A stretch of DNA of 64,000 nt from an uncultured bacterium (GTDB lineage: Bacteria > Babelota > Babeliae > Babelales > RVW-14), in contig CAVXAT010000011.1 of assembly GCA_963759805.1 (NCBI GenBank), positions 32,001 to 96,000 of the forward strand, read 5' to 3'. Of the stretch, positions 1 through 64,000 are shown one piece after another. Below the pieces are notes generated by a model. It saw nothing but the letters and a program-made list of their open reading frames with translations, was not told the DNA's origin and ran no database searches. Within the stretch, counting starts at the first letter, position 1. Every line of letters begins with the position of its first letter. A program made the position numbers and the translations under genes.

Positions 1-1446
1 GTCTTGCATATCTTTTGCTGCAACGGCAATAACTTGAAGGCCCTGATTAAACATAAACTCCGCAATTGCTTTAAATTTGATTAACTCATTATTTTGTTTG
101 CAAAATTCAAAAATTTTCTCTTGAGCCCCTTTCACAATCAATTTGTTTAATCCCTCATATTTGTGCAAAGTAACCATATATTTTAAATTAGGTGAAAAAG
201 GGATCTCGGCTAGTCTTTTACCCTTTTTTCTGATGGCACAAACATTTATATCCAAATAACGAGCCAGATCCAAAATCGCAATGTCCGTCTGATTGCCCTT
301 GAACAAAACATCATCCTGTAATTGTGCATCATTATTTAAAACCGCTAAGGTAACTAATTTTTTCAATTCATCAGATTCAATTTTATTGGAGTAATCAACT
401 GCAAATACTTCACCATTACTTGTTACAACATCGCTAACAAGCATTTTACCTTCAGTTAATGTTCCGGTTTTATCAGTACAGATTACAGAAACACTTCCCA
501 AAGTTTCAGCCGCAACAAGATGTCGGACTAAAGCGTGACGTTTCAACATTCGCTGCATTCCGATTGCCAAAATTGCCGTAACCGTCACAAACAACCCCTC
601 CGGAACCGAAGCAACTGCAAGAGCAATTGCTATGGAAATAATCGTGTGCAGCTCAATCCCACGCCAAAATCCAATAGCCAAAACAACTGCGGAAACAGAA
701 ACCATTAAAACGCTAAGCAACCACGACAGTTGTAAAATTTGGTCCTGCAGAGGAGTAGAGGTTTCCTCTGTTTGCAAAACTAGTCCGGCAATTTGCCCCA
801 GATAAGATTGAATACCGGTGGCAACAACAATCCCCTCCGCCTTTCCACTAATTATGAATGTTCCGGCCAATGCCATATTCTTCTGTTCAGCAATGATCTT
901 TTTCTCACTTATTAGATCTGTACTTTTTTCAATAGGCGTTGACTCACCTGTCAAAATTGATTCATCAAAATTCAAATCAATGGCCTTTGTTATTCTAATA
1001 TCAGCAGGAACCTTGTCTCCAGCTGACAGTAAAACGATATCACCCGGGACTAAAATTTTTGAATTAATTGTAAAAATTTTTCCATCCCGTCTAACATTAC
1101 AAAATTGGGTCTCATACGCTTTAAGTGTAAAAACTGCCCGTTCAGCTTTATACTCCTGGAAAAACCCAACTATCGCATTTGCAAGTGCGGCAATCAAAAT
1201 AACAATGAAATCCTTGAATGAGTACATCAGCAAACTTGCTACCATTGCAAGAATCAGAATGGCCATTAATGGATTCAAAAATTGATTTAATAGAATAATC
1301 CAAACACTAGTCAACTCTTTATGTGGAATTTCATTATAGCCAAAGACATCCAGTCGTTGTCTGGCATCTTCACTGGAAAGCCCAGTTTGAATATCAGTTT
1401 TAAAATGCTGGGCAACAGAACCTAGATCCATTTGATAAAAATTCAT
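1..1446 (-). CDS. Cation-transporting P-type ATPase (P2 type, Ca2+/Mg2+-like); runs off the left edge
   Basis: Manual minus-strand translation from ATG 1446 gives MNFYQMD...GLSSEDARQRLDVFGYNEI, then LTGES, VPEGL and the DKTGT phosphorylation motif (Asp codon 472-474, in frame). Confidence 0.93.
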   Translation of the reverse strand, partial: MNFYQMDLGSVAQHFKTDIQTGLSSEDARQRLDVFGYNEIPHKELTSVWIILLNQFLNPLMAILILAMVASLLMYSFKDFIVILIAALANAIVGFFQEYKAERAVFTLKAYETQFCNVRRDGKIFTINSKILVPGDIVLLSAGDKVPADIRITKAIDLNFDESILTGESTPIEKSTDLISEKKIIAEQKNMALAGTFIISGKAEGIVVATGIQSYLGQIAGLVLQTEETSTPLQDQILQLSWLLSVLMVSVSAVVLAIGFWRGIELHTIISIAIALAVASVPEGLFVTVTAILAIGMQRMLKRHALVRHLVAAETLGSVSVICTDKTGTLTEGKMLVSDVVTSNGEVFAVDYSNKIESDELKKLVTLAVLNNDAQLQDDVLFKGNQTDIAILDLARYLDINVCAIRKKGKRLAEIPFSPNLKYMVTLHKYEGLNKLIVKGAQEKIFEFCKQNNELIKFKAIAEFMFNQGLQVIAVAAKDMQD

Positions 1447-1634
1447 ACCATCCCCCGATAAAGGTTAATTCTGACAATAATGCTTCAAAAGTCATAAATA
1501 TCTCTTACAATATTTCATATTGAATTTTCAACAAAAAAATATTTAAAGTATCCAAATTATTGTCCTTCGAGAAAATCTGGATTATAATCTGCAGACTAGA
1601 TTCGATAAATAAAATAATTTTTTTGGGGATAACC

Positions 1635-3206
1635 ATGAGCAAAACATTAACAAAGTTGTTTTTCGTATCCTTTTTTCTTTTCACATTTAATTACCCAGCA
1701 CACAGCGTAACTCATAAACAGGCACGGCTTGCAAGTATATCAGCAGGGACTGCCACAGGGCTAGCCGTAGCTGCTGCAATATTATATGTCAGTTTCAAAG
1801 CCAAACTTAACAACAAAACTGGAATTATAGCCTCAACAGCCGGAGGGGTATCCACCGCATTCTTAACCTATTTATGGATGATGAAAATACTTGAAAAATA
1901 TACGCCTGAGAATGTCCTTCAAGTAGTCAAGGACAAGTTTGAAAACATAAGACAAGACGATTTTGCTAATAAAGACTTTGTAAATGATGAAGAGATGCTA
2001 GAATATTTAAATTCTAAATTTGGAAATTCGTTAGCAAAAGAAGAATCTATCGACCATCTTAAAAACTTAAGCACTCAAACTAGCAAAATACTTGAAAATT
2101 TGAATCAAGTTCAGGATGTTGTTAAAAATTGTGATTTAATCAATATCTATCAAGAACTAAAAGATCGCATACTTCTCTTTGATGAGTTAATAAGTGTAAA
2201 AATGGCACAAGTAATCATAGCATTTATTAAAACTAATACAGATCTCAACTCAGATACTTTAAATCAACATTTAAAAAGCTTAGATAATGCACAGGAAATT
2301 ATCTACGAGATTGTATCAAAAATTCCACACAAAAAAATATTCGACAATGCAATGGCAACATTAAAAAGTCAAATCGACAAAATTGAAGATCTTAAAAATT
2401 TAATTCAAATTAAAAAAATCCAGTTAATAATACAGGAGACAGATAACCAACTAAAAGATGTATGCACAGAAACAATAACGGATCAGGCCAATCAGCTTGA
2501 GTACCTGTTATCGAGTCTGGATCAAGCACAAAATCAACTGCAAACAATGCCTAACAATTTAGCCAGTAAAGATTGTGAAGATCTCCTTAAGCTAAAAATT
2601 AAAGTAAAATTAAAACTGATAGAATCTTTAATAAAATTGATTGAAATGGACTATTTTATAAGCACTGAATTTGAAACGGATGAAAATTTAGGGAATATGA
2701 TCTCTACTAAATTTGAAAGCCCTTGGTATCTAATTCTAGCCAAGAAAGGCTTAGCAGCATATCTAAGTAAGCTAGACTACATAAGCAAAAATTTAGCGGA
2801 TGTAATAAAATTTATAAAAGAAAATCAAGAAACAGGTCAACTTAAAGAGCTTCATACAATTTTACAAGAAAAAACCATCCATTTAATCAAAAAGGTAGAA
2901 ACCTTAATGTTAATGATCGTAAAAAATAAAGATTACATGAGCCAACTTCAAGCATACGAGCAAAATCTAGTAACAAAAAAACAGATTGAAATTCTAGAAA
3001 ATCAAACTCTACTCATGGAAAAGCGAATTGAGAATGATAAAAAAACAGAAGCATCCATAAACAATCTCAAACAATCACAGGATTCTAAATTTCAAGACAT
3101 AAACACCAAAATTTATACGCTTGAAAACAAAATAAAAAATTATAATTGGAACATAGAATCCAAAATTGATCAACTCCAAAATATCGTAAAAGAAAAACTA
3201 ATTTGA
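1635..3206 (+). CDS. Hypothetical coiled-coil protein with signal peptide and two N-terminal hydrophobic segments (paralog 1)
   Basis: ORF 1560-3206. Start placed at ATG 1635 (MSKTLTKLFF) after GGGGA and shared with paralog 2. Confidence 0.8.
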   Translation: MSKTLTKLFFVSFFLFTFNYPAHSVTHKQARLASISAGTATGLAVAAAILYVSFKAKLNNKTGIIASTAGGVSTAFLTYLWMMKILEKYTPENVLQVVKDKFENIRQDDFANKDFVNDEEMLEYLNSKFGNSLAKEESIDHLKNLSTQTSKILENLNQVQDVVKNCDLINIYQELKDRILLFDELISVKMAQVIIAFIKTNTDLNSDTLNQHLKSLDNAQEIIYEIVSKIPHKKIFDNAMATLKSQIDKIEDLKNLIQIKKIQLIIQETDNQLKDVCTETITDQANQLEYLLSSLDQAQNQLQTMPNNLASKDCEDLLKLKIKVKLKLIESLIKLIEMDYFISTEFETDENLGNMISTKFESPWYLILAKKGLAAYLSKLDYISKNLADVIKFIKENQETGQLKELHTILQEKTIHLIKKVETLMLMIVKNKDYMSQLQAYEQNLVTKKQIEILENQTLLMEKRIENDKKTEASINNLKQSQDSKFQDINTKIYTLENKIKNYNWNIESKIDQLQNIVKEKLI

Positions 3207-3283
3207 TTTTAAGAACAGTGCAAAATCATTGATCGTTTTTAAAGTTAAAAACCATTAAGGAAATAATTTTTTTGAGGATAACC

Positions 3284-4864
3284 ATGAGCAAAACATTAAC
3301 AAAGTTGTTTTTCGTATCCTTTTTTCTTTTCACATTTAATTACCCGGCACACAGCGTAACTCATAAACAGGCACGGCTTGCAAGTATATCAGCAGGGACT
3401 GCCACAGGGCTAGCCGTAGCTATTGCAATATTATATGGTAGCAGCAAAGCCCCAATTAACACCCAAACTGAAATTATAGCCACAGCCGGAGGGATATCCA
3501 CTGCATTCTTAACCTATTTATGTATGATAAAAATACTTAAAAAATATACGCCTGAGAATTTCCTACAATCTATCAAGGACAAGTTTGAAAAAATAAAACA
3601 TGACGACCTGGCTAATCAAGACTTTATAAATGACAAAGAAATATTAGAATACCTAAATTCTAAGTTCGGAAATTCGTTCGCAAACGAAGAATCTATTGTC
3701 CATCTTAAAAACTTAAAAGCTCAAACAGATAAGATCCTTGAAGAATTAAATCAAATTCAAAATTGTACTAAAAGTTGTGATCTAATCAAGCTTTATGAAG
3801 AACTACAAAATAATCTACTTTTCTTTGATGAACTAATAAGTATAAAAATTACACAAGTAATCATGGCATTTATTAAAACGGATATAAATTCAAACTTAGA
3901 TACTTTAAATAAACAGCTAGAAAGCTTATATAACTCGTATGAAATTATCTCCGAAATGATATCCAAAATTCCACACAAAAAAATATTCGACAATGCAATG
4001 GCAACATTAAAAAGTCAAATCGATAAAATTGAAAATCTTAAAAATTTAATTCAAATTAAAAAAATCCAGTTAATAATACAGGAGTCAGATAACCAACTAA
4101 AAGATGTATGCACAGAAACAATAACGGATCAGGCCAATCAGCTTGAGTACCTGTTATCGAGTCTGGATCAAGCACAAAATCAACTGCAAACAATGCCTAA
4201 CAATTTAGCCAGTAAAGATTGTGAAGATCTCCTTAAGCTAAAAATTAAAGTAAAATTAAAACTGATAGAATCTTTAATAAAATTGATTGAAATGGACTAT
4301 TTTATAAGCACTGAATTTGAAACGGATGAAAATTTAGGGAATATGATCTCTACTAAATTTGAAAGCCCTTGGTATCTAATTCTAGCCAAGAAAGGCTTAG
4401 CAGCATATCTAAGTAAGCTAGACTACATAAGCAAAAATTTAGCGGATGTAATAAAATTTATAAAAGAAAATCAAGAAACAGATCAGCTTAAAGAGCTTCA
4501 TACAATTTTACAAGAAAAAACCATACGTTTAATCAAAAAGGTAGAAACCTTAATGTTAATGATCGTAAAAAATAAAGATTACATGAGCCAACTTCAAACA
4601 TATGAGCAAAATCTAGTAACAAAAAAACAGCTGGAAAAACGGATTGAGAATGATAAAAAAATAGAAACATCCATAAATAATCTTAAACAGTCACAGGATT
4701 CTAAATTCCAAGACATAAGCACCAAAATCTATACGCTTGAAAACAAAATAAAAAATTATGAAAGGAGACGATTGATTAAATATTTGAAAATGCAATCTAA
4801 AATCGATCAACTCCAAAACGCTATAAAAGAAAAAAGTTATTTGCCCCAACCCCGTCCTACTTAG
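3284..4864 (+). CDS. Hypothetical coiled-coil protein (paralog 2, tandem duplicate)
   Basis: Same N-terminus and near-identical central region as 1635-3206; GAGGA RBS before ATG 3284. Confidence 0.8.
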   Translation: MSKTLTKLFFVSFFLFTFNYPAHSVTHKQARLASISAGTATGLAVAIAILYGSSKAPINTQTEIIATAGGISTAFLTYLCMIKILKKYTPENFLQSIKDKFEKIKHDDLANQDFINDKEILEYLNSKFGNSFANEESIVHLKNLKAQTDKILEELNQIQNCTKSCDLIKLYEELQNNLLFFDELISIKITQVIMAFIKTDINSNLDTLNKQLESLYNSYEIISEMISKIPHKKIFDNAMATLKSQIDKIENLKNLIQIKKIQLIIQESDNQLKDVCTETITDQANQLEYLLSSLDQAQNQLQTMPNNLASKDCEDLLKLKIKVKLKLIESLIKLIEMDYFISTEFETDENLGNMISTKFESPWYLILAKKGLAAYLSKLDYISKNLADVIKFIKENQETDQLKELHTILQEKTIRLIKKVETLMLMIVKNKDYMSQLQTYEQNLVTKKQLEKRIENDKKIETSINNLKQSQDSKFQDISTKIYTLENKIKNYERRRLIKYLKMQSKIDQLQNAIKEKSYLPQPRPT

Positions 4865-5969
4865 ATTTTTTCAATGCAAATTGCCCACAGCCACCGGCAA
4901 TATCAACCCCATGACTACGCCGAACCGTAACCATAAATGACTTTGATTTTAAGAACAGTGCAAAATCATTGATAGTTTTTTCTGTCGAAGCGCGCAATGC
5001 AGGTTTCTGCATTGTATCGTTTGTTGGGTTATACGGAATCAGATTAAATTTAACCTTAACGTTACTCAAAAGCCTGACAAGTTGCTTCGCATGCTCGGCC
5101 TGATCGTTTATGCCCGCTAACATTATGTACTCAATCGTTATGCAATCACGTTTGCCTAATTCAATTTTTTGCAGCTCACCTACAAGCTTTGATAGCGGGA
5201 ACGTTTTATTAATCGGCATGTACTCTGACCTAAGTTCATCGTTTGGAAAATGGAGCGAAACGGCAAGATTTACTTCAAACTTATTGATAAATGCCGCAAT
5301 ACCGGGACCAACCCCGGCAGTAGAAACCGTAATTTTTGATCTGGACAAACCCAATAAATTTTCATCAAGTAGAGTAGATATAGCCCTTTTAACTGCATCT
5401 AAATTCAGAAACGGCTCTCCCATGCCCATAAAAACCACATTTGAGATACGGCCCGCAAGCTTGTGCTCTTGTGCATATTTTTCAACAACCAAAAACTGTC
5501 CTACAATTTCGCTTGAATCAAGCTTTCTGACAAAACCGATCTCGGAACCGGTAGCACAAAAACGGCACTTGAGAGGACACCCAACCATGCAAGATACACA
5601 GATGGTAGCACGTCTTGAAACTATACCCTTTTCATCCTGGCCTGCCAGCCATAGCCTTCCAGAGGCGACGGCTGGAACGATCATTAAAATAGATTCGATT
5701 AATTTACCATCGTGCGCTTTGAGTAAGAACTTATAAGAACCATCTTTTTTGGACTCAATAACATCTTCAATTTGCGGAACAAAAAAATCGAATTTCTCTG
5801 ATAGCATAGTCTGCATGTTTTTTGAAAAACTTGTCATTTTAGAAAAATCGAACACATGCTTTTTGAAAATCCAATCACAAAGTTGGGTAAGCCTGAATTT
5901 TTCAAATCCAAATTCAAGCATTAACTCTTTAAGTTCACCAAACGATAAATCCAAAATATTTTTTCTCAT
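4857..5969 (-). CDS. rlmN: 23S rRNA m2A2503 radical SAM methyltransferase RlmN, carrying a 12-aa in-frame repeat insertion
   Basis: CxxxCxxC (CPLKCRFC), MGMGEP and GCGQ motifs. Confidence 0.96.
   Translation of the reverse strand: MRKNILDLSFGELKELMLEFGFEKFRLTQLCDWIFKKHVFDFSKMTSFSKNMQTMLSEKFDFFVPQIEDVIESKKDGSYKFLLKAHDGKLIESILMIVPAVASGRLWLAGQDEKGIVSRRATICVSCMVGCPLKCRFCATGSEIGFVRKLDSSEIVGQFLVVEKYAQEHKLAGRISNVVFMGMGEPFLNLDAVKRAISTLLDENLLGLSRSKITVSTAGVGPGIAAFINKFEVNLAVSLHFPNDELRSEYMPINKTFPLSKLVGELQKIELGKRDCITIEYIMLAGINDQAEHAKQLVRLLSNVKVKFNLIPYNPTNDTMQKPALRASTEKTINDFALFLKSKSFMVTVRRSHGVDIAGGCGQFALKKSK
5639..5674 (-). repeat. Family B 36-bp palindromic element, in frame in rlmN
   Basis: Minus strand CAGCCGTCGCCTCTGGAAGGCTATGGCTGGCAGGCC, closely similar to 30977-31012. 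Removing it restores ...ATC GTT CAG GAT GAA. Confidence 0.88.
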
Positions 5970-6252
5970 ATGAATATCTGCACCTATAAAAACCTGTCAA
6001 AACCTACTAGAAACAGCTAAATTCATTTACAAACTAAGTTTAGCATGACGCTAAAATAAAAGCCAACAGGCTAACAGAACACATTTGGCCCAAATTTGCG
6101 CAAAAAGGCTATTTGGAGGCGGTTTTAAATTAGTATCAAACCAATACCATTGACTTGGACCACTGCGATTAATTATATTTAAAATATACGAAATACCACA
6201 AATACAACACAAAGTAATAAATACTAATCTTTAGGGGGAAGGGGGAAAAATC

Positions 6253-6858
6253 ATGAGATCGCTAAAAATTTTATCACTGGCCTGTCTAATTTCACTGTCG
6301 CAAGCAAACACAACCAAGGCATCGCGAAATTTCGATGCAGATAATCCACCAAATCCAATGGATGCCAAAAATGTTACACTCACCATTTTTAATAAAACAG
6401 ATACGCCAATCAAAACTAGCTTTTTTTTGGAAAATAAAAAAGTATGTCACGGCAAAATAATAGAACCGGGAAACCAGCTCATATTTGATGTAGAAGGAAG
6501 ATACAATAAAAAAAGAGCTTACTTTAAATTTCGTATCCCAGGAGATAAAACCAAAGGCACAGGGGTAAGATTCTTTTACAAAAAAGAAGCCAAAGCCAGA
6601 GGGATAAAAATAGACGAAATATATCTTCTACAAGATAACCAAGGAAACTTTGTTATAAGCACAACTCCGGAAATAAACCAAATAACAACACTTTTGAAGG
6701 CTGACATCCATGCAACTCTGCCACCTGCAGTTTTTCCTGAAAAACGTAAAAAGTCTAACAAGAACAAGGTTGCATCTAAAAAGCATAAAATATCAAAACA
6801 CAAAACAAAATCAAAACATGAAACAAGATTAAAACACGAAGTTGCAATCGAAAATTAA
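6253..6858 (+). CDS. Secreted hypothetical protein with Lys/His-rich basic C-terminal tail
   Basis: N-terminal signal-like peptide, purine-rich RBS, tail EKRKKSNKNKVASKKHKISKHK. Confidence 0.75.
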   Translation: MRSLKILSLACLISLSQANTTKASRNFDADNPPNPMDAKNVTLTIFNKTDTPIKTSFFLENKKVCHGKIIEPGNQLIFDVEGRYNKKRAYFKFRIPGDKTKGTGVRFFYKKEAKARGIKIDEIYLLQDNQGNFVISTTPEINQITTLLKADIHATLPPAVFPEKRKKSNKNKVASKKHKISKHKTKSKHETRLKHEVAIEN

Positions 6859-6889
6859 TATTCAAAAATTATAATTTAATCGCAAACAG

Positions 6890-6921
6890 TAAGGCGGCAG
6901 TTTTTTACAACTACCGCCTTA
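6890..6921. terminator. Hairpin terminator between convergent genes
   Basis: TAAGGCGGcAG...CTaCCGCCTTA stem. Confidence 0.6.
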
Positions 6922-6942
6922 TGCTATCTAAATCAATCGTCT

Positions 6943-7866
6943 TTAATTTTTAACACCAACATATGCAAACAGAGGATCATGCAGTTTGCGTCCAGTTTTT
7001 TCGTGGGTAATGCTGAATAATGGGAGCGAAAGCAGCTTGTTAAACTCTTCAAATTCACCCTCGACCAAATACCCATAAACCCCATCTCTGCTCAATAAAT
7101 TTTTGTGTAATGCTGTCAAAAATGGTTCCAAAGGCTTTGGGGAAAAATCTGATGCAATAAGAATATCACACCGGCTAATTTCTCCGTGATTAATTTGCAA
7201 ACCATACTCATCCACATTGTCATATATATTGCACTCAATATTTAATTTAGAAATATAATATTTTTTCAAATATGAAAACCAATGCAAAAATTGAGAAAAC
7301 ATTCTATTAAGTTCGCAAAAACTTAAATAGCATTTTGTTTTATCATATGCTTTTACGAAACAGGGAATATACAAATTATCAACAAGATTTACCTGTATAT
7401 TAAAAAAACCACCTTCAATCAATTTGTTGAGAATAACAAGCGTATCAAATAATCTGCCTGAACCCAATATCGTTATATTAACAACCCCATTTTTATCTGC
7501 AAATACTCGTTTTATCTCAGACAAAAGAAAATACTCAAAAGATCCTCTTATCCCTGGATGTCTACGTCTATCAAAGTTATCACAATGACATTCATCCAAA
7601 AGCCCCAAAACGTGTGCTTTCCCTTGCGTCTTAAATTCACGGATTTCCGAGAGAAACTCTGCTATTGATGTAAAAGTATTCGATCGATTAAATGCTTGAT
7701 CCATACACTTTTTTATGTGATCAAATTGTATTAATTCACTGTCCCCAAAACTTCCTCTATTTTGTTCAAATTTAAGCGTACAATGCCCGGCATAACAACC
7801 TTTACCAATGCACAGTAGTAAAACCAAAACAAAAAAAACTGAAGCTTTTCGTTTGATATTAAACAT
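6943..7866 (-). CDS. Secreted hypothetical protein, possible SAM-dependent methyltransferase-like fold
   Basis: Signal peptide; ITILGSGRLFD and VNLVD segments resemble class I MTase motifs I and II. Confidence 0.65.
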   Translation of the reverse strand: MFNIKRKASVFFVLVLLLCIGKGCYAGHCTLKFEQNRGSFGDSELIQFDHIKKCMDQAFNRSNTFTSIAEFLSEIREFKTQGKAHVLGLLDECHCDNFDRRRHPGIRGSFEYFLLSEIKRVFADKNGVVNITILGSGRLFDTLVILNKLIEGGFFNIQVNLVDNLYIPCFVKAYDKTKCYLSFCELNRMFSQFLHWFSYLKKYYISKLNIECNIYDNVDEYGLQINHGEISRCDILIASDFSPKPLEPFLTALHKNLLSRDGVYGYLVEGEFEEFNKLLSLPLFSITHEKTGRKLHDPLFAYVGVKN

Positions 7867-8037
7867 GGGGATCTCTTAAAAAAATTAGCTTATAAAAATA
7901 TAACCTCATTTTGCCTTCCATTGTTTATAGTATGACATATGGGGTTAAATAAAACAAAGGCTGATTGGGACGGGATTGGTCATAGAAAATACTGAAACAT
8001 TTCAGGCTGTGACATAAAAAACTCGAACTTTGGGGAG

Positions 8038-8343
8038 CCACCTACGCCCTCCGCCTAACGGCTTCGTGGCTATGCATGGCAGGCCATCTCTGACCATTAT
8101 CCCGTGACTTCTTTGCGTCATAAGCAACCGTGCTTTTTAACCAAAAAGGCTTCGTAATATCCGTGCTTTTTAACCAAATATTAACTAAAGTTAGAATTGT
8201 TTGATCATCAAAATAGCTCGTAATTTATTCGCCGTCGCCAGAAAACCCCATGGCTTACGACGAAGCCCCGAGCGTTGCGATGGGGCGAAGACGGGTTTGG
8301 CTATGGCGGAATTTCGCGCGATACAACGGCTTTAAAGCCGTTG
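8038..8343. repeat. Intergenic cluster of degenerate or nested family B-like palindromes, an 18-bp direct repeat and a perfect 20-bp palindrome
   Basis: 8038-8085 CGCCC..TTCGTGGCTA..GGCAGGCC; 8230-8310 GCCGTCGCC..GGCTATGGC; CCGTGCTTTTTAACCAAA at 8128 and 8161; CAACGGCTTTAAAGCCGTTG at 8324-8343. Confidence 0.65.
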
Positions 8344-8365
8344 AGCGCTTCATTTAAATATCAAG

Positions 8366-9685
8366 TTAAAGGCTTTTTATACCGACACAATTCCATTCAT
8401 CCGAAATCTTTTTGACAGCAACTTTATCAAAACATACTGCAATTCCACAGTCCCCTCCCCCGGCACCGGAGAGCTTGGCAGCTGCACCATATCTTTGGGC
8501 AATTCCAACCAGTTTTTTTAATTCTTGAGTCTCCAACTCGATGCCAGATTCAATACTTAATTGAGCAAGCAGATCTCGATTTTTATTTATTAAATCAATT
8601 ATTTTAACTTGATCACAGCATTTGAGTGCGCTAACAAGTTTGCATACAACAGAATTTATTGACTCCATAATTTTTTTGTACTGCACCAGATTTTCTTGTC
8701 TGAATTTATGCATTTTTTCAATCATTTTGTGAGTTGACGCACTGCAGCCGGTAAATCCTATCAATACACGCAATTTTTCAGGCATTTTAATCTCTTTAAT
8801 TTCAAGATTTGGCCAATCGGCAAAAATTATGTCACTAATTTTTTGCCCAAATTCTGCTTTTGACCCTAATTTCGACGCTACTTTTAATTCAAGTTTTGAT
8901 TTAAGCCATTCAGGATCAAATCTACTGTAAATAATCGGCTTTTGATAAGTTGAGCATGCAACATCAAAACCGCTACCCAATTTACCAAATGCAAGATAAT
9001 GAGATATGCATGCAAGTTTAAAAATTAAGTCTACGTTTTTAACAGAATCAGTATCAAAATCATGAAATTTCAAAATAGCCTTGCAAACTGCAACAACAAC
9101 AGCGGCACTGCTACCAAGCCCAGGTTTGCAAAAACTAAACTTACTGTGCCCCGGCATTGCTAAATCATTAACATTTGAAATCTCAGAAATAACCGTTAGC
9201 TCAAACGGTTTTATCGCCGCGCCCTGCTCACTCAAAAACTGCAGGCTGTTTTGAATGGCGATAAAACATGGCTTGAAACGTAACTTTTGCACTTGAGAAA
9301 TATTTGCATGATTTGCAAGAGAAACGCCATCCCAGCGCAGAACAACGTCAATCAAATCGATATCTTGGGAATTAAAAATAATCTGCTCGCAGGATACTGC
9401 ACCATTTTGCGTAATTAATATATCATTCTTGCCCGCTCGTGGTGAGTGTTTTTTGCAGGCCGCACCCTTCGATACGCCTCGCAAAGCTCGGCACTCAGGG
9501 CGAGCGGCCAAAAAAAATGTATCGAACCATGCGGGCATAAAATTTGCCTCTAATGGTACGAGTTGTACAGTAACATACTTTTGTACCGGCAAAACAATAC
9601 AACTGTTGCCCGGCTCAAGAACTCCCCACTCTCCGGCAAGCATAATTTTACCTGGAGCTTTAACCTCAATCACCGGCAACTCCAC
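8366..9685 (-). CDS. mvaK2: Phosphomevalonate kinase (GHMP) with in-frame repeat insertion
   Basis: APGKIMLAGEW, KPGLGSSAA, GSGFDVA and KLSGAGGGDCG motifs; overlaps the end of mvaD. Confidence 0.92.
   Translation of the reverse strand: MELPVIEVKAPGKIMLAGEWGVLEPGNSCIVLPVQKYVTVQLVPLEANFMPAWFDTFFLAARPECRALRGVSKGAACKKHSPRAGKNDILITQNGAVSCEQIIFNSQDIDLIDVVLRWDGVSLANHANISQVQKLRFKPCFIAIQNSLQFLSEQGAAIKPFELTVISEISNVNDLAMPGHSKFSFCKPGLGSSAAVVVAVCKAILKFHDFDTDSVKNVDLIFKLACISHYLAFGKLGSGFDVACSTYQKPIIYSRFDPEWLKSKLELKVASKLGSKAEFGQKISDIIFADWPNLEIKEIKMPEKLRVLIGFTGCSASTHKMIEKMHKFRQENLVQYKKIMESINSVVCKLVSALKCCDQVKIIDLINKNRDLLAQLSIESGIELETQELKKLVGIAQRYGAAAKLSGAGGGDCGIAVCFDKVAVKKISDEWNCVGIKSL
9430..9537 (+). repeat. 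Family A element with a second, inverted family A copy nested inside (108 bp, in frame in pmk)
   Basis: TGCCCGC-TCGTGGTGAGTG...TGTATCGAACCAT-GCGGGCA enclosing CCCTTCGATACG...CACTCAGGGCGAGCGG. Confidence 0.88.
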
Positions 9686-10724
9686 TTACAATTACCTGAA
9701 TATCTTCGGTATTTATATCTCCGATATGTATATCTTCGATATTTTTAAGTTCAGATAAAATTTTATCCTGATACTTTTCAAGAGTGAGAATTTTAACATT
9801 CGGTCCGGCATCAATTGTGAAATAACACTGAACTCCATTTGCCCGTAATTGATTGACCTGATTGATGATTTTACCCGTTTTATCCGTCCAGTAATTTATT
9901 GGGGGATTAGCATTGCGCATTGTTTCATGCATCTCAAGACAATCAATCTGGGCTAATTCTCCAACAACATCCAAATCTTTATTGCCAATTGCATCAAGAA
10001 TCAACTTTACACGACGCTCCGAACTGTTAAGCCAATCCTGATAAATTTTGCTGGTTTTGACGGTAATCTGCATAGCCTGAGTTGAACTTATATGCTTTTG
10101 TTTAGACTGAACCACTACAACAATTATCCTCAAATCCGGCCAATGGTCAGCTTTAAAAATCTGCTCTGAATAAGAATCAACTCCCTGAGGTGAAGAACCT
10201 TTATGCCACAGATTAAAGCCTCCAAGTATAGATCTGGAGGCAGATCCGGAACCACGACGGGCTAAAATGGAAAGTTCTTTAGAATCAAGATTTAATTCAC
10301 AAAGCTCGTTCAACCCTTTTGCAAGGGCTGCAAAACCACTTGCACTACTGGCAAGCCCGGCAGCAGTTGGAAAATTGTTTACAGAATCAACCTGAAAGAA
10401 TGCATCTTGCAAAGCCTTGCCCTGCAAAATCGCTTCTTGTGAAGACAAGTCTTGTAAGTACTTGTCACCTGCGAACTTTTTACGAAAAACATGCAAGAAT
10501 CTCAAAATTTTAACTTTGGTCTCATCTTGCACAAAATCACCGTTTATCTTGATTACATCGCAATCCCCTGAACCAAATCCAATCTCAGTCGTTGTTTTTA
10601 AAGCATCAAGAGAAACAGAAACACTGCTTTTTGTTGGCAACATAAAAAATTCATCTCTTTTCCCCCAGTACTTAATCAAGGCTATATTTGCATTTGCTGA
10701 TGCGATAACAGACTTCATAATCAA
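9666..10724 (-). CDS. mvaD: Diphosphomevalonate decarboxylase
   Basis: NIALIKYWGK, NNFPTAAGLASSASG, RRGSGSASRS and FTIDAGPNV motifs. Confidence 0.96.
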   Translation of the reverse strand: MIMKSVIASANANIALIKYWGKRDEFFMLPTKSSVSVSLDALKTTTEIGFGSGDCDVIKINGDFVQDETKVKILRFLHVFRKKFAGDKYLQDLSSQEAILQGKALQDAFFQVDSVNNFPTAAGLASSASGFAALAKGLNELCELNLDSKELSILARRGSGSASRSILGGFNLWHKGSSPQGVDSYSEQIFKADHWPDLRIIVVVVQSKQKHISSTQAMQITVKTSKIYQDWLNSSERRVKLILDAIGNKDLDVVGELAQIDCLEMHETMRNANPPINYWTDKTGKIINQVNQLRANGVQCYFTIDAGPNVKILTLEKYQDKILSELKNIEDIHIGDINTEDIQVIVSGVAGD

Positions 10725-10826
10725 CTTTTGCCCTTAAAAACAACGTAATCTTTATTTTAAAATCCAAATGGGTTAGAGTGAGCTGGTAATCAGTATAATA
10801 TAAAAGTTAAATAAATTGAGAAAAAA

Positions 10827-11303
10827 ATGAGATATTCGTTTAGATGCGGGCTGGGCTTTGGAATTACATCCGGCGTTATTACAACACTTGGACTTCTTGT
10901 TGGGTTGAGCGCAGGCACCCAGTCTAAGTTGGCAGTTATCGGTGGTATCTTAACAATAGCAATTGCAGACGCGCTTTCTGATTCACTTGGAATGCATATT
11001 TCAAAGGAGTTTGAAAGTCGAGCCTCTGCCACAGAAAATTGGGAAGCCACGCTGGTAACATTTTTCTCCAAATTTTTCGTTGCACTTTCATTCATAGTTC
11101 CGGCGTTATACATGGAACTCTCAACGGCAATAAAAGTTGGCGTTGCATGGGGCCTCTTTCTTCTTTGCGCATTCAGCTACGTCATAGCAAAGGATAGAAA
11201 AGTAAATCCCTTGTACGTAATGGGCGAGCATGTTTTTATTGCATCTGTTGTAATCTTAACAGTTCAAGTTGTTGGAACTTTTATTAGAAGCATTTTTATC
11301 TGA
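10827..11303 (+). CDS. VIT1/CCC1 family membrane protein
   Basis: FGITSGVITTLGLLVG and AIADALSDSLG pattern, about 5 TM helices. Confidence 0.85.
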   Translation: MRYSFRCGLGFGITSGVITTLGLLVGLSAGTQSKLAVIGGILTIAIADALSDSLGMHISKEFESRASATENWEATLVTFFSKFFVALSFIVPALYMELSTAIKVGVAWGLFLLCAFSYVIAKDRKVNPLYVMGEHVFIASVVILTVQVVGTFIRSIFI

Positions 11304-11557
11304 TCAGAAGGGCTAAAAACGCAGAAAAATATCTTAATTTCACGCTTTTTTAGCCCTTTTTCGAAGTTTTTAGATTTTGTTGATTTTTTCCTATTTGTCA
11401 TTATAATGAAAATAGATGGTTGTTTTTAATACTTTTAACTTTTAAGTCAAAATATTTAGAGGAGGTTCCAGATTGAACATATAATACAAAACATTGTAAA
11501 TTTAAATTCGGAGAAGTCATTTTTAAAAATAAAATCTATTAAGTAAGAAAGAATATA

Positions 11558-12515
11558 ATGAAATTATTTAATTTAATGAAAATTGTTTTTTTAATCAATT
11601 TTTTAGCTGTTCTTGATAACTGTTTTCCCATGGGTCAATACCCCACTATGTTCGATAGATCAGGCGGGGGAATTGTTATGATAAATGGCAGAGTAATGGG
11701 TGGAGGTGCAGGACCTGTTATAGTTCCATCCGGCCAGATTGAAACAAAGGCATATAAGCTAGATAATGCCATTACAGATGTAAAACTATCTGCAATCGGA
11801 ACCCTTATTATTTCTCAAGTAAATGAAGGCAGTTCAGATTCATTGGAAGTAAGAGCTGATCAAAATGTTTTGCCATTTGTTAATCCAATCCTTGATGAAG
11901 GATGTCTGTCCCTTGATCTAAAAGACAATGTGGTTATAAACGGTAACGTGACGCTGATCTATATTCTTAAAGTTAAATCTCTTGAATCTGTAAAGATATC
12001 AGGACATGGTAATATAAAGTTTGAAGAACAATTTAGAACTCCAAAACTTTCAGTTGCAGTTTCTGGGAATGGAAAACTTGAAGCGAATGACATTTTAACT
12101 GGTAAATTAAAATTGAAAATTTCAGGTAAAGGAAATTTTAATATAAACATGCTTAATTGCGAAGAATTAAAGTCTGAAATATCTGGAAATGGATCAATGA
12201 ATTTTAATAATGGTTCAGCTAAAAATCAGATTTTTACAATTTCAGGAAATGGTCACATTCTTGCAGCACAATTAAAAGGCGAGACTGCAAATGTTGATAT
12301 ATCTGGGAGTGGATCTGCACATGTCAATATTGATGGTAGATTAGTTGTTAGTGCACCAAATATGGATTGTGTTATTAATCATGGGCGCGCCACTCCAATA
12401 TTTAAAAGAAACTTCTTCCTCATCTGTGGTTATGAATGGGGTCACTATCTCAGGTGTCAACATGTCAGGCGTCAGCATAGGATCATGTTTTGTTAATGGA
12501 AAAAGGGTTTGGTAA
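11558..12515 (+). CDS. Secreted GIN/DUF2807 (auto-transporter adhesin head) beta-helix protein; apparent 1-nt frameshift near 12405
   Basis: Repeated ISG.G motifs. The alternative frame after TTTAAAAGAAACT reads ETSSSSVVMNGVTISGVN...FVNGKRVW*, which fits the protein better than the in-frame tail ending at 12496. Confidence 0.82.
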
Positions 12516-12544
12516 TTATTAACGATATCGTTTCGTTGAGTTGA

Positions 12545-12588
12545 TGTAAAAAAAGAGTCCTCAGATAAAAATGGGGACTCTTTTTACA
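12545..12588. terminator. Bidirectional terminator
   Basis: AAAAAGAGTCC...GGACTCTTTTT stem between convergent genes. Confidence 0.7.
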
Positions 12589-12590
12589 TT

Positions 12591-13298
12591 TTAGTAGCTG
12601 CGTACCGCACAAAAAATTAGAATAAATGCCCAAGTCAGCAAGACCGTAAAAAAAACAGAGTCAAAGCGATCGAGAAATCCACCATGCCCCGGCAGAACAT
12701 TGCCAACATCTTTTAAACCTTTGCGGCGCTTTAAAATAGAGATCAGCATGCCACCAAGAAATGCGCAAGCAGTAAATATTAACGAAATTACAAGAACTGC
12801 TGCAAGTGTTAAGATTGTAATTTTGCAAAAATAAGAACAGATTGGTTCAATTTTGATTTTTGGCAAAAGAAAAAAATTCAAAATTGACACGCCCACAAAA
12901 CTGCCTAAAATACCCTCCCACGATTTGCCCGGACTAATTGTTGGGTAAATTTTATGGGTACCCCATATTTTCCCAACAAAATATCCAAATGTGTCCGCAG
13001 TCCATGCAACTAAAAACGGATAAAGCGGTATGAGCAGATCAACCGAGTGGAAACGGTAATTCAAAAAAATCAGACTAAATATGGGCAAAATTGGATAAAA
13101 AACAGTTGCAATCCACGAGAACGGCGACTCAAAACTAACAAGTTTTGGCCATTCAAAAACAAGAACCAAAATAAGAATTATAAGCAACAGCAATGAAAAC
13201 ATTGCAACTGAGTGAAGATATGCTCCACCAAAACAGAAAACAATAACTAGTGAGGTTAACAGTCGTTTGAAAAATTCAGCACTAAAAATAAAAATCAT
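12591..13298 (-). CDS. cdsA: Phosphatidate cytidylyltransferase
   Basis: DTFGYFVG, ISPGKSWEG and LKD.G..LPGHGGFLDRFDS motifs. Confidence 0.95.
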   Translation of the reverse strand: MIFIFSAEFFKRLLTSLVIVFCFGGAYLHSVAMFSLLLLIILILVLVFEWPKLVSFESPFSWIATVFYPILPIFSLIFLNYRFHSVDLLIPLYPFLVAWTADTFGYFVGKIWGTHKIYPTISPGKSWEGILGSFVGVSILNFFLLPKIKIEPICSYFCKITILTLAAVLVISLIFTACAFLGGMLISILKRRKGLKDVGNVLPGHGGFLDRFDSVFFTVLLTWAFILIFCAVRSY

Positions 13299-14212
13299 TT
13301 TTTATAAACTACCTTTCGCAAACAAAGCCCACACGCCTCGGCTTTGAGCAACGTTTGTCTTGGATCCGGATTCTCTAACAACGTCTTTATGTAGTTTACA
13401 GATAAATTCTTACGACGTGCAACATCCAGCGCATATCCAATCATGCGACGGATCTGAAAGCGCAGAAAGCCCGGACCTTTTACTGTAACCCTAAGCATGC
13501 CTAATCGATCAAGGCGCTCTAATTTTACGCTGTCGATAGTACGTATGGTAGACTTTTTCCCAAACTTAAGAACCCGTTGAAATGGTTCGACAAGCTCCCA
13601 GGCTTCGCCCTTCGTGGCTACGCCGGGCACGGCACCACGAGCGGGTTCTTCCCCCCGCTCATCCTGAGTGATTTGCGTAGCAAATTGTATCGAAGGATCA
13701 CGGTCTTCCGCATCCACTTTACAAAATGACCCAAAATCATGCTGCCCAACATACAAATTCAAGGCATTTTCAAACTTACCCAGATCAACCTGATCTATAA
13801 ACTTGTATAACCAAGCATAGCGAGCCAAAAAGGGTAAGGGCCGTTTAAAAAAAAGATGATAATAGTAAGTTTTTTGTGCAACATTAAAGCATGCATGAAA
13901 TTCATCTGGCACTACTTGCAAGTCGCGAATTAATATACTTTTGGGTAACATGTTATTCCAAGCCGATTTAATGATATTCAGATCTAAATCACAAAGCTCT
14001 GTTTTAAACATAGCCACCTGCTCCAAAGCATGTACCCCCGTATCTGTACGCGACGCACCAATTAAATTTATTTGATAACCAAAAACTTTACTGAATGTTT
14101 GCTCCAGGGTAGATGAAATTGAAACGGCTTCCGGCTGTTTCTGCCAGCCGAAAAAATCAGTCCCATCATAAGCAATAATTGCTTTTATCTTTTGATTATT
14201 CAACTTTTGCAT
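13295..14212 (-). CDS. truA: tRNA pseudouridine(38-40) synthase TruA with about 45-aa in-frame repeat insertion
   Basis: AYDGT.F.GWQ, SRTDTGVHA, GQHDF.SF and FLRFQIRRM motifs; start placed at ATG 14212. Confidence 0.94.
   Translation of the reverse strand: MQKLNNQKIKAIIAYDGTDFFGWQKQPEAVSISSTLEQTFSKVFGYQINLIGASRTDTGVHALEQVAMFKTELCDLDLNIIKSAWNNMLPKSILIRDLQVVPDEFHACFNVAQKTYYYHLFFKRPLPFLARYAWLYKFIDQVDLGKFENALNLYVGQHDFGSFCKVDAEDRDPSIQFATQITQDERGEEPARGAVPGVATKGEAWELVEPFQRVLKFGKKSTIRTIDSVKLERLDRLGMLRVTVKGPGFLRFQIRRMIGYALDVARRKNLSVNYIKTLLENPDPRQTLLKAEACGLCLRKVVYKK
13568..13698. repeat. Composite of family A containing family B (13598-13633) plus a second inverted family A copy, in frame in truA
   Basis: ATGGTTCGACAAGCTC[36 bp]ACCACGAGCG flanked by AAGAACCCG/CGGGTTCTT, then CCGCTCATCCTGAGTG-hairpin-TGTATCGAAGGAT. 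Confidence 0.9.
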
Positions 14213-14355
14213 ATTTTTCCCAAAACCTGACTGCCATTTTGCAAAACAGACATTATAAATATTAAGATTATTGCATTTATACAAAATAAGTACCCCCATC
14301 CAGGCGAACGCCTCGGACAGGGGAAATGGAGGTTATCAAGATTTATTTCAATCAG

Positions 14356-14384
14356 ATCATACAATACATACATAAAAAAATCAA
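14356..14384 (-). promoter_or_regulatory. Sigma70-like promoter upstream of truA or of a candidate sRNA
   Basis: Minus strand TTGATT-17 bp-TATGAT. Confidence 0.55.
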
Positions 14385-14471
14385 ACTATTTTTTCCAAAT
14401 CTTGTGTGCCCAATCTCCGCCCTCAAAACTATTTCAGTTTATGCATTTAACTCAAAATAAAGATTAAAAAT

Positions 14472-15665
14472 TTACAATTTTTTACTAAACCTGCCCCGAC
14501 CCCGGATTGGGATACTGGCCACCGCCTGGTATACCCGTTGGTAGTGGCTGACAACTCCGTCAATGCAAAACGCTGTCCCAACAAGCTCTAAGTTACGTTC
14601 GCCAATAGCACGCTTCAACCGACGATCTCCTTGGTGATCTTGAAAAAGCCTGTCAATGGCCGTTGCATAGCCTTCAATATCATTTGGATAAACCAGAAAG
14701 CCGTTAACTTCTGGCGTTATAACATCGTGCCTATTTATATCTAAATTTGTTGAGATAATAGGAAGACCAAAGGCCATCGCCTCAAGCAATGCAATAGATA
14801 AACCCTCACTCTGAGAGGATAAAGCAAAGCAATCAAAAATTGGGTAAAATTTGTAGGCATCAGGGCGAAAGCCTGTAAAAACAACCCTATCTTCTATTTT
14901 TAGAATTTTAACTAGCTCTGCAAGTTCTGCTGCCTGGCTCCCGTCGCCCACAATGCAAAGCTTGGCTTTAGCCCCCGGATTTTGGCTCAAAAACAAAGCA
15001 AAAGCCTTTATCAAAACATCATAAGATTTTATAGGCTCAAGCCGGCCCACAGCCCCTACAATAAAATCTCCGTCAGAAAACCCAAAGCCTTTTCTACACA
15101 ATGGATTTGTAAATGCTTTATCTCGCAGAGCTTGCATGTCAATGCCATTTTTGATAACTACAAGTTTGGAGTACGGGTTGCTTTGAACTTTATTGCACTT
15201 GCAAGCACCAATAATATTTTTTAAATACGCGTCTTTGACAGAATCAGAAACAGCAACGATTTTTGCACAATAATTCACAGTTCTACGATCAAGCCAGTTT
15301 CGCAACTGACCTTCATCAAAACTGTTTCCATGCAGATCACAGATAACGGGAATTTTGGAAAATTTAGAAATTAATCGAGCAATGATATTAGCAGACCAAA
15401 GAGATGAGTGAATAACATCCGGACGTACTAATTTTATAATTCTTTTTAAACGCAAAATGCCAACCAAATCGTAAGTGCAACAAATTCCGGAAATTTTATA
15501 GACATCGACACCAAGTTCTTCTATTTTTTTTGCGTTTGGGCCATGATGGAAATACGCAACTGAATGTGTATTTCCATCTTTGCCTACAACTTTGGAGAGA
15601 TAATTAACTAGAGCACTTTCCGCACCACCTACTTTTAAACTTGTAATTAGGTGCAAAATATTCAT
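14472..15665 (-). CDS. Glycosyltransferase family 4 (GT-B)
   Basis: GGAE N-terminal motif, GRL..K and EGLSIALLEAMA. Confidence 0.93.
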   Translation of the reverse strand: MNILHLITSLKVGGAESALVNYLSKVVGKDGNTHSVAYFHHGPNAKKIEELGVDVYKISGICCTYDLVGILRLKRIIKLVRPDVIHSSLWSANIIARLISKFSKIPVICDLHGNSFDEGQLRNWLDRRTVNYCAKIVAVSDSVKDAYLKNIIGACKCNKVQSNPYSKLVVIKNGIDMQALRDKAFTNPLCRKGFGFSDGDFIVGAVGRLEPIKSYDVLIKAFALFLSQNPGAKAKLCIVGDGSQAAELAELVKILKIEDRVVFTGFRPDAYKFYPIFDCFALSSQSEGLSIALLEAMAFGLPIISTNLDINRHDVITPEVNGFLVYPNDIEGYATAIDRLFQDHQGDRRLKRAIGERNLELVGTAFCIDGVVSHYQRVYQAVASIPIRGRGRFSKKL

Positions 15666-15671
15666 AGATTA

Positions 15672-15697
15672 TTACTCAGATATGTTACTCAGATATG
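15672..15697 (+). repeat. 13-bp tandem duplication between rpoD and the glycosyltransferase
   Basis: TTACTCAGATATG x2. Confidence 0.8.
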
Positions 15698-18139
15698 CTA
15701 TTCAAAATCTCCGCCCTGGCCACCTTGAGGTGGAACTCCACCACCATTGGACTCTTTGTCAAAAAATGTTACCAGTTTTTTACTTCGTGATGGATGGCGT
15801 AATTTACGCAAAGCCTTAACTTCAATCTGACGAATACGTTCACGAGTAACTGAAAAATCTTTTCCTACCTCTTCAAGGGTATGCTCAGATGCAACATCTA
15901 TTCCAAAGCGCATCTTTAACACTTTTTCTTCTCTTGGGGTAAGCGACTTTAGAACTTCACGAACCTTCTCTTTCAGATCCTCGTTAACAACGGCATCAAC
16001 AGGTGAGTACTCATTCTCATCTTCGATAAAATCTTTTAACGATGTATCATCGCTATCACCAACCGGAGTTTCAAGCGATACAGGCTCTTTTGATATCTTG
16101 ATAATATTTTTAATCTTTTTCTCATCAAGATTTAGCTCTTTGGCCAACTCTGCATAACTTGGTTCACGACCGGCTTCCTGAATGTATGTACGCGTAATCT
16201 TGTTTATCTTACTTAATGTTTCAACCATATGGACCGGAACACGAATCGTACGTGATTGATCTGCAATTGCTCGAGTGATAGCCTGGCGAATCCACCAAGT
16301 AGCATAGGTTGAAAATTTGAATCCACGTTCAAATTCAAATTTTTCAACAGCCTTGAGCAACCCAATATTACCTTCTTGAATTAAATCCAAAAAGTGTAAC
16401 CCTCTGTTTATATATTTTTTTGCAATATTAACAACAAGTCGCAAATTTGCACGAGCAAGATCGTCTTTTGCCTCTTTATCTTTGTGCTGAGCTTTGACAA
16501 ACTGCTTATACAGGGATATCATTTTGTCTTTTGATAGACCCGCTTCCTGCTCAGTCTTTTTAATCATTTTTTGAGAACTACGAACTGAAACATCAAGCGC
16601 TGCCAACTGCCCCAAATCATCCTGTGTTGGTTTTTTTATGCCTTTGTAAAATTTAAGTTTTTCCTCGCCAATTTTAATATCGGCCTCACGCTCTTGAATT
16701 TTGGCAATTAGCTTTTCAATCCGTTTTCCAAATTTTCTTATCAACTTGTTTGAATACTTAATTTCAGCAATCGCCTGAATTACCTTCTTCTTATTCTCAT
16801 CAACCTTGGCCAACATCTCTTTCTTTTTTGCTTCGCTAGAAAGCTGAGGACGATAGGCACGGTAAATCTTGTCTTCATTCTCAATAAGACTCTTAATTTT
16901 ACCAATCTGACCCAAAAGCCTGATTCGCTCTTCCTCGAATTTTGGAGAATTATCCTCATCAAAATCGGAAAACTGAATTACATCTTTTAAAAACATTGGA
17001 TCGCGACCAAGACGTTCTTCAAAACCTATTAATTCTTTGGCCACAAATGGAAACTTAGATATGGCATCAATGGAATCACGCTTGCCTTGAGCAATTTTAT
17101 CAGCAATAACCTTTTCAGTTGTCTTATTCAGAAGAGGTATTTTACCAATCTCTTTCAAATAAAGCTTAACCGGATCATTCAGCTGACTAGGTTCAATCAA
17201 GCCTCTTAATTTTTCAAGTTCTTTGTCATGCTCAGACTCTTCTTCAAACCCTGTGTATTCGGTACTTTCCAATGATGTTTTCAAATCTTTGGTCATTGGG
17301 GTAAAAGAGGAAACCTCATGTTGCTCTAAAAATACATCCGCCTCGCTTGAACCACCTTCAAGCTCCTCTTGCATAATCAAGTCAATGTTCTCTTTTTCAA
17401 GTATGCCCAGAAGTTCGTTTGTCTCTTCTTCGCCAATTTTGTGTTTGGTTGTAAATAACATTAACTCTTCATAACTCAAAACACCGTCGCCCTTGCCTTT
17501 TTCAATCAAAGCAGCAACCTGTTTTTCCACACTTTTAAGGGTATTTCCGGTAACATCACTATCTTCCACATCAACTATTGCAAGATCTTCCTCTTCAACA
17601 TTGACATCTTCGTGCAAATGTCCCTCTTCATCAATACCTGCACGCTTGGCCTTGACATCAGCCTCTTTTTTGTCGTGAACAAGTTTTTTAAAGACCTCTT
17701 TTTGTTCGCTACTGGAACTTTTTTTATCAGGATTTTTTAAATCTTTTTCTTTTAAAACTTCTTTAACAGGCAACAAAACCTTCTTTTCCGTCTCTTTTTT
17801 TGCAGACTCTTTTTTGACAATCATGGGCTTTACTACAAGTTTTTTTGCTGCCTGCTCTTTGGCCTGCTTTTTTGCCTGTTTCTCTTTTTTGACAATCTTG
17901 GCTGAACGAACTTTAGTCTTAACTTTTTTTACCTGCTTAGGCTTATAGACCCTAGCCTTGACAATCTTTTTCTTAACATTTTTTTTGACCACGGACTTGA
18001 ATCGTGATTTTGAACTTTTTTTTACACTAGCTTTTGCAGAAACTTTCACTCTACTTTTAGCAACTTTCTTTGGAGTAACTTTTTTTGTCTTGGCAAATTT
18101 CTTTAGTTTTTTTATCATACTTTTTATTTTTCTTATCAT
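15698..18139 (-). CDS. rpoD: RNA polymerase primary sigma factor RpoD with Lys-rich N-terminal extension
   Basis: [36 protein letters not shown] and [13 protein letters not shown] overlap with dnaG. Confidence 0.97.
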
Positions 18140-19953
18140 ATCAGTCCCTTTGATTGAATCCCCTCTTTAAGTTTTAAAAACTTAGAAAGCAGATCACTAA
18201 GTCTTGTCGGATCATTAAGTTGTTTAGCCTTTGCCATCTCATCCTTAATTCCCTGAACAATCTGCTTCCAATTAACCTTACAAAAGCGTAAAACCAGGAG
18301 ATCAAAAGATTCTTGCGATACATCTTGATTTTTCATGCTCAACTTTATAACCCAATCTCTGTCCTTATTATCAAGGCTGTCAATAAAATGCGAAAAAACT
18401 TTTTTTTCAGTTTCGCTTTTACAGTCTTGTAAGGACATTTCAAATTTCTTTAAGAGAGTTTGTATGTTGATTGAAAAATAAGGTCTTAAATCCTGATCCA
18501 ACTGTATTTCCGATCTTGTTCCCTCATTGTTAATTATAGCAGAAAATATTTTTTCTTCTAGTAATTTTATTTCGCTTTGCTCGTCCTGATCGGATAAATC
18601 CAGCTTCTCTCCCTCATGAGCCTCAGACTCTGGCAATGCCGGTTCGAATTTCTGTTCGAATTTCTTGTATTTATATCGATCCAGTAGTCCTTTAAGAGAA
18701 TTAAATGGAATGTTCATTACCATGGCCGCCTGGGCCAAAACCAAGTCCTTTTTGAACTCATCATCCAGCTTGGCAATAACTGCAACAATTTTATCTGCCA
18801 ATGCAATCTTATCCGACAAGGGTTTTTGTCCAAAATTGCCCCCCAGCGACTCCACAAAAAAACTAAATATATCTTTAGCCTTTTCAACATATTGATCGAT
18901 ATCTTCCCCGCTGCATAAAAGTGAAGCCGGATCGTGTTGAGCAGGCAGAGTAACCACCTTTAACTCCAATTTGGCACCCCAGCAAAATTCCGCAAGCCTT
19001 AGTATCGCATTTTGCCCGGCTTTATCCCCATCATAAACAACATAAAGAGTTTTGATGAATCTGGACAGTAACTTTAAATGCTCAACAGTACAAGCCGTAC
19101 CAAGCGTTGCAACGGTATTTTTATAACCATGTTGAAACATGGTTATGCAATCAGTGTAGCCTTCCACCAAAAATGCGTACTCTTTCTCTTGCATAGTTTT
19201 TTTTGCAACATCAAGAGCAAACAGCAATCGGCCTTTGATAAAACCTTCAGACTCCTTGCTATTGTAATACTTTGGCCGCTCATCCCCCTGCTTAAAAATT
19301 CGTCCTCCAAAGCCGCAGTAACGACCTAAATGATCTTTTATTGGGAATATTATTCGCTCCTCAAATGGCGAATACAGAAACGAACGACCTTCCACTAAAA
19401 TGCCATACTCAAGCATGTCTTTTAGCAGTACTCCCTGACGTGAAAGCTCCTTAACCATTTGATTAACACGATTAAGCCCGCCGGGAAAATATCCAACTTC
19501 AAAGTTTTTTATCGATTCATCTGAAAATTCACGCTTTTTTAAATAACTGATCGCTGTAGAATCAACTAAAAGTTGTTTATGCCAGTACAGTGCAACGGCT
19601 TTACACATGGAAAAATAAGTATCTTTTTCAACAATATTATCAAGAGAGGCATTTGCACCTTTTTTAATCTCTTCAGGAACATTAATTTTGAACTGCTCAA
19701 TTAAAAACTTTGCAGCTTCTATCTGTGTTAAATTTTCAATTTTTGCAATAAATGCTATTGCATCTCCAGATGCATGACACCCAAAACAGTAAAAAATCTG
19801 CTTATCAGGGCTAACCGTAAAGGATGCATCTGTTTCAGTATGGAAAGGGCAAGAACCCTTCCAGTAGGATCCGGCCTGCCGTAACTGCACTCTTTCAGCA
19901 ATTATATCCAGAATAGAAATCTGTGATTTAACAAATTCAAACAATGACGACAT
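18136..19953 (-). CDS. dnaG: DNA primase
   Basis: CPFH zinc finger, PKYYNS, VEGYTD and DGDKAG Toprim motifs. Confidence 0.97.
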
Positions 19954-19976
19954 AGGTATTTAAAAATCCCTGATAT

Positions 19977-20783
19977 TTAAAAATCTCTTTTTCTAACACT
20001 TACAAAAGTAAAAGCCAAAATTGATATGATCAAAAAACCCAAGGACCAAAGTTGCATTAAAGATAGTGATAAATCTAGATGTAAAGAAGATTGCAACCAA
20101 GAAAAATTCATCATATCGCCCCTGTCACCACGCCAAAAGTCAATCCCAATTCTAGCAACGCTCTCAAGAATTAGATACAAGAAAATTGATTGACCGGGTT
20201 TTTGCAAAAAACGTTTTAAAACAAATAAAATTATAAAAATAGAAAATGACAATAAACTCATATAAATCTGCGTTGGATGCAACGCCACTCCAACAGGAGC
20301 AAAACCAACCGGATCCTTGAATACAATTGAAAAAATAAATCCTTGCGCCTGTGCACCGTAACAACACCCGGCAAGCAGACACCCTATTCTGGCAACCGAT
20401 TGCATCAATGGACCGTACAGGGCAGCAATATCCAAAAACATAAATACTTTTACGGCATGCATTTTCAAGTAAATAGGCAAAGCAATAACGACACCGATAA
20501 TTGAGCCCAAGACAACAAATCCCCCCTGCCACACATAGAACATATCAAGCCATGGATTTGTAAAACTACTCCACTCAGTAATCACAAATAACAAACGCCC
20601 GCCAATCACACCGCTCACAAGACCAACAAAGATTACATTAAAAAATGTGTCGGAATCTATTAATCTTGCCCGACGCGAATCGTTGTACATGCAAACTAAA
20701 AAAAGCAAAAAGCCCAAAACAATCATCACGCCATAACTTTGAACCCAAAGCGGCCCGTAAATATGAAGCAAACGTGGATACAT
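19977..20783 (-). CDS. lgt: Prolipoprotein diacylglyceryl transferase
   Basis: SYG, GGRL, RIGC.LAGCCYG, HPTQIY and DFWRGD motifs. Confidence 0.93.
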   Translation of the reverse strand: MYPRLLHIYGPLWVQSYGVMIVLGFLLFLVCMYNDSRRARLIDSDTFFNVIFVGLVSGVIGGRLLFVITEWSSFTNPWLDMFYVWQGGFVVLGSIIGVVIALPIYLKMHAVKVFMFLDIAALYGPLMQSVARIGCLLAGCCYGAQAQGFIFSIVFKDPVGFAPVGVALHPTQIYMSLLSFSIFIILFVLKRFLQKPGQSIFLYLILESVARIGIDFWRGDRGDMMNFSWLQSSLHLDLSLSLMQLWSLGFLIISILAFTFVSVRKRDF

Positions 20784-20930
20784 ACGAAATCCTTAATAAA
20801 TTTATTCCTCAAAATTCTATAAAATAGAAAGCTCCTGCCAAGGATAATCCGTTTATTAATTCCCAGCAAGAGCTTTTTAATTCAAAAATAGATAGGGATT
20901 TAGAATGGCCTCTAAAATTAGTAACTTAAC

Positions 20931-21746
20931 CTAAAACGTAACGCTAATTACACGTGCCGGTAAAAAATTCCTCCAAACAATCGATTCTGTTGAGGATTTT
21001 CCAAGTTTTTTAAAGATTTCGATTAACTCTCTGATTGTTTCAAGAGTCTCTTGTTCTTTGTCAGAAAGAAAGGGCTTCTTGAGCGTTTGAATTGCAATGT
21101 ATTCAAAAAATGTTACAGTTCCACCTGGCTTTATGAGCTTAGTATACATTCCCAATATTTGGCGAACAAGCTTTGGATCGAAAGAATGGAAAGGGAGGCC
21201 GGAGATAATAAAATCATACTGTTTTTTAGTTTCAAACTTCGTTATATCACAACACAAAAAATGTACATCCGGAATTTGCCCAAATTCTTTAATAAGGACA
21301 GCACAGAACAGAGGGTCGATTTCAACAACATCAAAGTCTGATGTAACGTCCATGTCTGCCTGAATCGAATTTCGCAAAATATATTTAATAATATATTTTG
21401 TAAAAATTCCGGTTCCGGCCCCAACCTCAAGAATGGATAATGATTTGTGCCAGTCATAATATTTAATATCTTTTGTCATGGCTCGTGCAAGATATTTTGA
21501 ACTTGGAAAGAGAGATCCAACTTGATGCCGATTGCGCCAAAATTCTGATATAAACAGTATTTTTTCGTGGACGAATGTTTCAACGGATTGCCAAAATGCC
21601 GCCAATTTATTCCAACCTGCCTCGTCCGTTGGCTGTTTTAGGACGATACTTGCGTGATTATCAGTATCCTGTGGCAAAGTCATCGATAATGCTAGATTTG
21701 ATATAAGAAAAGAAAGGACGATCGGGAAAAGTTTAAGCAATTGCAT
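20931..21746 (-). CDS. Class I SAM-dependent methyltransferase (PmtA-like phospholipid N-methyltransferase) with signal peptide
   Basis: GSLFPSSKYLARAM, LEVGAGTG, IISGLPF and WRNFLPARV motifs. Confidence 0.85.
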   Translation of the reverse strand: MQLLKLFPIVLSFLISNLALSMTLPQDTDNHASIVLKQPTDEAGWNKLAAFWQSVETFVHEKILFISEFWRNRHQVGSLFPSSKYLARAMTKDIKYYDWHKSLSILEVGAGTGIFTKYIIKYILRNSIQADMDVTSDFDVVEIDPLFCAVLIKEFGQIPDVHFLCCDITKFETKKQYDFIISGLPFHSFDPKLVRQILGMYTKLIKPGGTVTFFEYIAIQTLKKPFLSDKEQETLETIRELIEIFKKLGKSSTESIVWRNFLPARVISVTF

Positions 21747-21942
21747 ACTATTTTTCCTAAAATTATTAAAGTTTATATTTTTAAGAAAGCATATAGTAGA
21801 ATTGCCTCATGTCAACTAGAAAGGCAAATGCATAGATTTGATTTTATAAATATACAAATATGTGCTAATATAGCTCCAGATCGCAGCATGAAGCCATTGC
21901 AAATAATATCAAGAGATCACACTCAAAAATTGGAGAAATGTT

Positions 21943-22695
21943 ATGAAAGCTCAACTTGCACGTATTGATGAAAAAAAGAAAAAGCTTGATTCATTTAGGC
22001 CATTGCCTCCGGCACTAGTAAAAAACCTTGATGAATGGTTTAAAATTGCACTAACTTATACATCAAACGCAATCGAAGGCAACACGCTAAGCCACGAAGA
22101 AACGGCTTTGGTTATTGAAAAGGGGATTACCATTGGGGGGAAAACGGTTACAGAACATCTTGAAGCAATCAATCATGCCAAGGCCATCGATTTTATAAAA
22201 GAGCTCGCCCACAAGAAAAACGATAGCTTATGTCTTGATGATATTTTATCAATACATCGCATAATTTTACAAGGCATTGATCCGATACACGCTGGCATTT
22301 TTAGAACAGTTATGGTTAGAATACTTGGATCAAATCATGTGTTTCCAAACTATCTAAAAGTTCCAATTCTCATGACAGAATTCATGCTATGGCTTACCTC
22401 CACACAAGACCACCCTGTAGAAATTGCAGCTATGGCACATTTCAAATTGGTAAGCATTCATCCATTTGTTGACGGAAACGGCCGAACCGCCAGACTCCTT
22501 ATGAATTTACTCTTGTTACAACAGGGATATCCAATTGCCATTATTAAAAAAGAGGACCGTAAGGCATATATCAATTCGCTAGAACTGGCAGGCAGCACAA
22601 ATGATCTTTCTGTTTTTAAGTCCATTATTTTTCAGGCGGTTGAAAGCAGCTTGGATGGTTATTTGGAAGCCATAACTCAATCAAAAATGGATTAA
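21943..22695 (+). CDS. Fic family protein (AMP transferase) with N-terminal autoinhibitory motif
   Basis: HPFVDGNGRTAR catalytic motif and SNAIEGN inhibitory motif. Confidence 0.95.
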   Translation: MKAQLARIDEKKKKLDSFRPLPPALVKNLDEWFKIALTYTSNAIEGNTLSHEETALVIEKGITIGGKTVTEHLEAINHAKAIDFIKELAHKKNDSLCLDDILSIHRIILQGIDPIHAGIFRTVMVRILGSNHVFPNYLKVPILMTEFMLWLTSTQDHPVEIAAMAHFKLVSIHPFVDGNGRTARLLMNLLLLQQGYPIAIIKKEDRKAYINSLELAGSTNDLSVFKSIIFQAVESSLDGYLEAITQSKMD

Positions 22696-22854
22696 TTTAT
22701 CTCAGTTATTCGGGCTGAACACAAGCTTTTTCAACGTATTTACCCCTTTTTTTTGCCTAAATTGATTTAATTCTAGTATAAATTAAACTTTTAATAAGTT
22801 TCGTGAAATAATTTATTAGTAGAACATTTCAATCAAACAAATGAGAGGTTTATT

Positions 22855-24523
22855 ATGTTTTCTACTCGACATAAGATATTTTTGTTTCTCGCTGTAGCTG
22901 GTATGTGTGTAGCTGCGTCTGATAGTCTGTTTGCAATGCGAACGGGCCCTACGCGCAGAGAGGCGATGCAAGCACATCATCAAGCGCTTAAAAGCGCTCG
23001 TTGGGAATCGCGCCTGCTGGCACCGTTGGTGTCTGCACAACAGCAGCAGAAGACCATTGCCCAGACGCCTGCACAAGCAGGCCAGTTTGCGTTGCAAGAT
23101 GTGAGAGGTCTTGATTGGCAAGCTCCAGAACTGCCAAGCAGGGGGGAGAAGCCAAGCATGCGTATATCGCACTATGGTGCGAGCGGCTTGCGTGTGCGCT
23201 TTGCCGGATTATCGCTTTTTATGATGCTTTTTCTGGTTCAATGTGCAGCTATATGTACCCCGGATCAGTATTATACTCATCCAGAATACTATCCCTGTCA
23301 ATATGCACAGCATTACATTGATGAACATATAAGTGAACTTTATGCATTTCAGGAGAGTTGGACGAATTTTATCCATGAAGTTATTAAGCCCGGTCTTATT
23401 CCCGGTCAGGATAGCGAGACAATGGAAATTCTAGGTATTCCGATAGATTTAAAGTGTTCTCCGCATTGGACTAAATTGTGTACTCAAACTGTTCAAATGT
23501 CTAAAGAAATAGAAGGTGGAAGTTGCGCCTTTATTTTTTTTGAGAAATTGCGGAAAACACAGAAGCAGTTTAATGATTTAAGCGGCCGCTATAACGAGGT
23601 AATATGGCAGAAGTATAAGGAGGCACACGATATTATTGATAAATCGCAGGACGTTGTTGCGGTTGTCAAAGAACTTGATCCGGCATTTGCTGCAGTAGTC
23701 AACGTATTTTTAAAGCAGTCTTGGAAAGAATATGCTGCACAGTCGGGTATAACAATAAGGGATGCTCTCAATACATTGAAAGAGTTTGAAGCAAAAACAC
23801 CTGAATGGAAGGCCTGGCTCGAAAAATGGATGAAGCCGTATAAACTGGTATATGCAATCTACGAAAAGGGCAAAGATGTTGCTGGAGTTGCCGAAGAACT
23901 TGATCCTGCATTAGCTCCAGCGTTTAATGTATTTTTTACGCGGACATTTAAAGAATGTGTTGAATATTTTAAGCAGCAGCCTGATGAGGTAAACAATGCA
24001 CTCCGTAAGATATATGAGTTTAATGCAGGAATAGTTTGCTCAAGCCAAAGGTAGATGCGTATCATCGGGCAACATGCAATTTACAACAATGGCAAAGATG
24101 TTGTTGGGGTTGCCAAAGAAACTTGATCCGGCGCTAACTGAAGCATTCAGCGTATTTTTTAAGCAGTCTTGGCAGGAATATTGTGCACAGGCGTCTGATA
24201 CGATAACAAATGCGTTCAGTAAACTGCAGGAGTACGAAACAAAAATACCTGAACTCAAAACAAAGGTAGATGCGTATAATCGGGCAACTGCAATTTACAA
24301 CAATGGCAAAGATGTTGTTGAGGTTGCCAAAAAACTTGATCCGGCGCTAACTGAAGCATTCAGCGTATTTTTTAAGCAGTCTTGGCAGGAATATTGTGCC
24401 CAGGCATCTGATACGATAAAAAATTCGCTCATAAAACTGCAGGAGTATGAAACAAAAATACCTGAGCTCAAGAAAAATAATGCTCAAGCCGCTGAAGATA
24501 AGCAACATGGCTATGACTTATAA
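22855..24523 (+). pseudogene. Secreted helical-repeat protein (about 71-aa repeats) split by indels at about 24035-24120 (pseudogene or assembly error)
   Basis: ORFs 22855-24054 and 24074-24523 share the KDV..VA.ELDPAL..AF.VFF..W.EY repeat. The repeat copy at 24046 has two extra bases relative to the copy at 24261. Confidence 0.72.
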
Positions 24524-25349
24524 GTGGGTATGGGAACAAATGGAATGAGTTGATTGTTGTAACGTGTTTTTTCATTTTAATATAGGAGGTTTCTCGTGAA
24601 AAATCTAAAAATATTTTTAGCTGTAGCGGCTTTGTGTGTAGGCGCTACACATAGTTTGTTGGCTATGCAAACCGGTAAAACGCGCAGAGAGGCGATGCAA
24701 GCACATCATCAAGCGCTTAAAAGCGCTCGTTGGGAATCGCGCCTGCTGGCGAAGTTAGTATCTGCACAACAGCAGAAAGCCATTGCCCAGGCGCCTGCAA
24801 CGCCATGCGCTTTGCAGGAAGCCTTTAGGAATGCTGCAAGGCAGATGTCGGGTGATGTAGATAGGGCGCAGAGCAGACAACTTGATTTGTTTGAACAATT
24901 ACAACATCAAGCTACCCATAACACATCACATATGTCGCATAAAACAACCCATACTGCTCACACAAATCGGAAATTGGCCTATATGTTACTTGCCTGTTTA
25001 CTTATTCAATCTGCACACGGTGCTATATTGGATGGCCAGCTAACAAAAGTAGCTGATCTAAGTGAACAAATAAAGCAAGTTTGTCATGAAATTGAAAGCA
25101 AATTTCCAGGGGCAGGAATCTGTGCTACAATACTTACTAATACTGGAATCGGTGCCCTTTGTGGGGGAGCACCTGGTGCTTTAGCTGGCGCTGGAATAAC
25201 AATAGCAGGAGAGGCGGCGATAAAAGCTATAAACAACTTTATACATGACATAGCCGGTCCAGAATGGGAAGCTAAGATAGCTCAGTACGCGGGCAAGGTA
25301 AGTCAGGGTATCAACCGGGTTGGGGCTAAAGGTCTCATGGCCTTAGATA

Positions 25350-26373
25350 ACCTGAGTTCGACAATTAAAATTCTTTGAAAAGGACTTCCCTTAAAGCAAA
25401 TCCTCTATAGATTTAGAATGTTAAAACCAATCTAAAAAAGGATTTCAAAAAGGGAAGTAAAATGATTTTAACTCAAATTTTTTATGACGTAGACAATTTT
25501 TGTAAAGATTTTAAAACACATCTAGATGCACATTCAATTTCTGCAGATTTATCGGCATTGGTAAAAAGAGAACAGAAAAGAATGTCTCTCAGTGACATTC
25601 TGACGATACTCATTTATTTTCATCACTCTGGATATCGTACTTTTAAAAAATATTATAAAGAATGTGGCGATTTGAAGGGCGCATTCGACGGGATCGTCAG
25701 CTATAATCGCTTTATAGAGCTGGTTCCGCAGGCTCTTGTGCCGTTAACAATTTTTATGAATTTGTGTTGTAAAAACAAATGTACAGGCTTTGGATTTATC
25801 GATTCAACAAAGCTTCAGGTATGTCATAATTTGCGAATCAACAGAAACAAGGTGTTTTCTGGAATTGCTGCACGCGGAAAAACGTCTACTGGATGGTTTT
25901 ATGGATTTAAACTTCATCTGATTATCAATGAGTGCGGAGAGATAGTATCTTTCATGCTCACACCTGGTAATGTTGCCGACAACAACGCATCTGTAGTAAC
26001 CAACCTTGCCCGAAAGTGCTTCGGAAAGCTTTGGGGAGATCGAGGATATATTTCAAAGAAGCTCTTTGACGCGCTTTTTGCAAAAGGCATAAAACTCATT
26101 ACAAAATTGAAGAAAAAAATGAAAATTCAAATCATGGAAATGGAAGATAGACTTGGCCTTAGTAAGCGTGGAATCATAGAATCAGTCAACTGTATACTCA
26201 AAGAAACCTGTCAAATAGAGCACTCTCGACATCGCAGCCCAACAAACTTTGTTGTCAATCTTATTGCCGGACTTGTTGCATATTGTTTCTTGCCAAAAAA
26301 GCCATCACTTCGAAGCAAGTTTATGCTTAATTTACCAGCCCATGCTTAACTTTTTATAACGTCGAACTCAGGT
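25350..26373 (+). mobile_element. IS982 family insertion sequence (1024 bp)
   Basis: Terminal inverted repeats ACCTGAGTTCGAC/GTCGAACTCAGGT; TAGATA direct repeat at 25344-25349 and 26374-26379. Confidence 0.93.
25462..26349 (+). CDS. IS982 family DDE transposase
   Basis: FIDST.L.VC, GWFYGFKLH, GDRGY, R..IES and IEHSRHRS motifs. Confidence 0.95.
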   Translation: MILTQIFYDVDNFCKDFKTHLDAHSISADLSALVKREQKRMSLSDILTILIYFHHSGYRTFKKYYKECGDLKGAFDGIVSYNRFIELVPQALVPLTIFMNLCCKNKCTGFGFIDSTKLQVCHNLRINRNKVFSGIAARGKTSTGWFYGFKLHLIINECGEIVSFMLTPGNVADNNASVVTNLARKCFGKLWGDRGYISKKLFDALFAKGIKLITKLKKKMKIQIMEMEDRLGLSKRGIIESVNCILKETCQIEHSRHRSPTNFVVNLIAGLVAYCFLPKKPSLRSKFMLNLPAHA

Positions 26374-26804
26374 TAGATAGCACATTGGATGAGAAACGCG
26401 CAACTAGTTTAAGTGGTGATATTGTCACAACAGGGTTTGAAGCTAGTTCTTTCAGTTCACTTCCCAAAAGGTTTTCTGAGAGTGCCCATGGAATATTAAA
26501 ACATACTTTATGTGAAGTAAAAGAGACTTTGGTTGAAAAAGCAAAAGATGAAATAAAAGAGGCGGGCGCAGAAACGGGCATTCCTCAGTCTTTTTCTTCA
26601 GGGACCGCTTTTCCTTCAGGTAATGCTCTCAATCAGCGAGATGCTACAACAGGCATGATGCCTCTTGAGCTGGCTCATCCACTCACCGCAAATCCAGAGC
26701 AAATGTTAAAACTTGACGCCCCTTCGGATAAAGTTGCGACGGAACAGATGGGGACAATGTTTGCCGATAATTATGGTGTTGGCAAAGTTGCCAAGCAAGT
26801 ATTG

Positions 26805-26984
26805 CCAATGCCGTCCATGCCAATGCCGTCTATGCCAATGCCGTCTATGCCAATGCCGTCTATGCCAATGCCGTCTATGCCAATGCCAACTATGTCAATG
26901 CCGTCTACGTCAATGCCAACTATGCCAAGTGTGGCGAATATGCCAATGCCAGCTATGCCAAGTGTGGCAAATATGCCAAGCATG
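26805..26984 (+). repeat. 15-bp coding tandem repeat (PMPSM, about 8 units) followed by longer PSVANMP units
   Basis: CCAATGCCGTCTATG units from 26805. Confidence 0.9.
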
Positions 26985-27242
26985 CCGAGTACGAGTGGAT
27001 TTATAACGCCGCAAGCATTCTCTAATCCAGCAGCCCAAATGCCCGGGGCTATGCAGACGCTTTCATTCGAACCAGCACCAAGCCAATTCGGTGGTAGCTA
27101 TATGCAGTCTGTAGCGCAGACATTCGACACAACAACCGGATACAAGGCGCCTGGGATAAGATAGTATTACGATATCCTGAACAAGCGTCGGCAAAGTTAT
27201 GATTTTTAATTTTCCTAGCATGACCAAATGGAAGGTTTTACG

Positions 27243-27980
27243 ATGAAACGTTTTCTACAAACATTAACCCTGGGCTGCGTAGCCCTTGCACTCACCACTA
27301 CCGTTGCCATGCCTGCCGCACAGCCGCCAACAAGTACTGCGACAGACTATAAAGCTTCAACCTCAACAGCACAACCATCGACGACTGCTCAGGAGTCCGT
27401 CAGAATCCCTGGTACCCAAGCCAAACTATCTTTAGTTCAAGCAAGTGCTTACGCTATCGCTAACCAACTCCTCCAAGCAGGCTCCAACCTTAACACACAA
27501 GCATTCTCAAGTCCTGCTGCATTTTGTAGCAGAATACCGAATGATGTCAAAGAAGCTTTAATCACAGAACTTACAAGACAAGCACTCATTAGCTGGCCGA
27601 GACAACCTATTGGCTGGGGCATCCAAACAATCAATACACACACCATGCTGATTTCGAAAGTAAAATTCAGCCCTGTAGGGGAGGTCAGAAAATGTTCGTT
27701 CAGCCCTGATGGCAATACCCTTGCCTCTGGATCAAGTGACGGCTCAGTCACCATATACACCCGTACTCCTAACAACACTTGGAATATTGTGCGGACCTTT
27801 GATCACACTAATGGCGGCCACCATATAAGCTGGGTCACTAAACTTTCGTTCAGCCCTGATGGCAATGCCCTTATTTCGGAATCAACAGACAGTTCAATCA
27901 AAATATACACCCGTACCAACACACTTGAGGCATTACTGCAACAGATACAATCGCTACAGCAGCAACAACAGACTCATTAA
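27243..27980 (+). CDS. Secreted WD40-repeat protein
   Basis: Signal peptide; FSPDGNTLASGSSDGSVTIY and FSPDGNALISESTDSSIKIY repeats. Confidence 0.85.
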   Translation: MKRFLQTLTLGCVALALTTTVAMPAAQPPTSTATDYKASTSTAQPSTTAQESVRIPGTQAKLSLVQASAYAIANQLLQAGSNLNTQAFSSPAAFCSRIPNDVKEALITELTRQALISWPRQPIGWGIQTINTHTMLISKVKFSPVGEVRKCSFSPDGNTLASGSSDGSVTIYTRTPNNTWNIVRTFDHTNGGHHISWVTKLSFSPDGNALISESTDSSIKIYTRTNTLEALLQQIQSLQQQQQTH

Positions 27981-27998
27981 TTAAAATAGGAAACACTA

Positions 27999-28030
27999 AT
28001 CCATGGATGCTGAAATAAATTCAGCATGAC
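27999..28030 (-). repeat. Family C REP-like palindrome
   Basis: Reverse complement of 33211-33242: GTCATGCTGAA....TTTCAGCATCCATGGAT. Confidence 0.8.
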
Positions 28031-28167
28031 AGATCTCTGATCGGAAGCTACTTTTGACATCCACAGCTATTTTTACTAGTTATCGAACTGGCGTTAAGTA
28101 TTTTCGGTTGGCGAAAATCCAACACGGATAAAGGTTAGCCACCAGCCCATAACTAAACCAATGTCTT

Positions 28168-28227
28168 GCAGTTGAAAACAGTTTAGACAGTTACTTGGAA
28201 GCAATTAATCAATCCCAAACTATTTGA
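28168..28227 (+). pseudogene. Relic 3' end of a second fic homolog
   Basis: Translates AVENSLDSYLEAINQSQTI*, versus the Fic C-terminus AVESSLDGYLEAITQSKMD*. Confidence 0.78.
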
Positions 28228-28247
28228 GCGATTAAGAAAGAAATTTA

Positions 28248-29312
28248 TTACTCAAACAACATTGTTAAAACCAGTTGTTCGAATTTTTCCGGATTAGAAA
28301 TCAACTCATCTTGATAAACAATTTTAAACAGCTCCGGATGTTCGTCCGCCATTGCCTGAGCATTTTCAACCTGGTGTCCCGTTGACGCTGCAACAAGCGG
28401 CACAACGATTGAACGTTTTCGAAAAAACTCAAGTTCAAAAAGGGTTCCCGCACCTGCACGAGAAATTACCAAATCAGCGAGAAGATAAAAATTTTGAATA
28501 TTCTCATCATAGGAAAAAAGCACGGCAGGCTCAGACATCTCTTTATAAAAAGTTCGCCAATCAAATGAGATATCATTACCAATTTGATGAATAACCTGAA
28601 TTTTGTCATGAATGTTTTTATTATGCTCCAAGAATGTTCTTAAAGCCTGATTCAACAGTCTTGAACCCTGAGATCCACCAAGTAAAAAAATGGTTTTTCG
28701 TTGCAAAGAAAAAGGCTTATCTGTTTTTTCATTTATCTGGTCGACTATCTCATTTTTACTTGCATTAAAAACATCCTGCCTAAAACGTATGGGATAATGT
28801 ATCAGCTCACATTTTTTGGCAAAATTTAAACCTGCAAACTTACATAATGAAATTGTATTTTTAAACGCGACAAAAATTTTACTTGCGATAGGCATCAGTA
28901 CTTTTACAGCCTTACCCGGATCAAGATTAAGTTCGTAAATTTCAATGGGCACAAGTGCAAGCTTACAACCCAAACACACCGGTATTGAAATCAGTCCACC
29001 GGTGCTGATTATTTTTTCCGGTCTATCTTTTACTGCTCTGAAAAAACTTTTAAAAAAAGCCCACAAAACTTGTACTATTAAAATGGGTAAAAGCAAAATT
29101 CTTTTGATGCTAAACTTACCTATTCCTAAACTGATAACCTCTGACAAAAAATCAGTCTTTGCAACAATCTTATGATCCAAAGCCCCTGATGCACCCCAAA
29201 AAATAACTTTCCCCTGTGGATTTGCGTCCAACCAACGTTTTGCAAAAGTTAATGCCGGCAAAATATGCCCACCCGACCCGGCCGCTACGACATAAAGTGT
29301 TTTATAACTCAT
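28248..29312 (-). CDS. murG: UDP-GlcNAc:lipid I transferase MurG
   Basis: GSGGHILP, STGG, GGSQGS, SRAGAGT and HQVENA motifs. Confidence 0.93.
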   Translation of the reverse strand: MSYKTLYVVAAGSGGHILPALTFAKRWLDANPQGKVIFWGASGALDHKIVAKTDFLSEVISLGIGKFSIKRILLLPILIVQVLWAFFKSFFRAVKDRPEKIISTGGLISIPVCLGCKLALVPIEIYELNLDPGKAVKVLMPIASKIFVAFKNTISLCKFAGLNFAKKCELIHYPIRFRQDVFNASKNEIVDQINEKTDKPFSLQRKTIFLLGGSQGSRLLNQALRTFLEHNKNIHDKIQVIHQIGNDISFDWRTFYKEMSEPAVLFSYDENIQNFYLLADLVISRAGAGTLFELEFFRKRSIVVPLVAASTGHQVENAQAMADEHPELFKIVYQDELISNPEKFEQLVLTMLFE

Positions 29313-29334
29313 CTTAAAATCCCCCACACCTTTA

Positions 29335-31165
29335 TTATTTAATATCGCTTTTTACTTGCGCAATATGTTCTATAATCACGGCATCCCCCGGAGAAATTGT
29401 TAAGGCTTTTTCAAATAACTCAAGAGCCTGTTCTTTTTTGCCCATTTTTGAAAGTACCAAACCCTTTGTATCAAGATAAAAAGGAGAGTTGGCATCGTCC
29501 AGCAACGCCTTATTAACATAATCAAGCGCCTCGGGTAGATTTTGCCCCTGCTTTGCATAAGCGTATGCAAGTAAATTATAAGAGGCAGGATAAACAACAG
29601 GATGTTTTATTGACTGCAGAAGAATATTTTCCATATTTTTAGTTTGATTAGTTAAGAAATAGATATAGGCAACCTGATACAAAACCTTTGATTTTAAATC
29701 AAAATCCGGTACCGAATCAAAAATCTTTTTATATAAAGCAATGCTGGTTTTGTAATTCTTCTGTTCGACACAAATATCTGCCAATGCGGCCCAAACTCCA
29801 ACAGTGGCTCTGTTGGCCTTTAAAACATCTTCCAACAAACTTGCTATGGCAGATTTAGAAAAACCGGCCTGACTCAGCAACAAAATAGTATGTATGACAG
29901 AATTATCATATGGTTCGCGTTTTAACCAATCACCCATAAACGTCAAAATTTGATTATGATTCTTCATCGCAAGCAGTATCTCAACTTTTAACAGCTTGCC
30001 ACGAATAAAATTTGGAGCCTTTTGAATACAGGTATTTATATGCTGCAATGCCTTTTTGTAATTTCCGGAATTAAATTCGATCATTGCCATATCAAAGAAA
30101 TACTCCGGGGTGTCTCCTTTAAGTTTTTTAAGATACTTTAGAGCTTCAGGCATTCGATTTTGCGAAAACATAAGCTGAATTAACTGTTTCTCAATCATCT
30201 CATCACGCCCAACAAGAGTCAAGAAATGTTGATATCCCTTAATTGCTTCATTAATATTTCCAAGTTGCTCAAGAAGCATCGCTTTTAAAAGCAGCGCTTT
30301 ATCAAATTTAGGAAACATCTCAAGACTCTTCTCAATGTCACGCATAGCCAAATCGTTTTTACTCATGTGCATATGAACTTTTGAACGTAAAAAATAAAAC
30401 AGGAAGGCTCTTGGCTTGAACATCGGCTTTTCCAAACACTCATTAAGATATGCCAAGCTTTTTTCAAGCTGATTATTTTTTATAAGAGACACGGCAAAGT
30501 AGTATGCCACCTGCTCATTATCCGGAAAGTCTTTTGCCAAATTTAAAAAGATTTTCTCAGCTTTTTCATCCTGGTTAGCCATTAAAAATGCCTGCGCTAC
30601 CAAAAGATTAAATTCCAGATTTTTTTCGAAGAATTTTTTGAATTTGTCTTCGCTTTTTTGATAAATTTCAACAACCTTCAAAATTTGTCCGATATCAAAT
30701 AAAAATCTAAAGTATCCATCATAAACAAAGATCGGCGGATTCTTTGCAAAAAGTTTTTTATAAATCTGCATTGCCTGCTTGGCATCACCCTTGGAATGAA
30801 AATAATTTGCTTGAGATGTAAAGATTATAAGTGGCTTCATCTGATTTTGAATTATTACCATCTAAATCTGCAGGCTGGTCATCTACAAAGGCAATTTTGC
30901 AACCACTGTCATCTTCTAGCTGAGTAGCTTTTGGTTTAGCAGATCTCTTCTGGCACTCGCATCCTTCGACAGGCTCCAGCCGTCGCTCTTGGAGAGCTAT
31001 GGCCGGCACGGCAGGACGAGCGCCTTTAAGTAGGCGCGCTCGTGGTGAGCTTGTCGAACCATCACCCATAGGTGACGCGCCAGAGTTCATCTGATCGGGC
31101 AAGACCACTCCAAAAACTGTGCTTAAACAACTCAGAATAATCAACTTCCTAAACAAATTCTTCAT
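29335..31165 (-). CDS. Signal-peptide TPR protein; apparent 1-nt frameshift near 30810; carries an in-frame composite repeat
   Basis: Overlapping ORFs 30785-31165 (signal peptide) and 29335-30861 (TPRs, YNLLAY...YLDTKG) join as ...YNLYIS/ANYFHSKG. Confidence 0.8.
30941..31081. repeat. Composite of two inverted family A copies with family B (30977-31012) nested, in frame in the TPR gene
   Basis: ATCCTTCGACAGGCTC[36 bp]AGGACGAGCG...GCGCTCGTGGTGAGCTTGTCGAACCATCACC; same layout as 40329-40473. Confidence 0.9.
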
Positions 31166-31617
31166 CTCTTTTCTCCCCTCATTTTTTTACAACGTACCCC
31201 AAATTCGTACATGACATCGCGCAGATCAGTATCTGTAACTTTATCTAACACAATTTGTTCTGTTTTTGAAAGCTTTTTGCAAATAGGGTCTATTACATGA
31301 TCTTGAATTCGATTGTTTCGATGTTTATTTTTTTTCTTAAAACTGGAATCTATCACCTTAAATCTGATTGCCTTAATCCTAGGCTTGTCCAGGCAGGCAT
31401 TTATCTTTGTTTTAAGCATGGGAGAAAGCATGTGCAACTCCTGCGCCCAAACGGGATGAATGACGCCAAGATACAAAACATCGTCTTTGATCTGATCGAT
31501 GATTACCTTGTCCTTCAGGTTTCCAATAATATTTTCCCAATTCTGAAAAAGAACAATCTTCCAGCTATGTTCTTTGGGAATCATATTTATAAGAAAATCG
31601 CTTAAACGCTTAGTCAC
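31162..31617 (-). CDS. dciA: DciA/DUF721 family protein
   Basis: W..IIG, L.LGV.HPVWAQEL and I..IRF pattern. Confidence 0.8.
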   Translation of the reverse strand: MTKRLSDFLINMIPKEHSWKIVLFQNWENIIGNLKDKVIIDQIKDDVLYLGVIHPVWAQELHMLSPMLKTKINACLDKPRIKAIRFKVIDSSFKKKNKHRNNRIQDHVIDPICKKLSKTEQIVLDKVTDTDLRDVMYEFGVRCKKMRGEKR

Positions 31618-31830
31618 TCAACATCCCGTGTCTTTTTAGTTATAATCTGGGGTTAGAAAAATATCGTAAATAATCGAAGAGTATTTATATTATCAAAATT
31701 AAAGAGTTATACCCAAAAAAATAAAAAGTTTTCTGCGATACAGCAAGATGCAGTATAGTTTAAATTTGAAAACGGCGGTAAAATACATGAACAATTATTT
31801 ATAAAACAAAGACAATTAACGGATATTTTA

Positions 31831-33198
31831 ATGGACATATTTCAGTATCAAAAACAACAAAATTTGAATTCTGGGAAATCGAACTCCCAAACCCCAAACA
31901 CGGGCGCTTCAGAGTTCAGAAAAAGTCCCATTCCACTAGCTGCTCGCATGCGTCCAAAAACGCTTGCCACATACATCGGGCAAGAGCATATTTTGGGGCA
32001 GGGCAAGTTGCTGCGCAAAGCCATTGAAACCGACAAGCTATTTTCTTCCATGATTTTATGGGGACCTCCTGGCACAGGAAAAACAACTCTTGCAACAATA
32101 ATTGCAAACTCCACCAAATCTAATTTTGAGGTAATCAGCGCCGTGACGGCAGGAGTTGCAGAAATAAGGCAGTTGGTTGCAACAGCCAAACAGAAGCTCG
32201 AGATTTATAATCAAAGAACAATTGCCCTTGTTGATGAGATTCATCGTTTCAATAAAGCGCAGCAAGACGCCTTATTACCGCATGTTGAAAATGGAACAAT
32301 AATTTTAATTGGTGCCACAACTGAGAATCCGTATTTTGAAGTTATTTCAGCACTTCTCTCGCGCTCACGCGTTTTTAATTTAAAGCCTTTAACCCAAGAA
32401 CAACTTATAAATTTACTAAATCAGGCAATTAACGACAAACATAATGGATACGGCGACAGGCAGATAAAAATTACTGTGCCTGCCCTTGAGCATATCGCAA
32501 ATATCGCCGGTGGCGATGCACGCTCTGCGCTCAACGCCTTAGAACTCTCAGTCGAGGCGGTAAGCCCGGACCAGGACGGAATGATCAACATTGATCTTGA
32601 AACTGCACAGGAAGCAATGCAACAAAGGGCTGTAAGCTATGACAAAAATGGCGACGGGCATTATGACACAATCAGTGCATTTATAAAATCCATTCGCGGG
32701 TCTGATCCTGATGCCGCTCTGTACTGGCTTGCAAAAATGATTTATGCAGGAGAGGATCCCAAATTTATCATGCGCCGGTTACTTATTCTTGCATCAGAAG
32801 ATATTGGCCTTGCCGACCCACTTGGAATCGTAGTTGTTTCAGCCTGTGCCCAGGCGCTTGAATGGTGCGGGTTACCCGAAGCTCAATATCATTTGGCTCA
32901 AGCAACTGCTTATCTTGCAACAGCAGCTAAGAGCAACTCCATGAAAAGTTATTTTGAAGCGCTGGGCGAAGTACAAAAGGAGGGGAAAGTGCAAGTCCCG
33001 ACCCACCTCCAAGATTCAAGCCGGGATGGAAAGGCGCTGGGTCATGGCCAGGGGTATAAGTATCCACACGATTTTCCGGGTCACTGGGTTGAACAGAATT
33101 ATATGCCCGAGAATTTGCAGGGTAAAAATTTTTATACCCCAAGTGATCAGGGGTATGAGAAAAAGATTTCTGAGAGATTGAAAAATATGGTAAAATAG
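31831..33198 (+). CDS. rarA: Replication-associated recombination protein A
   Basis: [35 protein letters not shown] and ASEDIGLAD motifs. Confidence 0.96.
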
Positions 33199-33210
33199 GG
33201 GCGCAGGCTT

Positions 33211-33242
33211 GTCATGCTGAACTCGTTTCAGCATCCATGGAT
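33211..33242 (+). repeat. Family C REP-like palindrome
   Basis: GTCATGCTGAACTCGTTTCAGCATCCATGGAT, just downstream of rarA. Confidence 0.8.
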
Positions 33243-33313
33243 AAATTCATTCCACATTATTGCAATTAGGTAAACTGTCTAATTTAAATTTAAAAAACTG
33301 TAAGGCCAATTTT

Positions 33314-34966
33314 ATGACGACTGATTTTTTAGTACTCCTCCCCCCATTAATCGTAATTTTAATGGCAACGTACACAAAAAACACCCGAATATCTCTGTTT
33401 TTAGGAATTTTTTCTGCCGCTCTTATTATTAATAACTTTTTGATTTGGGGGACATTAAAAACAATTTTTGATAATTTCTTAATCGCCATTGAATTCGACA
33501 AATTAAAAAGTTTGCAGACACTTTGGAGTTGTGAAAGAATTTTTATTTTATTATTTCTCTTGATGCTGGGCATAATCATTTCATTGCTAGAACATTCGGG
33601 CAGTGCTTATGCCTATGGAAACTATGTAACAACAAAACTTAAATCAATTAAAAAAGCAGAGCTGTCTTCTTTAATTCTCTCATTCTTTTTCTTTATAGAC
33701 GATTATTTTAGCTGCTTAACTGTCGGATCTGTTATGCAACCAATTACAGATCAGTTTAAAATACCCCGAGTAAAACTGGCATTCTTGGTAAGTTCGGTAG
33801 CAGTTCCGCTTGCAATCATATTTCCCCTGTCAAGCTGGGTTGCTTACATTTTGGGGCAATTAGGACAAACCGGAGTATCAACTTGCATAAACGCTTCAAC
33901 TGTCATCCAGGGCGATCCTTTCTTTTTATACCTAAAGACTATTCCATTTCTGTTCTATGCCTTAATTGTCGTATTTTCAATCTGGTTTATAGTTTTAAGG
34001 CGCTTGTCATTTGGAGTTGTTGCAAAGCATGAGGCAGTTGCCCAAGCAACCGGAACTCTTTTTGGAGGGAAGCAGGCCTTGACCCGCAAATCACAAGAAT
34101 CAATGGCCGAAAGAGATAGTTGCACACCCAAAAATTGTACGCTCTGGGATTTTCTTCTTCCAATCATGCTACTAATAACCTCGACAGTAATGGAAACTTT
34201 AAGAAGCGGACAATTTTTTATTTTTGGGGGCTCCAACGGAATTATTCAAGCTTTATTTAACGCAAATATCTCTGCAGCGCTTTTTAAAAGCAGCGTGTTT
34301 ACTATCATTATCACAGCTACTTACTTTATCATTAGAAAAAGAGTTCATATTAAAGATTTAGGCATGATCGCGAGAGAAGGCATAAACCTGATGAAATCAT
34401 CTGTGCTGCTTCTCGTCTTGATCTTGACATTCAGTAAAATTTTACAGAATGATTTGAAAATAGGGGATTTTATTGTCCAACATATTGGATATATCAATAT
34501 CAGTTATCTTCCTGTAATTTTATTTTTAATAGCAGGTCTGGTGACTACACTTATGTGCTCTGCATGGGCATCAATGGGACTAATCATTCCAATTGGAATA
34601 CCAATGCTGGTTTCTCTTTCTGGTGTAGAAACTCCCATTGCACTATCTAGTATTCCAATGATTTACCCGGTACTTGGAGCAATAATTTCAGGCGCTATCA
34701 TTGGAAATCAATTATCACCTGTAGCAGACGTCATGTTAATGTCGGCTACAAGTTCCGGATGTTATCACATGGATCTTGTTAAAGCTCAAGCAAGTTTAAC
34801 AATTCCAAGCATATTTTCCGGAGCATTGGCATTTTTGTGTGCCGGATTATTAATATCAAAATGCGGCGTCGCAGCATCTTTAGGGGTATCTCTCTTAGTT
34901 GGTATATCAAGTAATTTTATAATTTTATATGTTCTGGATTTACTTCAAAGAAGAAGATCTTCTTAA
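33314..34966 (+). CDS. Na+/H+ antiporter NhaC family transporter
   Basis: FIDDYF, PLSSW and GAIISGAIIGNQLSP..D motifs; multiple TM helices. Confidence 0.88.
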   Translation: MTTDFLVLLPPLIVILMATYTKNTRISLFLGIFSAALIINNFLIWGTLKTIFDNFLIAIEFDKLKSLQTLWSCERIFILLFLLMLGIIISLLEHSGSAYAYGNYVTTKLKSIKKAELSSLILSFFFFIDDYFSCLTVGSVMQPITDQFKIPRVKLAFLVSSVAVPLAIIFPLSSWVAYILGQLGQTGVSTCINASTVIQGDPFFLYLKTIPFLFYALIVVFSIWFIVLRRLSFGVVAKHEAVAQATGTLFGGKQALTRKSQESMAERDSCTPKNCTLWDFLLPIMLLITSTVMETLRSGQFFIFGGSNGIIQALFNANISAALFKSSVFTIIITATYFIIRKRVHIKDLGMIAREGINLMKSSVLLLVLILTFSKILQNDLKIGDFIVQHIGYINISYLPVILFLIAGLVTTLMCSAWASMGLIIPIGIPMLVSLSGVETPIALSSIPMIYPVLGAIISGAIIGNQLSPVADVMLMSATSSGCYHMDLVKAQASLTIPSIFSGALAFLCAGLLISKCGVAASLGVSLLVGISSNFIILYVLDLLQRRRSS

Positions 34967-35012
34967 TTTTTAAAAGGGGCCTCTTAATTTTTAAGAAGCC
35001 CTCATATCAATC

Positions 35013-38000
35013 TTAAGATTTTGCAACTCTAATATTTGTATATGCGACAGGCACATCCCAACCGCCCAATCCAAAATATTTGGGAGTTATTTGATTCGCT
35101 GAGGCTATTGTCCAGCTACCCTTTACATTTGAACCGGCAACACTCCCTGTTCCAAATGAAAGCTTGCTTCCAACTAACTGCACCCAGTAATTTCCCACTC
35201 CACTGCTCACACCAACTCCTTGAATATCAGTCCCCAGAGAGGTGCTATAGTTTGCATCGCCTACCAGGCTTGTGTAACTATTATTACCCCTCCCAATAGC
35301 AATCTGATAAATCTTTCCAGATCGGTCTAGGGTTGACGAAAATGCCACTACAATCGACCTAGCTCCACTCGCTTGAAATAACAGCACCGCTCCATTACTG
35401 TAAGTCCATTGTGAACTAAACAAAACAGCTCCGGTTCCCATTGTCGCCGGAACAAAATTAAAAGATGCTCCACCAGGTGTTCCTAAAGCAATATTTATCA
35501 AATCCGAACTAATGTCACTATTCATCGCCGCAAAACTCTCTGCTGGAGAAATTAATTTTGATGTTACAAGAGTTGCATACCAAGCAAGTAAAATCTGTAA
35601 TTTTGCCTGGTCTGTTCTTGGCCTTGCATTGTGTAAATTAGTTAATGCTGTCCAAAAGCTTGCCTGTACTGAAGTGTAATCAAATTTTGTATTTACACTT
35701 GTTACCAATGCCTGTAACACTGACAACTGTGAGTCATAAGTTGATGCCGTCACAGCAAAATTATTTAATATACTATTCACTCTTGCCATCTCAGCCTGTT
35801 GAAGAGCCACTTGGGCAATACTTGCCAAATCCGAATTAATATCATTGTTCATTGTCGTAAAACTGTTAGCTGTCGAAACTAATTTTGATGTTGCAAGAGT
35901 CGCATACCAGGCGCCTAAAGCCTGCAATCTTACCTGGTCTGTTCTCGGTCTTGAATTGTGTAAATTAGTTAAAGCAGTCCAAAAACTTGCCTGAACAGAA
36001 GTGTAATCCAGTGATGGATTTGCCTGCAAATTTGTAGCTACACTTGTTACCAATGCTTGTAATACTGACAACTGAGAGTCATAAGTCGATGCTGTTACAG
36101 TAAAGTTATTTAATATATTACTCACTCTTGCCATCTCAGCCGATTCTTGGGTAAGATACGCTAAATTTGCATTAATATCGCTATTCATCACAGCAAAACT
36201 GCTAGTCGAAGCAACTAACTTAGATGTTGTAAGGGTTGCATACCAAGCTAGCAACGTCTGCAATCTTACCGGATCGTTTGTTGGTCTTGCAGCATGCAAA
36301 TTAGTCAAAGCAGTCCAAAAACTTGCCTGCACCGATGAATAATTCAATGATGGATTTGCCTGCAAATTGGTATTAACACTTGTTACCAATGTTTGCAAGC
36401 ACTACCAACTGAGAGTCATAAGTTGAAGCTGTCACAGTAAAATTCTTTAATATATTATTAACTCTTGTCATCTCAGCCGATTGAATAGACGCTTGTGTAA
36501 TACTGGCTAAATTTGAATTAATATCATTAATCATTGATGTAAAACTACTGGTCGATGAAACCAATGGTGATGTTGTAAGAGTTGCATACCAAGTTTTCAA
36601 AGCCTGTAATCTTACCGAGTCTGTTGTTGGTCTTGCAGCATGTAAATTAGTCACAGCAGTCCAAAAACTTGGTTGTACTGCAGCATAACTCACTAACGGG
36701 TTTGCCTTTACATTCGCATTTACAGTTGCCACCAATGCTTGCAATGCTGCCAACTGAGAATTATAGTTTGCAGCCGTCACGGTAAAATTATTTAATGTAT
36801 TACTTAGTGCTGCAGACGATTGGGTTGAGGTCACAGTTTCTACTCCAACCTGCGTCAACCAGGTTGTCACATTCGCATTTTCCGCAAAAGTTAAAAAGTT
36901 TTGATTCAAAGCATTATTTAACAATGTCTGCAGATCTGTCAATGTAGATGCCGTTCTGTTGTTATAAAAATTTTGAATCGCCGAGTAAATCGAATTCCCT
37001 ACACTTGGGTAATCCTGCAAATAACTCTGATTGAACAACCCTGAGGTCAGCCCAACGACATTAGCATTCAACAATGCGGATGTTCCCGACTGTGTTTTAT
37101 CACTTAATATCGTCACCAAAGCCTGTTGAGTCTCAGTCACAATCTGTGCCAACCAACTTTGAATTGTAGAAGCTTGGGATGAGGTCAAAAACGCCTTATT
37201 TTGCGCATTGGTTAGCAATAGCTGCACATCTCCTAATGGATATGACGTCCTGTTGTTATAGAAATTTTGAATTGCCGTAAAAATCGAGTTGCCTGAACTT
37301 GGATAATTTTGTAAATAAGATTGATTAAAGCTTGCAATTAAACTCACAGCCATTGAATTGACCGGACCGGTTGTGAATTGTGGAGCCGTGCTTGTTGCAG
37401 TGGGCGAAACCACATTTGCATTCAGCAATGCCGGCGTTCCGGACTGCGCCGGATTGGCTAGAATTGCACTCAAAGAGGCCTGTATATCCTGCCTAACCAG
37501 CGTCAGCCAATTTTTGACATCCGAACTCTCTGATGTAGTTAAAAAAGCTTTATTTTGAGCATTATTTAGCAATATCTGCACATCTCCATTGGAAAGAGGT
37601 GTTCTATTAAGATAGAAATTCTTAATTGCCGCATAAATTGAGTTTGAAATATTTGGATAATCTTGCAAGTACGATTGATTAAACACATTATTTGCAGCTG
37701 CAACCACATTTGCATTCAATAACGCCGGAGTTCCGGACTGTGTCACGTCTCCCAATATCGAGACCAAGGATGCCTGAACCTGAGATTGAGATTGCACTTG
37801 AGAGGAAGGGGTGGCGTTGGAGAAGGAGTTTGTGGTGGGTGTTGGAGCAGGTGTAGTAGCAGGCGTTGGAGTGGGTTGGTGTAAGGGTTGGTGTTGGAGC
37901 AGACGTTATAGTCGGAGCTAGTAGGACTGAGTTGGTGTTGGAGGTAAATATCCAGGAGTTGTAGTTATAGGCGCTGCAGCTTTGGCAGGCGCAACCACGG

Positions 38001-38719
38001 GTTGTACCTGCACACCCTGTGTTACCGGAAATTGTGCAACCGGTGCTATGTGCTGCTTGTACCTGTGTTGAGATTGGATAACCAACTTGTGGAGCTTGCC
38101 AACTTGCTGGCACTACTGGCACACTTGGTTGCACCACAGGTGGTTGACCCACAGGCAATACTGCTGAAAAATCTGGGGCCGTAAATGTGGATGGCTGTGA
38201 TACAGGTGCTGGGAAAGCTCCTGGTGTTAAACCCGAAGACGCAGGAGTAGGCCCAAAAGTTTGGGGGCCAGCGGCAGCGGCAGCACTAGCAGGAGTAGCA
38301 GCAGGAGCCTCTGGCTCCAACAAGTCTAAAGCTAATTGACTTTGCGCCGATGTATCTTGTGAGGGTGGCAGGTTCTGTAAGCCAGGTTTGTGCAGGAGCA
38401 GGTATGGTGCAGGAGCTAAGCCGGTTGCAGTAACAGAACCAGGCGCAGCTGCAGGAGCCAAACCGGTTGCAGGCGCGGGCACAGCTGCAGAAGCTAAGCC
38501 AGACGCAGGTGCAGGAGCCAATCCGATAACAGGCGCGGGTACGGCAGCCGAGACTTGTAATTGCTCAGACCTTACAACATTCCCAGACGGTTCCAATAAT
38601 TCTGAAATCAAATCTTGATCCGAAGAGGCTCGTACTGACATAAACTGAGTTTGCAGACCAAATAACGCAATCCAAACCAGTAATGGTGAGACCAATCTTT
38701 CATACCACTTCATTCCCAT
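35013..38719 (-). CDS. Large secreted repeat protein (Pro/Ala/Thr-rich N-region, two helical repeat types, C-terminal beta domain); several apparent frameshifts
   Basis: Three overlapping ORFs (37688-38719, 36373-37797, 35013-36398); a repeat unit is broken across the frame junction near 36400. Confidence 0.75.
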
Positions 38720-38735
38720 TCTCCTTCTTACTACA

Positions 38736-40298
38736 TCATTTATTCAAAAAATGAAGTTTAATCCCAAACTGTTTTCTAGTTAAAAATGCAAATAACATAA
38801 CTACGCCGCCCAATCCAAAAACAATAATCCAATAACCAATCCCGATATTAAAGAAGTTAGTCCATGAGGTATCTTTCACTAACCACAATATCAAGAAATA
38901 CTCGGTTAAAAAAATTATACTTGCAAGCACAAGTTGCGCCACATATCGAGCTAAAAAATTAAAATAATTTGCGAAATAAAATGTAAAGTGATGCTTTTTG
39001 TGCAAAAAGTAGAAGCATAAAACTGTAACAATCATGCCTGATGCACTAGCCGCAGCCGCAAAACCATAAGCCCCAAAATAGTAAATTCCCAGAGCATCAC
39101 CCATTATATTAACAAGTGCAGAACAAGCCAATGCAATCGTTGTTGAAGTTGTATCTTTCATTGCATAAAAAATAGTTAGTAAAGATTTGTTTAAACAAAA
39201 GAAGAAAAGACCTGAAAGATAAATAATTAAAATCCAAGCGCCTTGAGATGCAAGAACCGGGTCTTTAGTTTTGGCCAGCATAACATTGGAAAAAAGATGA
39301 TTAGAAACAAACATTAAAAAAATTGTTGCCGGAATAATCATCCATGAAACAAATTTTGTAACCTCAAGAATATAAAAGTTTAGGCGTTTTGGAGCATAAA
39401 GGACCACACGTGAAAAATGAGCAAACATTACATTTGAAAATGCCACAGCAAAAACGCCTAGCGGAATATTCATAAATCTGCTGCCATAGTAAAGTAATGT
39501 AGGCAACCCAACTGATAGATATGATGCAAGAATATTACTGACAAAAAGATTTATTTCTACTATTCCTACCCCAAAAAAACATGGCAAAAATTTGGCTAAA
39601 ACGCTTTTGAACTCTTTTATAGATTTCGATGAGATATGCCCAAGCATAAAACCATGCTTGAGGTAAAAAAACGTATTCATTGCAAGCCAAGCAAATCCTC
39701 CCACAATTATTCCAATACAAATAACTGTAGCAGATGGAATAAAGTAAAGAGCCACGATGGCCCCACCCACAAAGCAGATATTCCACAAGACAACTCCAAA
39801 TGCCGGAATGGCAAAACAATTTACGGCATTTAACGCGCCCGCAAGTAATGTGCTGCTGGAAACCAAAAGCAAAAATGGAAAAAGTATTCGCAGAAAGGGA
39901 ATTGCGTAATTAAGACGTTCTTGTGAAAATCCGGGAGCAAGAAGCCACATAACAAATTCCGTCTTAAAAAATACAAAAATGCTAAGTAAAAGAATCACGC
40001 CCTCAAAGAACAGAAATGACACTGTCATCAAGCCGCTTGCCTCTTTTTTATCACCCTCTTTTAAAGATTTTACAAACGCCGGAACAAAGGCTGCACTCAT
40101 GGCTCCTTCTGCGAAAATGTGTCTTAAAAAATTGGGGAATTTTAAAGCAGCATAAAATGCATCTGACATTGCCCCAACTCCAAAGAATTGGGCAAGTAAA
40201 ATCTCTCTTGCTATACCTAAAAAACGGCTAATAAGAGTCATTGCACCGGTTTGGGCTGTTTTTTTTAAAATATCACGTTTATTTAACGAAAGACTCAT
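38736..40298 (-). CDS. murJ: Lipid II flippase MurJ
   Basis: SRFLGIARE, DAF, PNFLRHIFAEGAMSAAFVP; start placed at ATG 40298. Confidence 0.94.
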   Translation of the reverse strand: MSLSLNKRDILKKTAQTGAMTLISRFLGIAREILLAQFFGVGAMSDAFYAALKFPNFLRHIFAEGAMSAAFVPAFVKSLKEGDKKEASGLMTVSFLFFEGVILLLSIFVFFKTEFVMWLLAPGFSQERLNYAIPFLRILFPFLLLVSSSTLLAGALNAVNCFAIPAFGVVLWNICFVGGAIVALYFIPSATVICIGIIVGGFAWLAMNTFFYLKHGFMLGHISSKSIKEFKSVLAKFLPCFFGVGIVEINLFVSNILASYLSVGLPTLLYYGSRFMNIPLGVFAVAFSNVMFAHFSRVVLYAPKRLNFYILEVTKFVSWMIIPATIFLMFVSNHLFSNVMLAKTKDPVLASQGAWILIIYLSGLFFFCLNKSLLTIFYAMKDTTSTTIALACSALVNIMGDALGIYYFGAYGFAAAASASGMIVTVLCFYFLHKKHHFTFYFANYFNFLARYVAQLVLASIIFLTEYFLILWLVKDTSWTNFFNIGIGYWIIVFGLGGVVMLFAFLTRKQFGIKLHFLNK

Positions 40299-40328
40299 GC
40301 AAATCCTACAACTTTTAAAAATCTCATT

Positions 40329-40473
40329 AGATCTCTTCTGAAACTCGCATCCTTCGACAGGCTCCCAGCCTTCGCTTTGGGTAGCTTCGGCGGGCACGGC
40401 AGGATGAGCGCATCGGGGAGTCGCGCTCGTGGTGAGCTTGTCGAACCATCACCCATACCAATGGGTGACGCGC
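40329..40473. repeat. Intergenic composite of two inverted family A copies with family B (40365-40400) nested
   Basis: AGATCTCTTCTG..ACTCGCATCCTTCGACAGGCTC[36 bp]AGGATGAGCG..GCGCTCGTGGTGAGCTTGTCGAACCATCACCCAT..GGTGACGCGC. Confidence 0.9.
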
Positions 40474-40489
40474 TGGGCCTCAGAAAATT

Positions 40490-41188
40490 TCATTTTACAA
40501 GTAAACCATCATGTAATGTATAAACAACTTCCATTCTATTATAAACATCCGGGTCGTGTGAACAGATGATCACACCCATCCCCCATTCCTCTTTTGCCCG
40601 TAACATTAAATCTACAACATTTTTTGCATTGTCAGAATCTAAATTTCCGGTTGGCTCATCGGCAAGTAAAAATAAAGGTCTGTTAAAAATTGCTCTGGCA
40701 ATTGAAACCCTCTGCTGCTCCCCGCCTGAGAGCTCTCCTGGATAATTATTCTCTTTACCCATTAACCCCATGATTTGCAACAACTCAAATGCCCTAACCC
40801 GACATTTTTTACTGCGTTCGCCCTTGACCAGTCCAACCAACATAATGTTTTCAAGTACAGTTAATTCTTTGATTAAGTAGTGAAACTGAAAAACAAATCC
40901 CATTGTGTGACTTAAAAATTTTTCTTTTTCCGACTGTTTTAATTTATAAATATCTTTTGTATCAAACGTCACCAGCCCACTAGTTGGAGCATCCAATCCG
41001 CCTAAGATATGCATTAGGGTAGATTTTCCACTTCCCGAAACACCCTTAATTGCATAAGAGATCCCCTTGCAAAAGTCCACAGATATGCCTTTCAGGACAT
41101 GGCTAAGTTTTTCGTCACTACCAAAATCTTTACAAACATTGGTTGCAATCAAGCGATCGGAAAATTGCCCAAGCATTTTATTCTCCAA
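40490..41188 (-). CDS. lolD: ABC transporter ATP-binding protein, LolD-like
   Basis: GVSGSGKST, GFVFQFHYL, LSGGEQQRV and ADEPTGNLD motifs. Confidence 0.85.
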   Translation of the reverse strand: MENKMLGQFSDRLIATNVCKDFGSDEKLSHVLKGISVDFCKGISYAIKGVSGSGKSTLMHILGGLDAPTSGLVTFDTKDIYKLKQSEKEKFLSHTMGFVFQFHYLIKELTVLENIMLVGLVKGERSKKCRVRAFELLQIMGLMGKENNYPGELSGGEQQRVSIARAIFNRPLFLLADEPTGNLDSDNAKNVVDLMLRAKEEWGMGVIICSHDPDVYNRMEVVYTLHDGLLVK

Positions 41189-41356
41189 AAAGTAATTCCG
41201 CGTTTTTTTTAAACATCTTAATCATTATTACCCCCTTAAAATACGATATTCTTTTAGATATTACCAATTCTATTGCATTATCAAAAGCAAATTCTTTAAA
41301 ATTCAATTTAGAATACAGGGGCAAATTTAGGACAAATCAAAGGGGGAAGGGGAGTA

Positions 41357-43699
41357 ATGGAACACAAAAAAAAGGACTCTGTCGATGAAAGCATACCACA
41401 AGTAATTCCGATAATCCCAACAATAGATGTGGTTGTTTTTCCTCATATGGTCGTTCCACTGCTAGTTTTGGATGAGAAGATAATAAATGGGGTCAATTTG
41501 GCGCAGGAGGATTCCAAGAAAGTTCTTTTGCTTGCAGCGCATCAACCGTCGCAAGGCTATACCGGCCCAATCGGAATCCAAGATCTTTATAGCGTTGGAA
41601 CAGTTGGTAATATCATGAGAATCATGGATTTACCCGAAGGAGGAATTAAAGTTTTAGTACAAGGGGTTGCAAAGGTACGAGTAGAAGATATACTCGCAGA
41701 CAATGATATGCTACAAGCTCAGATCACAAAATTCAGCTCAAAGCCAATCGCTTTCAATAAAACAAAAGCAGAATCTCAATTAAAAGATATTTTGAAGTCG
41801 CTTGAGAAACTTTGCGCACGAGGTCAATTAATAGGATTGGATTTTCATTCCATAACCTCCCAAATTCAGGATCTTGAACATGCAGCCGACTTCATCCTTT
41901 CGCATCTTAATGTCGATGTAAATAGGGCTCAAGAACTCCTTGAGATGAGTAACTTAAATGATATGCTAACTGGAATAGAAAATTATTTAAATAATGAGGT
42001 GGAGGTCACGGGAGTCCAAGAAAAAATACAAAGCGATGCACGTGAATCAATCAATAAATCACAACGGGAGTATTATTTACGGGAGCAACTCAAAGCAATT
42101 CAAAAGGAGCTGGGAGACGATCCCGAAAATGAAATTGATAATCTGAAAAAAATAATAAACGAAAAAAATATACCTGAAGACGTAAAAGCCGAAGCTGTAA
42201 GACAGATACGCAGGCTTGAAAAAACGTCGCCTGATTCAATGGAAGCAACTGTCATCCGAAACCATCTTGAATGGCTTCTAGAAATTCCATGGGGCGTATT
42301 TACCAAAGACAACTGTGATATAAACAAGGCCAAAGAAGTCTTGGATTCTAACCACTTTGGACTTGAGGAAACCAAGGAGCGTATTCTTGATTTTCTTTCA
42401 ATAAAATTTTTAAAAGACGATTGTCCAACACCAATTTTATGTTTATTTGGGCCTCCGGGCGTAGGTAAAACTTCCTTGGGCTTTTCAATAGCTAAAAGTT
42501 TGAGCAGAAAATATGCGCGAATTTCGCTTGGCGGCGTTTATGATGAGTGCGAAATTCGCGGTCACCGTAGAACTTACGTAGGAGCCTTGCCGGGTAGATT
42601 TATTCAGGCAATTCGCAAGTCAGGCTCATGCAATCCTGTTTTGGTTATCGATGAAATTGACAAAATTGGCACATCCAACAGGGGTGATCCTTCTGCCGCA
42701 TTGCTTGAGGTTTTGGATCCGGAGCAAAATAGTACATTTTATGACAATTATCTGGGCGTAAACTTTGACATGTCAAAGGTCATGTTTATCACAACAGCCA
42801 ACGACCTTTCAACAATTCCGGGGCCACTACGCGATCGTATGGAAATAATCCAAATTGCAGGTTATGTGCAAGAGGAAAAAATTGAGATAGCTCATCGTCA
42901 TTTAATGCCAAAAGCGCTGAAAGAATCAGGCCTTGACGGAAAGGGCCTTGATCTTGGTAAAAATGTTTTGGGCACAATAGTAAACCATTATACAAGAGAA
43001 TCAGGAGTGCGAGATCTTGAGCGAAATATCAAAAAGCTCTGTTCAAAATACGCTCGTGCACTTGTTGAAGGTAATAAAAAGCTTAAATTCTCAAGCGATA
43101 ATTTACATGAATATCTAGGCCCACGAAAGACCCCTGAAGAGACATTTGGACATTCTAACAAGATTGGGGTGACAAACGGCCTTGCGTGGACGCCTTACGG
43201 CGGTGAGGTTTTGCAGATAGAAGCCGTTTTAATGAAAGGAACGGGAAAATTACTTCTTACCGGTCAACTTGGTGATGTGATGAAAGAATCAGCGCAGGCG
43301 GCAGTAACATATGCAAAAGCACATGCCGACAATTTCGACATCAAGCCAGAACGTTTTACGGAGTATGATTTACATATTCATATTCCAGCAGGAGCTATTC
43401 CCAAAGATGGCCCTTCTGCAGGCGTCACACTGCTATCATCAATTCTGTCAGTTCTTACAGACAGAGCTATCAATGGAACATACGCAATGACCGGTGAAAT
43501 TAATTTACAAGGCATAGTACTTCCAATCGGGGGATTAAAGGAGAAAATACTGGCCGCAAAACAAAATGGTCTTAAAAACATAATTATCCCTAAACAAAAC
43601 GAAAGGGATCTAGTCGGATTAGATAAGCTATTTAAAGGATTAAAACTTTATTTTGTTGATGACGTAAGAGAGGTGCTAACCCACGTCTTAATTAAGTAA
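41357..43699 (+). CDS. lon: Lon protease
   Basis: GPPGVGKTS, RGHRRTYVGA, PKDGPSAG and GGLKEK motifs. Confidence 0.97.
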   Translation: MEHKKKDSVDESIPQVIPIIPTIDVVVFPHMVVPLLVLDEKIINGVNLAQEDSKKVLLLAAHQPSQGYTGPIGIQDLYSVGTVGNIMRIMDLPEGGIKVLVQGVAKVRVEDILADNDMLQAQITKFSSKPIAFNKTKAESQLKDILKSLEKLCARGQLIGLDFHSITSQIQDLEHAADFILSHLNVDVNRAQELLEMSNLNDMLTGIENYLNNEVEVTGVQEKIQSDARESINKSQREYYLREQLKAIQKELGDDPENEIDNLKKIINEKNIPEDVKAEAVRQIRRLEKTSPDSMEATVIRNHLEWLLEIPWGVFTKDNCDINKAKEVLDSNHFGLEETKERILDFLSIKFLKDDCPTPILCLFGPPGVGKTSLGFSIAKSLSRKYARISLGGVYDECEIRGHRRTYVGALPGRFIQAIRKSGSCNPVLVIDEIDKIGTSNRGDPSAALLEVLDPEQNSTFYDNYLGVNFDMSKVMFITTANDLSTIPGPLRDRMEIIQIAGYVQEEKIEIAHRHLMPKALKESGLDGKGLDLGKNVLGTIVNHYTRESGVRDLERNIKKLCSKYARALVEGNKKLKFSSDNLHEYLGPRKTPEETFGHSNKIGVTNGLAWTPYGGEVLQIEAVLMKGTGKLLLTGQLGDVMKESAQAAVTYAKAHADNFDIKPERFTEYDLHIHIPAGAIPKDGPSAGVTLLSSILSVLTDRAINGTYAMTGEINLQGIVLPIGGLKEKILAAKQNGLKNIIIPKQNERDLVGLDKLFKGLKLYFVDDVREVLTHVLIK

Positions 43700-43886
43700 A
43701 ATATTAAATTGCGATAAATAACTATATCTCCAGCCACATCATCCCCAACTAAATTACAAGTTTAGCTTGGGGATGATTATTTTTGATCAGAACATAAATA
43801 ACAACAACTCGCCAACCCGAATTGTGTAGCCCCGGCAGAAAAAAGCGCTGGGGCTTTTTAATGTTCAATTGAGAGAATGATATATT

Positions 43887-44423
43887 TTAATCCTCGTTCT
43901 TACCCGCGCCAATCCCCTTTAAATCCTGTAAATTCACCTCAATCACGCGCAAGTAATACTTTAAAGCCTTTAGTTGTTTCGATGGAATACTATCCCTAGA
44001 ACAGGATTTTATCTCAGCAATGTGTTTTTTCAGCTTAGATTTTTCATTATGCATGGCCCTAACAAGAGCTTGAAGTGTCTCCGGATTTATATCACAAGCC
44101 TCTTTTGGTCTTGAATATCGTAAATATTCAAGATATTTAACCTTCTCGCAAGCCTCAATCAGATTAAGCATATTTTTGAAATCATAGGTAAGCAAGCTAG
44201 CCATATCGTCATTTCTATCAGCCGTTGGTCCATCAGCTTTTGGTTCATCAGTTTTTGGAATATTAATATCTTTAAAATCAAGCCTAAATTGATTGTGAGC
44301 CCCATCAGACTCAGGATTGGACGTATTTGGTAAATATTTATTGCAAGCCACCTGTACCCCTTTGAGCACAAGAATGGCCACCGTAAAATAAAAACAAATT
44401 TTAATAATTCTGCCAGCATTCAT
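43887..44423 (-). CDS. Hypothetical protein with N-terminal membrane anchor or signal
   Basis: 178-aa ORF with hydrophobic N-terminus. Confidence 0.65.
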   Translation of the reverse strand: MNAGRIIKICFYFTVAILVLKGVQVACNKYLPNTSNPESDGAHNQFRLDFKDINIPKTDEPKADGPTADRNDDMASLLTYDFKNMLNLIEACEKVKYLEYLRYSRPKEACDINPETLQALVRAMHNEKSKLKKHIAEIKSCSRDSIPSKQLKALKYYLRVIEVNLQDLKGIGAGKNED

Positions 44424-44558
44424 GTTTTACTCTTCATGTGTTTGTTTTTGTGTTTGTTTTTTTGGCTTTCACCCTATCATTTATAATTGTAAATAAACCG
44501 GAAGCAAAAAACAATAGATTCAATAAATACGTTTAAGCTTAAAAATCCAAATAAACAA

Positions 44559-45105
44559 GTGAATCGCACCGGCTTAAAAGCGCGGTGCTTCTACCTTATT
44601 GATTTTTTATGTACTCTCTAACTTTATTCACATTTACCTCACCAACCGTCTCAGCAAAATATCCATCTGACCAGAAGCTGTCACCCCATAAGAACTCTTC
44701 AAGCTCCGGAAACTCTTCCCTAATTACTTTGCTGCTTCCACCCTTTAACAACTGAACTGCATAGCTTACACTTATATTTTGTTTTAACTGAATTAGCATA
44801 TGCACGTGATCTTCTTGAATGCTTAGCTCTTTAACTTCCCATTTATTAACGTCTGCGCACTGTAAAAACAACTCCTTCAGTCGCTCCGCGACCTTTCCCT
44901 TCAATACTCTTTTTCTATACTTGGGAATCCATACTATATGATACATTAGCCTGTGTTTCGTATGCGCACCTGTCCAATACTTTTCCATGTATCATAGTAT
45001 GCCATTTCCAGTGGCTCTTCGCAAAATTTAGTAAACTAATTTTGCTTCGCGCCAGCGGTGAGCTTTCATCCCCAGGCTTGAAAGACCTGGGGGTTTCAGC
45101 TCTTT
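44559..45105 (-). mobile_element. IS200-type element (tnpA only) with subterminal hairpins; ends approximate
   Basis: Hairpins GCACCG..CGGTGC (about 44566-44588) and CCCCAGG..CCTGGGG (about 45070-45092) flank tnpA. Confidence 0.75.
44596..44988 (-). CDS. tnpA: IS200/IS605 family HUH (Y1) transposase
   Basis: YHIVWIPKYRK, DHVH, LKGGSS, FWSDGYF and YIKNQ motifs. Confidence 0.96.
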   Translation of the reverse strand: MEKYWTGAHTKHRLMYHIVWIPKYRKRVLKGKVAERLKELFLQCADVNKWEVKELSIQEDHVHMLIQLKQNISVSYAVQLLKGGSSKVIREEFPELEEFLWGDSFWSDGYFAETVGEVNVNKVREYIKNQ

Positions 45106-45255
45106 TACTAAATTAAATATAAAAACTATTATGCAAACCTAAGTGGGGGGCATTTGGACTTTGTAAATAATTTTGGTATAACGATATAACAATGAAAAGC
45201 TATTTTGACAGATAATAAGAATTTTCCCTAGAATAAATTGCGATAAACTTAAAAA

Positions 45256-46938
45256 ATGACATTTTTAGTGCTTTTATTTGGCTGTATTTTCACGATTTTA
45301 TCAATTTTGATCCTTTCATACATCTCAATTGCAACGATATTAGGCCCTTGGATTGCCCCAACTATCGTACTTTTCAGTATGGGTATATCTAAAACATTGT
45401 CAGGAATAAGGCAAAAATCGTTTTCTTTGCAGGATATCATAAAAATACAGGCAATAGCTGCCGGCGGCGGAATCATTGCAACAGCAATAGGTTTTTCGCT
45501 CCCTATCATCTTTTTCTTAGAAAATGAGACATTTGTGCATTGGATGAGTCATCCCTTTTATTTCTGCTGCATGATAGGGACCATATGCCTTGCCGGAGGA
45601 GCACTTGGACTGTGTACGGCACGCATATTTTCAAAAACAGTTATAAAAAAAAAATCGCTCTCATTCCCCGTAAGCCAACTAACATTTCAAATCGCATCCA
45701 CCACTAAAAATAAGAAATCCGACGCTAAAGCTCTATTCTATGGCATTGCAGGCACATTAGGAATTCTTGTTTTGCGCGATGGAATTGGAAAATGGAAGGG
45801 CTTAATTCCTAAATATTTCCCGGTACTTCAATCTGTATTTGCAAACGAATTTTCATTTTCCATCCGCCCAATGCTCTGGGCAATAGGATACTCAACTGGG
45901 CTACAGACCCTCATCCCGCTACTGATAGGGCTAGTATCAAAATATCTGATTCTTTACCCTCTAAATTATCACTCCAGATATCTACCCTTTAGCCTGTTTG
46001 AACCATATACACCAATCCAGTTCGCATTTGCCTTCTGCTGCGGAATTTTGCTTTATGAAATTTTTCATATCATCCCCCGTTATGACGAAATTATCTCACA
46101 AATTAAACTATTTTATCTTTGGGCTAAAAGTAGGCCATCGAGCTTATTAAAAAATATATTAACGCATAAAATCAAGACCAAACCTGACCTTCCATTTATT
46201 TCAAAAATTATCATGTACGTAGAACCTATAATTACTGTAGTCCTGGCATCTATACTGCTTGGATACTTCCAATTCCCAATTTTGGCACAAATATCATTAA
46301 TCATATTCTGTGTAATAGGCACATACCAAATTTGCCTGATAAGTGGAAAAATTGGACTTGTACAATTTGGACGCTTCTCAACCCTTGTAACTTTACCAAT
46401 GTATATTTTATTTAATCTAAACTTCGTACAGGTAACGATTGTGTGCATATTTTTCAACGTATGCGCAGCTGTTGCCTCAGATGTACTCTTCGATTACAAA
46501 ACAGGATCATTGTGCAGTATTACACAGACCAAAATGCATAGATATCAGTGGCTAGGCCTATTTGTAACGGCATTAAGCGCCGGAGTGATTTTTTGGCTTC
46601 TTTTTACTTATCTAAAAATAGGATCCCCGGATCTTTTTGCGCAGAGGGCTCAGGCAAAGGCTGCAATAATTCAAACATTTAAGTTTGATAAGTACATCGT
46701 TGCAGTAGGCTTTATATTCGCATTTATACTTAAAAAATTTAACGTAAGTCCTGCAATGACATTTGGTGGAATTTTAATGCCTAATGACATGACATTTGCT
46801 CTGATTATAGGCGGACTAGTCTCTCATCTTACAAAGCACGAAAATAACAACTCCCTGAAAGACTTCTTTTGTGCCGGGGTATTCTCAAGCGAATCAATCT
46901 GGGTCTTTATAAAAATTATATTTAAGATATTTGTTTAA
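45256..46938 (+). CDS. OPT-superfamily-like membrane transporter
   Basis: Many TM helices; L.FP and D.LFDYKTG motifs typical of the OPT family. Confidence 0.7.
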   Translation: MTFLVLLFGCIFTILSILILSYISIATILGPWIAPTIVLFSMGISKTLSGIRQKSFSLQDIIKIQAIAAGGGIIATAIGFSLPIIFFLENETFVHWMSHPFYFCCMIGTICLAGGALGLCTARIFSKTVIKKKSLSFPVSQLTFQIASTTKNKKSDAKALFYGIAGTLGILVLRDGIGKWKGLIPKYFPVLQSVFANEFSFSIRPMLWAIGYSTGLQTLIPLLIGLVSKYLILYPLNYHSRYLPFSLFEPYTPIQFAFAFCCGILLYEIFHIIPRYDEIISQIKLFYLWAKSRPSSLLKNILTHKIKTKPDLPFISKIIMYVEPIITVVLASILLGYFQFPILAQISLIIFCVIGTYQICLISGKIGLVQFGRFSTLVTLPMYILFNLNFVQVTIVCIFFNVCAAVASDVLFDYKTGSLCSITQTKMHRYQWLGLFVTALSAGVIFWLLFTYLKIGSPDLFAQRAQAKAAIIQTFKFDKYIVAVGFIFAFILKKFNVSPAMTFGGILMPNDMTFALIIGGLVSHLTKHENNNSLKDFFCAGVFSSESIWVFIKIIFKIFV

Positions 46939-47129
46939 AAAACCCAAAAACCCCGTTTTTATATAAAATCGCAGGTAGAAAACTTATTAAAAGTTTAAAA
47001 ATACCCTATTTTTGCACTTTGAATAGATAATTTGACTATCTGCATGAATATTGTAATCTGAAAGTCAATATCGTGAAGAATAGAAAGACTGTGTATTGTA
47101 TATTATTTACTTAGGACGGGGGTTATATC

Positions 47130-47813
47130 ATGATCTCAACAAAACTTAGAGTCAAAGAGTATTTAAGAGAACGTCGTTGGACGACCAAGGTTCTGGCTGA
47201 AAAGACCGGAATGTCGGAAAGTTATCTAACCCACATAAAAAATGGGACGCGTCGCTGGAATGAGGATGCACTTAAAAAGTTAGCTGAAGCTTTTGAAGTT
47301 GATGCTACAGATCTTTTTGAGACCTCAACCCAAAGTCGTAAAGATCTTCCTGTAAACATTCAAATTCCAGACGAAATTAAAAATCAACTTTCAAACTACA
47401 CTTTAAAATTAAAAATTGTTCCGGTTGTGGGACAAATTCCATCTCAACCATCAGCTTATAATAATCAATTACTTCAAGTTTCTTCCGGATACAAAGATCA
47501 ATTTGTAACAGTTATCGGCAGTGACGATGAAAACATGTTCTGCTTAGCTGTCGATGATAACGGCATGGCACCCAACTTTGTAAAAGGTGACTTGCTGGTT
47601 GTTTCTCCGGCTACCTGGACAAACTCCGGTGATATCGTTGCGGTTGAATATGGAACAGACACTCCAACCAGAGCGATCATGCAGGTAAATTTCATGGAAG
47701 ATTTGGTTGTGCTTGAAGCTGTCAATCACAAAAAGGCACCGATTGCCCTCTCAAGAGGCAAAGATCAGTTTCGAATTATTGGTAAAGTTATTCACAGATT
47801 CCAAAAAATATAA
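47130..47813 (+). CDS. XRE HTH plus S24-like (LexA/CI-type) transcriptional regulator
   Basis: LAEKTGMSESYLTHIKNG HTH; VPVVG, MAP.F.KGD and IIGKV in the C-terminal domain. Confidence 0.85.
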   Translation: MISTKLRVKEYLRERRWTTKVLAEKTGMSESYLTHIKNGTRRWNEDALKKLAEAFEVDATDLFETSTQSRKDLPVNIQIPDEIKNQLSNYTLKLKIVPVVGQIPSQPSAYNNQLLQVSSGYKDQFVTVIGSDDENMFCLAVDDNGMAPNFVKGDLLVVSPATWTNSGDIVAVEYGTDTPTRAIMQVNFMEDLVVLEAVNHKKAPIALSRGKDQFRIIGKVIHRFQKI

Positions 47814-47871
47814 TATCCTTACTCCCCCGAGTAGGAAAATTTTTATGGCGGAAAATGGAGGAAAAATTTTT

Positions 47872-48693
47872 ATGAAAAAAAATCAAAAGATAGTATTGCT
47901 ATCGCTGATATTTGGAATTTTTGGAATTTTAAATTCGGATGTCTTAGCATACGGCCAAGAATCTTACCAATCCAAGTTTTCAAACTTTCTTGGCGAAGAT
48001 GTGCAAGAAGAGTTACAAATGGCCCCTGCACCTGAAGCACAACAACTGGACCCTGTTCAGGAAGAGCTGGTAGCTGAGCATTTAGACCAGATCCCTGACT
48101 TAAATATGCAAAATCCGGACGATATAATAACTGCAATAGTAGGAATTATGGCGATACATCCAGATGAACAAAACGAAGCAGTACTTTTACAAAATATACA
48201 AGCAACCCTTGCTGCAATTGACATGAACAACATAGATGTTGTTGATCCAAATACTGGAATGACGGCCCTACATAAAGCCATTCAAACGGAACAGCTAAAA
48301 TTAGTGCAAATTATTGTTGCATTGGGAGCAGATGTAAATGCTCAAATCGCATTCCCAGGCGACGACCAAATACAAGCAAACCCAGAGCTGGAATCTATAA
48401 TTGATTTTACGCCATTACATTTGGCAATTAAAAGTGGTCGAGCAGATGTTGCTCTGCTTTTAGCTCAAAATCCTAATGTTGATCTTGAAATAGAAGCCAA
48501 CAATTTTCTGCTAAGTCCTATATATAGAAGTATTATTAGCTTTGCACAAGAGTATGGCTCACCAGCAATTGCCGGCATACTTCGACAGGCATATGCAAGA
48601 AGGGGAATTCAGTATGACAGAATCATGGAGCCTGTGAATGATGACGACCAAGGCCCTGCAACCCCAAGAAAACTTGATTTTGATCAAATTTAA
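47872..48693 (+). CDS. Secreted ankyrin-repeat protein
   Basis: GMTALHKA...GADVNA and FTPLHLA; signal peptide; GGAGG upstream. Confidence 0.88.
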   Translation: MKKNQKIVLLSLIFGIFGILNSDVLAYGQESYQSKFSNFLGEDVQEELQMAPAPEAQQLDPVQEELVAEHLDQIPDLNMQNPDDIITAIVGIMAIHPDEQNEAVLLQNIQATLAAIDMNNIDVVDPNTGMTALHKAIQTEQLKLVQIIVALGADVNAQIAFPGDDQIQANPELESIIDFTPLHLAIKSGRADVALLLAQNPNVDLEIEANNFLLSPIYRSIISFAQEYGSPAIAGILRQAYARRGIQYDRIMEPVNDDDQGPATPRKLDFDQI

Positions 48694-48733
48694 CCAATAG
48701 ACTATTTAAACTATTTAAAATGGAGAACCTTTT

Positions 48734-49564
48734 ATGAAAAACATAACTAAAATACTATTAACAGGATTTATCGCAGGATGCGGCGTTGCAAACATATTTG
48801 CAATGAAAGTAGATGAGACAAAAGAGGTGAAAGTCCCTGAGGTAGCGGCTGCCACTGCTGCTGCACCAAACACTACTGAATTTCACATGCTAATTCCTAT
48901 CACAGAAGATTTAGACATTTTGTCAGCATCAACTGATGAAGTATTGCGAAATATTTTAGCACGGCATGTTGGAAGTTATTTCGCAGAAAGTTATTTAAAC
49001 AACGTATTTAATCAAGGCATACTTCTTAAAAAACTCGAACTAGCAATCAATAGACTAAAAGAACTAAGATTTGTAAAGCACAGATTCGCAATTTTTTTAA
49101 CACACCAAGAGATGATAAATATTTTAATAGAAGCAAATATAGTTAGATATGCCAATCAATATAATCCTGATATAGGAGAGACACTGCTGCACAGAGCCTT
49201 ACGTATTGGAAAATTTGATTTAGCCAAATTTTTAATTGAAGCAGAGGTAAATATTAATTCTCCAACTCGCGCCCCAATAGATCCAAAAATTCTTAGGCGT
49301 TTTCCTGTTGGGACAACTTCTTTGCATATGGCATCCAGAGCAGGACGCCCTGAACTGGTAAGATTATTGACAGAACGTGGAGCAGATGTCACGGCAGCAA
49401 CCTCTAGTCCCTATCGACACTTAGATAATCTCACAGCGTTGGATTATGCAAGAAATGCTGATTGCACAAAGATAATTGCCATTCTTGAAGGAGCATATAC
49501 TGCAAGTAAATCTCCTATTCCTAGCGATGAAAATAGCGATATCCCTAATTTTAGCCTTGGATAA
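48734..49564 (+). CDS. Secreted ankyrin-repeat protein, degenerate F-box-like region
   Basis: GETLLHRA, GTTSLHMA and TALDYA; paralog of 49604-50485. Confidence 0.88.
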   Translation: MKNITKILLTGFIAGCGVANIFAMKVDETKEVKVPEVAAATAAAPNTTEFHMLIPITEDLDILSASTDEVLRNILARHVGSYFAESYLNNVFNQGILLKKLELAINRLKELRFVKHRFAIFLTHQEMINILIEANIVRYANQYNPDIGETLLHRALRIGKFDLAKFLIEAEVNINSPTRAPIDPKILRRFPVGTTSLHMASRAGRPELVRLLTERGADVTAATSSPYRHLDNLTALDYARNADCTKIIAILEGAYTASKSPIPSDENSDIPNFSLG

Positions 49565-49603
49565 GCCAATATAAAAACCAATACAAAAATAAAGACATTT
49601 ATT

Positions 49604-50485
49604 ATGAAAAACATTAATAAAATACTATTAACAGGATTTATTGTAGGATGCTCTGTTGCAAGCATATTTGCAATGAAAATAGATGAGGTAAAAGGAACGC
49701 AAGCCCATGAGACAGCGGCCGCATCTGCCGCTGCTAAAGCACCAAGCGCTACTGACGTTCACGTACTGATGCCTATCGCAGGAAATTTAGGCTATTTGTC
49801 AACACTACCAGATGAACTGATAGTAAAAATTTTGGTTCATTCTATTGAAGAAATCAATCTTGCAATATTAGAGCTAAAAAGACTAAGACTTGTAAACAAA
49901 ACATTCAAAAATTTTTTATCAGATCAAGAAATCGCAAAGATTTTGGGATTTAAAAATCTTGAAAATATAGTTATATATGCTAACCAAATCAACCCTGATA
50001 AGGGAGAAACTCTACTGCACAAAGCCATACGTACTAGGAAATTTGCATTAGCCAAATTTTTAATTGAAGCAGGGGTAAATATTAATGCTCCAACGATATC
50101 CCCCAGAGACCCAAAACTTCTTAAGCGTTTCCCAGTTGGGACAACTTCTTTGCATATGGCAGTCAGAAAAGGACCGCCGCAACTTGTAAGATTATTGATA
50201 GAGCGTGGGGCAGATGTCACTGCAGTCTGCCACAGCGATTATCCACGAGAGAACAACATCACCGCTTTGGATTATGCAATAAGAGCCAATCGACAAGACA
50301 TTATTGCCATTCTTGCCGAAGGATATAAGGCAATGGGCTTGACTATGCCTGCTGCTACCGCAGTTGCGCACCCTCATGTCCCAAGACCGCTAAATTTTGA
50401 TAGAACAGAAGACGAAAATAACGCAGGCGATGGTAATTTCGCAATTCCACCTGCACCAAAGCGTCACGAGCCTTCGGCCCAATAA
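49604..50485 (+). CDS. Secreted F-box plus ankyrin-repeat protein
   Basis: LSTLPDELIVKIL...LRLVNKTF followed by ankyrin repeats. Confidence 0.85.
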   Translation: MKNINKILLTGFIVGCSVASIFAMKIDEVKGTQAHETAAASAAAKAPSATDVHVLMPIAGNLGYLSTLPDELIVKILVHSIEEINLAILELKRLRLVNKTFKNFLSDQEIAKILGFKNLENIVIYANQINPDKGETLLHKAIRTRKFALAKFLIEAGVNINAPTISPRDPKLLKRFPVGTTSLHMAVRKGPPQLVRLLIERGADVTAVCHSDYPRENNITALDYAIRANRQDIIAILAEGYKAMGLTMPAATAVAHPHVPRPLNFDRTEDENNAGDGNFAIPPAPKRHEPSAQ

Positions 50486-50698
50486 TTTCAAAATATTAAT
50501 ATAGTATTTGTGGGGCTATTGCAGCTATGCGGTAGCCCATTTTTACCGTTATTTTTTGTTGCATAAACGCCTATTTTTGCTATTCTAAAAATAGTTCTTT
50601 GTATTTTTTAAGGGTTCCATTTGCAGCCACGCAGCTGGTTGCTATCTCCCCTTAACAGAATGGTTGTATGTTCAAATTATTTTTAGTTGGGAGAACCT

Positions 50699-51151
50699 AT
50701 GTTACGCTATGAAACATTATTCTTAGCAAGTACAGAAATTACCGATGATGAATTATCATCAATCGAGCGTTATCTGGACAAAGAGCTTGCAAACGTAAAA
50801 GGCAAGCTTTCAGTTTTCGATAAATGGGGAAAATATCGCCTCGCTTATCCGGTCAAAAAAAGTGATTACGGAGTTTATATCCTCGCTCGCTATGAGATTG
50901 CAGACAATGCAGGGGTTACTAACTTTGTAAAAGAGCTTGATTCTTTCATCAAAATCAAATGTGATGAATTTATTCTGCGCTACTCCACTGTCAAGCTTCC
51001 TAACAATGCACCATCGGCATACATTAAGCCTGATCCAATCGATTCCGGAAGAGTGACTAACGTTGATAAATTCGTAAAAGAGCACAAGATGGAAGGTCTG
51101 CTGGGTAGCGACTTTGAAAGTAAAGATATTGATGTTGAGAATAACGAATAA
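50699..51151 (+). CDS. rpsF: 30S ribosomal protein S6
   Basis: RYET and WGKYRLAYPVKK motifs; upstream of rpsR. Confidence 0.93.
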   Translation: MLRYETLFLASTEITDDELSSIERYLDKELANVKGKLSVFDKWGKYRLAYPVKKSDYGVYILARYEIADNAGVTNFVKELDSFIKIKCDEFILRYSTVKLPNNAPSAYIKPDPIDSGRVTNVDKFVKEHKMEGLLGSDFESKDIDVENNE

Positions 51152-51166
51152 AGCAAGGATTAACTC

Positions 51167-51451
51167 ATGGCAAAACATAAATTAAAGATAAGCACTCGCT
51201 TATTAAGTAAAAAAGTAAGAAAATCCGCTTACTTATCTCAAAAACATTGCCGTTTTTGTGCAATACCTGAGCAGGAGGCATTAATAGATTACAAGAACGT
51301 AAACCTTCTCAGAGGATTTTTAACAGAACGTTACAAAATACTTCCTTCAAGAGTTTCAGGAAACTGCTTCTATCATCAAAGAACTCTTTCCAAACAGATC
51401 AAACTTGCTCGTACAATGGCATTGCTGCCATTTTGTGCTATCAATAGATAA
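51167..51451 (+). CDS. rpsR: 30S ribosomal protein S18
   Basis: CRFC, IDYKNV.LL, KILPSR.SG and AR.MALLPF motifs. Confidence 0.95.
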   Translation: MAKHKLKISTRLLSKKVRKSAYLSQKHCRFCAIPEQEALIDYKNVNLLRGFLTERYKILPSRVSGNCFYHQRTLSKQIKLARTMALLPFCAINR

Positions 51452-51458
51452 CTATTTA

Positions 51459-51500
51459 ACAAAGAAAGTTAGCTTTTTGGTTAACTTTCTTTGTTTTTTA
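51459..51500 (+). terminator. Terminator after rpsR
   Basis: ACAAAGAAAGTTA...TAACTTTCTTTGT followed by a T-tract. Confidence 0.65.
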
Positions 51501-51642
51501 TTTCTTTTTGCAAAGCTCACATTATTTTGTTAGAATTTTTCTAGTATCTCAAATAAGAACCGTCATTCACTAAATTTATCGGTTTTGCTTCGGGATTGGT
51601 GAGGGGTTTAAAGATTTAATTTGATTTTTTAAGAGGAATACA

Positions 51643-53472
51643 ATGAGTTTTAAGCAAAGGCTTGATATTCGAAATATTGCCATCATTGCACACGTTGACC
51701 ATGGCAAAACAACTTTAGTTGACCAAATGTTAAAGCAGTCCGGCACGGTCTCTAATATTAATTTGCAGGAAAATGAGCGTGTCATGGATTCCGGCGAACT
51801 TGAAAAAGAACGAGGAATCACTATTCTTGCAAAAAATACATCCATCAGACTCCCCGAAGGACAGATAAACATCGTCGATACACCGGGCCATATGGATTTT
51901 GGTGGTGAGGTTGAAAGAACGTTGCAGATGGTTGAAGGCTTTCTGCTTCTGGTAGATGCAGCTGAAGGACCCCTTCCGGGTACACGTTTCGTTTTACAAA
52001 AGGCATTGCAACTTAATTTAAAACCAATTGTATTGATAAACAAAATTGATAGAAAAGATGCGGATATTGCTCATACCGAAAATTTAATTCATGAACTTTT
52101 CTTGGACCTTGCAACTTCTGAAGAACAGCTTGATTTTCCAATTTTATACGGCTCTTCAAGACAAGGTTTTGCAAGTCTTGATTCAAACACTCCTCATGAA
52201 GGAACACTTGATCCATTATTTCAAGCAATACTAAAACATATTCCGGTTCCGTCACAAGAGACAAACGATCTTGCCATTCTAATTACAAACATTGATCACT
52301 CCGAATATCTTGGAAGAATTGCAATCGGTCGTATATTCAGCGGAACAATCCATATTTCAAACCAGTTAATTGCCTGCAAAGACAAATATGTTGGCCAACC
52401 CACAAAAGTTCTTAAAATTTACCAATTTCAGGGAATTAAACGTGTTGAGGTTGAATCCGCACAATTTGGGGACATTGTTGCACTGGCCGGAGTAGAAGAA
52501 GAGATTACAATCGGAACAACGCTGTGCGATGTTGGCAAACCCAACCCTCGTCCGTACGTTGCCGTTGATGAACCAACACTTTCCATTAACTTCTCAGTCA
52601 ACGACTCACCTTTTGGCGGCAAAGAAGGCGATTATCTGACCTCCAGACACATTCGTGACAGACTGTTCAAAGAATTAAAAACAAATTTGGCCTTACGGGT
52701 TGAAGAGACCGAATCTGCAGATACTTACAAAGTTTCCGGACGAGGGCAACTACACCTTTCAATTCTTGTTGAGCAGATGCGTCGCGAAGGATTTGAACTG
52801 CAACTCTCAGCGCCGGAAGTTATTTACAAAACAGTTGATGGCAAAAAGTGCGAGCCTTATGAGTATTTAATTATCGATGTTTGCGATGAGTACCAAGGAA
52901 TTATAATGGAAACGCTTGGTAAACGCCGAGCTATTCTTAAAAATATGATTCACCATGGTGCTAACAAAGTTAGACTCGAATTTAAAATTCCTGCGCGAGG
53001 CCTGATTGGATTTAGAAGCCAATTTTTAACTGATACCCGCGGAACAGGAATGCTCAGCCACAATTTCTTGGGATACGAAGAGTATGCCGGTCCAATTGCA
53101 GGACGAACAAAAGGGGCTATGATCTCCATGGAAGCCGGAACAATTACAGGATATGCGCTAGACACGCTTCAAGAACGTGGCGTACTGATCTCAAAACCAA
53201 CTGATGAAGTTTATGAGGGCATGATTGTTGGTGAACACAGCAGAGAGAATGATTTAGCAGTTAATCCTACAAAGCGCAAAAAACTTACAAATATGCGAGC
53301 TTCAGGCAGTGATGATGCAATAAATCTTGCACCTCCACGCACCATGACAATTGAAACTGCTCTTGATTGGATTAATAACGATGAATTAATTGAAGTTACG
53401 CCAAAATCAATTCGTATGCGTAAAAAATATCTCAATGCAACCGATCGTAAACGTAAAGAAAGAACAGAATAA
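51643..53472 (+). CDS. typA: Translational GTPase TypA/BipA
   Basis: AHVDHGKTTLVD, ERGITILAKN, GRGQLHL and KKLTNMRASG motifs. Confidence 0.97.
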   Translation: MSFKQRLDIRNIAIIAHVDHGKTTLVDQMLKQSGTVSNINLQENERVMDSGELEKERGITILAKNTSIRLPEGQINIVDTPGHMDFGGEVERTLQMVEGFLLLVDAAEGPLPGTRFVLQKALQLNLKPIVLINKIDRKDADIAHTENLIHELFLDLATSEEQLDFPILYGSSRQGFASLDSNTPHEGTLDPLFQAILKHIPVPSQETNDLAILITNIDHSEYLGRIAIGRIFSGTIHISNQLIACKDKYVGQPTKVLKIYQFQGIKRVEVESAQFGDIVALAGVEEEITIGTTLCDVGKPNPRPYVAVDEPTLSINFSVNDSPFGGKEGDYLTSRHIRDRLFKELKTNLALRVEETESADTYKVSGRGQLHLSILVEQMRREGFELQLSAPEVIYKTVDGKKCEPYEYLIIDVCDEYQGIIMETLGKRRAILKNMIHHGANKVRLEFKIPARGLIGFRSQFLTDTRGTGMLSHNFLGYEEYAGPIAGRTKGAMISMEAGTITGYALDTLQERGVLISKPTDEVYEGMIVGEHSRENDLAVNPTKRKKLTNMRASGSDDAINLAPPRTMTIETALDWINNDELIEVTPKSIRMRKKYLNATDRKRKERTE

Positions 53473-53516
53473 ATTTGGTCACGCAATAAACTGCATGGTT
53501 TTGTTTTTAAATTTTA

Positions 53517-53549
53517 AAAGCCGCTTGTTTAATTACAGGCGGCTTTTTT
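53517..53549 (+). terminator. Terminator after typA
   Basis: AAAGCCGC...GCGGCTTTTTT. Confidence 0.7.
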
Positions 53550-53686
53550 GCGTATAAAAATAAAATAAAAATAAAAATTTGTTTTTATGTGTTTTCTAAA
53601 ACTATAAAATCATTTAAAATTATCAAATACGCATCTGCTGATATATACATTTTTTCTTATTCTCAAAAAATAAATCAAGGAGGAGT

Positions 53687-56600
53687 ATGAAGAAGAAGTT
53701 AGTTTTTATATGGCTTTTAGCGTTCATCACTCAATGTTTACAATCATCTACAAATAAATTACCACGCAATAAATCCATACGTAAATGGTCCCGGCAGTTA
53801 AGTCGCTCAATCTCGGTCGGATCGCTGGGAGCGGATGCAAATGTGACGGCATTTGCAGGTCCGAGCCAATTTTATATCGGTACAGCCGCAAATAATGCGG
53901 ACAAGTCCCTAACACGGGTATACACTACTCGTGGAGATGATGGTACCCTGAACCTGGGATTTCAAGGTATGGCTCCAAACGACGGCAGTGTAATGATCAA
54001 CACCGAACCTGACCAAAACAGTCCCCTGAATGCACAAAACATTAGTAATCTTGTAATCGGCGCTAATAAGTACCCAATAGTTGGCCTGGTTGATGGAACA
54101 GATGGGGTCGAGGAATACCCTACCGAAGGGATATTTATATATCAAGTTATTGATACAAATAAGGGCGAATTTATTTTACAAACAGCAAGTGCAGATCTTT
54201 CAGATAAATATCCACTAAATGATGCCGAAGGTGTAGATATTTCAAGTGAGTATCCAGAACCCGGTACGGCCAAAGGGCTCCATGCGCTTGCAGCAACACA
54301 AAAAAATGTTTTTTCGAACGTACCTATGATATTTGCGCTTGTTTCCAGTAGCACATCTCTAAATGCTGCAAAACCTGCAAGTATTGGTGTTGTACCTGTA
54401 AGTGTTAACACTGATTATCTTAATCCACTTGACGCTACCGATTTCGCTAAGTCAGGAGAAGAGAACAAAGCGAAACCAATTATGGGAATGCTCACAATTC
54501 CAACCAATTCTTCAACAATTCCAACATTTCTGGAAGGCGCGCTGGTAAATATGTGGTGGGATGATACTTTACAAACTTTGTATATCGCAGTATCAGCCAT
54601 GCAAACGGGAAATAATGCCGGCAATGGCGCAATCGCGCTTTTGATTGGAAAAATAACAAGCGTAACCACCGGAGTCATCACAACCAACAGCTTGCAAATA
54701 CAAAAAAGCGTCGATCTTTCAACTTCAGGCTGGCCCACCGGAGCTACAAATAAAAATTGGATCGTTGGGTATGTAAATGATAGCACCACTAAAACACAAA
54801 CTATAAATCTTTACAAAGTACGCGTAATGCATACAAGCACCGGTAAAGATTATGTAATATTAAACGGTGAAGTTGCTCAAACTATCGACAACACAATGTG
54901 CGTAGTTTATGCCCTACCGGTCATGCCAAATAATCCTAACCTGCCAAATAATAATGCCAATGCCGGAAAATTGGCAACTGCAGATCCCAATACCGGAAAT
55001 TTTTCGGTAATAACTCAGGGGAGCCAGTTACTTAGAGACACAGATCCTAAATCCATCGTTGGAACAAATCCCCCAACAGTTGGAGCCAACACCCTAACCA
55101 ATCCCCAATATATTGTTCACGCAACCACCGCCGCAGCATTTTCTAACGCAACAATCAATGATATGCAAATTTCAGGTGATACAGTTTATGTCTCAGTAGC
55201 AGGAGATCGAGGTAATGGTGGATCAAATACAGCAGGAGAAGCCGGGATATTCGCTTCAACTGCAGTTTTTGATAAAAACGGTGTAATTCGTGCATGGACT
55301 CCATGGCAAAGGGTTATGGGATTTACAGACAAAGCTTATGGATTTGGCTTTGACACGGGATCAAATAACTTTTGGTACATTGGTACGGATAAACAGACAG
55401 CAAAAATGACGGCTTGGAGTTCCGGAGATGCATCTCCAACAGGAATTCATGAAGGAAGTCCTCTTTCCACCGCACTTCAACCCTATTTTTCCGCAAATGC
55501 ACTTGGAATCGTAAATCTTTCAAACTTTGATGATCAAACACCTGGATTTAAACCATGGGATCCGGCATCTTTATATCCGGCCTTTTCAATGATGATCGCA
55601 TCCGGATTGGGCAATGTTGCCTTGATACAAACAGGCGACCGATCAAGCACAAATCAATCTGCCTTTAAACCAACAACAGGTTTCGTTCCTACACTTGTTC
55701 AAAGTACAACTACTACAACATCAGGAACCCCTAATGTTTTTGTTTTTAACAACACGGTCACTCAAGCCTTAGGATTTATAACAACTGCTGAAGTTTCACG
55801 AACACAAACATCTGCCATTCCTTCAAATAGGCAAACGGTATATCAGACAGGTGGGTGGTTATTTATTGGCGGCAGCAATGGTATTGCAGTACTATGCCAA
55901 TCAGACGGCTCGGGGTGGAATACATCTACCGGGCTTTCAGGTTTATCCAACACAAACTTTCCTGTTAATGGGTACGCCTTTAACCTGCTAACGCCACCAC
56001 CAGGCGTAACTCCGGCATACAATTTTTCAAACATTTTAAAACTCGTATCTGACGGCAAGTATCTTTATATTTTAACCCCATCTGATTTATACAGACTTGA
56101 AATGAATGCAAATGATTTTGCACCTAATGCAACTATAAATCCCAGACGCATAAATCGCATTGCGGGGATTGATAAAGACATTGACAGATTTTTTGACTTA
56201 TTAGTAATTGATGGCACAAATAACGCAAAAAAACTCGCAATTGCAACAACACAAGGCGTTTGGGTGTCCACTGAGATAAAAGATAATTTTGTACCTATAA
56301 CTAGGACCCAAAAATTGGATGGCCCATCATTAAGCTTTGACTTTTTATCCGTTCAACGCGGAGGCGGCACCACTGACAACAACGGTAATAATATGGTCAA
56401 TGGCAACCTGTATGTGACAGCCATCGATCCTACATTCAGCAATTTAGCCGTTTATCGTTTTGACGTAAATAATGGTTCATTAACTTTATTTAATGAGCCA
56501 TACGATACAAAATATTTTTATACACTAGCAACTCTAGGAAACACATTTAAGGGAATACAATTTGGAGTTCTTGATCACGTTGGACGCAACGGTCAACTCT

Positions 56601-56791
56601 CGCAAAGCATTGGAGTAATACCTGATCCAATTAAATTTTTACCAAAAACTTTAAGCATTTTACCGTATTATGCAGCCATTGATCTGGGAATGGATCCCCA
56701 AGCGGCCTTGCATCTTTTTTCAATAATCCAAGATACGGCATCAGGAGCCCTTTACATACCGGGAGAATTTAATGTTTTTGTTAACGAATAG
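53687..56791 (+). CDS. Large secreted beta-rich hypothetical protein (paralog 1)
   Basis: 1034 aa, signal peptide, AAGGAGGAG RBS, motif blocks shared with the next gene. Confidence 0.85.
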   Translation: MKKKLVFIWLLAFITQCLQSSTNKLPRNKSIRKWSRQLSRSISVGSLGADANVTAFAGPSQFYIGTAANNADKSLTRVYTTRGDDGTLNLGFQGMAPNDGSVMINTEPDQNSPLNAQNISNLVIGANKYPIVGLVDGTDGVEEYPTEGIFIYQVIDTNKGEFILQTASADLSDKYPLNDAEGVDISSEYPEPGTAKGLHALAATQKNVFSNVPMIFALVSSSTSLNAAKPASIGVVPVSVNTDYLNPLDATDFAKSGEENKAKPIMGMLTIPTNSSTIPTFLEGALVNMWWDDTLQTLYIAVSAMQTGNNAGNGAIALLIGKITSVTTGVITTNSLQIQKSVDLSTSGWPTGATNKNWIVGYVNDSTTKTQTINLYKVRVMHTSTGKDYVILNGEVAQTIDNTMCVVYALPVMPNNPNLPNNNANAGKLATADPNTGNFSVITQGSQLLRDTDPKSIVGTNPPTVGANTLTNPQYIVHATTAAAFSNATINDMQISGDTVYVSVAGDRGNGGSNTAGEAGIFASTAVFDKNGVIRAWTPWQRVMGFTDKAYGFGFDTGSNNFWYIGTDKQTAKMTAWSSGDASPTGIHEGSPLSTALQPYFSANALGIVNLSNFDDQTPGFKPWDPASLYPAFSMMIASGLGNVALIQTGDRSSTNQSAFKPTTGFVPTLVQSTTTTTSGTPNVFVFNNTVTQALGFITTAEVSRTQTSAIPSNRQTVYQTGGWLFIGGSNGIAVLCQSDGSGWNTSTGLSGLSNTNFPVNGYAFNLLTPPPGVTPAYNFSNILKLVSDGKYLYILTPSDLYRLEMNANDFAPNATINPRRINRIAGIDKDIDRFFDLLVIDGTNNAKKLAIATTQGVWVSTEIKDNFVPITRTQKLDGPSLSFDFLSVQRGGGTTDNNGNNMVNGNLYVTAIDPTFSNLAVYRFDVNNGSLTLFNEPYDTKYFYTLATLGNTFKGIQFGVLDHVGRNGQLSQSIGVIPDPIKFLPKTLSILPYYAAIDLGMDPQAALHLFSIIQDTASGALYIPGEFNVFVNE

Positions 56792-56822
56792 TATCCAACC
56801 CATATTTAAAATAAGGAAATTT

Positions 56823-59800
56823 ATGAAAAACAGAAAGTCGCTGATCTTCAAAAAGTCACTGTACAAAAAATCAGTAATATGCTTGATGTTGATGTTGTTG
56901 TTAACTAGTCAAAATGCTACACTTTTTTCATCGGTGGAACATTTTGTCCCTCTCGATCCGGCAGGAACAAATAAACTCATCTTCGGTAAAACTGTTTTTG
57001 ACAACGCAAAATCTAATTTTTTTCTGGGAGCACAAACTTATACTCCCGTTAGCGTTGCCACCACATATGTTGACCCAAAGACATTCGCCATAACCAGAGC
57101 AGCAACTGATAATGCTCTAACCGAAATTTTTGGCATTACACCTCAAACCACTTCAATGCCAAACCCATCACCGGAAGCAGGCAATCCAGTATACGAATCA
57201 GTGCCAAATCCTCTTTATGGACAAGTAATTTTAAATCTTGGCTTATTCAGCAATATTTATCCAATAGTTACATGGACACAAGGTTCCAGCAGTTCCACGT
57301 ACAATTTTGTAGCCTTAATTCTAGCCCCACAGGATGGAAGTGCAACCATAACAACAACCAACACGTTATGTGATGCCGGAGGACAACCAACCCAAGAGAT
57401 AAAGGCTTTAACCGGATCAAATAAATACGTTTTTGCTGCAGTCTCTGCCACCGGCCTAAATTGGAACGATCCTTCCACGACAGATTACAATCGTGGAATA
57501 GCTGCTTTAACAACCACTGTGACTACAGCACCTGCAACGATTTCTCAAATTCCTGCACCAACTATAAACGTTCCTACAAATGCACCAAAGGCTCAAATCG
57601 TTGATGTAAGAACAAATGCCAAAATGATAAGTTTCAGCGATGCAGTAAGTCCTACGCCCGGAACCATACAAGCCCTTATTGGTTCTGATGTCGACATGTA
57701 CTGGGACAGTGGTTTATCAAGACTTTTCATTGGATTATCAGGTGTAAAACGCGACGTCCCTACTAATGAAGGGGGATGCTTCAGCGTTCTGGTTGGAAGA
57801 ATCGATACAGACAAAACATCTGGAAAAGACATTGCTTTTAGTTTATCACCAATTTTATCTTCACCATCAAAAACTCAGTTTACCCCTGATTCAACCAATT
57901 TTATGATTGGTTTTTATTACAATACAACAGGTACAAATGACATCACAATTTCTGCAAACAAAGTACGCGTCATGCACACAAGCACAGGTTACAATTACTT
58001 AATCGTAAATTGCGATGTAACTGAAAGTACTCCTAATACATATAGCGGAGTTTTTGCATTACCTTTGATCGGCGCAACAAAATCGGATGGCACCACACCC
58101 CAGGATCCAAAACTTATTGGAACACTCGCTCAAGTTCAACCAGTTAATTTTTATGCAGCTCCAACCGCCCCTGCAAACATGCCTCAAAAAAATCAAGTCC
58201 CTGTTATAGTCGGAGGTAAAACTTTACCCATGGGAGATTTAAGTGACATGTTTGTACGCGGAGACTCAGTCTTTATTTGTTTAAAGAATTTAACTGATGT
58301 TCAAGACGCAGGAATCTTTCAAAGCACAGCATTGTTCGACAAAAACGGCTTTATCATCGCTTGGACCCCATGGCAGAGAGTCATGGGAGATATTCAGCAA
58401 GTTTATGGTGGAGGTGTTGATAAATTTAGCAATTTCTATTTTCTTGCAACAGAAAATCCAACAGATCCCTCAAAAATAGACCCAAACACCATAAGAATTA
58501 CACAGTGGGGAACAACTGAGAATGTTAATGAAATCGAAACTATAACCATTCCAACCACACCAACCGGTACGACACCTGCAACAAATCCTAAGGCTGAGAT
58601 GAATCCAGATCCAAACAGAAATTTGTCAGCAGTTCTCTCCGGCATCTTTCCCCAGGATCAATGCGGCGCATTGCAGATAATTAATTTCGATGAAAAAACA
58701 CCGGGATTTAATCCAAACTTTTCTATGATGGTTGCGATTGGATACAATTCAGTTGCACTAATTCAAACAATGAAAGCCGGAGTACCGGTAACAAAATTTG
58801 AAACATCGGGCACAAATCAAAATGTTTTTGTCTTTAAAAATGATGCCCTGAATGCAATCGCTCCCCTTTGCTTTGTCGAAGTTGCCAGAAGGCCCGCCGA
58901 TCCATCAACTCCAGATGTTTACGCAAATGCAGGCTGGCTTTTTGTCGGTGGGTACAAAGGCGTTGCTGTCTTGAGCCAAAACGATGGTAGTGGCTGGGAT
59001 TCGAACACAGGTCTTGATAATCTTGCCAAAGCAACCCCTCCAGACACCACCCCAACATTCCCAGGTACTGGTTACACTTTTAAACAATTAACCCCAAGCA
59101 ATGGTGGTGATTTTGACAATGTAAGAAAGCTGGCAAGTTTGATAAGTGCTGATACTCAAAAATTATTTATTCAAACAAGAGATAATTTGTACGCAATTGC
59201 TCAAGATGCAAATAAATTCAGCAATTCTCCAGAGGCACTTAATGAGCAAAAGCTTTTAAATAATCTTCCTGAAGATTTGAAATTCACTGATCTTTTAATA
59301 ATTCCAAATTCGGATGATCCTACGGCAACACAAAGCAACAAATTTACATTTCTGCTCGGCTCAACGTCTGGATTATTTGTTGGGAGTAATTATGATAAAA
59401 TTAATGGGAAAATAGATATTATCAATCCATACCCTGGCGATCCAGTCTTACAACTGTGCTATATTTCGCAAACCAAAGGTCTAAACAGCACCAAAGGCAA
59501 TCTGTATGCACTTTCAGCAAATTTTCTAAGCAGCACCGGCAAAGTTAACAGATATTCAGTCAATGGAAGCCTACCTACGCTGGCCAATCGAATTAATCCG
59601 CTTGGCACAAGTCCATTCATTGATCTCTACAACTTCCGCGGCGATTTCATAACCGATGGAGCCTTCGGGTTCAGCATGATTGCAAGGGGCCCTTCCAACA
59701 ATTTCTTGACTGATCTTTATCAAATCGCACAAACTCAAATAGAAACCGGTTCAATTGATAGTTTACTTGGACTGAAAGGTTCAAACTGGTATATAGGAGT

Positions 59801-59870
59801 AATAAGTCGCAACACTGCCTCAGGATCATGGATGGTCCCAGGCGATTGGGGTATAAGAGTTAACGAATAA
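56823..59870 (+). CDS. Large secreted beta-rich hypothetical protein (paralog 2)
   Basis: Start placed at ATG 56823 after AAGGA; shares KVRVMHTSTG, AWTPWQRVMG, GWLF.GG and the terminal VNE. Confidence 0.85.
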   Translation: MKNRKSLIFKKSLYKKSVICLMLMLLLTSQNATLFSSVEHFVPLDPAGTNKLIFGKTVFDNAKSNFFLGAQTYTPVSVATTYVDPKTFAITRAATDNALTEIFGITPQTTSMPNPSPEAGNPVYESVPNPLYGQVILNLGLFSNIYPIVTWTQGSSSSTYNFVALILAPQDGSATITTTNTLCDAGGQPTQEIKALTGSNKYVFAAVSATGLNWNDPSTTDYNRGIAALTTTVTTAPATISQIPAPTINVPTNAPKAQIVDVRTNAKMISFSDAVSPTPGTIQALIGSDVDMYWDSGLSRLFIGLSGVKRDVPTNEGGCFSVLVGRIDTDKTSGKDIAFSLSPILSSPSKTQFTPDSTNFMIGFYYNTTGTNDITISANKVRVMHTSTGYNYLIVNCDVTESTPNTYSGVFALPLIGATKSDGTTPQDPKLIGTLAQVQPVNFYAAPTAPANMPQKNQVPVIVGGKTLPMGDLSDMFVRGDSVFICLKNLTDVQDAGIFQSTALFDKNGFIIAWTPWQRVMGDIQQVYGGGVDKFSNFYFLATENPTDPSKIDPNTIRITQWGTTENVNEIETITIPTTPTGTTPATNPKAEMNPDPNRNLSAVLSGIFPQDQCGALQIINFDEKTPGFNPNFSMMVAIGYNSVALIQTMKAGVPVTKFETSGTNQNVFVFKNDALNAIAPLCFVEVARRPADPSTPDVYANAGWLFVGGYKGVAVLSQNDGSGWDSNTGLDNLAKATPPDTTPTFPGTGYTFKQLTPSNGGDFDNVRKLASLISADTQKLFIQTRDNLYAIAQDANKFSNSPEALNEQKLLNNLPEDLKFTDLLIIPNSDDPTATQSNKFTFLLGSTSGLFVGSNYDKINGKIDIINPYPGDPVLQLCYISQTKGLNSTKGNLYALSANFLSSTGKVNRYSVNGSLPTLANRINPLGTSPFIDLYNFRGDFITDGAFGFSMIARGPSNNFLTDLYQIAQTQIETGSIDSLLGLKGSNWYIGVISRNTASGSWMVPGDWGIRVNE

Positions 59871-59895
59871 TGTTTTCAAAATTGAAGGGAAATAA

Positions 59896-61179
59896 ATGAA
59901 ATTTAAAAGAATAGTACAGAGCATATTGGCTACAGGCATAATAAGCTCTTCGTGCTTTTGCGTTTTTGCACCATCAAATACATTTCCACCTTATGACCCA
60001 AACGTAAGACTCCCAAAATGCCCAAACATGCATATTCATTTTGGGGCAACGGCAGAGTATGGGCAAGATGACAGCGCAAGAGACTATGGAGGAGATAAAC
60101 ACAATGTTTTAAAAATTTATGATCATTTTCAAGATGCTGCAACAATGCTCAAAAGCCCTTCTGCTGAGAACCAAAGCGCAGTAACAGAAGTATATAACAA
60201 TATGTACGCGGCATTTGGTGGACAACTTTTGACCGCTCCGGTATCACTCGAGGGTAAATATCGAGAATTTGATTTAACATTATTTGGAAAATATACGGTT
60301 AAAAACTTCATTGAAGGAGATTTGAACATAGGCGTACATTTACCCGTATGTTGGCGTAGAATTGATGGAATTAAGTATAAAGACTTATCATCTGAAACTT
60401 TACCAATGGTTCCATATGACTTCCAGCAAAATTATACAAAAACGTTTGAGATCTTCAAAACACAGATGAAGAAGCTGGGCAATCTCGATTTTGGAGAATT
60501 CGATAAATCAGGAGTAGGTGATCTGGTTGTGTTGCTTGAATGGCTGAGAAGTTTTAAGCAAAACAAAGAGGCACTGAAAAATGTTGATCTGTTTTTAAGA
60601 CTTGGGATAAGCTGTCCAACGGCACAAAAAAGAGACATCGACAAAGTCTTCAGTCTCTCACTAGGTAATGACGGTGCCTGGGGCTTGCCTATCGGTTTCG
60701 GGCTGGGACTCGATTTCAGTAACAGCATAAGAGCCGGAGGCGATGTTGATTTTTTTATTTTATTTAATGAAACAAAAGAACGTAGATTAAAAACTGATCC
60801 ACATCAAACGGAATTTTTACTTTTAAACAAGGGCCGCGCCACGCTTGATTCAGGGTTAACATGGAAATTTAACATTTATTTACAAGCCTACCGTTTTTAC
60901 AAAGGGCTTTCGCTTAAAATGGATTATGAGTACATCAAACACGATGACGATACGCTGTATGAAAAAACAGATACATTTGATAGACACATCATCAACACGG
61001 CACATAGTTTAAAAGAGTGGAACACACATAATTTAATCTTCGAATTAAATTATGATTTCTTTGTACCAAAAGGTTTTTTAACCAGACCACAGATAAGCCT
61101 TTTCTACAAATATCCGATAACAGGTAAAAATATTATAAATCTGAACACGTTCGGCGGTCAGCTTGGGTTTAATTTTTAA
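59896..61179 (+). CDS. Putative outer-membrane beta-barrel protein
   Basis: Signal peptide, alternating aromatic strands, G.GD motif and C-terminal GGQLGFNF (beta-signal-like terminal Phe). Confidence 0.72.
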   Translation: MKFKRIVQSILATGIISSSCFCVFAPSNTFPPYDPNVRLPKCPNMHIHFGATAEYGQDDSARDYGGDKHNVLKIYDHFQDAATMLKSPSAENQSAVTEVYNNMYAAFGGQLLTAPVSLEGKYREFDLTLFGKYTVKNFIEGDLNIGVHLPVCWRRIDGIKYKDLSSETLPMVPYDFQQNYTKTFEIFKTQMKKLGNLDFGEFDKSGVGDLVVLLEWLRSFKQNKEALKNVDLFLRLGISCPTAQKRDIDKVFSLSLGNDGAWGLPIGFGLGLDFSNSIRAGGDVDFFILFNETKERRLKTDPHQTEFLLLNKGRATLDSGLTWKFNIYLQAYRFYKGLSLKMDYEYIKHDDDTLYEKTDTFDRHIINTAHSLKEWNTHNLIFELNYDFFVPKGFLTRPQISLFYKYPITGKNIINLNTFGGQLGFNF

Positions 61180-61198
61180 AATATACTTAAATTAAGAA

Positions 61199-61236
61199 TA
61201 ATAAGGGCTCTCCAGATGCGGGAGCCCTTATTATTT
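61199..61236 (+). terminator. Terminator ending the three-gene operon
   Basis: ATAAGGGCTC...GAGCCCTTAT followed by an A/T tract. Confidence 0.65.
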
Positions 61237-61339
61237 TATCATAGTAATTTTTATCACAAAAAGTTTGTCCCTACCCCTTTTTGTGATATGATTATCTCTC
61301 GTTAAGCAAGTTTTAGGAATTTGGGGGCAAAATCAATTC

Positions 61340-63256
61340 ATGCCAAAACTCTTCACAATAAAACGCATATTTATAATAGGCTTCGCGTTTTTCACCATAA
61401 TCACCGGAGTCTGTTTTTTCCTACTCGAACGTGAATGGGTCGACCTTTCCATGCTCGAGCTTTACTCAAGCACATCTGCATCCGTAATTCTTGATGATGA
61501 AGGTGTAGAATTTGCACGATTTGAATGTGACAGACGCACTCCGATCCCATTTGAAAAAATACCCACAATTCTTGTGCAAGCGTTTATAGCGGCAGAAGAT
61601 CATGACTTTTTCACCCACCCGGGAATATCGGTAAAAAGTATTGTCCGTTCATTCTTAATAAATTTATATCACCATCGAATAGTTCAAGGGGCAAGCACTA
61701 TCACACAGCAACTTGCAAGGCTAATGTACTTAACATATGAACGAACTTTTTATCGTAAATTTCAGGAACTATTTTTGGCTTTACAACTCGAACAGCAACT
61801 AAGTAAACAACAAATTTTTGAACTTTATGTTAATAATATTTACTTTGGACAAGGAATTTATGGTATTGAAGCTGCATGTAAAAGATTTTGGAATAAACAA
61901 CTCAATGACATAACTGTTGATGAAGCTGCAACACTTGCAGCTGTTGCAAACTCTGCAAGAATCTACTCCCCTCTCAACTCCACAAAAAATTCACGCCGCC
62001 GTAGGAATATCATTCTTAAAAGCATGCTAAAATTAGGCTTTATCAGCCAGGACCAATTTGATCAAAGTTCAAAAACAAAAATCAAAATTGTAGATTACAT
62101 GCCGGGAAGCCCAATCAAGCTTTACATTCAAGAATGGATTAGAGCCTGGGCCGAAAATAAGTTTGGTAAAGAGGCTCTGTACAAAACACATCTCAAAATA
62201 AAAACTACCATCAATCCGGACATGCAAAACATTGCAGAACAAGCTTATGCCCCTGTGATTTACGGATTACGAAAACAACATGGTGATAACCTAAATGGCG
62301 GAGTAATTTCAATCGAATCTAGCACCGGAAAAATCAAACTGTTTATAGGTGGAATGGATTTTAAAAAATCTCAATATAACCGAGCACTTCAGGCCAAACG
62401 ACAGATGGGTTCATCATTTAAACCAATTTTATACTCTTTTGCAATATCTAAGGGCTACCAATTCGATGCCACTTTTGTTGACGAACCAATCGAAATTACT
62501 ATGCCCAATGGACAAATATATGCACCAAAAAATTGGGATGGGCAATTTGATGGACTTATGACATTGGCCAAAGCTCTCACCGATTCAAAAAATACTATTG
62601 CAGTTAAACTATATCTCGAGATATACAAATATTTCGATTGGCTACCATGGATTAAAAACTTTGGAATAATGGCAGATATCCCACTATACCCATCATCCGC
62701 TCTTGGAACAGCAGAGGTAACTCCTGAAGAAAATTGCGCCGCTTTCAACGTATTTGCAAACAATGGGGTTTATGTAAAACCTTATCTCATAGAATGGGTT
62801 AAAAATGAACGTGGGGAAAAAATCTGGGAAAACGAACCTGCAAGCCATAAGGTCCTTGATCCGAAAATAAACTCAGTCATGATCTGCGCACTAAGCCAAC
62901 GCATGATTTTGAACAAAAACTTTTTGGGGAAAAATAACTGGTTTGAGGCAGACTCGATCGGCAAAAGCGGCACTACAAACGGCGCTGTTTCTACCTGGTT
63001 TGTAGGAGCAACCCCTGAACTAACAACGGCAGTTTACATTGGTCGGGATGATAATAAACCAATGGGAGAGTCAGTTTTCGCAAGCAGGACAGCCCTTCCA
63101 ATCTGGCTTGAGATAAACAGAAAAATTAAGTGTGATAAAAAACACTTTTACATTGATCCTACGCTGGAAGAAACTAATATAAACTGGCGAACGGGTGAAT
63201 ATTCTGTTGAACGTCCATACGTTGATCCTGATATTATTAAAATTCTGAAACATTGA
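61340..63256 (+). CDS. Class A penicillin-binding protein (PBP1A family)
   Basis: Transglycosylase motifs AEDHDF and GASTITQQLAR; transpeptidase motifs SSFK, SKN and KSGT. Confidence 0.94.
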   Translation: MPKLFTIKRIFIIGFAFFTIITGVCFFLLEREWVDLSMLELYSSTSASVILDDEGVEFARFECDRRTPIPFEKIPTILVQAFIAAEDHDFFTHPGISVKSIVRSFLINLYHHRIVQGASTITQQLARLMYLTYERTFYRKFQELFLALQLEQQLSKQQIFELYVNNIYFGQGIYGIEAACKRFWNKQLNDITVDEAATLAAVANSARIYSPLNSTKNSRRRRNIILKSMLKLGFISQDQFDQSSKTKIKIVDYMPGSPIKLYIQEWIRAWAENKFGKEALYKTHLKIKTTINPDMQNIAEQAYAPVIYGLRKQHGDNLNGGVISIESSTGKIKLFIGGMDFKKSQYNRALQAKRQMGSSFKPILYSFAISKGYQFDATFVDEPIEITMPNGQIYAPKNWDGQFDGLMTLAKALTDSKNTIAVKLYLEIYKYFDWLPWIKNFGIMADIPLYPSSALGTAEVTPEENCAAFNVFANNGVYVKPYLIEWVKNERGEKIWENEPASHKVLDPKINSVMICALSQRMILNKNFLGKNNWFEADSIGKSGTTNGAVSTWFVGATPELTTAVYIGRDDNKPMGESVFASRTALPIWLEINRKIKCDKKHFYIDPTLEETNINWRTGEYSVERPYVDPDIIKILKH

Positions 63257-63260
63257 GATG

Positions 63261-64000
63261 CTAAGCATTAACCTGTGTTTTTATAACAAAATATCCACGC
63301 TCTTCAAAAAACGTTGCAACTTTTGATTGTAGATCAATCTCCGGCGTAAGTGCAAAAACCAACCCGCCACGCCCGGTGCCGGTAAGTTTTGCACCCAATG
63401 CGCCAAGCTCACAAGCTTTATCAGTAATCATATCAAGTTCAGGACAAGAAACCCCAAGTGCTTGTAATAATTTTTGGTTTTTATTCATGTACATGCCAAG
63501 TTTTTCTAAATTATTATTTTCAAGCGCATCCAAGCCAAGAGAAAAAATATCTCTGTACTGTTCGAAAATTATTTTTGTTTTATCCGGATTTTTTTCAATA
63601 AAATCACGCACAGATGATACAACTTGTTTGATATTCGTTTGCTTGCCACTATCGATAATGACAATTCTGATTGGATTGGAAATTTGAATTTTTGAATAAG
63701 AAAACGCAGGAGTAAAGAAGCCCGCTCGTGGTGAGTGCGCACCTTGTGCGCGTATCGAACCATCACCCGAAGGGTGACGGGCAGAATCTCTACAAAATTT
63801 TATTACCCCACCAAAAACAGCCGCAGTATTATCAATGCCACTGGGAGTGCCATGCACGGCAAATTCTCCCTCAAACGCCGCTTGATTAACCTCTTCATCG
63901 CCCAAATTAAGATTAAATTTAGAATTTACTGCACGGGCAAAAGATGCTGCAGCCGCCGCGCTTGAGCCAACCCCTCCGCAGGTTACGGGTAGTGTACCTG
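63261..64000 (-). CDS. mvk: Mevalonate kinase (5' end beyond the right edge) with in-frame repeat insertion
   Basis: GVGSSAAAAA near 63950-63975, HGTPSGIDN and GAKLTGTGRGG motifs. Confidence 0.92.
   Translation of the reverse strand, partial: GTLPVTCGGVGSSAAAAASFARAVNSKFNLNLGDEEVNQAAFEGEFAVHGTPSGIDNTAAVFGGVIKFCRDSARHPSGDGSIRAQGAHSPRAGFFTPAFSYSKIQISNPIRIVIIDSGKQTNIKQVVSSVRDFIEKNPDKTKIIFEQYRDIFSLGLDALENNNLEKLGMYMNKNQKLLQALGVSCPELDMITDKACELGALGAKLTGTGRGGLVFALTPEIDLQSKVATFFEERGYFVIKTQVNA
63720..63782 (+). repeat. Family A element (63 bp, in frame in mvk)
   Basis: GCCCG-CTCGTGGTGAGTG-CGCACCTTGTGCG-CGTATCGAACCA-TCACCCGAAGGGTGA-CGGGC. Confidence 0.9.

Follow-up and report, generated by a model that had tools for sequence, protein, structure and literature searches.

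Dispersed hairpin families in a Babelota genome pair with their own small GIY-YIG nucleases and probably spread without a transposase

Introduction

Several systems of small bacterial palindromes have been described. The Ssn family (cd10448; Chenal et al. 2025, PMC11893778) comprises single-GIY-YIG genes of about 95 aa with which NTS/SRM hairpins are associated. In the accessible text of that paper, SsnA cleaves single-stranded DNA a few bases to the 5' side of its hairpin and is shown to restrict transforming DNA, with mobility given as a hypothesis only. REP/REPIN-RAYT systems (TnpA-REP; PMC8266576, accessible text) combine short, imperfect, 5'-tagged hairpins and their doublets with one enzyme per hairpin type and single-strand recognition. 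For CGTC-tagged REPs, the accessible part of a 2013 survey found no adjoining transposase (Di Nocera 2013, PMC3733652). Rickettsia palindromic elements (RPEs), 60-200 nt long, are inserted without loss of frame into conserved genes that are unrelated to one another, in an intracellular bacterium with a small genome (Ogata 2000, 2002, as relayed in the accessible text of PMC10969869 and PMC3733652).

Here, three hairpin families (A, B and C) are described from the genome of an uncultured member of the Babelota (G000; GCA_963759805.1), beginning with a 64,000-nt window, the whole stretch of DNA that was analysed. These families resemble each of the above systems in part. A single-domain GIY-YIG gene bracketed by inverted, tagged and oriented hairpins, which are also dispersed in many copies, recalls Ssn as far as the accessible account of that family goes, and family C with its nuclease looks like an Ssn system. 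The likeness to REP/REPIN-RAYT extends to the features listed above, with single-strand recognition predicted for the present nucleases, but the partner here is a GIY-YIG protein and not an HUH enzyme, no bracketed RAYT is seen and many copies are intragenic. No description of the A and B nuclease pairings, or of these repeats in Babelota, was found in the openly accessible literature. Fig. 5a of Chenal et al. 2025 spans all GIY-YIG clades and may bear on novelty.

Hairpin elements and their host genes

The features of the window are listed below by position, with strand where assigned.

4857 to 5969, minus strand: rlmN, 370 aa, with a 19-aa in-frame insert immediately N-terminal of the CxxxCxxC region
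5616 to 5675, plus strand: rlmN insert of 57 nt (ends within about 3 nt), a B hairpin within a family C half-site (C half-site about 5632-5639, B tail 5641-5644, B stem-loop 5645-5675)
8048 to 8080: decayed B-like hairpin, intergenic
8230 to 8335: B-like hairpin with a long inserted loop, then another palindrome, intergenic
8366 to 9685, minus strand: pmk, with an in-frame insert
9400 to 9558: composite unit U2 in pmk, with an outer A (9434-9530, plus) enclosing an inner A (9464-9506, minus)
13295 to 14212, minus strand: truA, with an in-frame insert
13561 to 13706: back-to-back A pair in truA (13582-13643, minus; 13656-13698, plus), with a B copy (13598-13627) at the TG|AG site of the first A
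28005 to 28031, minus strand: family C hairpin, SRM/CGTC-like, intergenic
30785 to 31165, minus strand: 5' piece of a TPR gene, 126 aa
30941 to 31085: composite unit U1, inserted in frame within the N-terminal linker of the TPR protein, with A 30961-31022 (minus) holding B 30976-31006, and A 31037-31062 (plus)
33210 to 33236, plus strand: family C hairpin, intergenic
40329 to 40476: U1 in the spacer from lolD to the probable start of murJ, with A 40349-40410 (minus) holding B 40365-40394, and A 40424-40449 (plus)
44596 to 44988, minus strand: IS200-type Y1 transposase with its own hairpins, a negative control with no adjoining A, B or C
63261 to beyond 64000, minus strand: mvk
63717 to 63788, plus strand: mvk element in frame, A 63723-63763 plus a short 3' hairpin

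The window holds exactly the nine A and four clean B copies counted in the first-pass annotation, at the same loci. A fifth B-like match at 23142 looks like chance. Family C, the C half-site beneath the B copy of rlmN and the decayed B-like copies near 8048 and 8230 had gone unnoticed; the unit at 8230 to 8335 has a counterpart in frame at C19:6167 of G000.

Genes hosting or adjoining these elements are rlmN, pmk, truA, mvk, murJ and lolD. The proposal that peptides are added in frame to core proteins holds, in that orthologs lack the inserts of rlmN, pmk, truA and mvk (empty sites). In alignments to solved RlmN, TruA and PMK structures the inserts lie in gaps. Catalytic motifs are intact, as had been stated: CxxxCxxC, MGMGEP and CGQ in RlmN, SRTD in TruA, and GLGSSA and SGAGGGD in PMK. 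The additions had been put at roughly 12-47 aa. They are real, but their lengths are 19 aa in RlmN, 50-54 in PMK, 41-49 in TruA and 21 in MVK, the last relative to G003 and with a decayed copy in G002; a second MVK insert of 36 aa lies just beyond the window edge.

The TPR gene corresponds to a single 598-aa ORF in G002, against which U1 adds a net 33 nt. Its 5' piece is separated from the ORF at 29335-30861 by a 1-nt frameshift near 30815. The element was ruled out as the cause of this split, as the frameshift is a separate change about 130 nt downstream of it.

Distribution and structure of the hairpins

All three families extend beyond the window. The motif CGCTCGTGGTG occurs 42 times in the genome and never in Markov resamples, B copies number 136 (4 and 3 in resamples) and A/B/C clusters 171 (12 and 10). 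The earlier description of the palindromes as non-autonomous and dispersed is supported. Long ORFs hold 46 of 108 A copies and 4 of 52 C copies; by comparison, the accessible text of PMC11893778 places 2% of NTS copies in genes.

A starts with CG[CT]TC and B with a YTG tail. Both have purine-rich internal loops, and a terminal GTAG tag is absent from both, GTAG occurring only within some B internal loops. Inverted doublets are present as A/A and C/C. Family C, with a TGTC variant of the CGTC tag, an 8-9 bp stem and head-to-head dimers, resembles the CGTC-tagged REPs as described in the accessible part of PMC3733652, whereas A and B are neither CGTC- nor GTAG-tagged.

The A stem covaries in 47 of 55 short-loop matches in G000, in 39 of 44 cases in 29 Babelota loci and in 120 of 153 from a set of 79 loci that come mostly from other taxa, and more weakly in the congener G002 (11/23); the covariation count comes from a search without a pairing requirement and excludes pair counts from nuclease-locus flanks, where pairing is built into the patterns. 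This pairing-independent search supports the first reading of the stem changes as a sign of single-stranded structure. In nearest-neighbour DNA folding, the proposed A strand had the lower energy in five of nine copies and the higher in three, with one tie; the proposed stem was missing in several copies and the strand preference was inconsistent. A replication-strand bias was rejected, as counts in two genomes were inconsistent (B 32/60 and 32/45; C 7/26 and 14/23; A 16/30 and 5/16).

Persistence in coding sequence

Compared with the congener, 26 of 27 coding inserts keep the frame and 10 of 35 non-coding inserts are a multiple of three, in a count that left out clusters unanchored on both sides (33 of 100 in G000, 19 of 47 in G002), 17 anchored sites occupied in both genomes, and empty sites with a net gain of at most 15 nt (5 coding, 11 non-coding). 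Non-coding copies show no bias towards multiples of three. Given this difference between coding and non-coding inserts, the in-frame state looks like a survival filter, as with RPEs; frame is kept in genes, but it is not a property of the element. Purifying selection on the host genes has been kept, with pN/pS at 0.18 in 17 genes versus 0.16 in the other 620 ortholog pairs. Further insert-bearing genes are alaS, mnmA, miaB, dnaE, tkt, gpmI, prs and gnd. Only one of the six frames of U1 is open throughout, and it is the one that encodes the recurring peptide. U2 is read in either orientation, and has further loci in G000 and G002. One DNA sequencing run (0.05 word share) contained an approximately 90% relative in short pieces, among which no joint spanning an insert was found.

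The suggested likeness to RPEs is supported. RPEs also yield a recurring peptide, and tRNA-modification and repair genes are targeted in both, according to the accessible RPE literature. The two differ in phylum, presumably in sequence, in multi-family nesting and in the presence of candidate cognate enzymes in the same genome.

Nesting and carriers

B is found mostly inside hairpins or at tRNA ends, with 103 of 125 copies in or beside A, B, C or a tRNA. The first-pass annotation had seen B nested in A and A nested in A as a two-tier hierarchy. B does sit in A, but the A-in-A arrangement at pmk is a single composite unit copied whole to several loci and not repeated nesting. The hierarchy itself does not stand: B also inserts into C, B and tRNA hairpins, and A and B are each found without the other (10 genomes with at least 10 A and at most one B; 9 with the opposite). 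Same-strand hosts of B exceed opposite-strand hosts by 79 to 7, an excess that is soft because the host-class patterns were written post hoc, with more same-strand than opposite-strand patterns, and because composite copies inflate the counts.

The ends of A units are ragged, and no target duplication is seen at about 80% flank identity. Microhomology at these ends is slight (4.1 of 10 versus 2.9 simulated, in a small test of 14 ends with a crude null). B inserts as a unit of 30-45 nt without duplication. An IS4-like MITE of 255 bp, with 13-bp inverted ends and a duplication of about 9 bp, is located in C loops. Its cargo consists of A doublets at four loci and of nuclease cassettes, SsnA-like in G000 and type A in G002. 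As this MITE carries A doublets and entire cassettes, some of the spread is passive. In-gene units have neither MITE-type inverted ends nor target duplications; the flanks of U1 and U2 show faint inverted similarity.

Nuclease partners

Each hairpin family pairs with its own small GIY-YIG nuclease clade. Small GIY-YIG loci number 15 in G000 and five relatives; by sequence, all of them belong to one of three types, and each type adjoins its own hairpin (by-eye flank reading). Representative proteins of 97, 80 and 99 aa have PF01541 as the only domain above cut-off. The nearest solved structures are UPF0213 proteins for type A (1zg2, E 2e-13) and SLX1 for type B; type C we take to be SsnA-like, from its hairpin. 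In the tree, types B and C each split off by long 100/100 branches, and no single branch separates type A from the rest. In sequence, the C nucleases are distant from both the A and the B enzymes, which sets the latter two apart from Ssn.

At 25 of 29 Babelota loci an A copy lies within 250 nt of the type A gene, compared with 4 of 156 background windows, using a detector that was widened after the flanks were read; the stricter first detector found A on any side at 16/29. Inverted copies of A flank the gene on both sides at 19 of the 29. Across many phyla, A is near 73 of 80 type A loci (distal windows 7/118), upstream on the same strand at 63 and on both sides at 37, with B at none and C at one. 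Type B genes are arranged differently. A sense tRNA gene is upstream at 21 of 29 type B loci versus 0 of 29 type A loci, and a CCA-anchored B is upstream at 30 of 36. The type B gene is not bracketed, both B copies being upstream (downstream B at 1/29 with the strict detector). Type C genes are bracketed by inverted C hairpins, as read by eye.

The link of the B cassette to tRNA 3' ends, with both hairpins upstream, is a further difference from Ssn. The SRM pattern given in the accessible text of Chenal et al. 2025 has no exact match at any of 32 type A or 33 type B loci, and with one mismatch allowed it matches 1 and 2 of them, respectively. At type C loci it is exact in 0/8, and found in 3/8 with one mismatch and 7/8 with two, a tolerance at which type A loci reach 11/32 and type B loci 14/33.

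Over 151 genomes of the phylum, the presence of nuclease A is a predictor of hairpin A and that of nuclease B a predictor of hairpin B, each independently of the other. At least five A copies occur in 26 of 51 genomes with nuclease A versus 7 of 100 without it, and at least five B copies in 28 of 93 with nuclease B versus 1 of 58 without, in a sample whose related genomes are not independent. When stratified by the other nuclease, the A-A and B-B links stay and the cross-links vanish (p 0.15-1.0). The pairing is not strict in every genome: 25 of the 51 genomes with a type A gene have fewer than five matches to the strict A pattern, which misses variants, and no type A gene was found in G007 despite 26 A matches. 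In G000, one type B gene ends at 65 aa and another is cut by a contig end, with no intact copy shown. Outside the phylum sample, type B was found in 2 of 48 genomes.

How the hairpins may spread

We consider it probable that each of A, B and C is an independent family of selfish DNA hairpins and that all three spread without a transposase, through nicking by a cognate nuclease and host repair, with frame-keeping copies persisting. The cognate GIY-YIG nuclease would likely nick single-stranded DNA beside its own hairpin, host repair would copy the nicked hairpin to new sites, and copies landing in genes would persist when the reading frame is kept. Genomic association is what points to mobilisation by the nucleases, and we infer recognition and cleavage by the A and B enzymes from the analogy with SsnA. 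The joining step is a weaker inference, since GIY-YIG domains have no known strand-transfer activity; annealing or template-switching repair is favoured. Of the end-joining genes, ligD is present, and Ku was found in G141 and G128 but not in G000, G002 or G084. On one of the two strands only, the invariant GA/GA core within the covarying A stem would be expected to adopt tandem sheared G.A pairing. B is predicted to target existing stem-loops, which, with composite units then copied whole, would account for the nesting.

Other explanations were weighed against this one. The nucleases might recognise the hairpins but serve the host in single-strand DNA restriction or hairpin resolution, the hairpins themselves spreading by replication slippage or gene conversion independently of the nuclease. 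Restriction of this kind is what SsnA is shown to do in vivo in Neisseria, dprA is present in G000 and some element-rich genomes have no detected nuclease. However, the nuclease genes are patchy and multi-copy, with type A at one to five per genome and several with internal stops; the type B cassette at tRNA-Glu of G001 and G002 is missing from the matching tRNA-Glu of G000 (only the left flank could be mapped), and the inserts in alaS, mnmA, miaB and dnaE bring no obvious benefit. We regard such a role as unlikely. That the hairpins are passengers of classical DDE-moved MITEs, with ragged ends due to later deletions, is less likely still. The cargo of the 255-bp element and the faint inverted similarity around U1 and U2 fit this idea, but it does not account for in-gene units without MITE ends or duplications, for the duplication-free B unit or for clade-specific pairing across phyla.

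Movement in trans by an HUH tyrosine transposase, the RAYT/TnpA link drawn in the first-pass annotation, is very improbable and has already been largely refuted. Head-to-head and back-to-back doublets do resemble REPINs, and G000 has five Y1 genes. Yet the four full-length ones have their own IS200-type hairpins, not one of the nine Y1 loci inspected has A, B or C on both sides, the GTAG tag is missing from the hairpin ends, and three of five element-rich genomes (G141 with 72 A, G084 with 32 B and G148 with 27 B) gave no Y1 match; a RAYT/TnpA partner was rejected on these grounds. We give least credence of all to the inserts being removed from RNA or protein, or selected for an RNA or peptide function. 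Five of the six main window loci are transcribed coding sequence and U1 yields a recurring peptide, but RNA splicing would make a frame filter needless, the U1 peptide lies in the only open frame and U2 is read both ways. No Rfam family matched the elements at gathering or E-value thresholds, the only matches being tRNAs and weak chance ones.

Beyond nuclease-driven spread in this lineage, a wider proposal can be made, which we hold tentatively and with somewhat more doubt than belief. At least three GIY-YIG clades (Ssn, UPF0213-like and SLX1-like) may be the autonomous partners of transposase-free minimal mobile elements, each nicking its own hairpin for host repair to paste, with tRNA-anchored B parasitising other hairpins, including those of both other systems.

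Implications

How transposase-less palindromes spread, and how RPE-like elements enter essential genes, has been an open question since 2000. Because each of the three hairpin families has a candidate enzyme, 80-100 aa long, and its substrate is predicted, the proposal can be tested with oligonucleotides. If true, RPE-like coding palindromes would gain the enzyme they have lacked, and hairpin-addressed single-strand nucleases two new families. One branch of the uncharacterised UPF0213 proteins would have its first substrate, and the single-strand nucleases available as tools would no longer be limited to Ssn. In terms of protein evolution, comparison of the two congeners dates 26 in-frame loop additions to otherwise constrained genes, among them alaS, mnmA, miaB, tkt, gpmI, prs and gnd.

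Three families of small hairpins

The genome that contains the window (G000; 1.5 Mb in 21 contigs, 88.7% complete) carries about 108 copies of hairpin family A, 136 of family B and 52 intact copies of family C, with A and B well beyond chance expectation. The nine A and four B copies listed by the first-pass annotation were recovered exactly on recounting. Family C, absent from that inventory, has two copies in the window, and the B copy in rlmN sits on half of a C copy. Other 14-mers repeated in G000 (14-27 copies each) lie outside the three families and are probably protein repeats.

Each family has its own layout. In A, a CG[CT]TC tag is followed by a stem of 3 bp, then by opposed GA dinucleotides that are invariant, a single further pair and a loop that varies. 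Its stem covaries in searches that did not require pairing (47/55 in G000, 11/23 in the congener G002 and 120/153 mostly in other taxa), and the pair inside GA/GA has changed on both sides together in some lineages. The GA/GA core is predicted from sequence to form the motif called tandem sheared G.A pairs, a fold that standard DNA folding did not confirm. A is mostly carried in composite units, U1 and U2, of 100-190 nt, whose flank similarity fades outward and whose ends vary from site to site. In B, a short tail (YTG) leads into a variable stem of 6 bp, followed by a 3x3 internal loop rich in purines, a GC pair of pairs and a loop that again varies. C is an 8-bp hairpin with a TGTC tag, resembling the CGTC family of hairpins (PMC3733652).

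Candidate partner nucleases

An HUH/RAYT-type transposase had been suggested as the mover of these elements. This suggestion was not borne out: none of five Y1 transposase matches in G000 is bracketed by A, B or C, and a search of three element-rich relatives found no Y1 match. One IS200-type transposase without tnpB, present in two identical copies (window 44596-44988 and G000 C4:113564), has its own terminal hairpins, and a DDE transposase (PF13612) lies at window 25462-26349.

All five small GIY-YIG nuclease genes of G000 adjoin one of the families, two lying between inverted A, one between inverted C and two after tRNA genes with B upstream. The same sorting recurs at 10 further loci in five relatives, with C-type stems varying together with the protein. 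The nearest solved structures are UPF0213 for the type A nuclease and SLX1 for type B; in the nuclease tree, types B and C are each set off by a long, fully supported branch, and type A is unresolved. In Babelota, A was found close to 25 of 29 type A genes (B at five, C at none), and across phyla close to 73 of 80 (B at none, C at one), the latter being the best 80 of 593 confirmed matches.

Of the type B genes, 21/29 follow a tRNA gene in the same orientation. At 30 of 36 type B loci, the end of the B stem is supplied by the tRNA's own CCA, and the complementary arm downstream of the tRNA end covaries in 27 of the 30 CCA-anchored loci. Upstream of the type B genes at loci L023, L027 and L178-L206, the three bases 3' of the CCA covary with both a local and a long-range partner arm; the tRNA end would thus be covered by one pairing or the other, perhaps as a switch or as the scar of a template switch.

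Independence of A and B

Across 151 genomes of the phylum, at least five A copies occur in 26/51 genomes with nuclease A vs 7/100 without, and at least five B copies in 28/93 with nuclease B vs 1/58 without. Stratification by the opposite nuclease leaves the cognate links in place (p 0.007 or less, values that ignore kinship) and removes the cross-links. Within the genus, strict A matches number 57 (G000) and 49 (covered part of G002) in the two genomes that possess a type A gene, and 4 and 0 in the two that lack it. G007, of the same family, has 26 A matches and no detected type A gene.

In-frame insertion into host genes

Insertion in frame into four conserved enzymes, as claimed from the window, was upheld by empty-site orthologs for each. 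The RlmN insert (19 aa) is empty in 5/5 orthologs shown, PMK (+54 aa) in 4/4, TruA (+49 aa) in 3/3 and the internal MVK insert in 4/5. Against G002, the TruA gain is +41 aa, since G002 keeps an 8-aa remnant. At mvk, G000 carries a copy, G002 a decayed one and G003 just a short scar.

Anchored sites were compared between G000 and G002 in both directions, covering 1.37 of ~1.5 Mb of G002 and counting empty sites with a gain above 15 nt. Coding inserts are multiples of three in 26/27 cases (20/21 in G000, 6/6 in G002), compared with 10/35 non-coding inserts. Reading frame is therefore a filter on survival, a feature shared with Rickettsia palindromic elements (RPEs) as these have been described. 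The sole out-of-frame coding insert shortens the C-terminus of an ABC-F ATPase by ~40 aa (G000 C1:255726-257522). Of the six frames of U1, just one is open throughout, which is why this unit yields a single recurring peptide. Further hosts include alaS, mnmA, miaB, uvrC, gnd, prs, tkt, gpmI, dnaE, dprA and, with an A insert, ligD (G000 C1:206144-208819); no Ku gene was found in the 88.7% complete genome. pN/pS, which averages over pre-insertion time too, is the same in 17 insert-bearing genes as in 620 others.

Five insert sites (G000 C2:140790, C11:95723, C16:12498, C8:62825 and C2:87525) are occupied in G002 too, with differing nesting or decay. Other features of the window are as follows.

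29335-31165: TPR gene, single ORF in G002, split here by a 1-nt frameshift near 30815 (either genuine or an artefact of assembly)
26788-26964: tandem repeat with a 15-nt unit, translated as (MPSMP)n, within a 259-aa ORF without Pfam match
53687-59870: adjacent ORF pair, ~1,030 aa each, without Pfam match
1560-4864, 22855-25378, 48734-50485: tandem pairs of paralogs, either unknown proteins or proteins with ankyrin repeats

Nesting

Most B copies (103/125) lie within or next to an A, B, C or tRNA sequence, and B is present at the 3' end of 10/43 tRNA/tmRNA genes. The proposed nesting of B in A is seen at two recurrent junctions, TG|AG and GTA|TCGAA; B enters C at several. One junction is exact: the site is empty in G002 and gains 33 nt in G003, without duplication. 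The apparent nesting of A in A at pmk, by comparison, is one unit (U2) recurring at several loci. Nested copies of B, A and C lie on the same strand in 79 cases vs 7 opposite, a soft count given post-hoc patterns, more of them same-strand, and inflation by composites. Tandem arrays of B units occur at G000 C14:13249-13635 (three 149-nt repeats, each a tRNA 3' fragment with B in the T-arm) and C19:8523-9108 (nine units of at least ~69 nt).

A further tier consists of an element of 255 bp, bounded by 13-bp inverted ends and a ~9-bp duplication, which lies in the loop of C hairpins. It carries A doublets and, in two longer versions, a whole nuclease cassette (SsnA-like or type A). At L024 and L025 (G002 C28, G003 C22), an SsnA-like cassette lies between ~25-bp inverted repeats of another, larger element.

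Loci of the 255-bp element
G000 C1:41145
G000 C1:132764
G000 C1:159366
G000 C4:96479
G000 C8:91584
G002 C21:11902

Possible mechanism and novelty

In the published account of SsnA, this small GIY-YIG nuclease recognises its hairpin in single-stranded form only, cleaves a few bases to the 5' side and tolerates any loop; mobility is suggested by its authors rather than demonstrated (PMC11893778). By analogy, we lean towards a model in which the A and B nucleases would bind their own hairpins as single strands and nick 5' of them, and repair would then paste the hairpin-bearing strands at other sites. A host role for the nucleases, with passive spread of the hairpins, is considered less likely. 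A-unit ends show a slight excess of microhomology. Together with the ragged ends and the lack of duplication, this feature fits repair better than cut-and-paste, although later deletions could mimic such ends.

In-frame palindromes (RPEs) and the layout of Ssn nucleases with their hairpins (SRM; PMC11893778) are already published. A search covering the main texts of open-access papers found no description of the pairing of A with a UPF0213-like and B with an SLX1-like nuclease, of their independence within one genome, or of the predicted targeting of hairpins by B.
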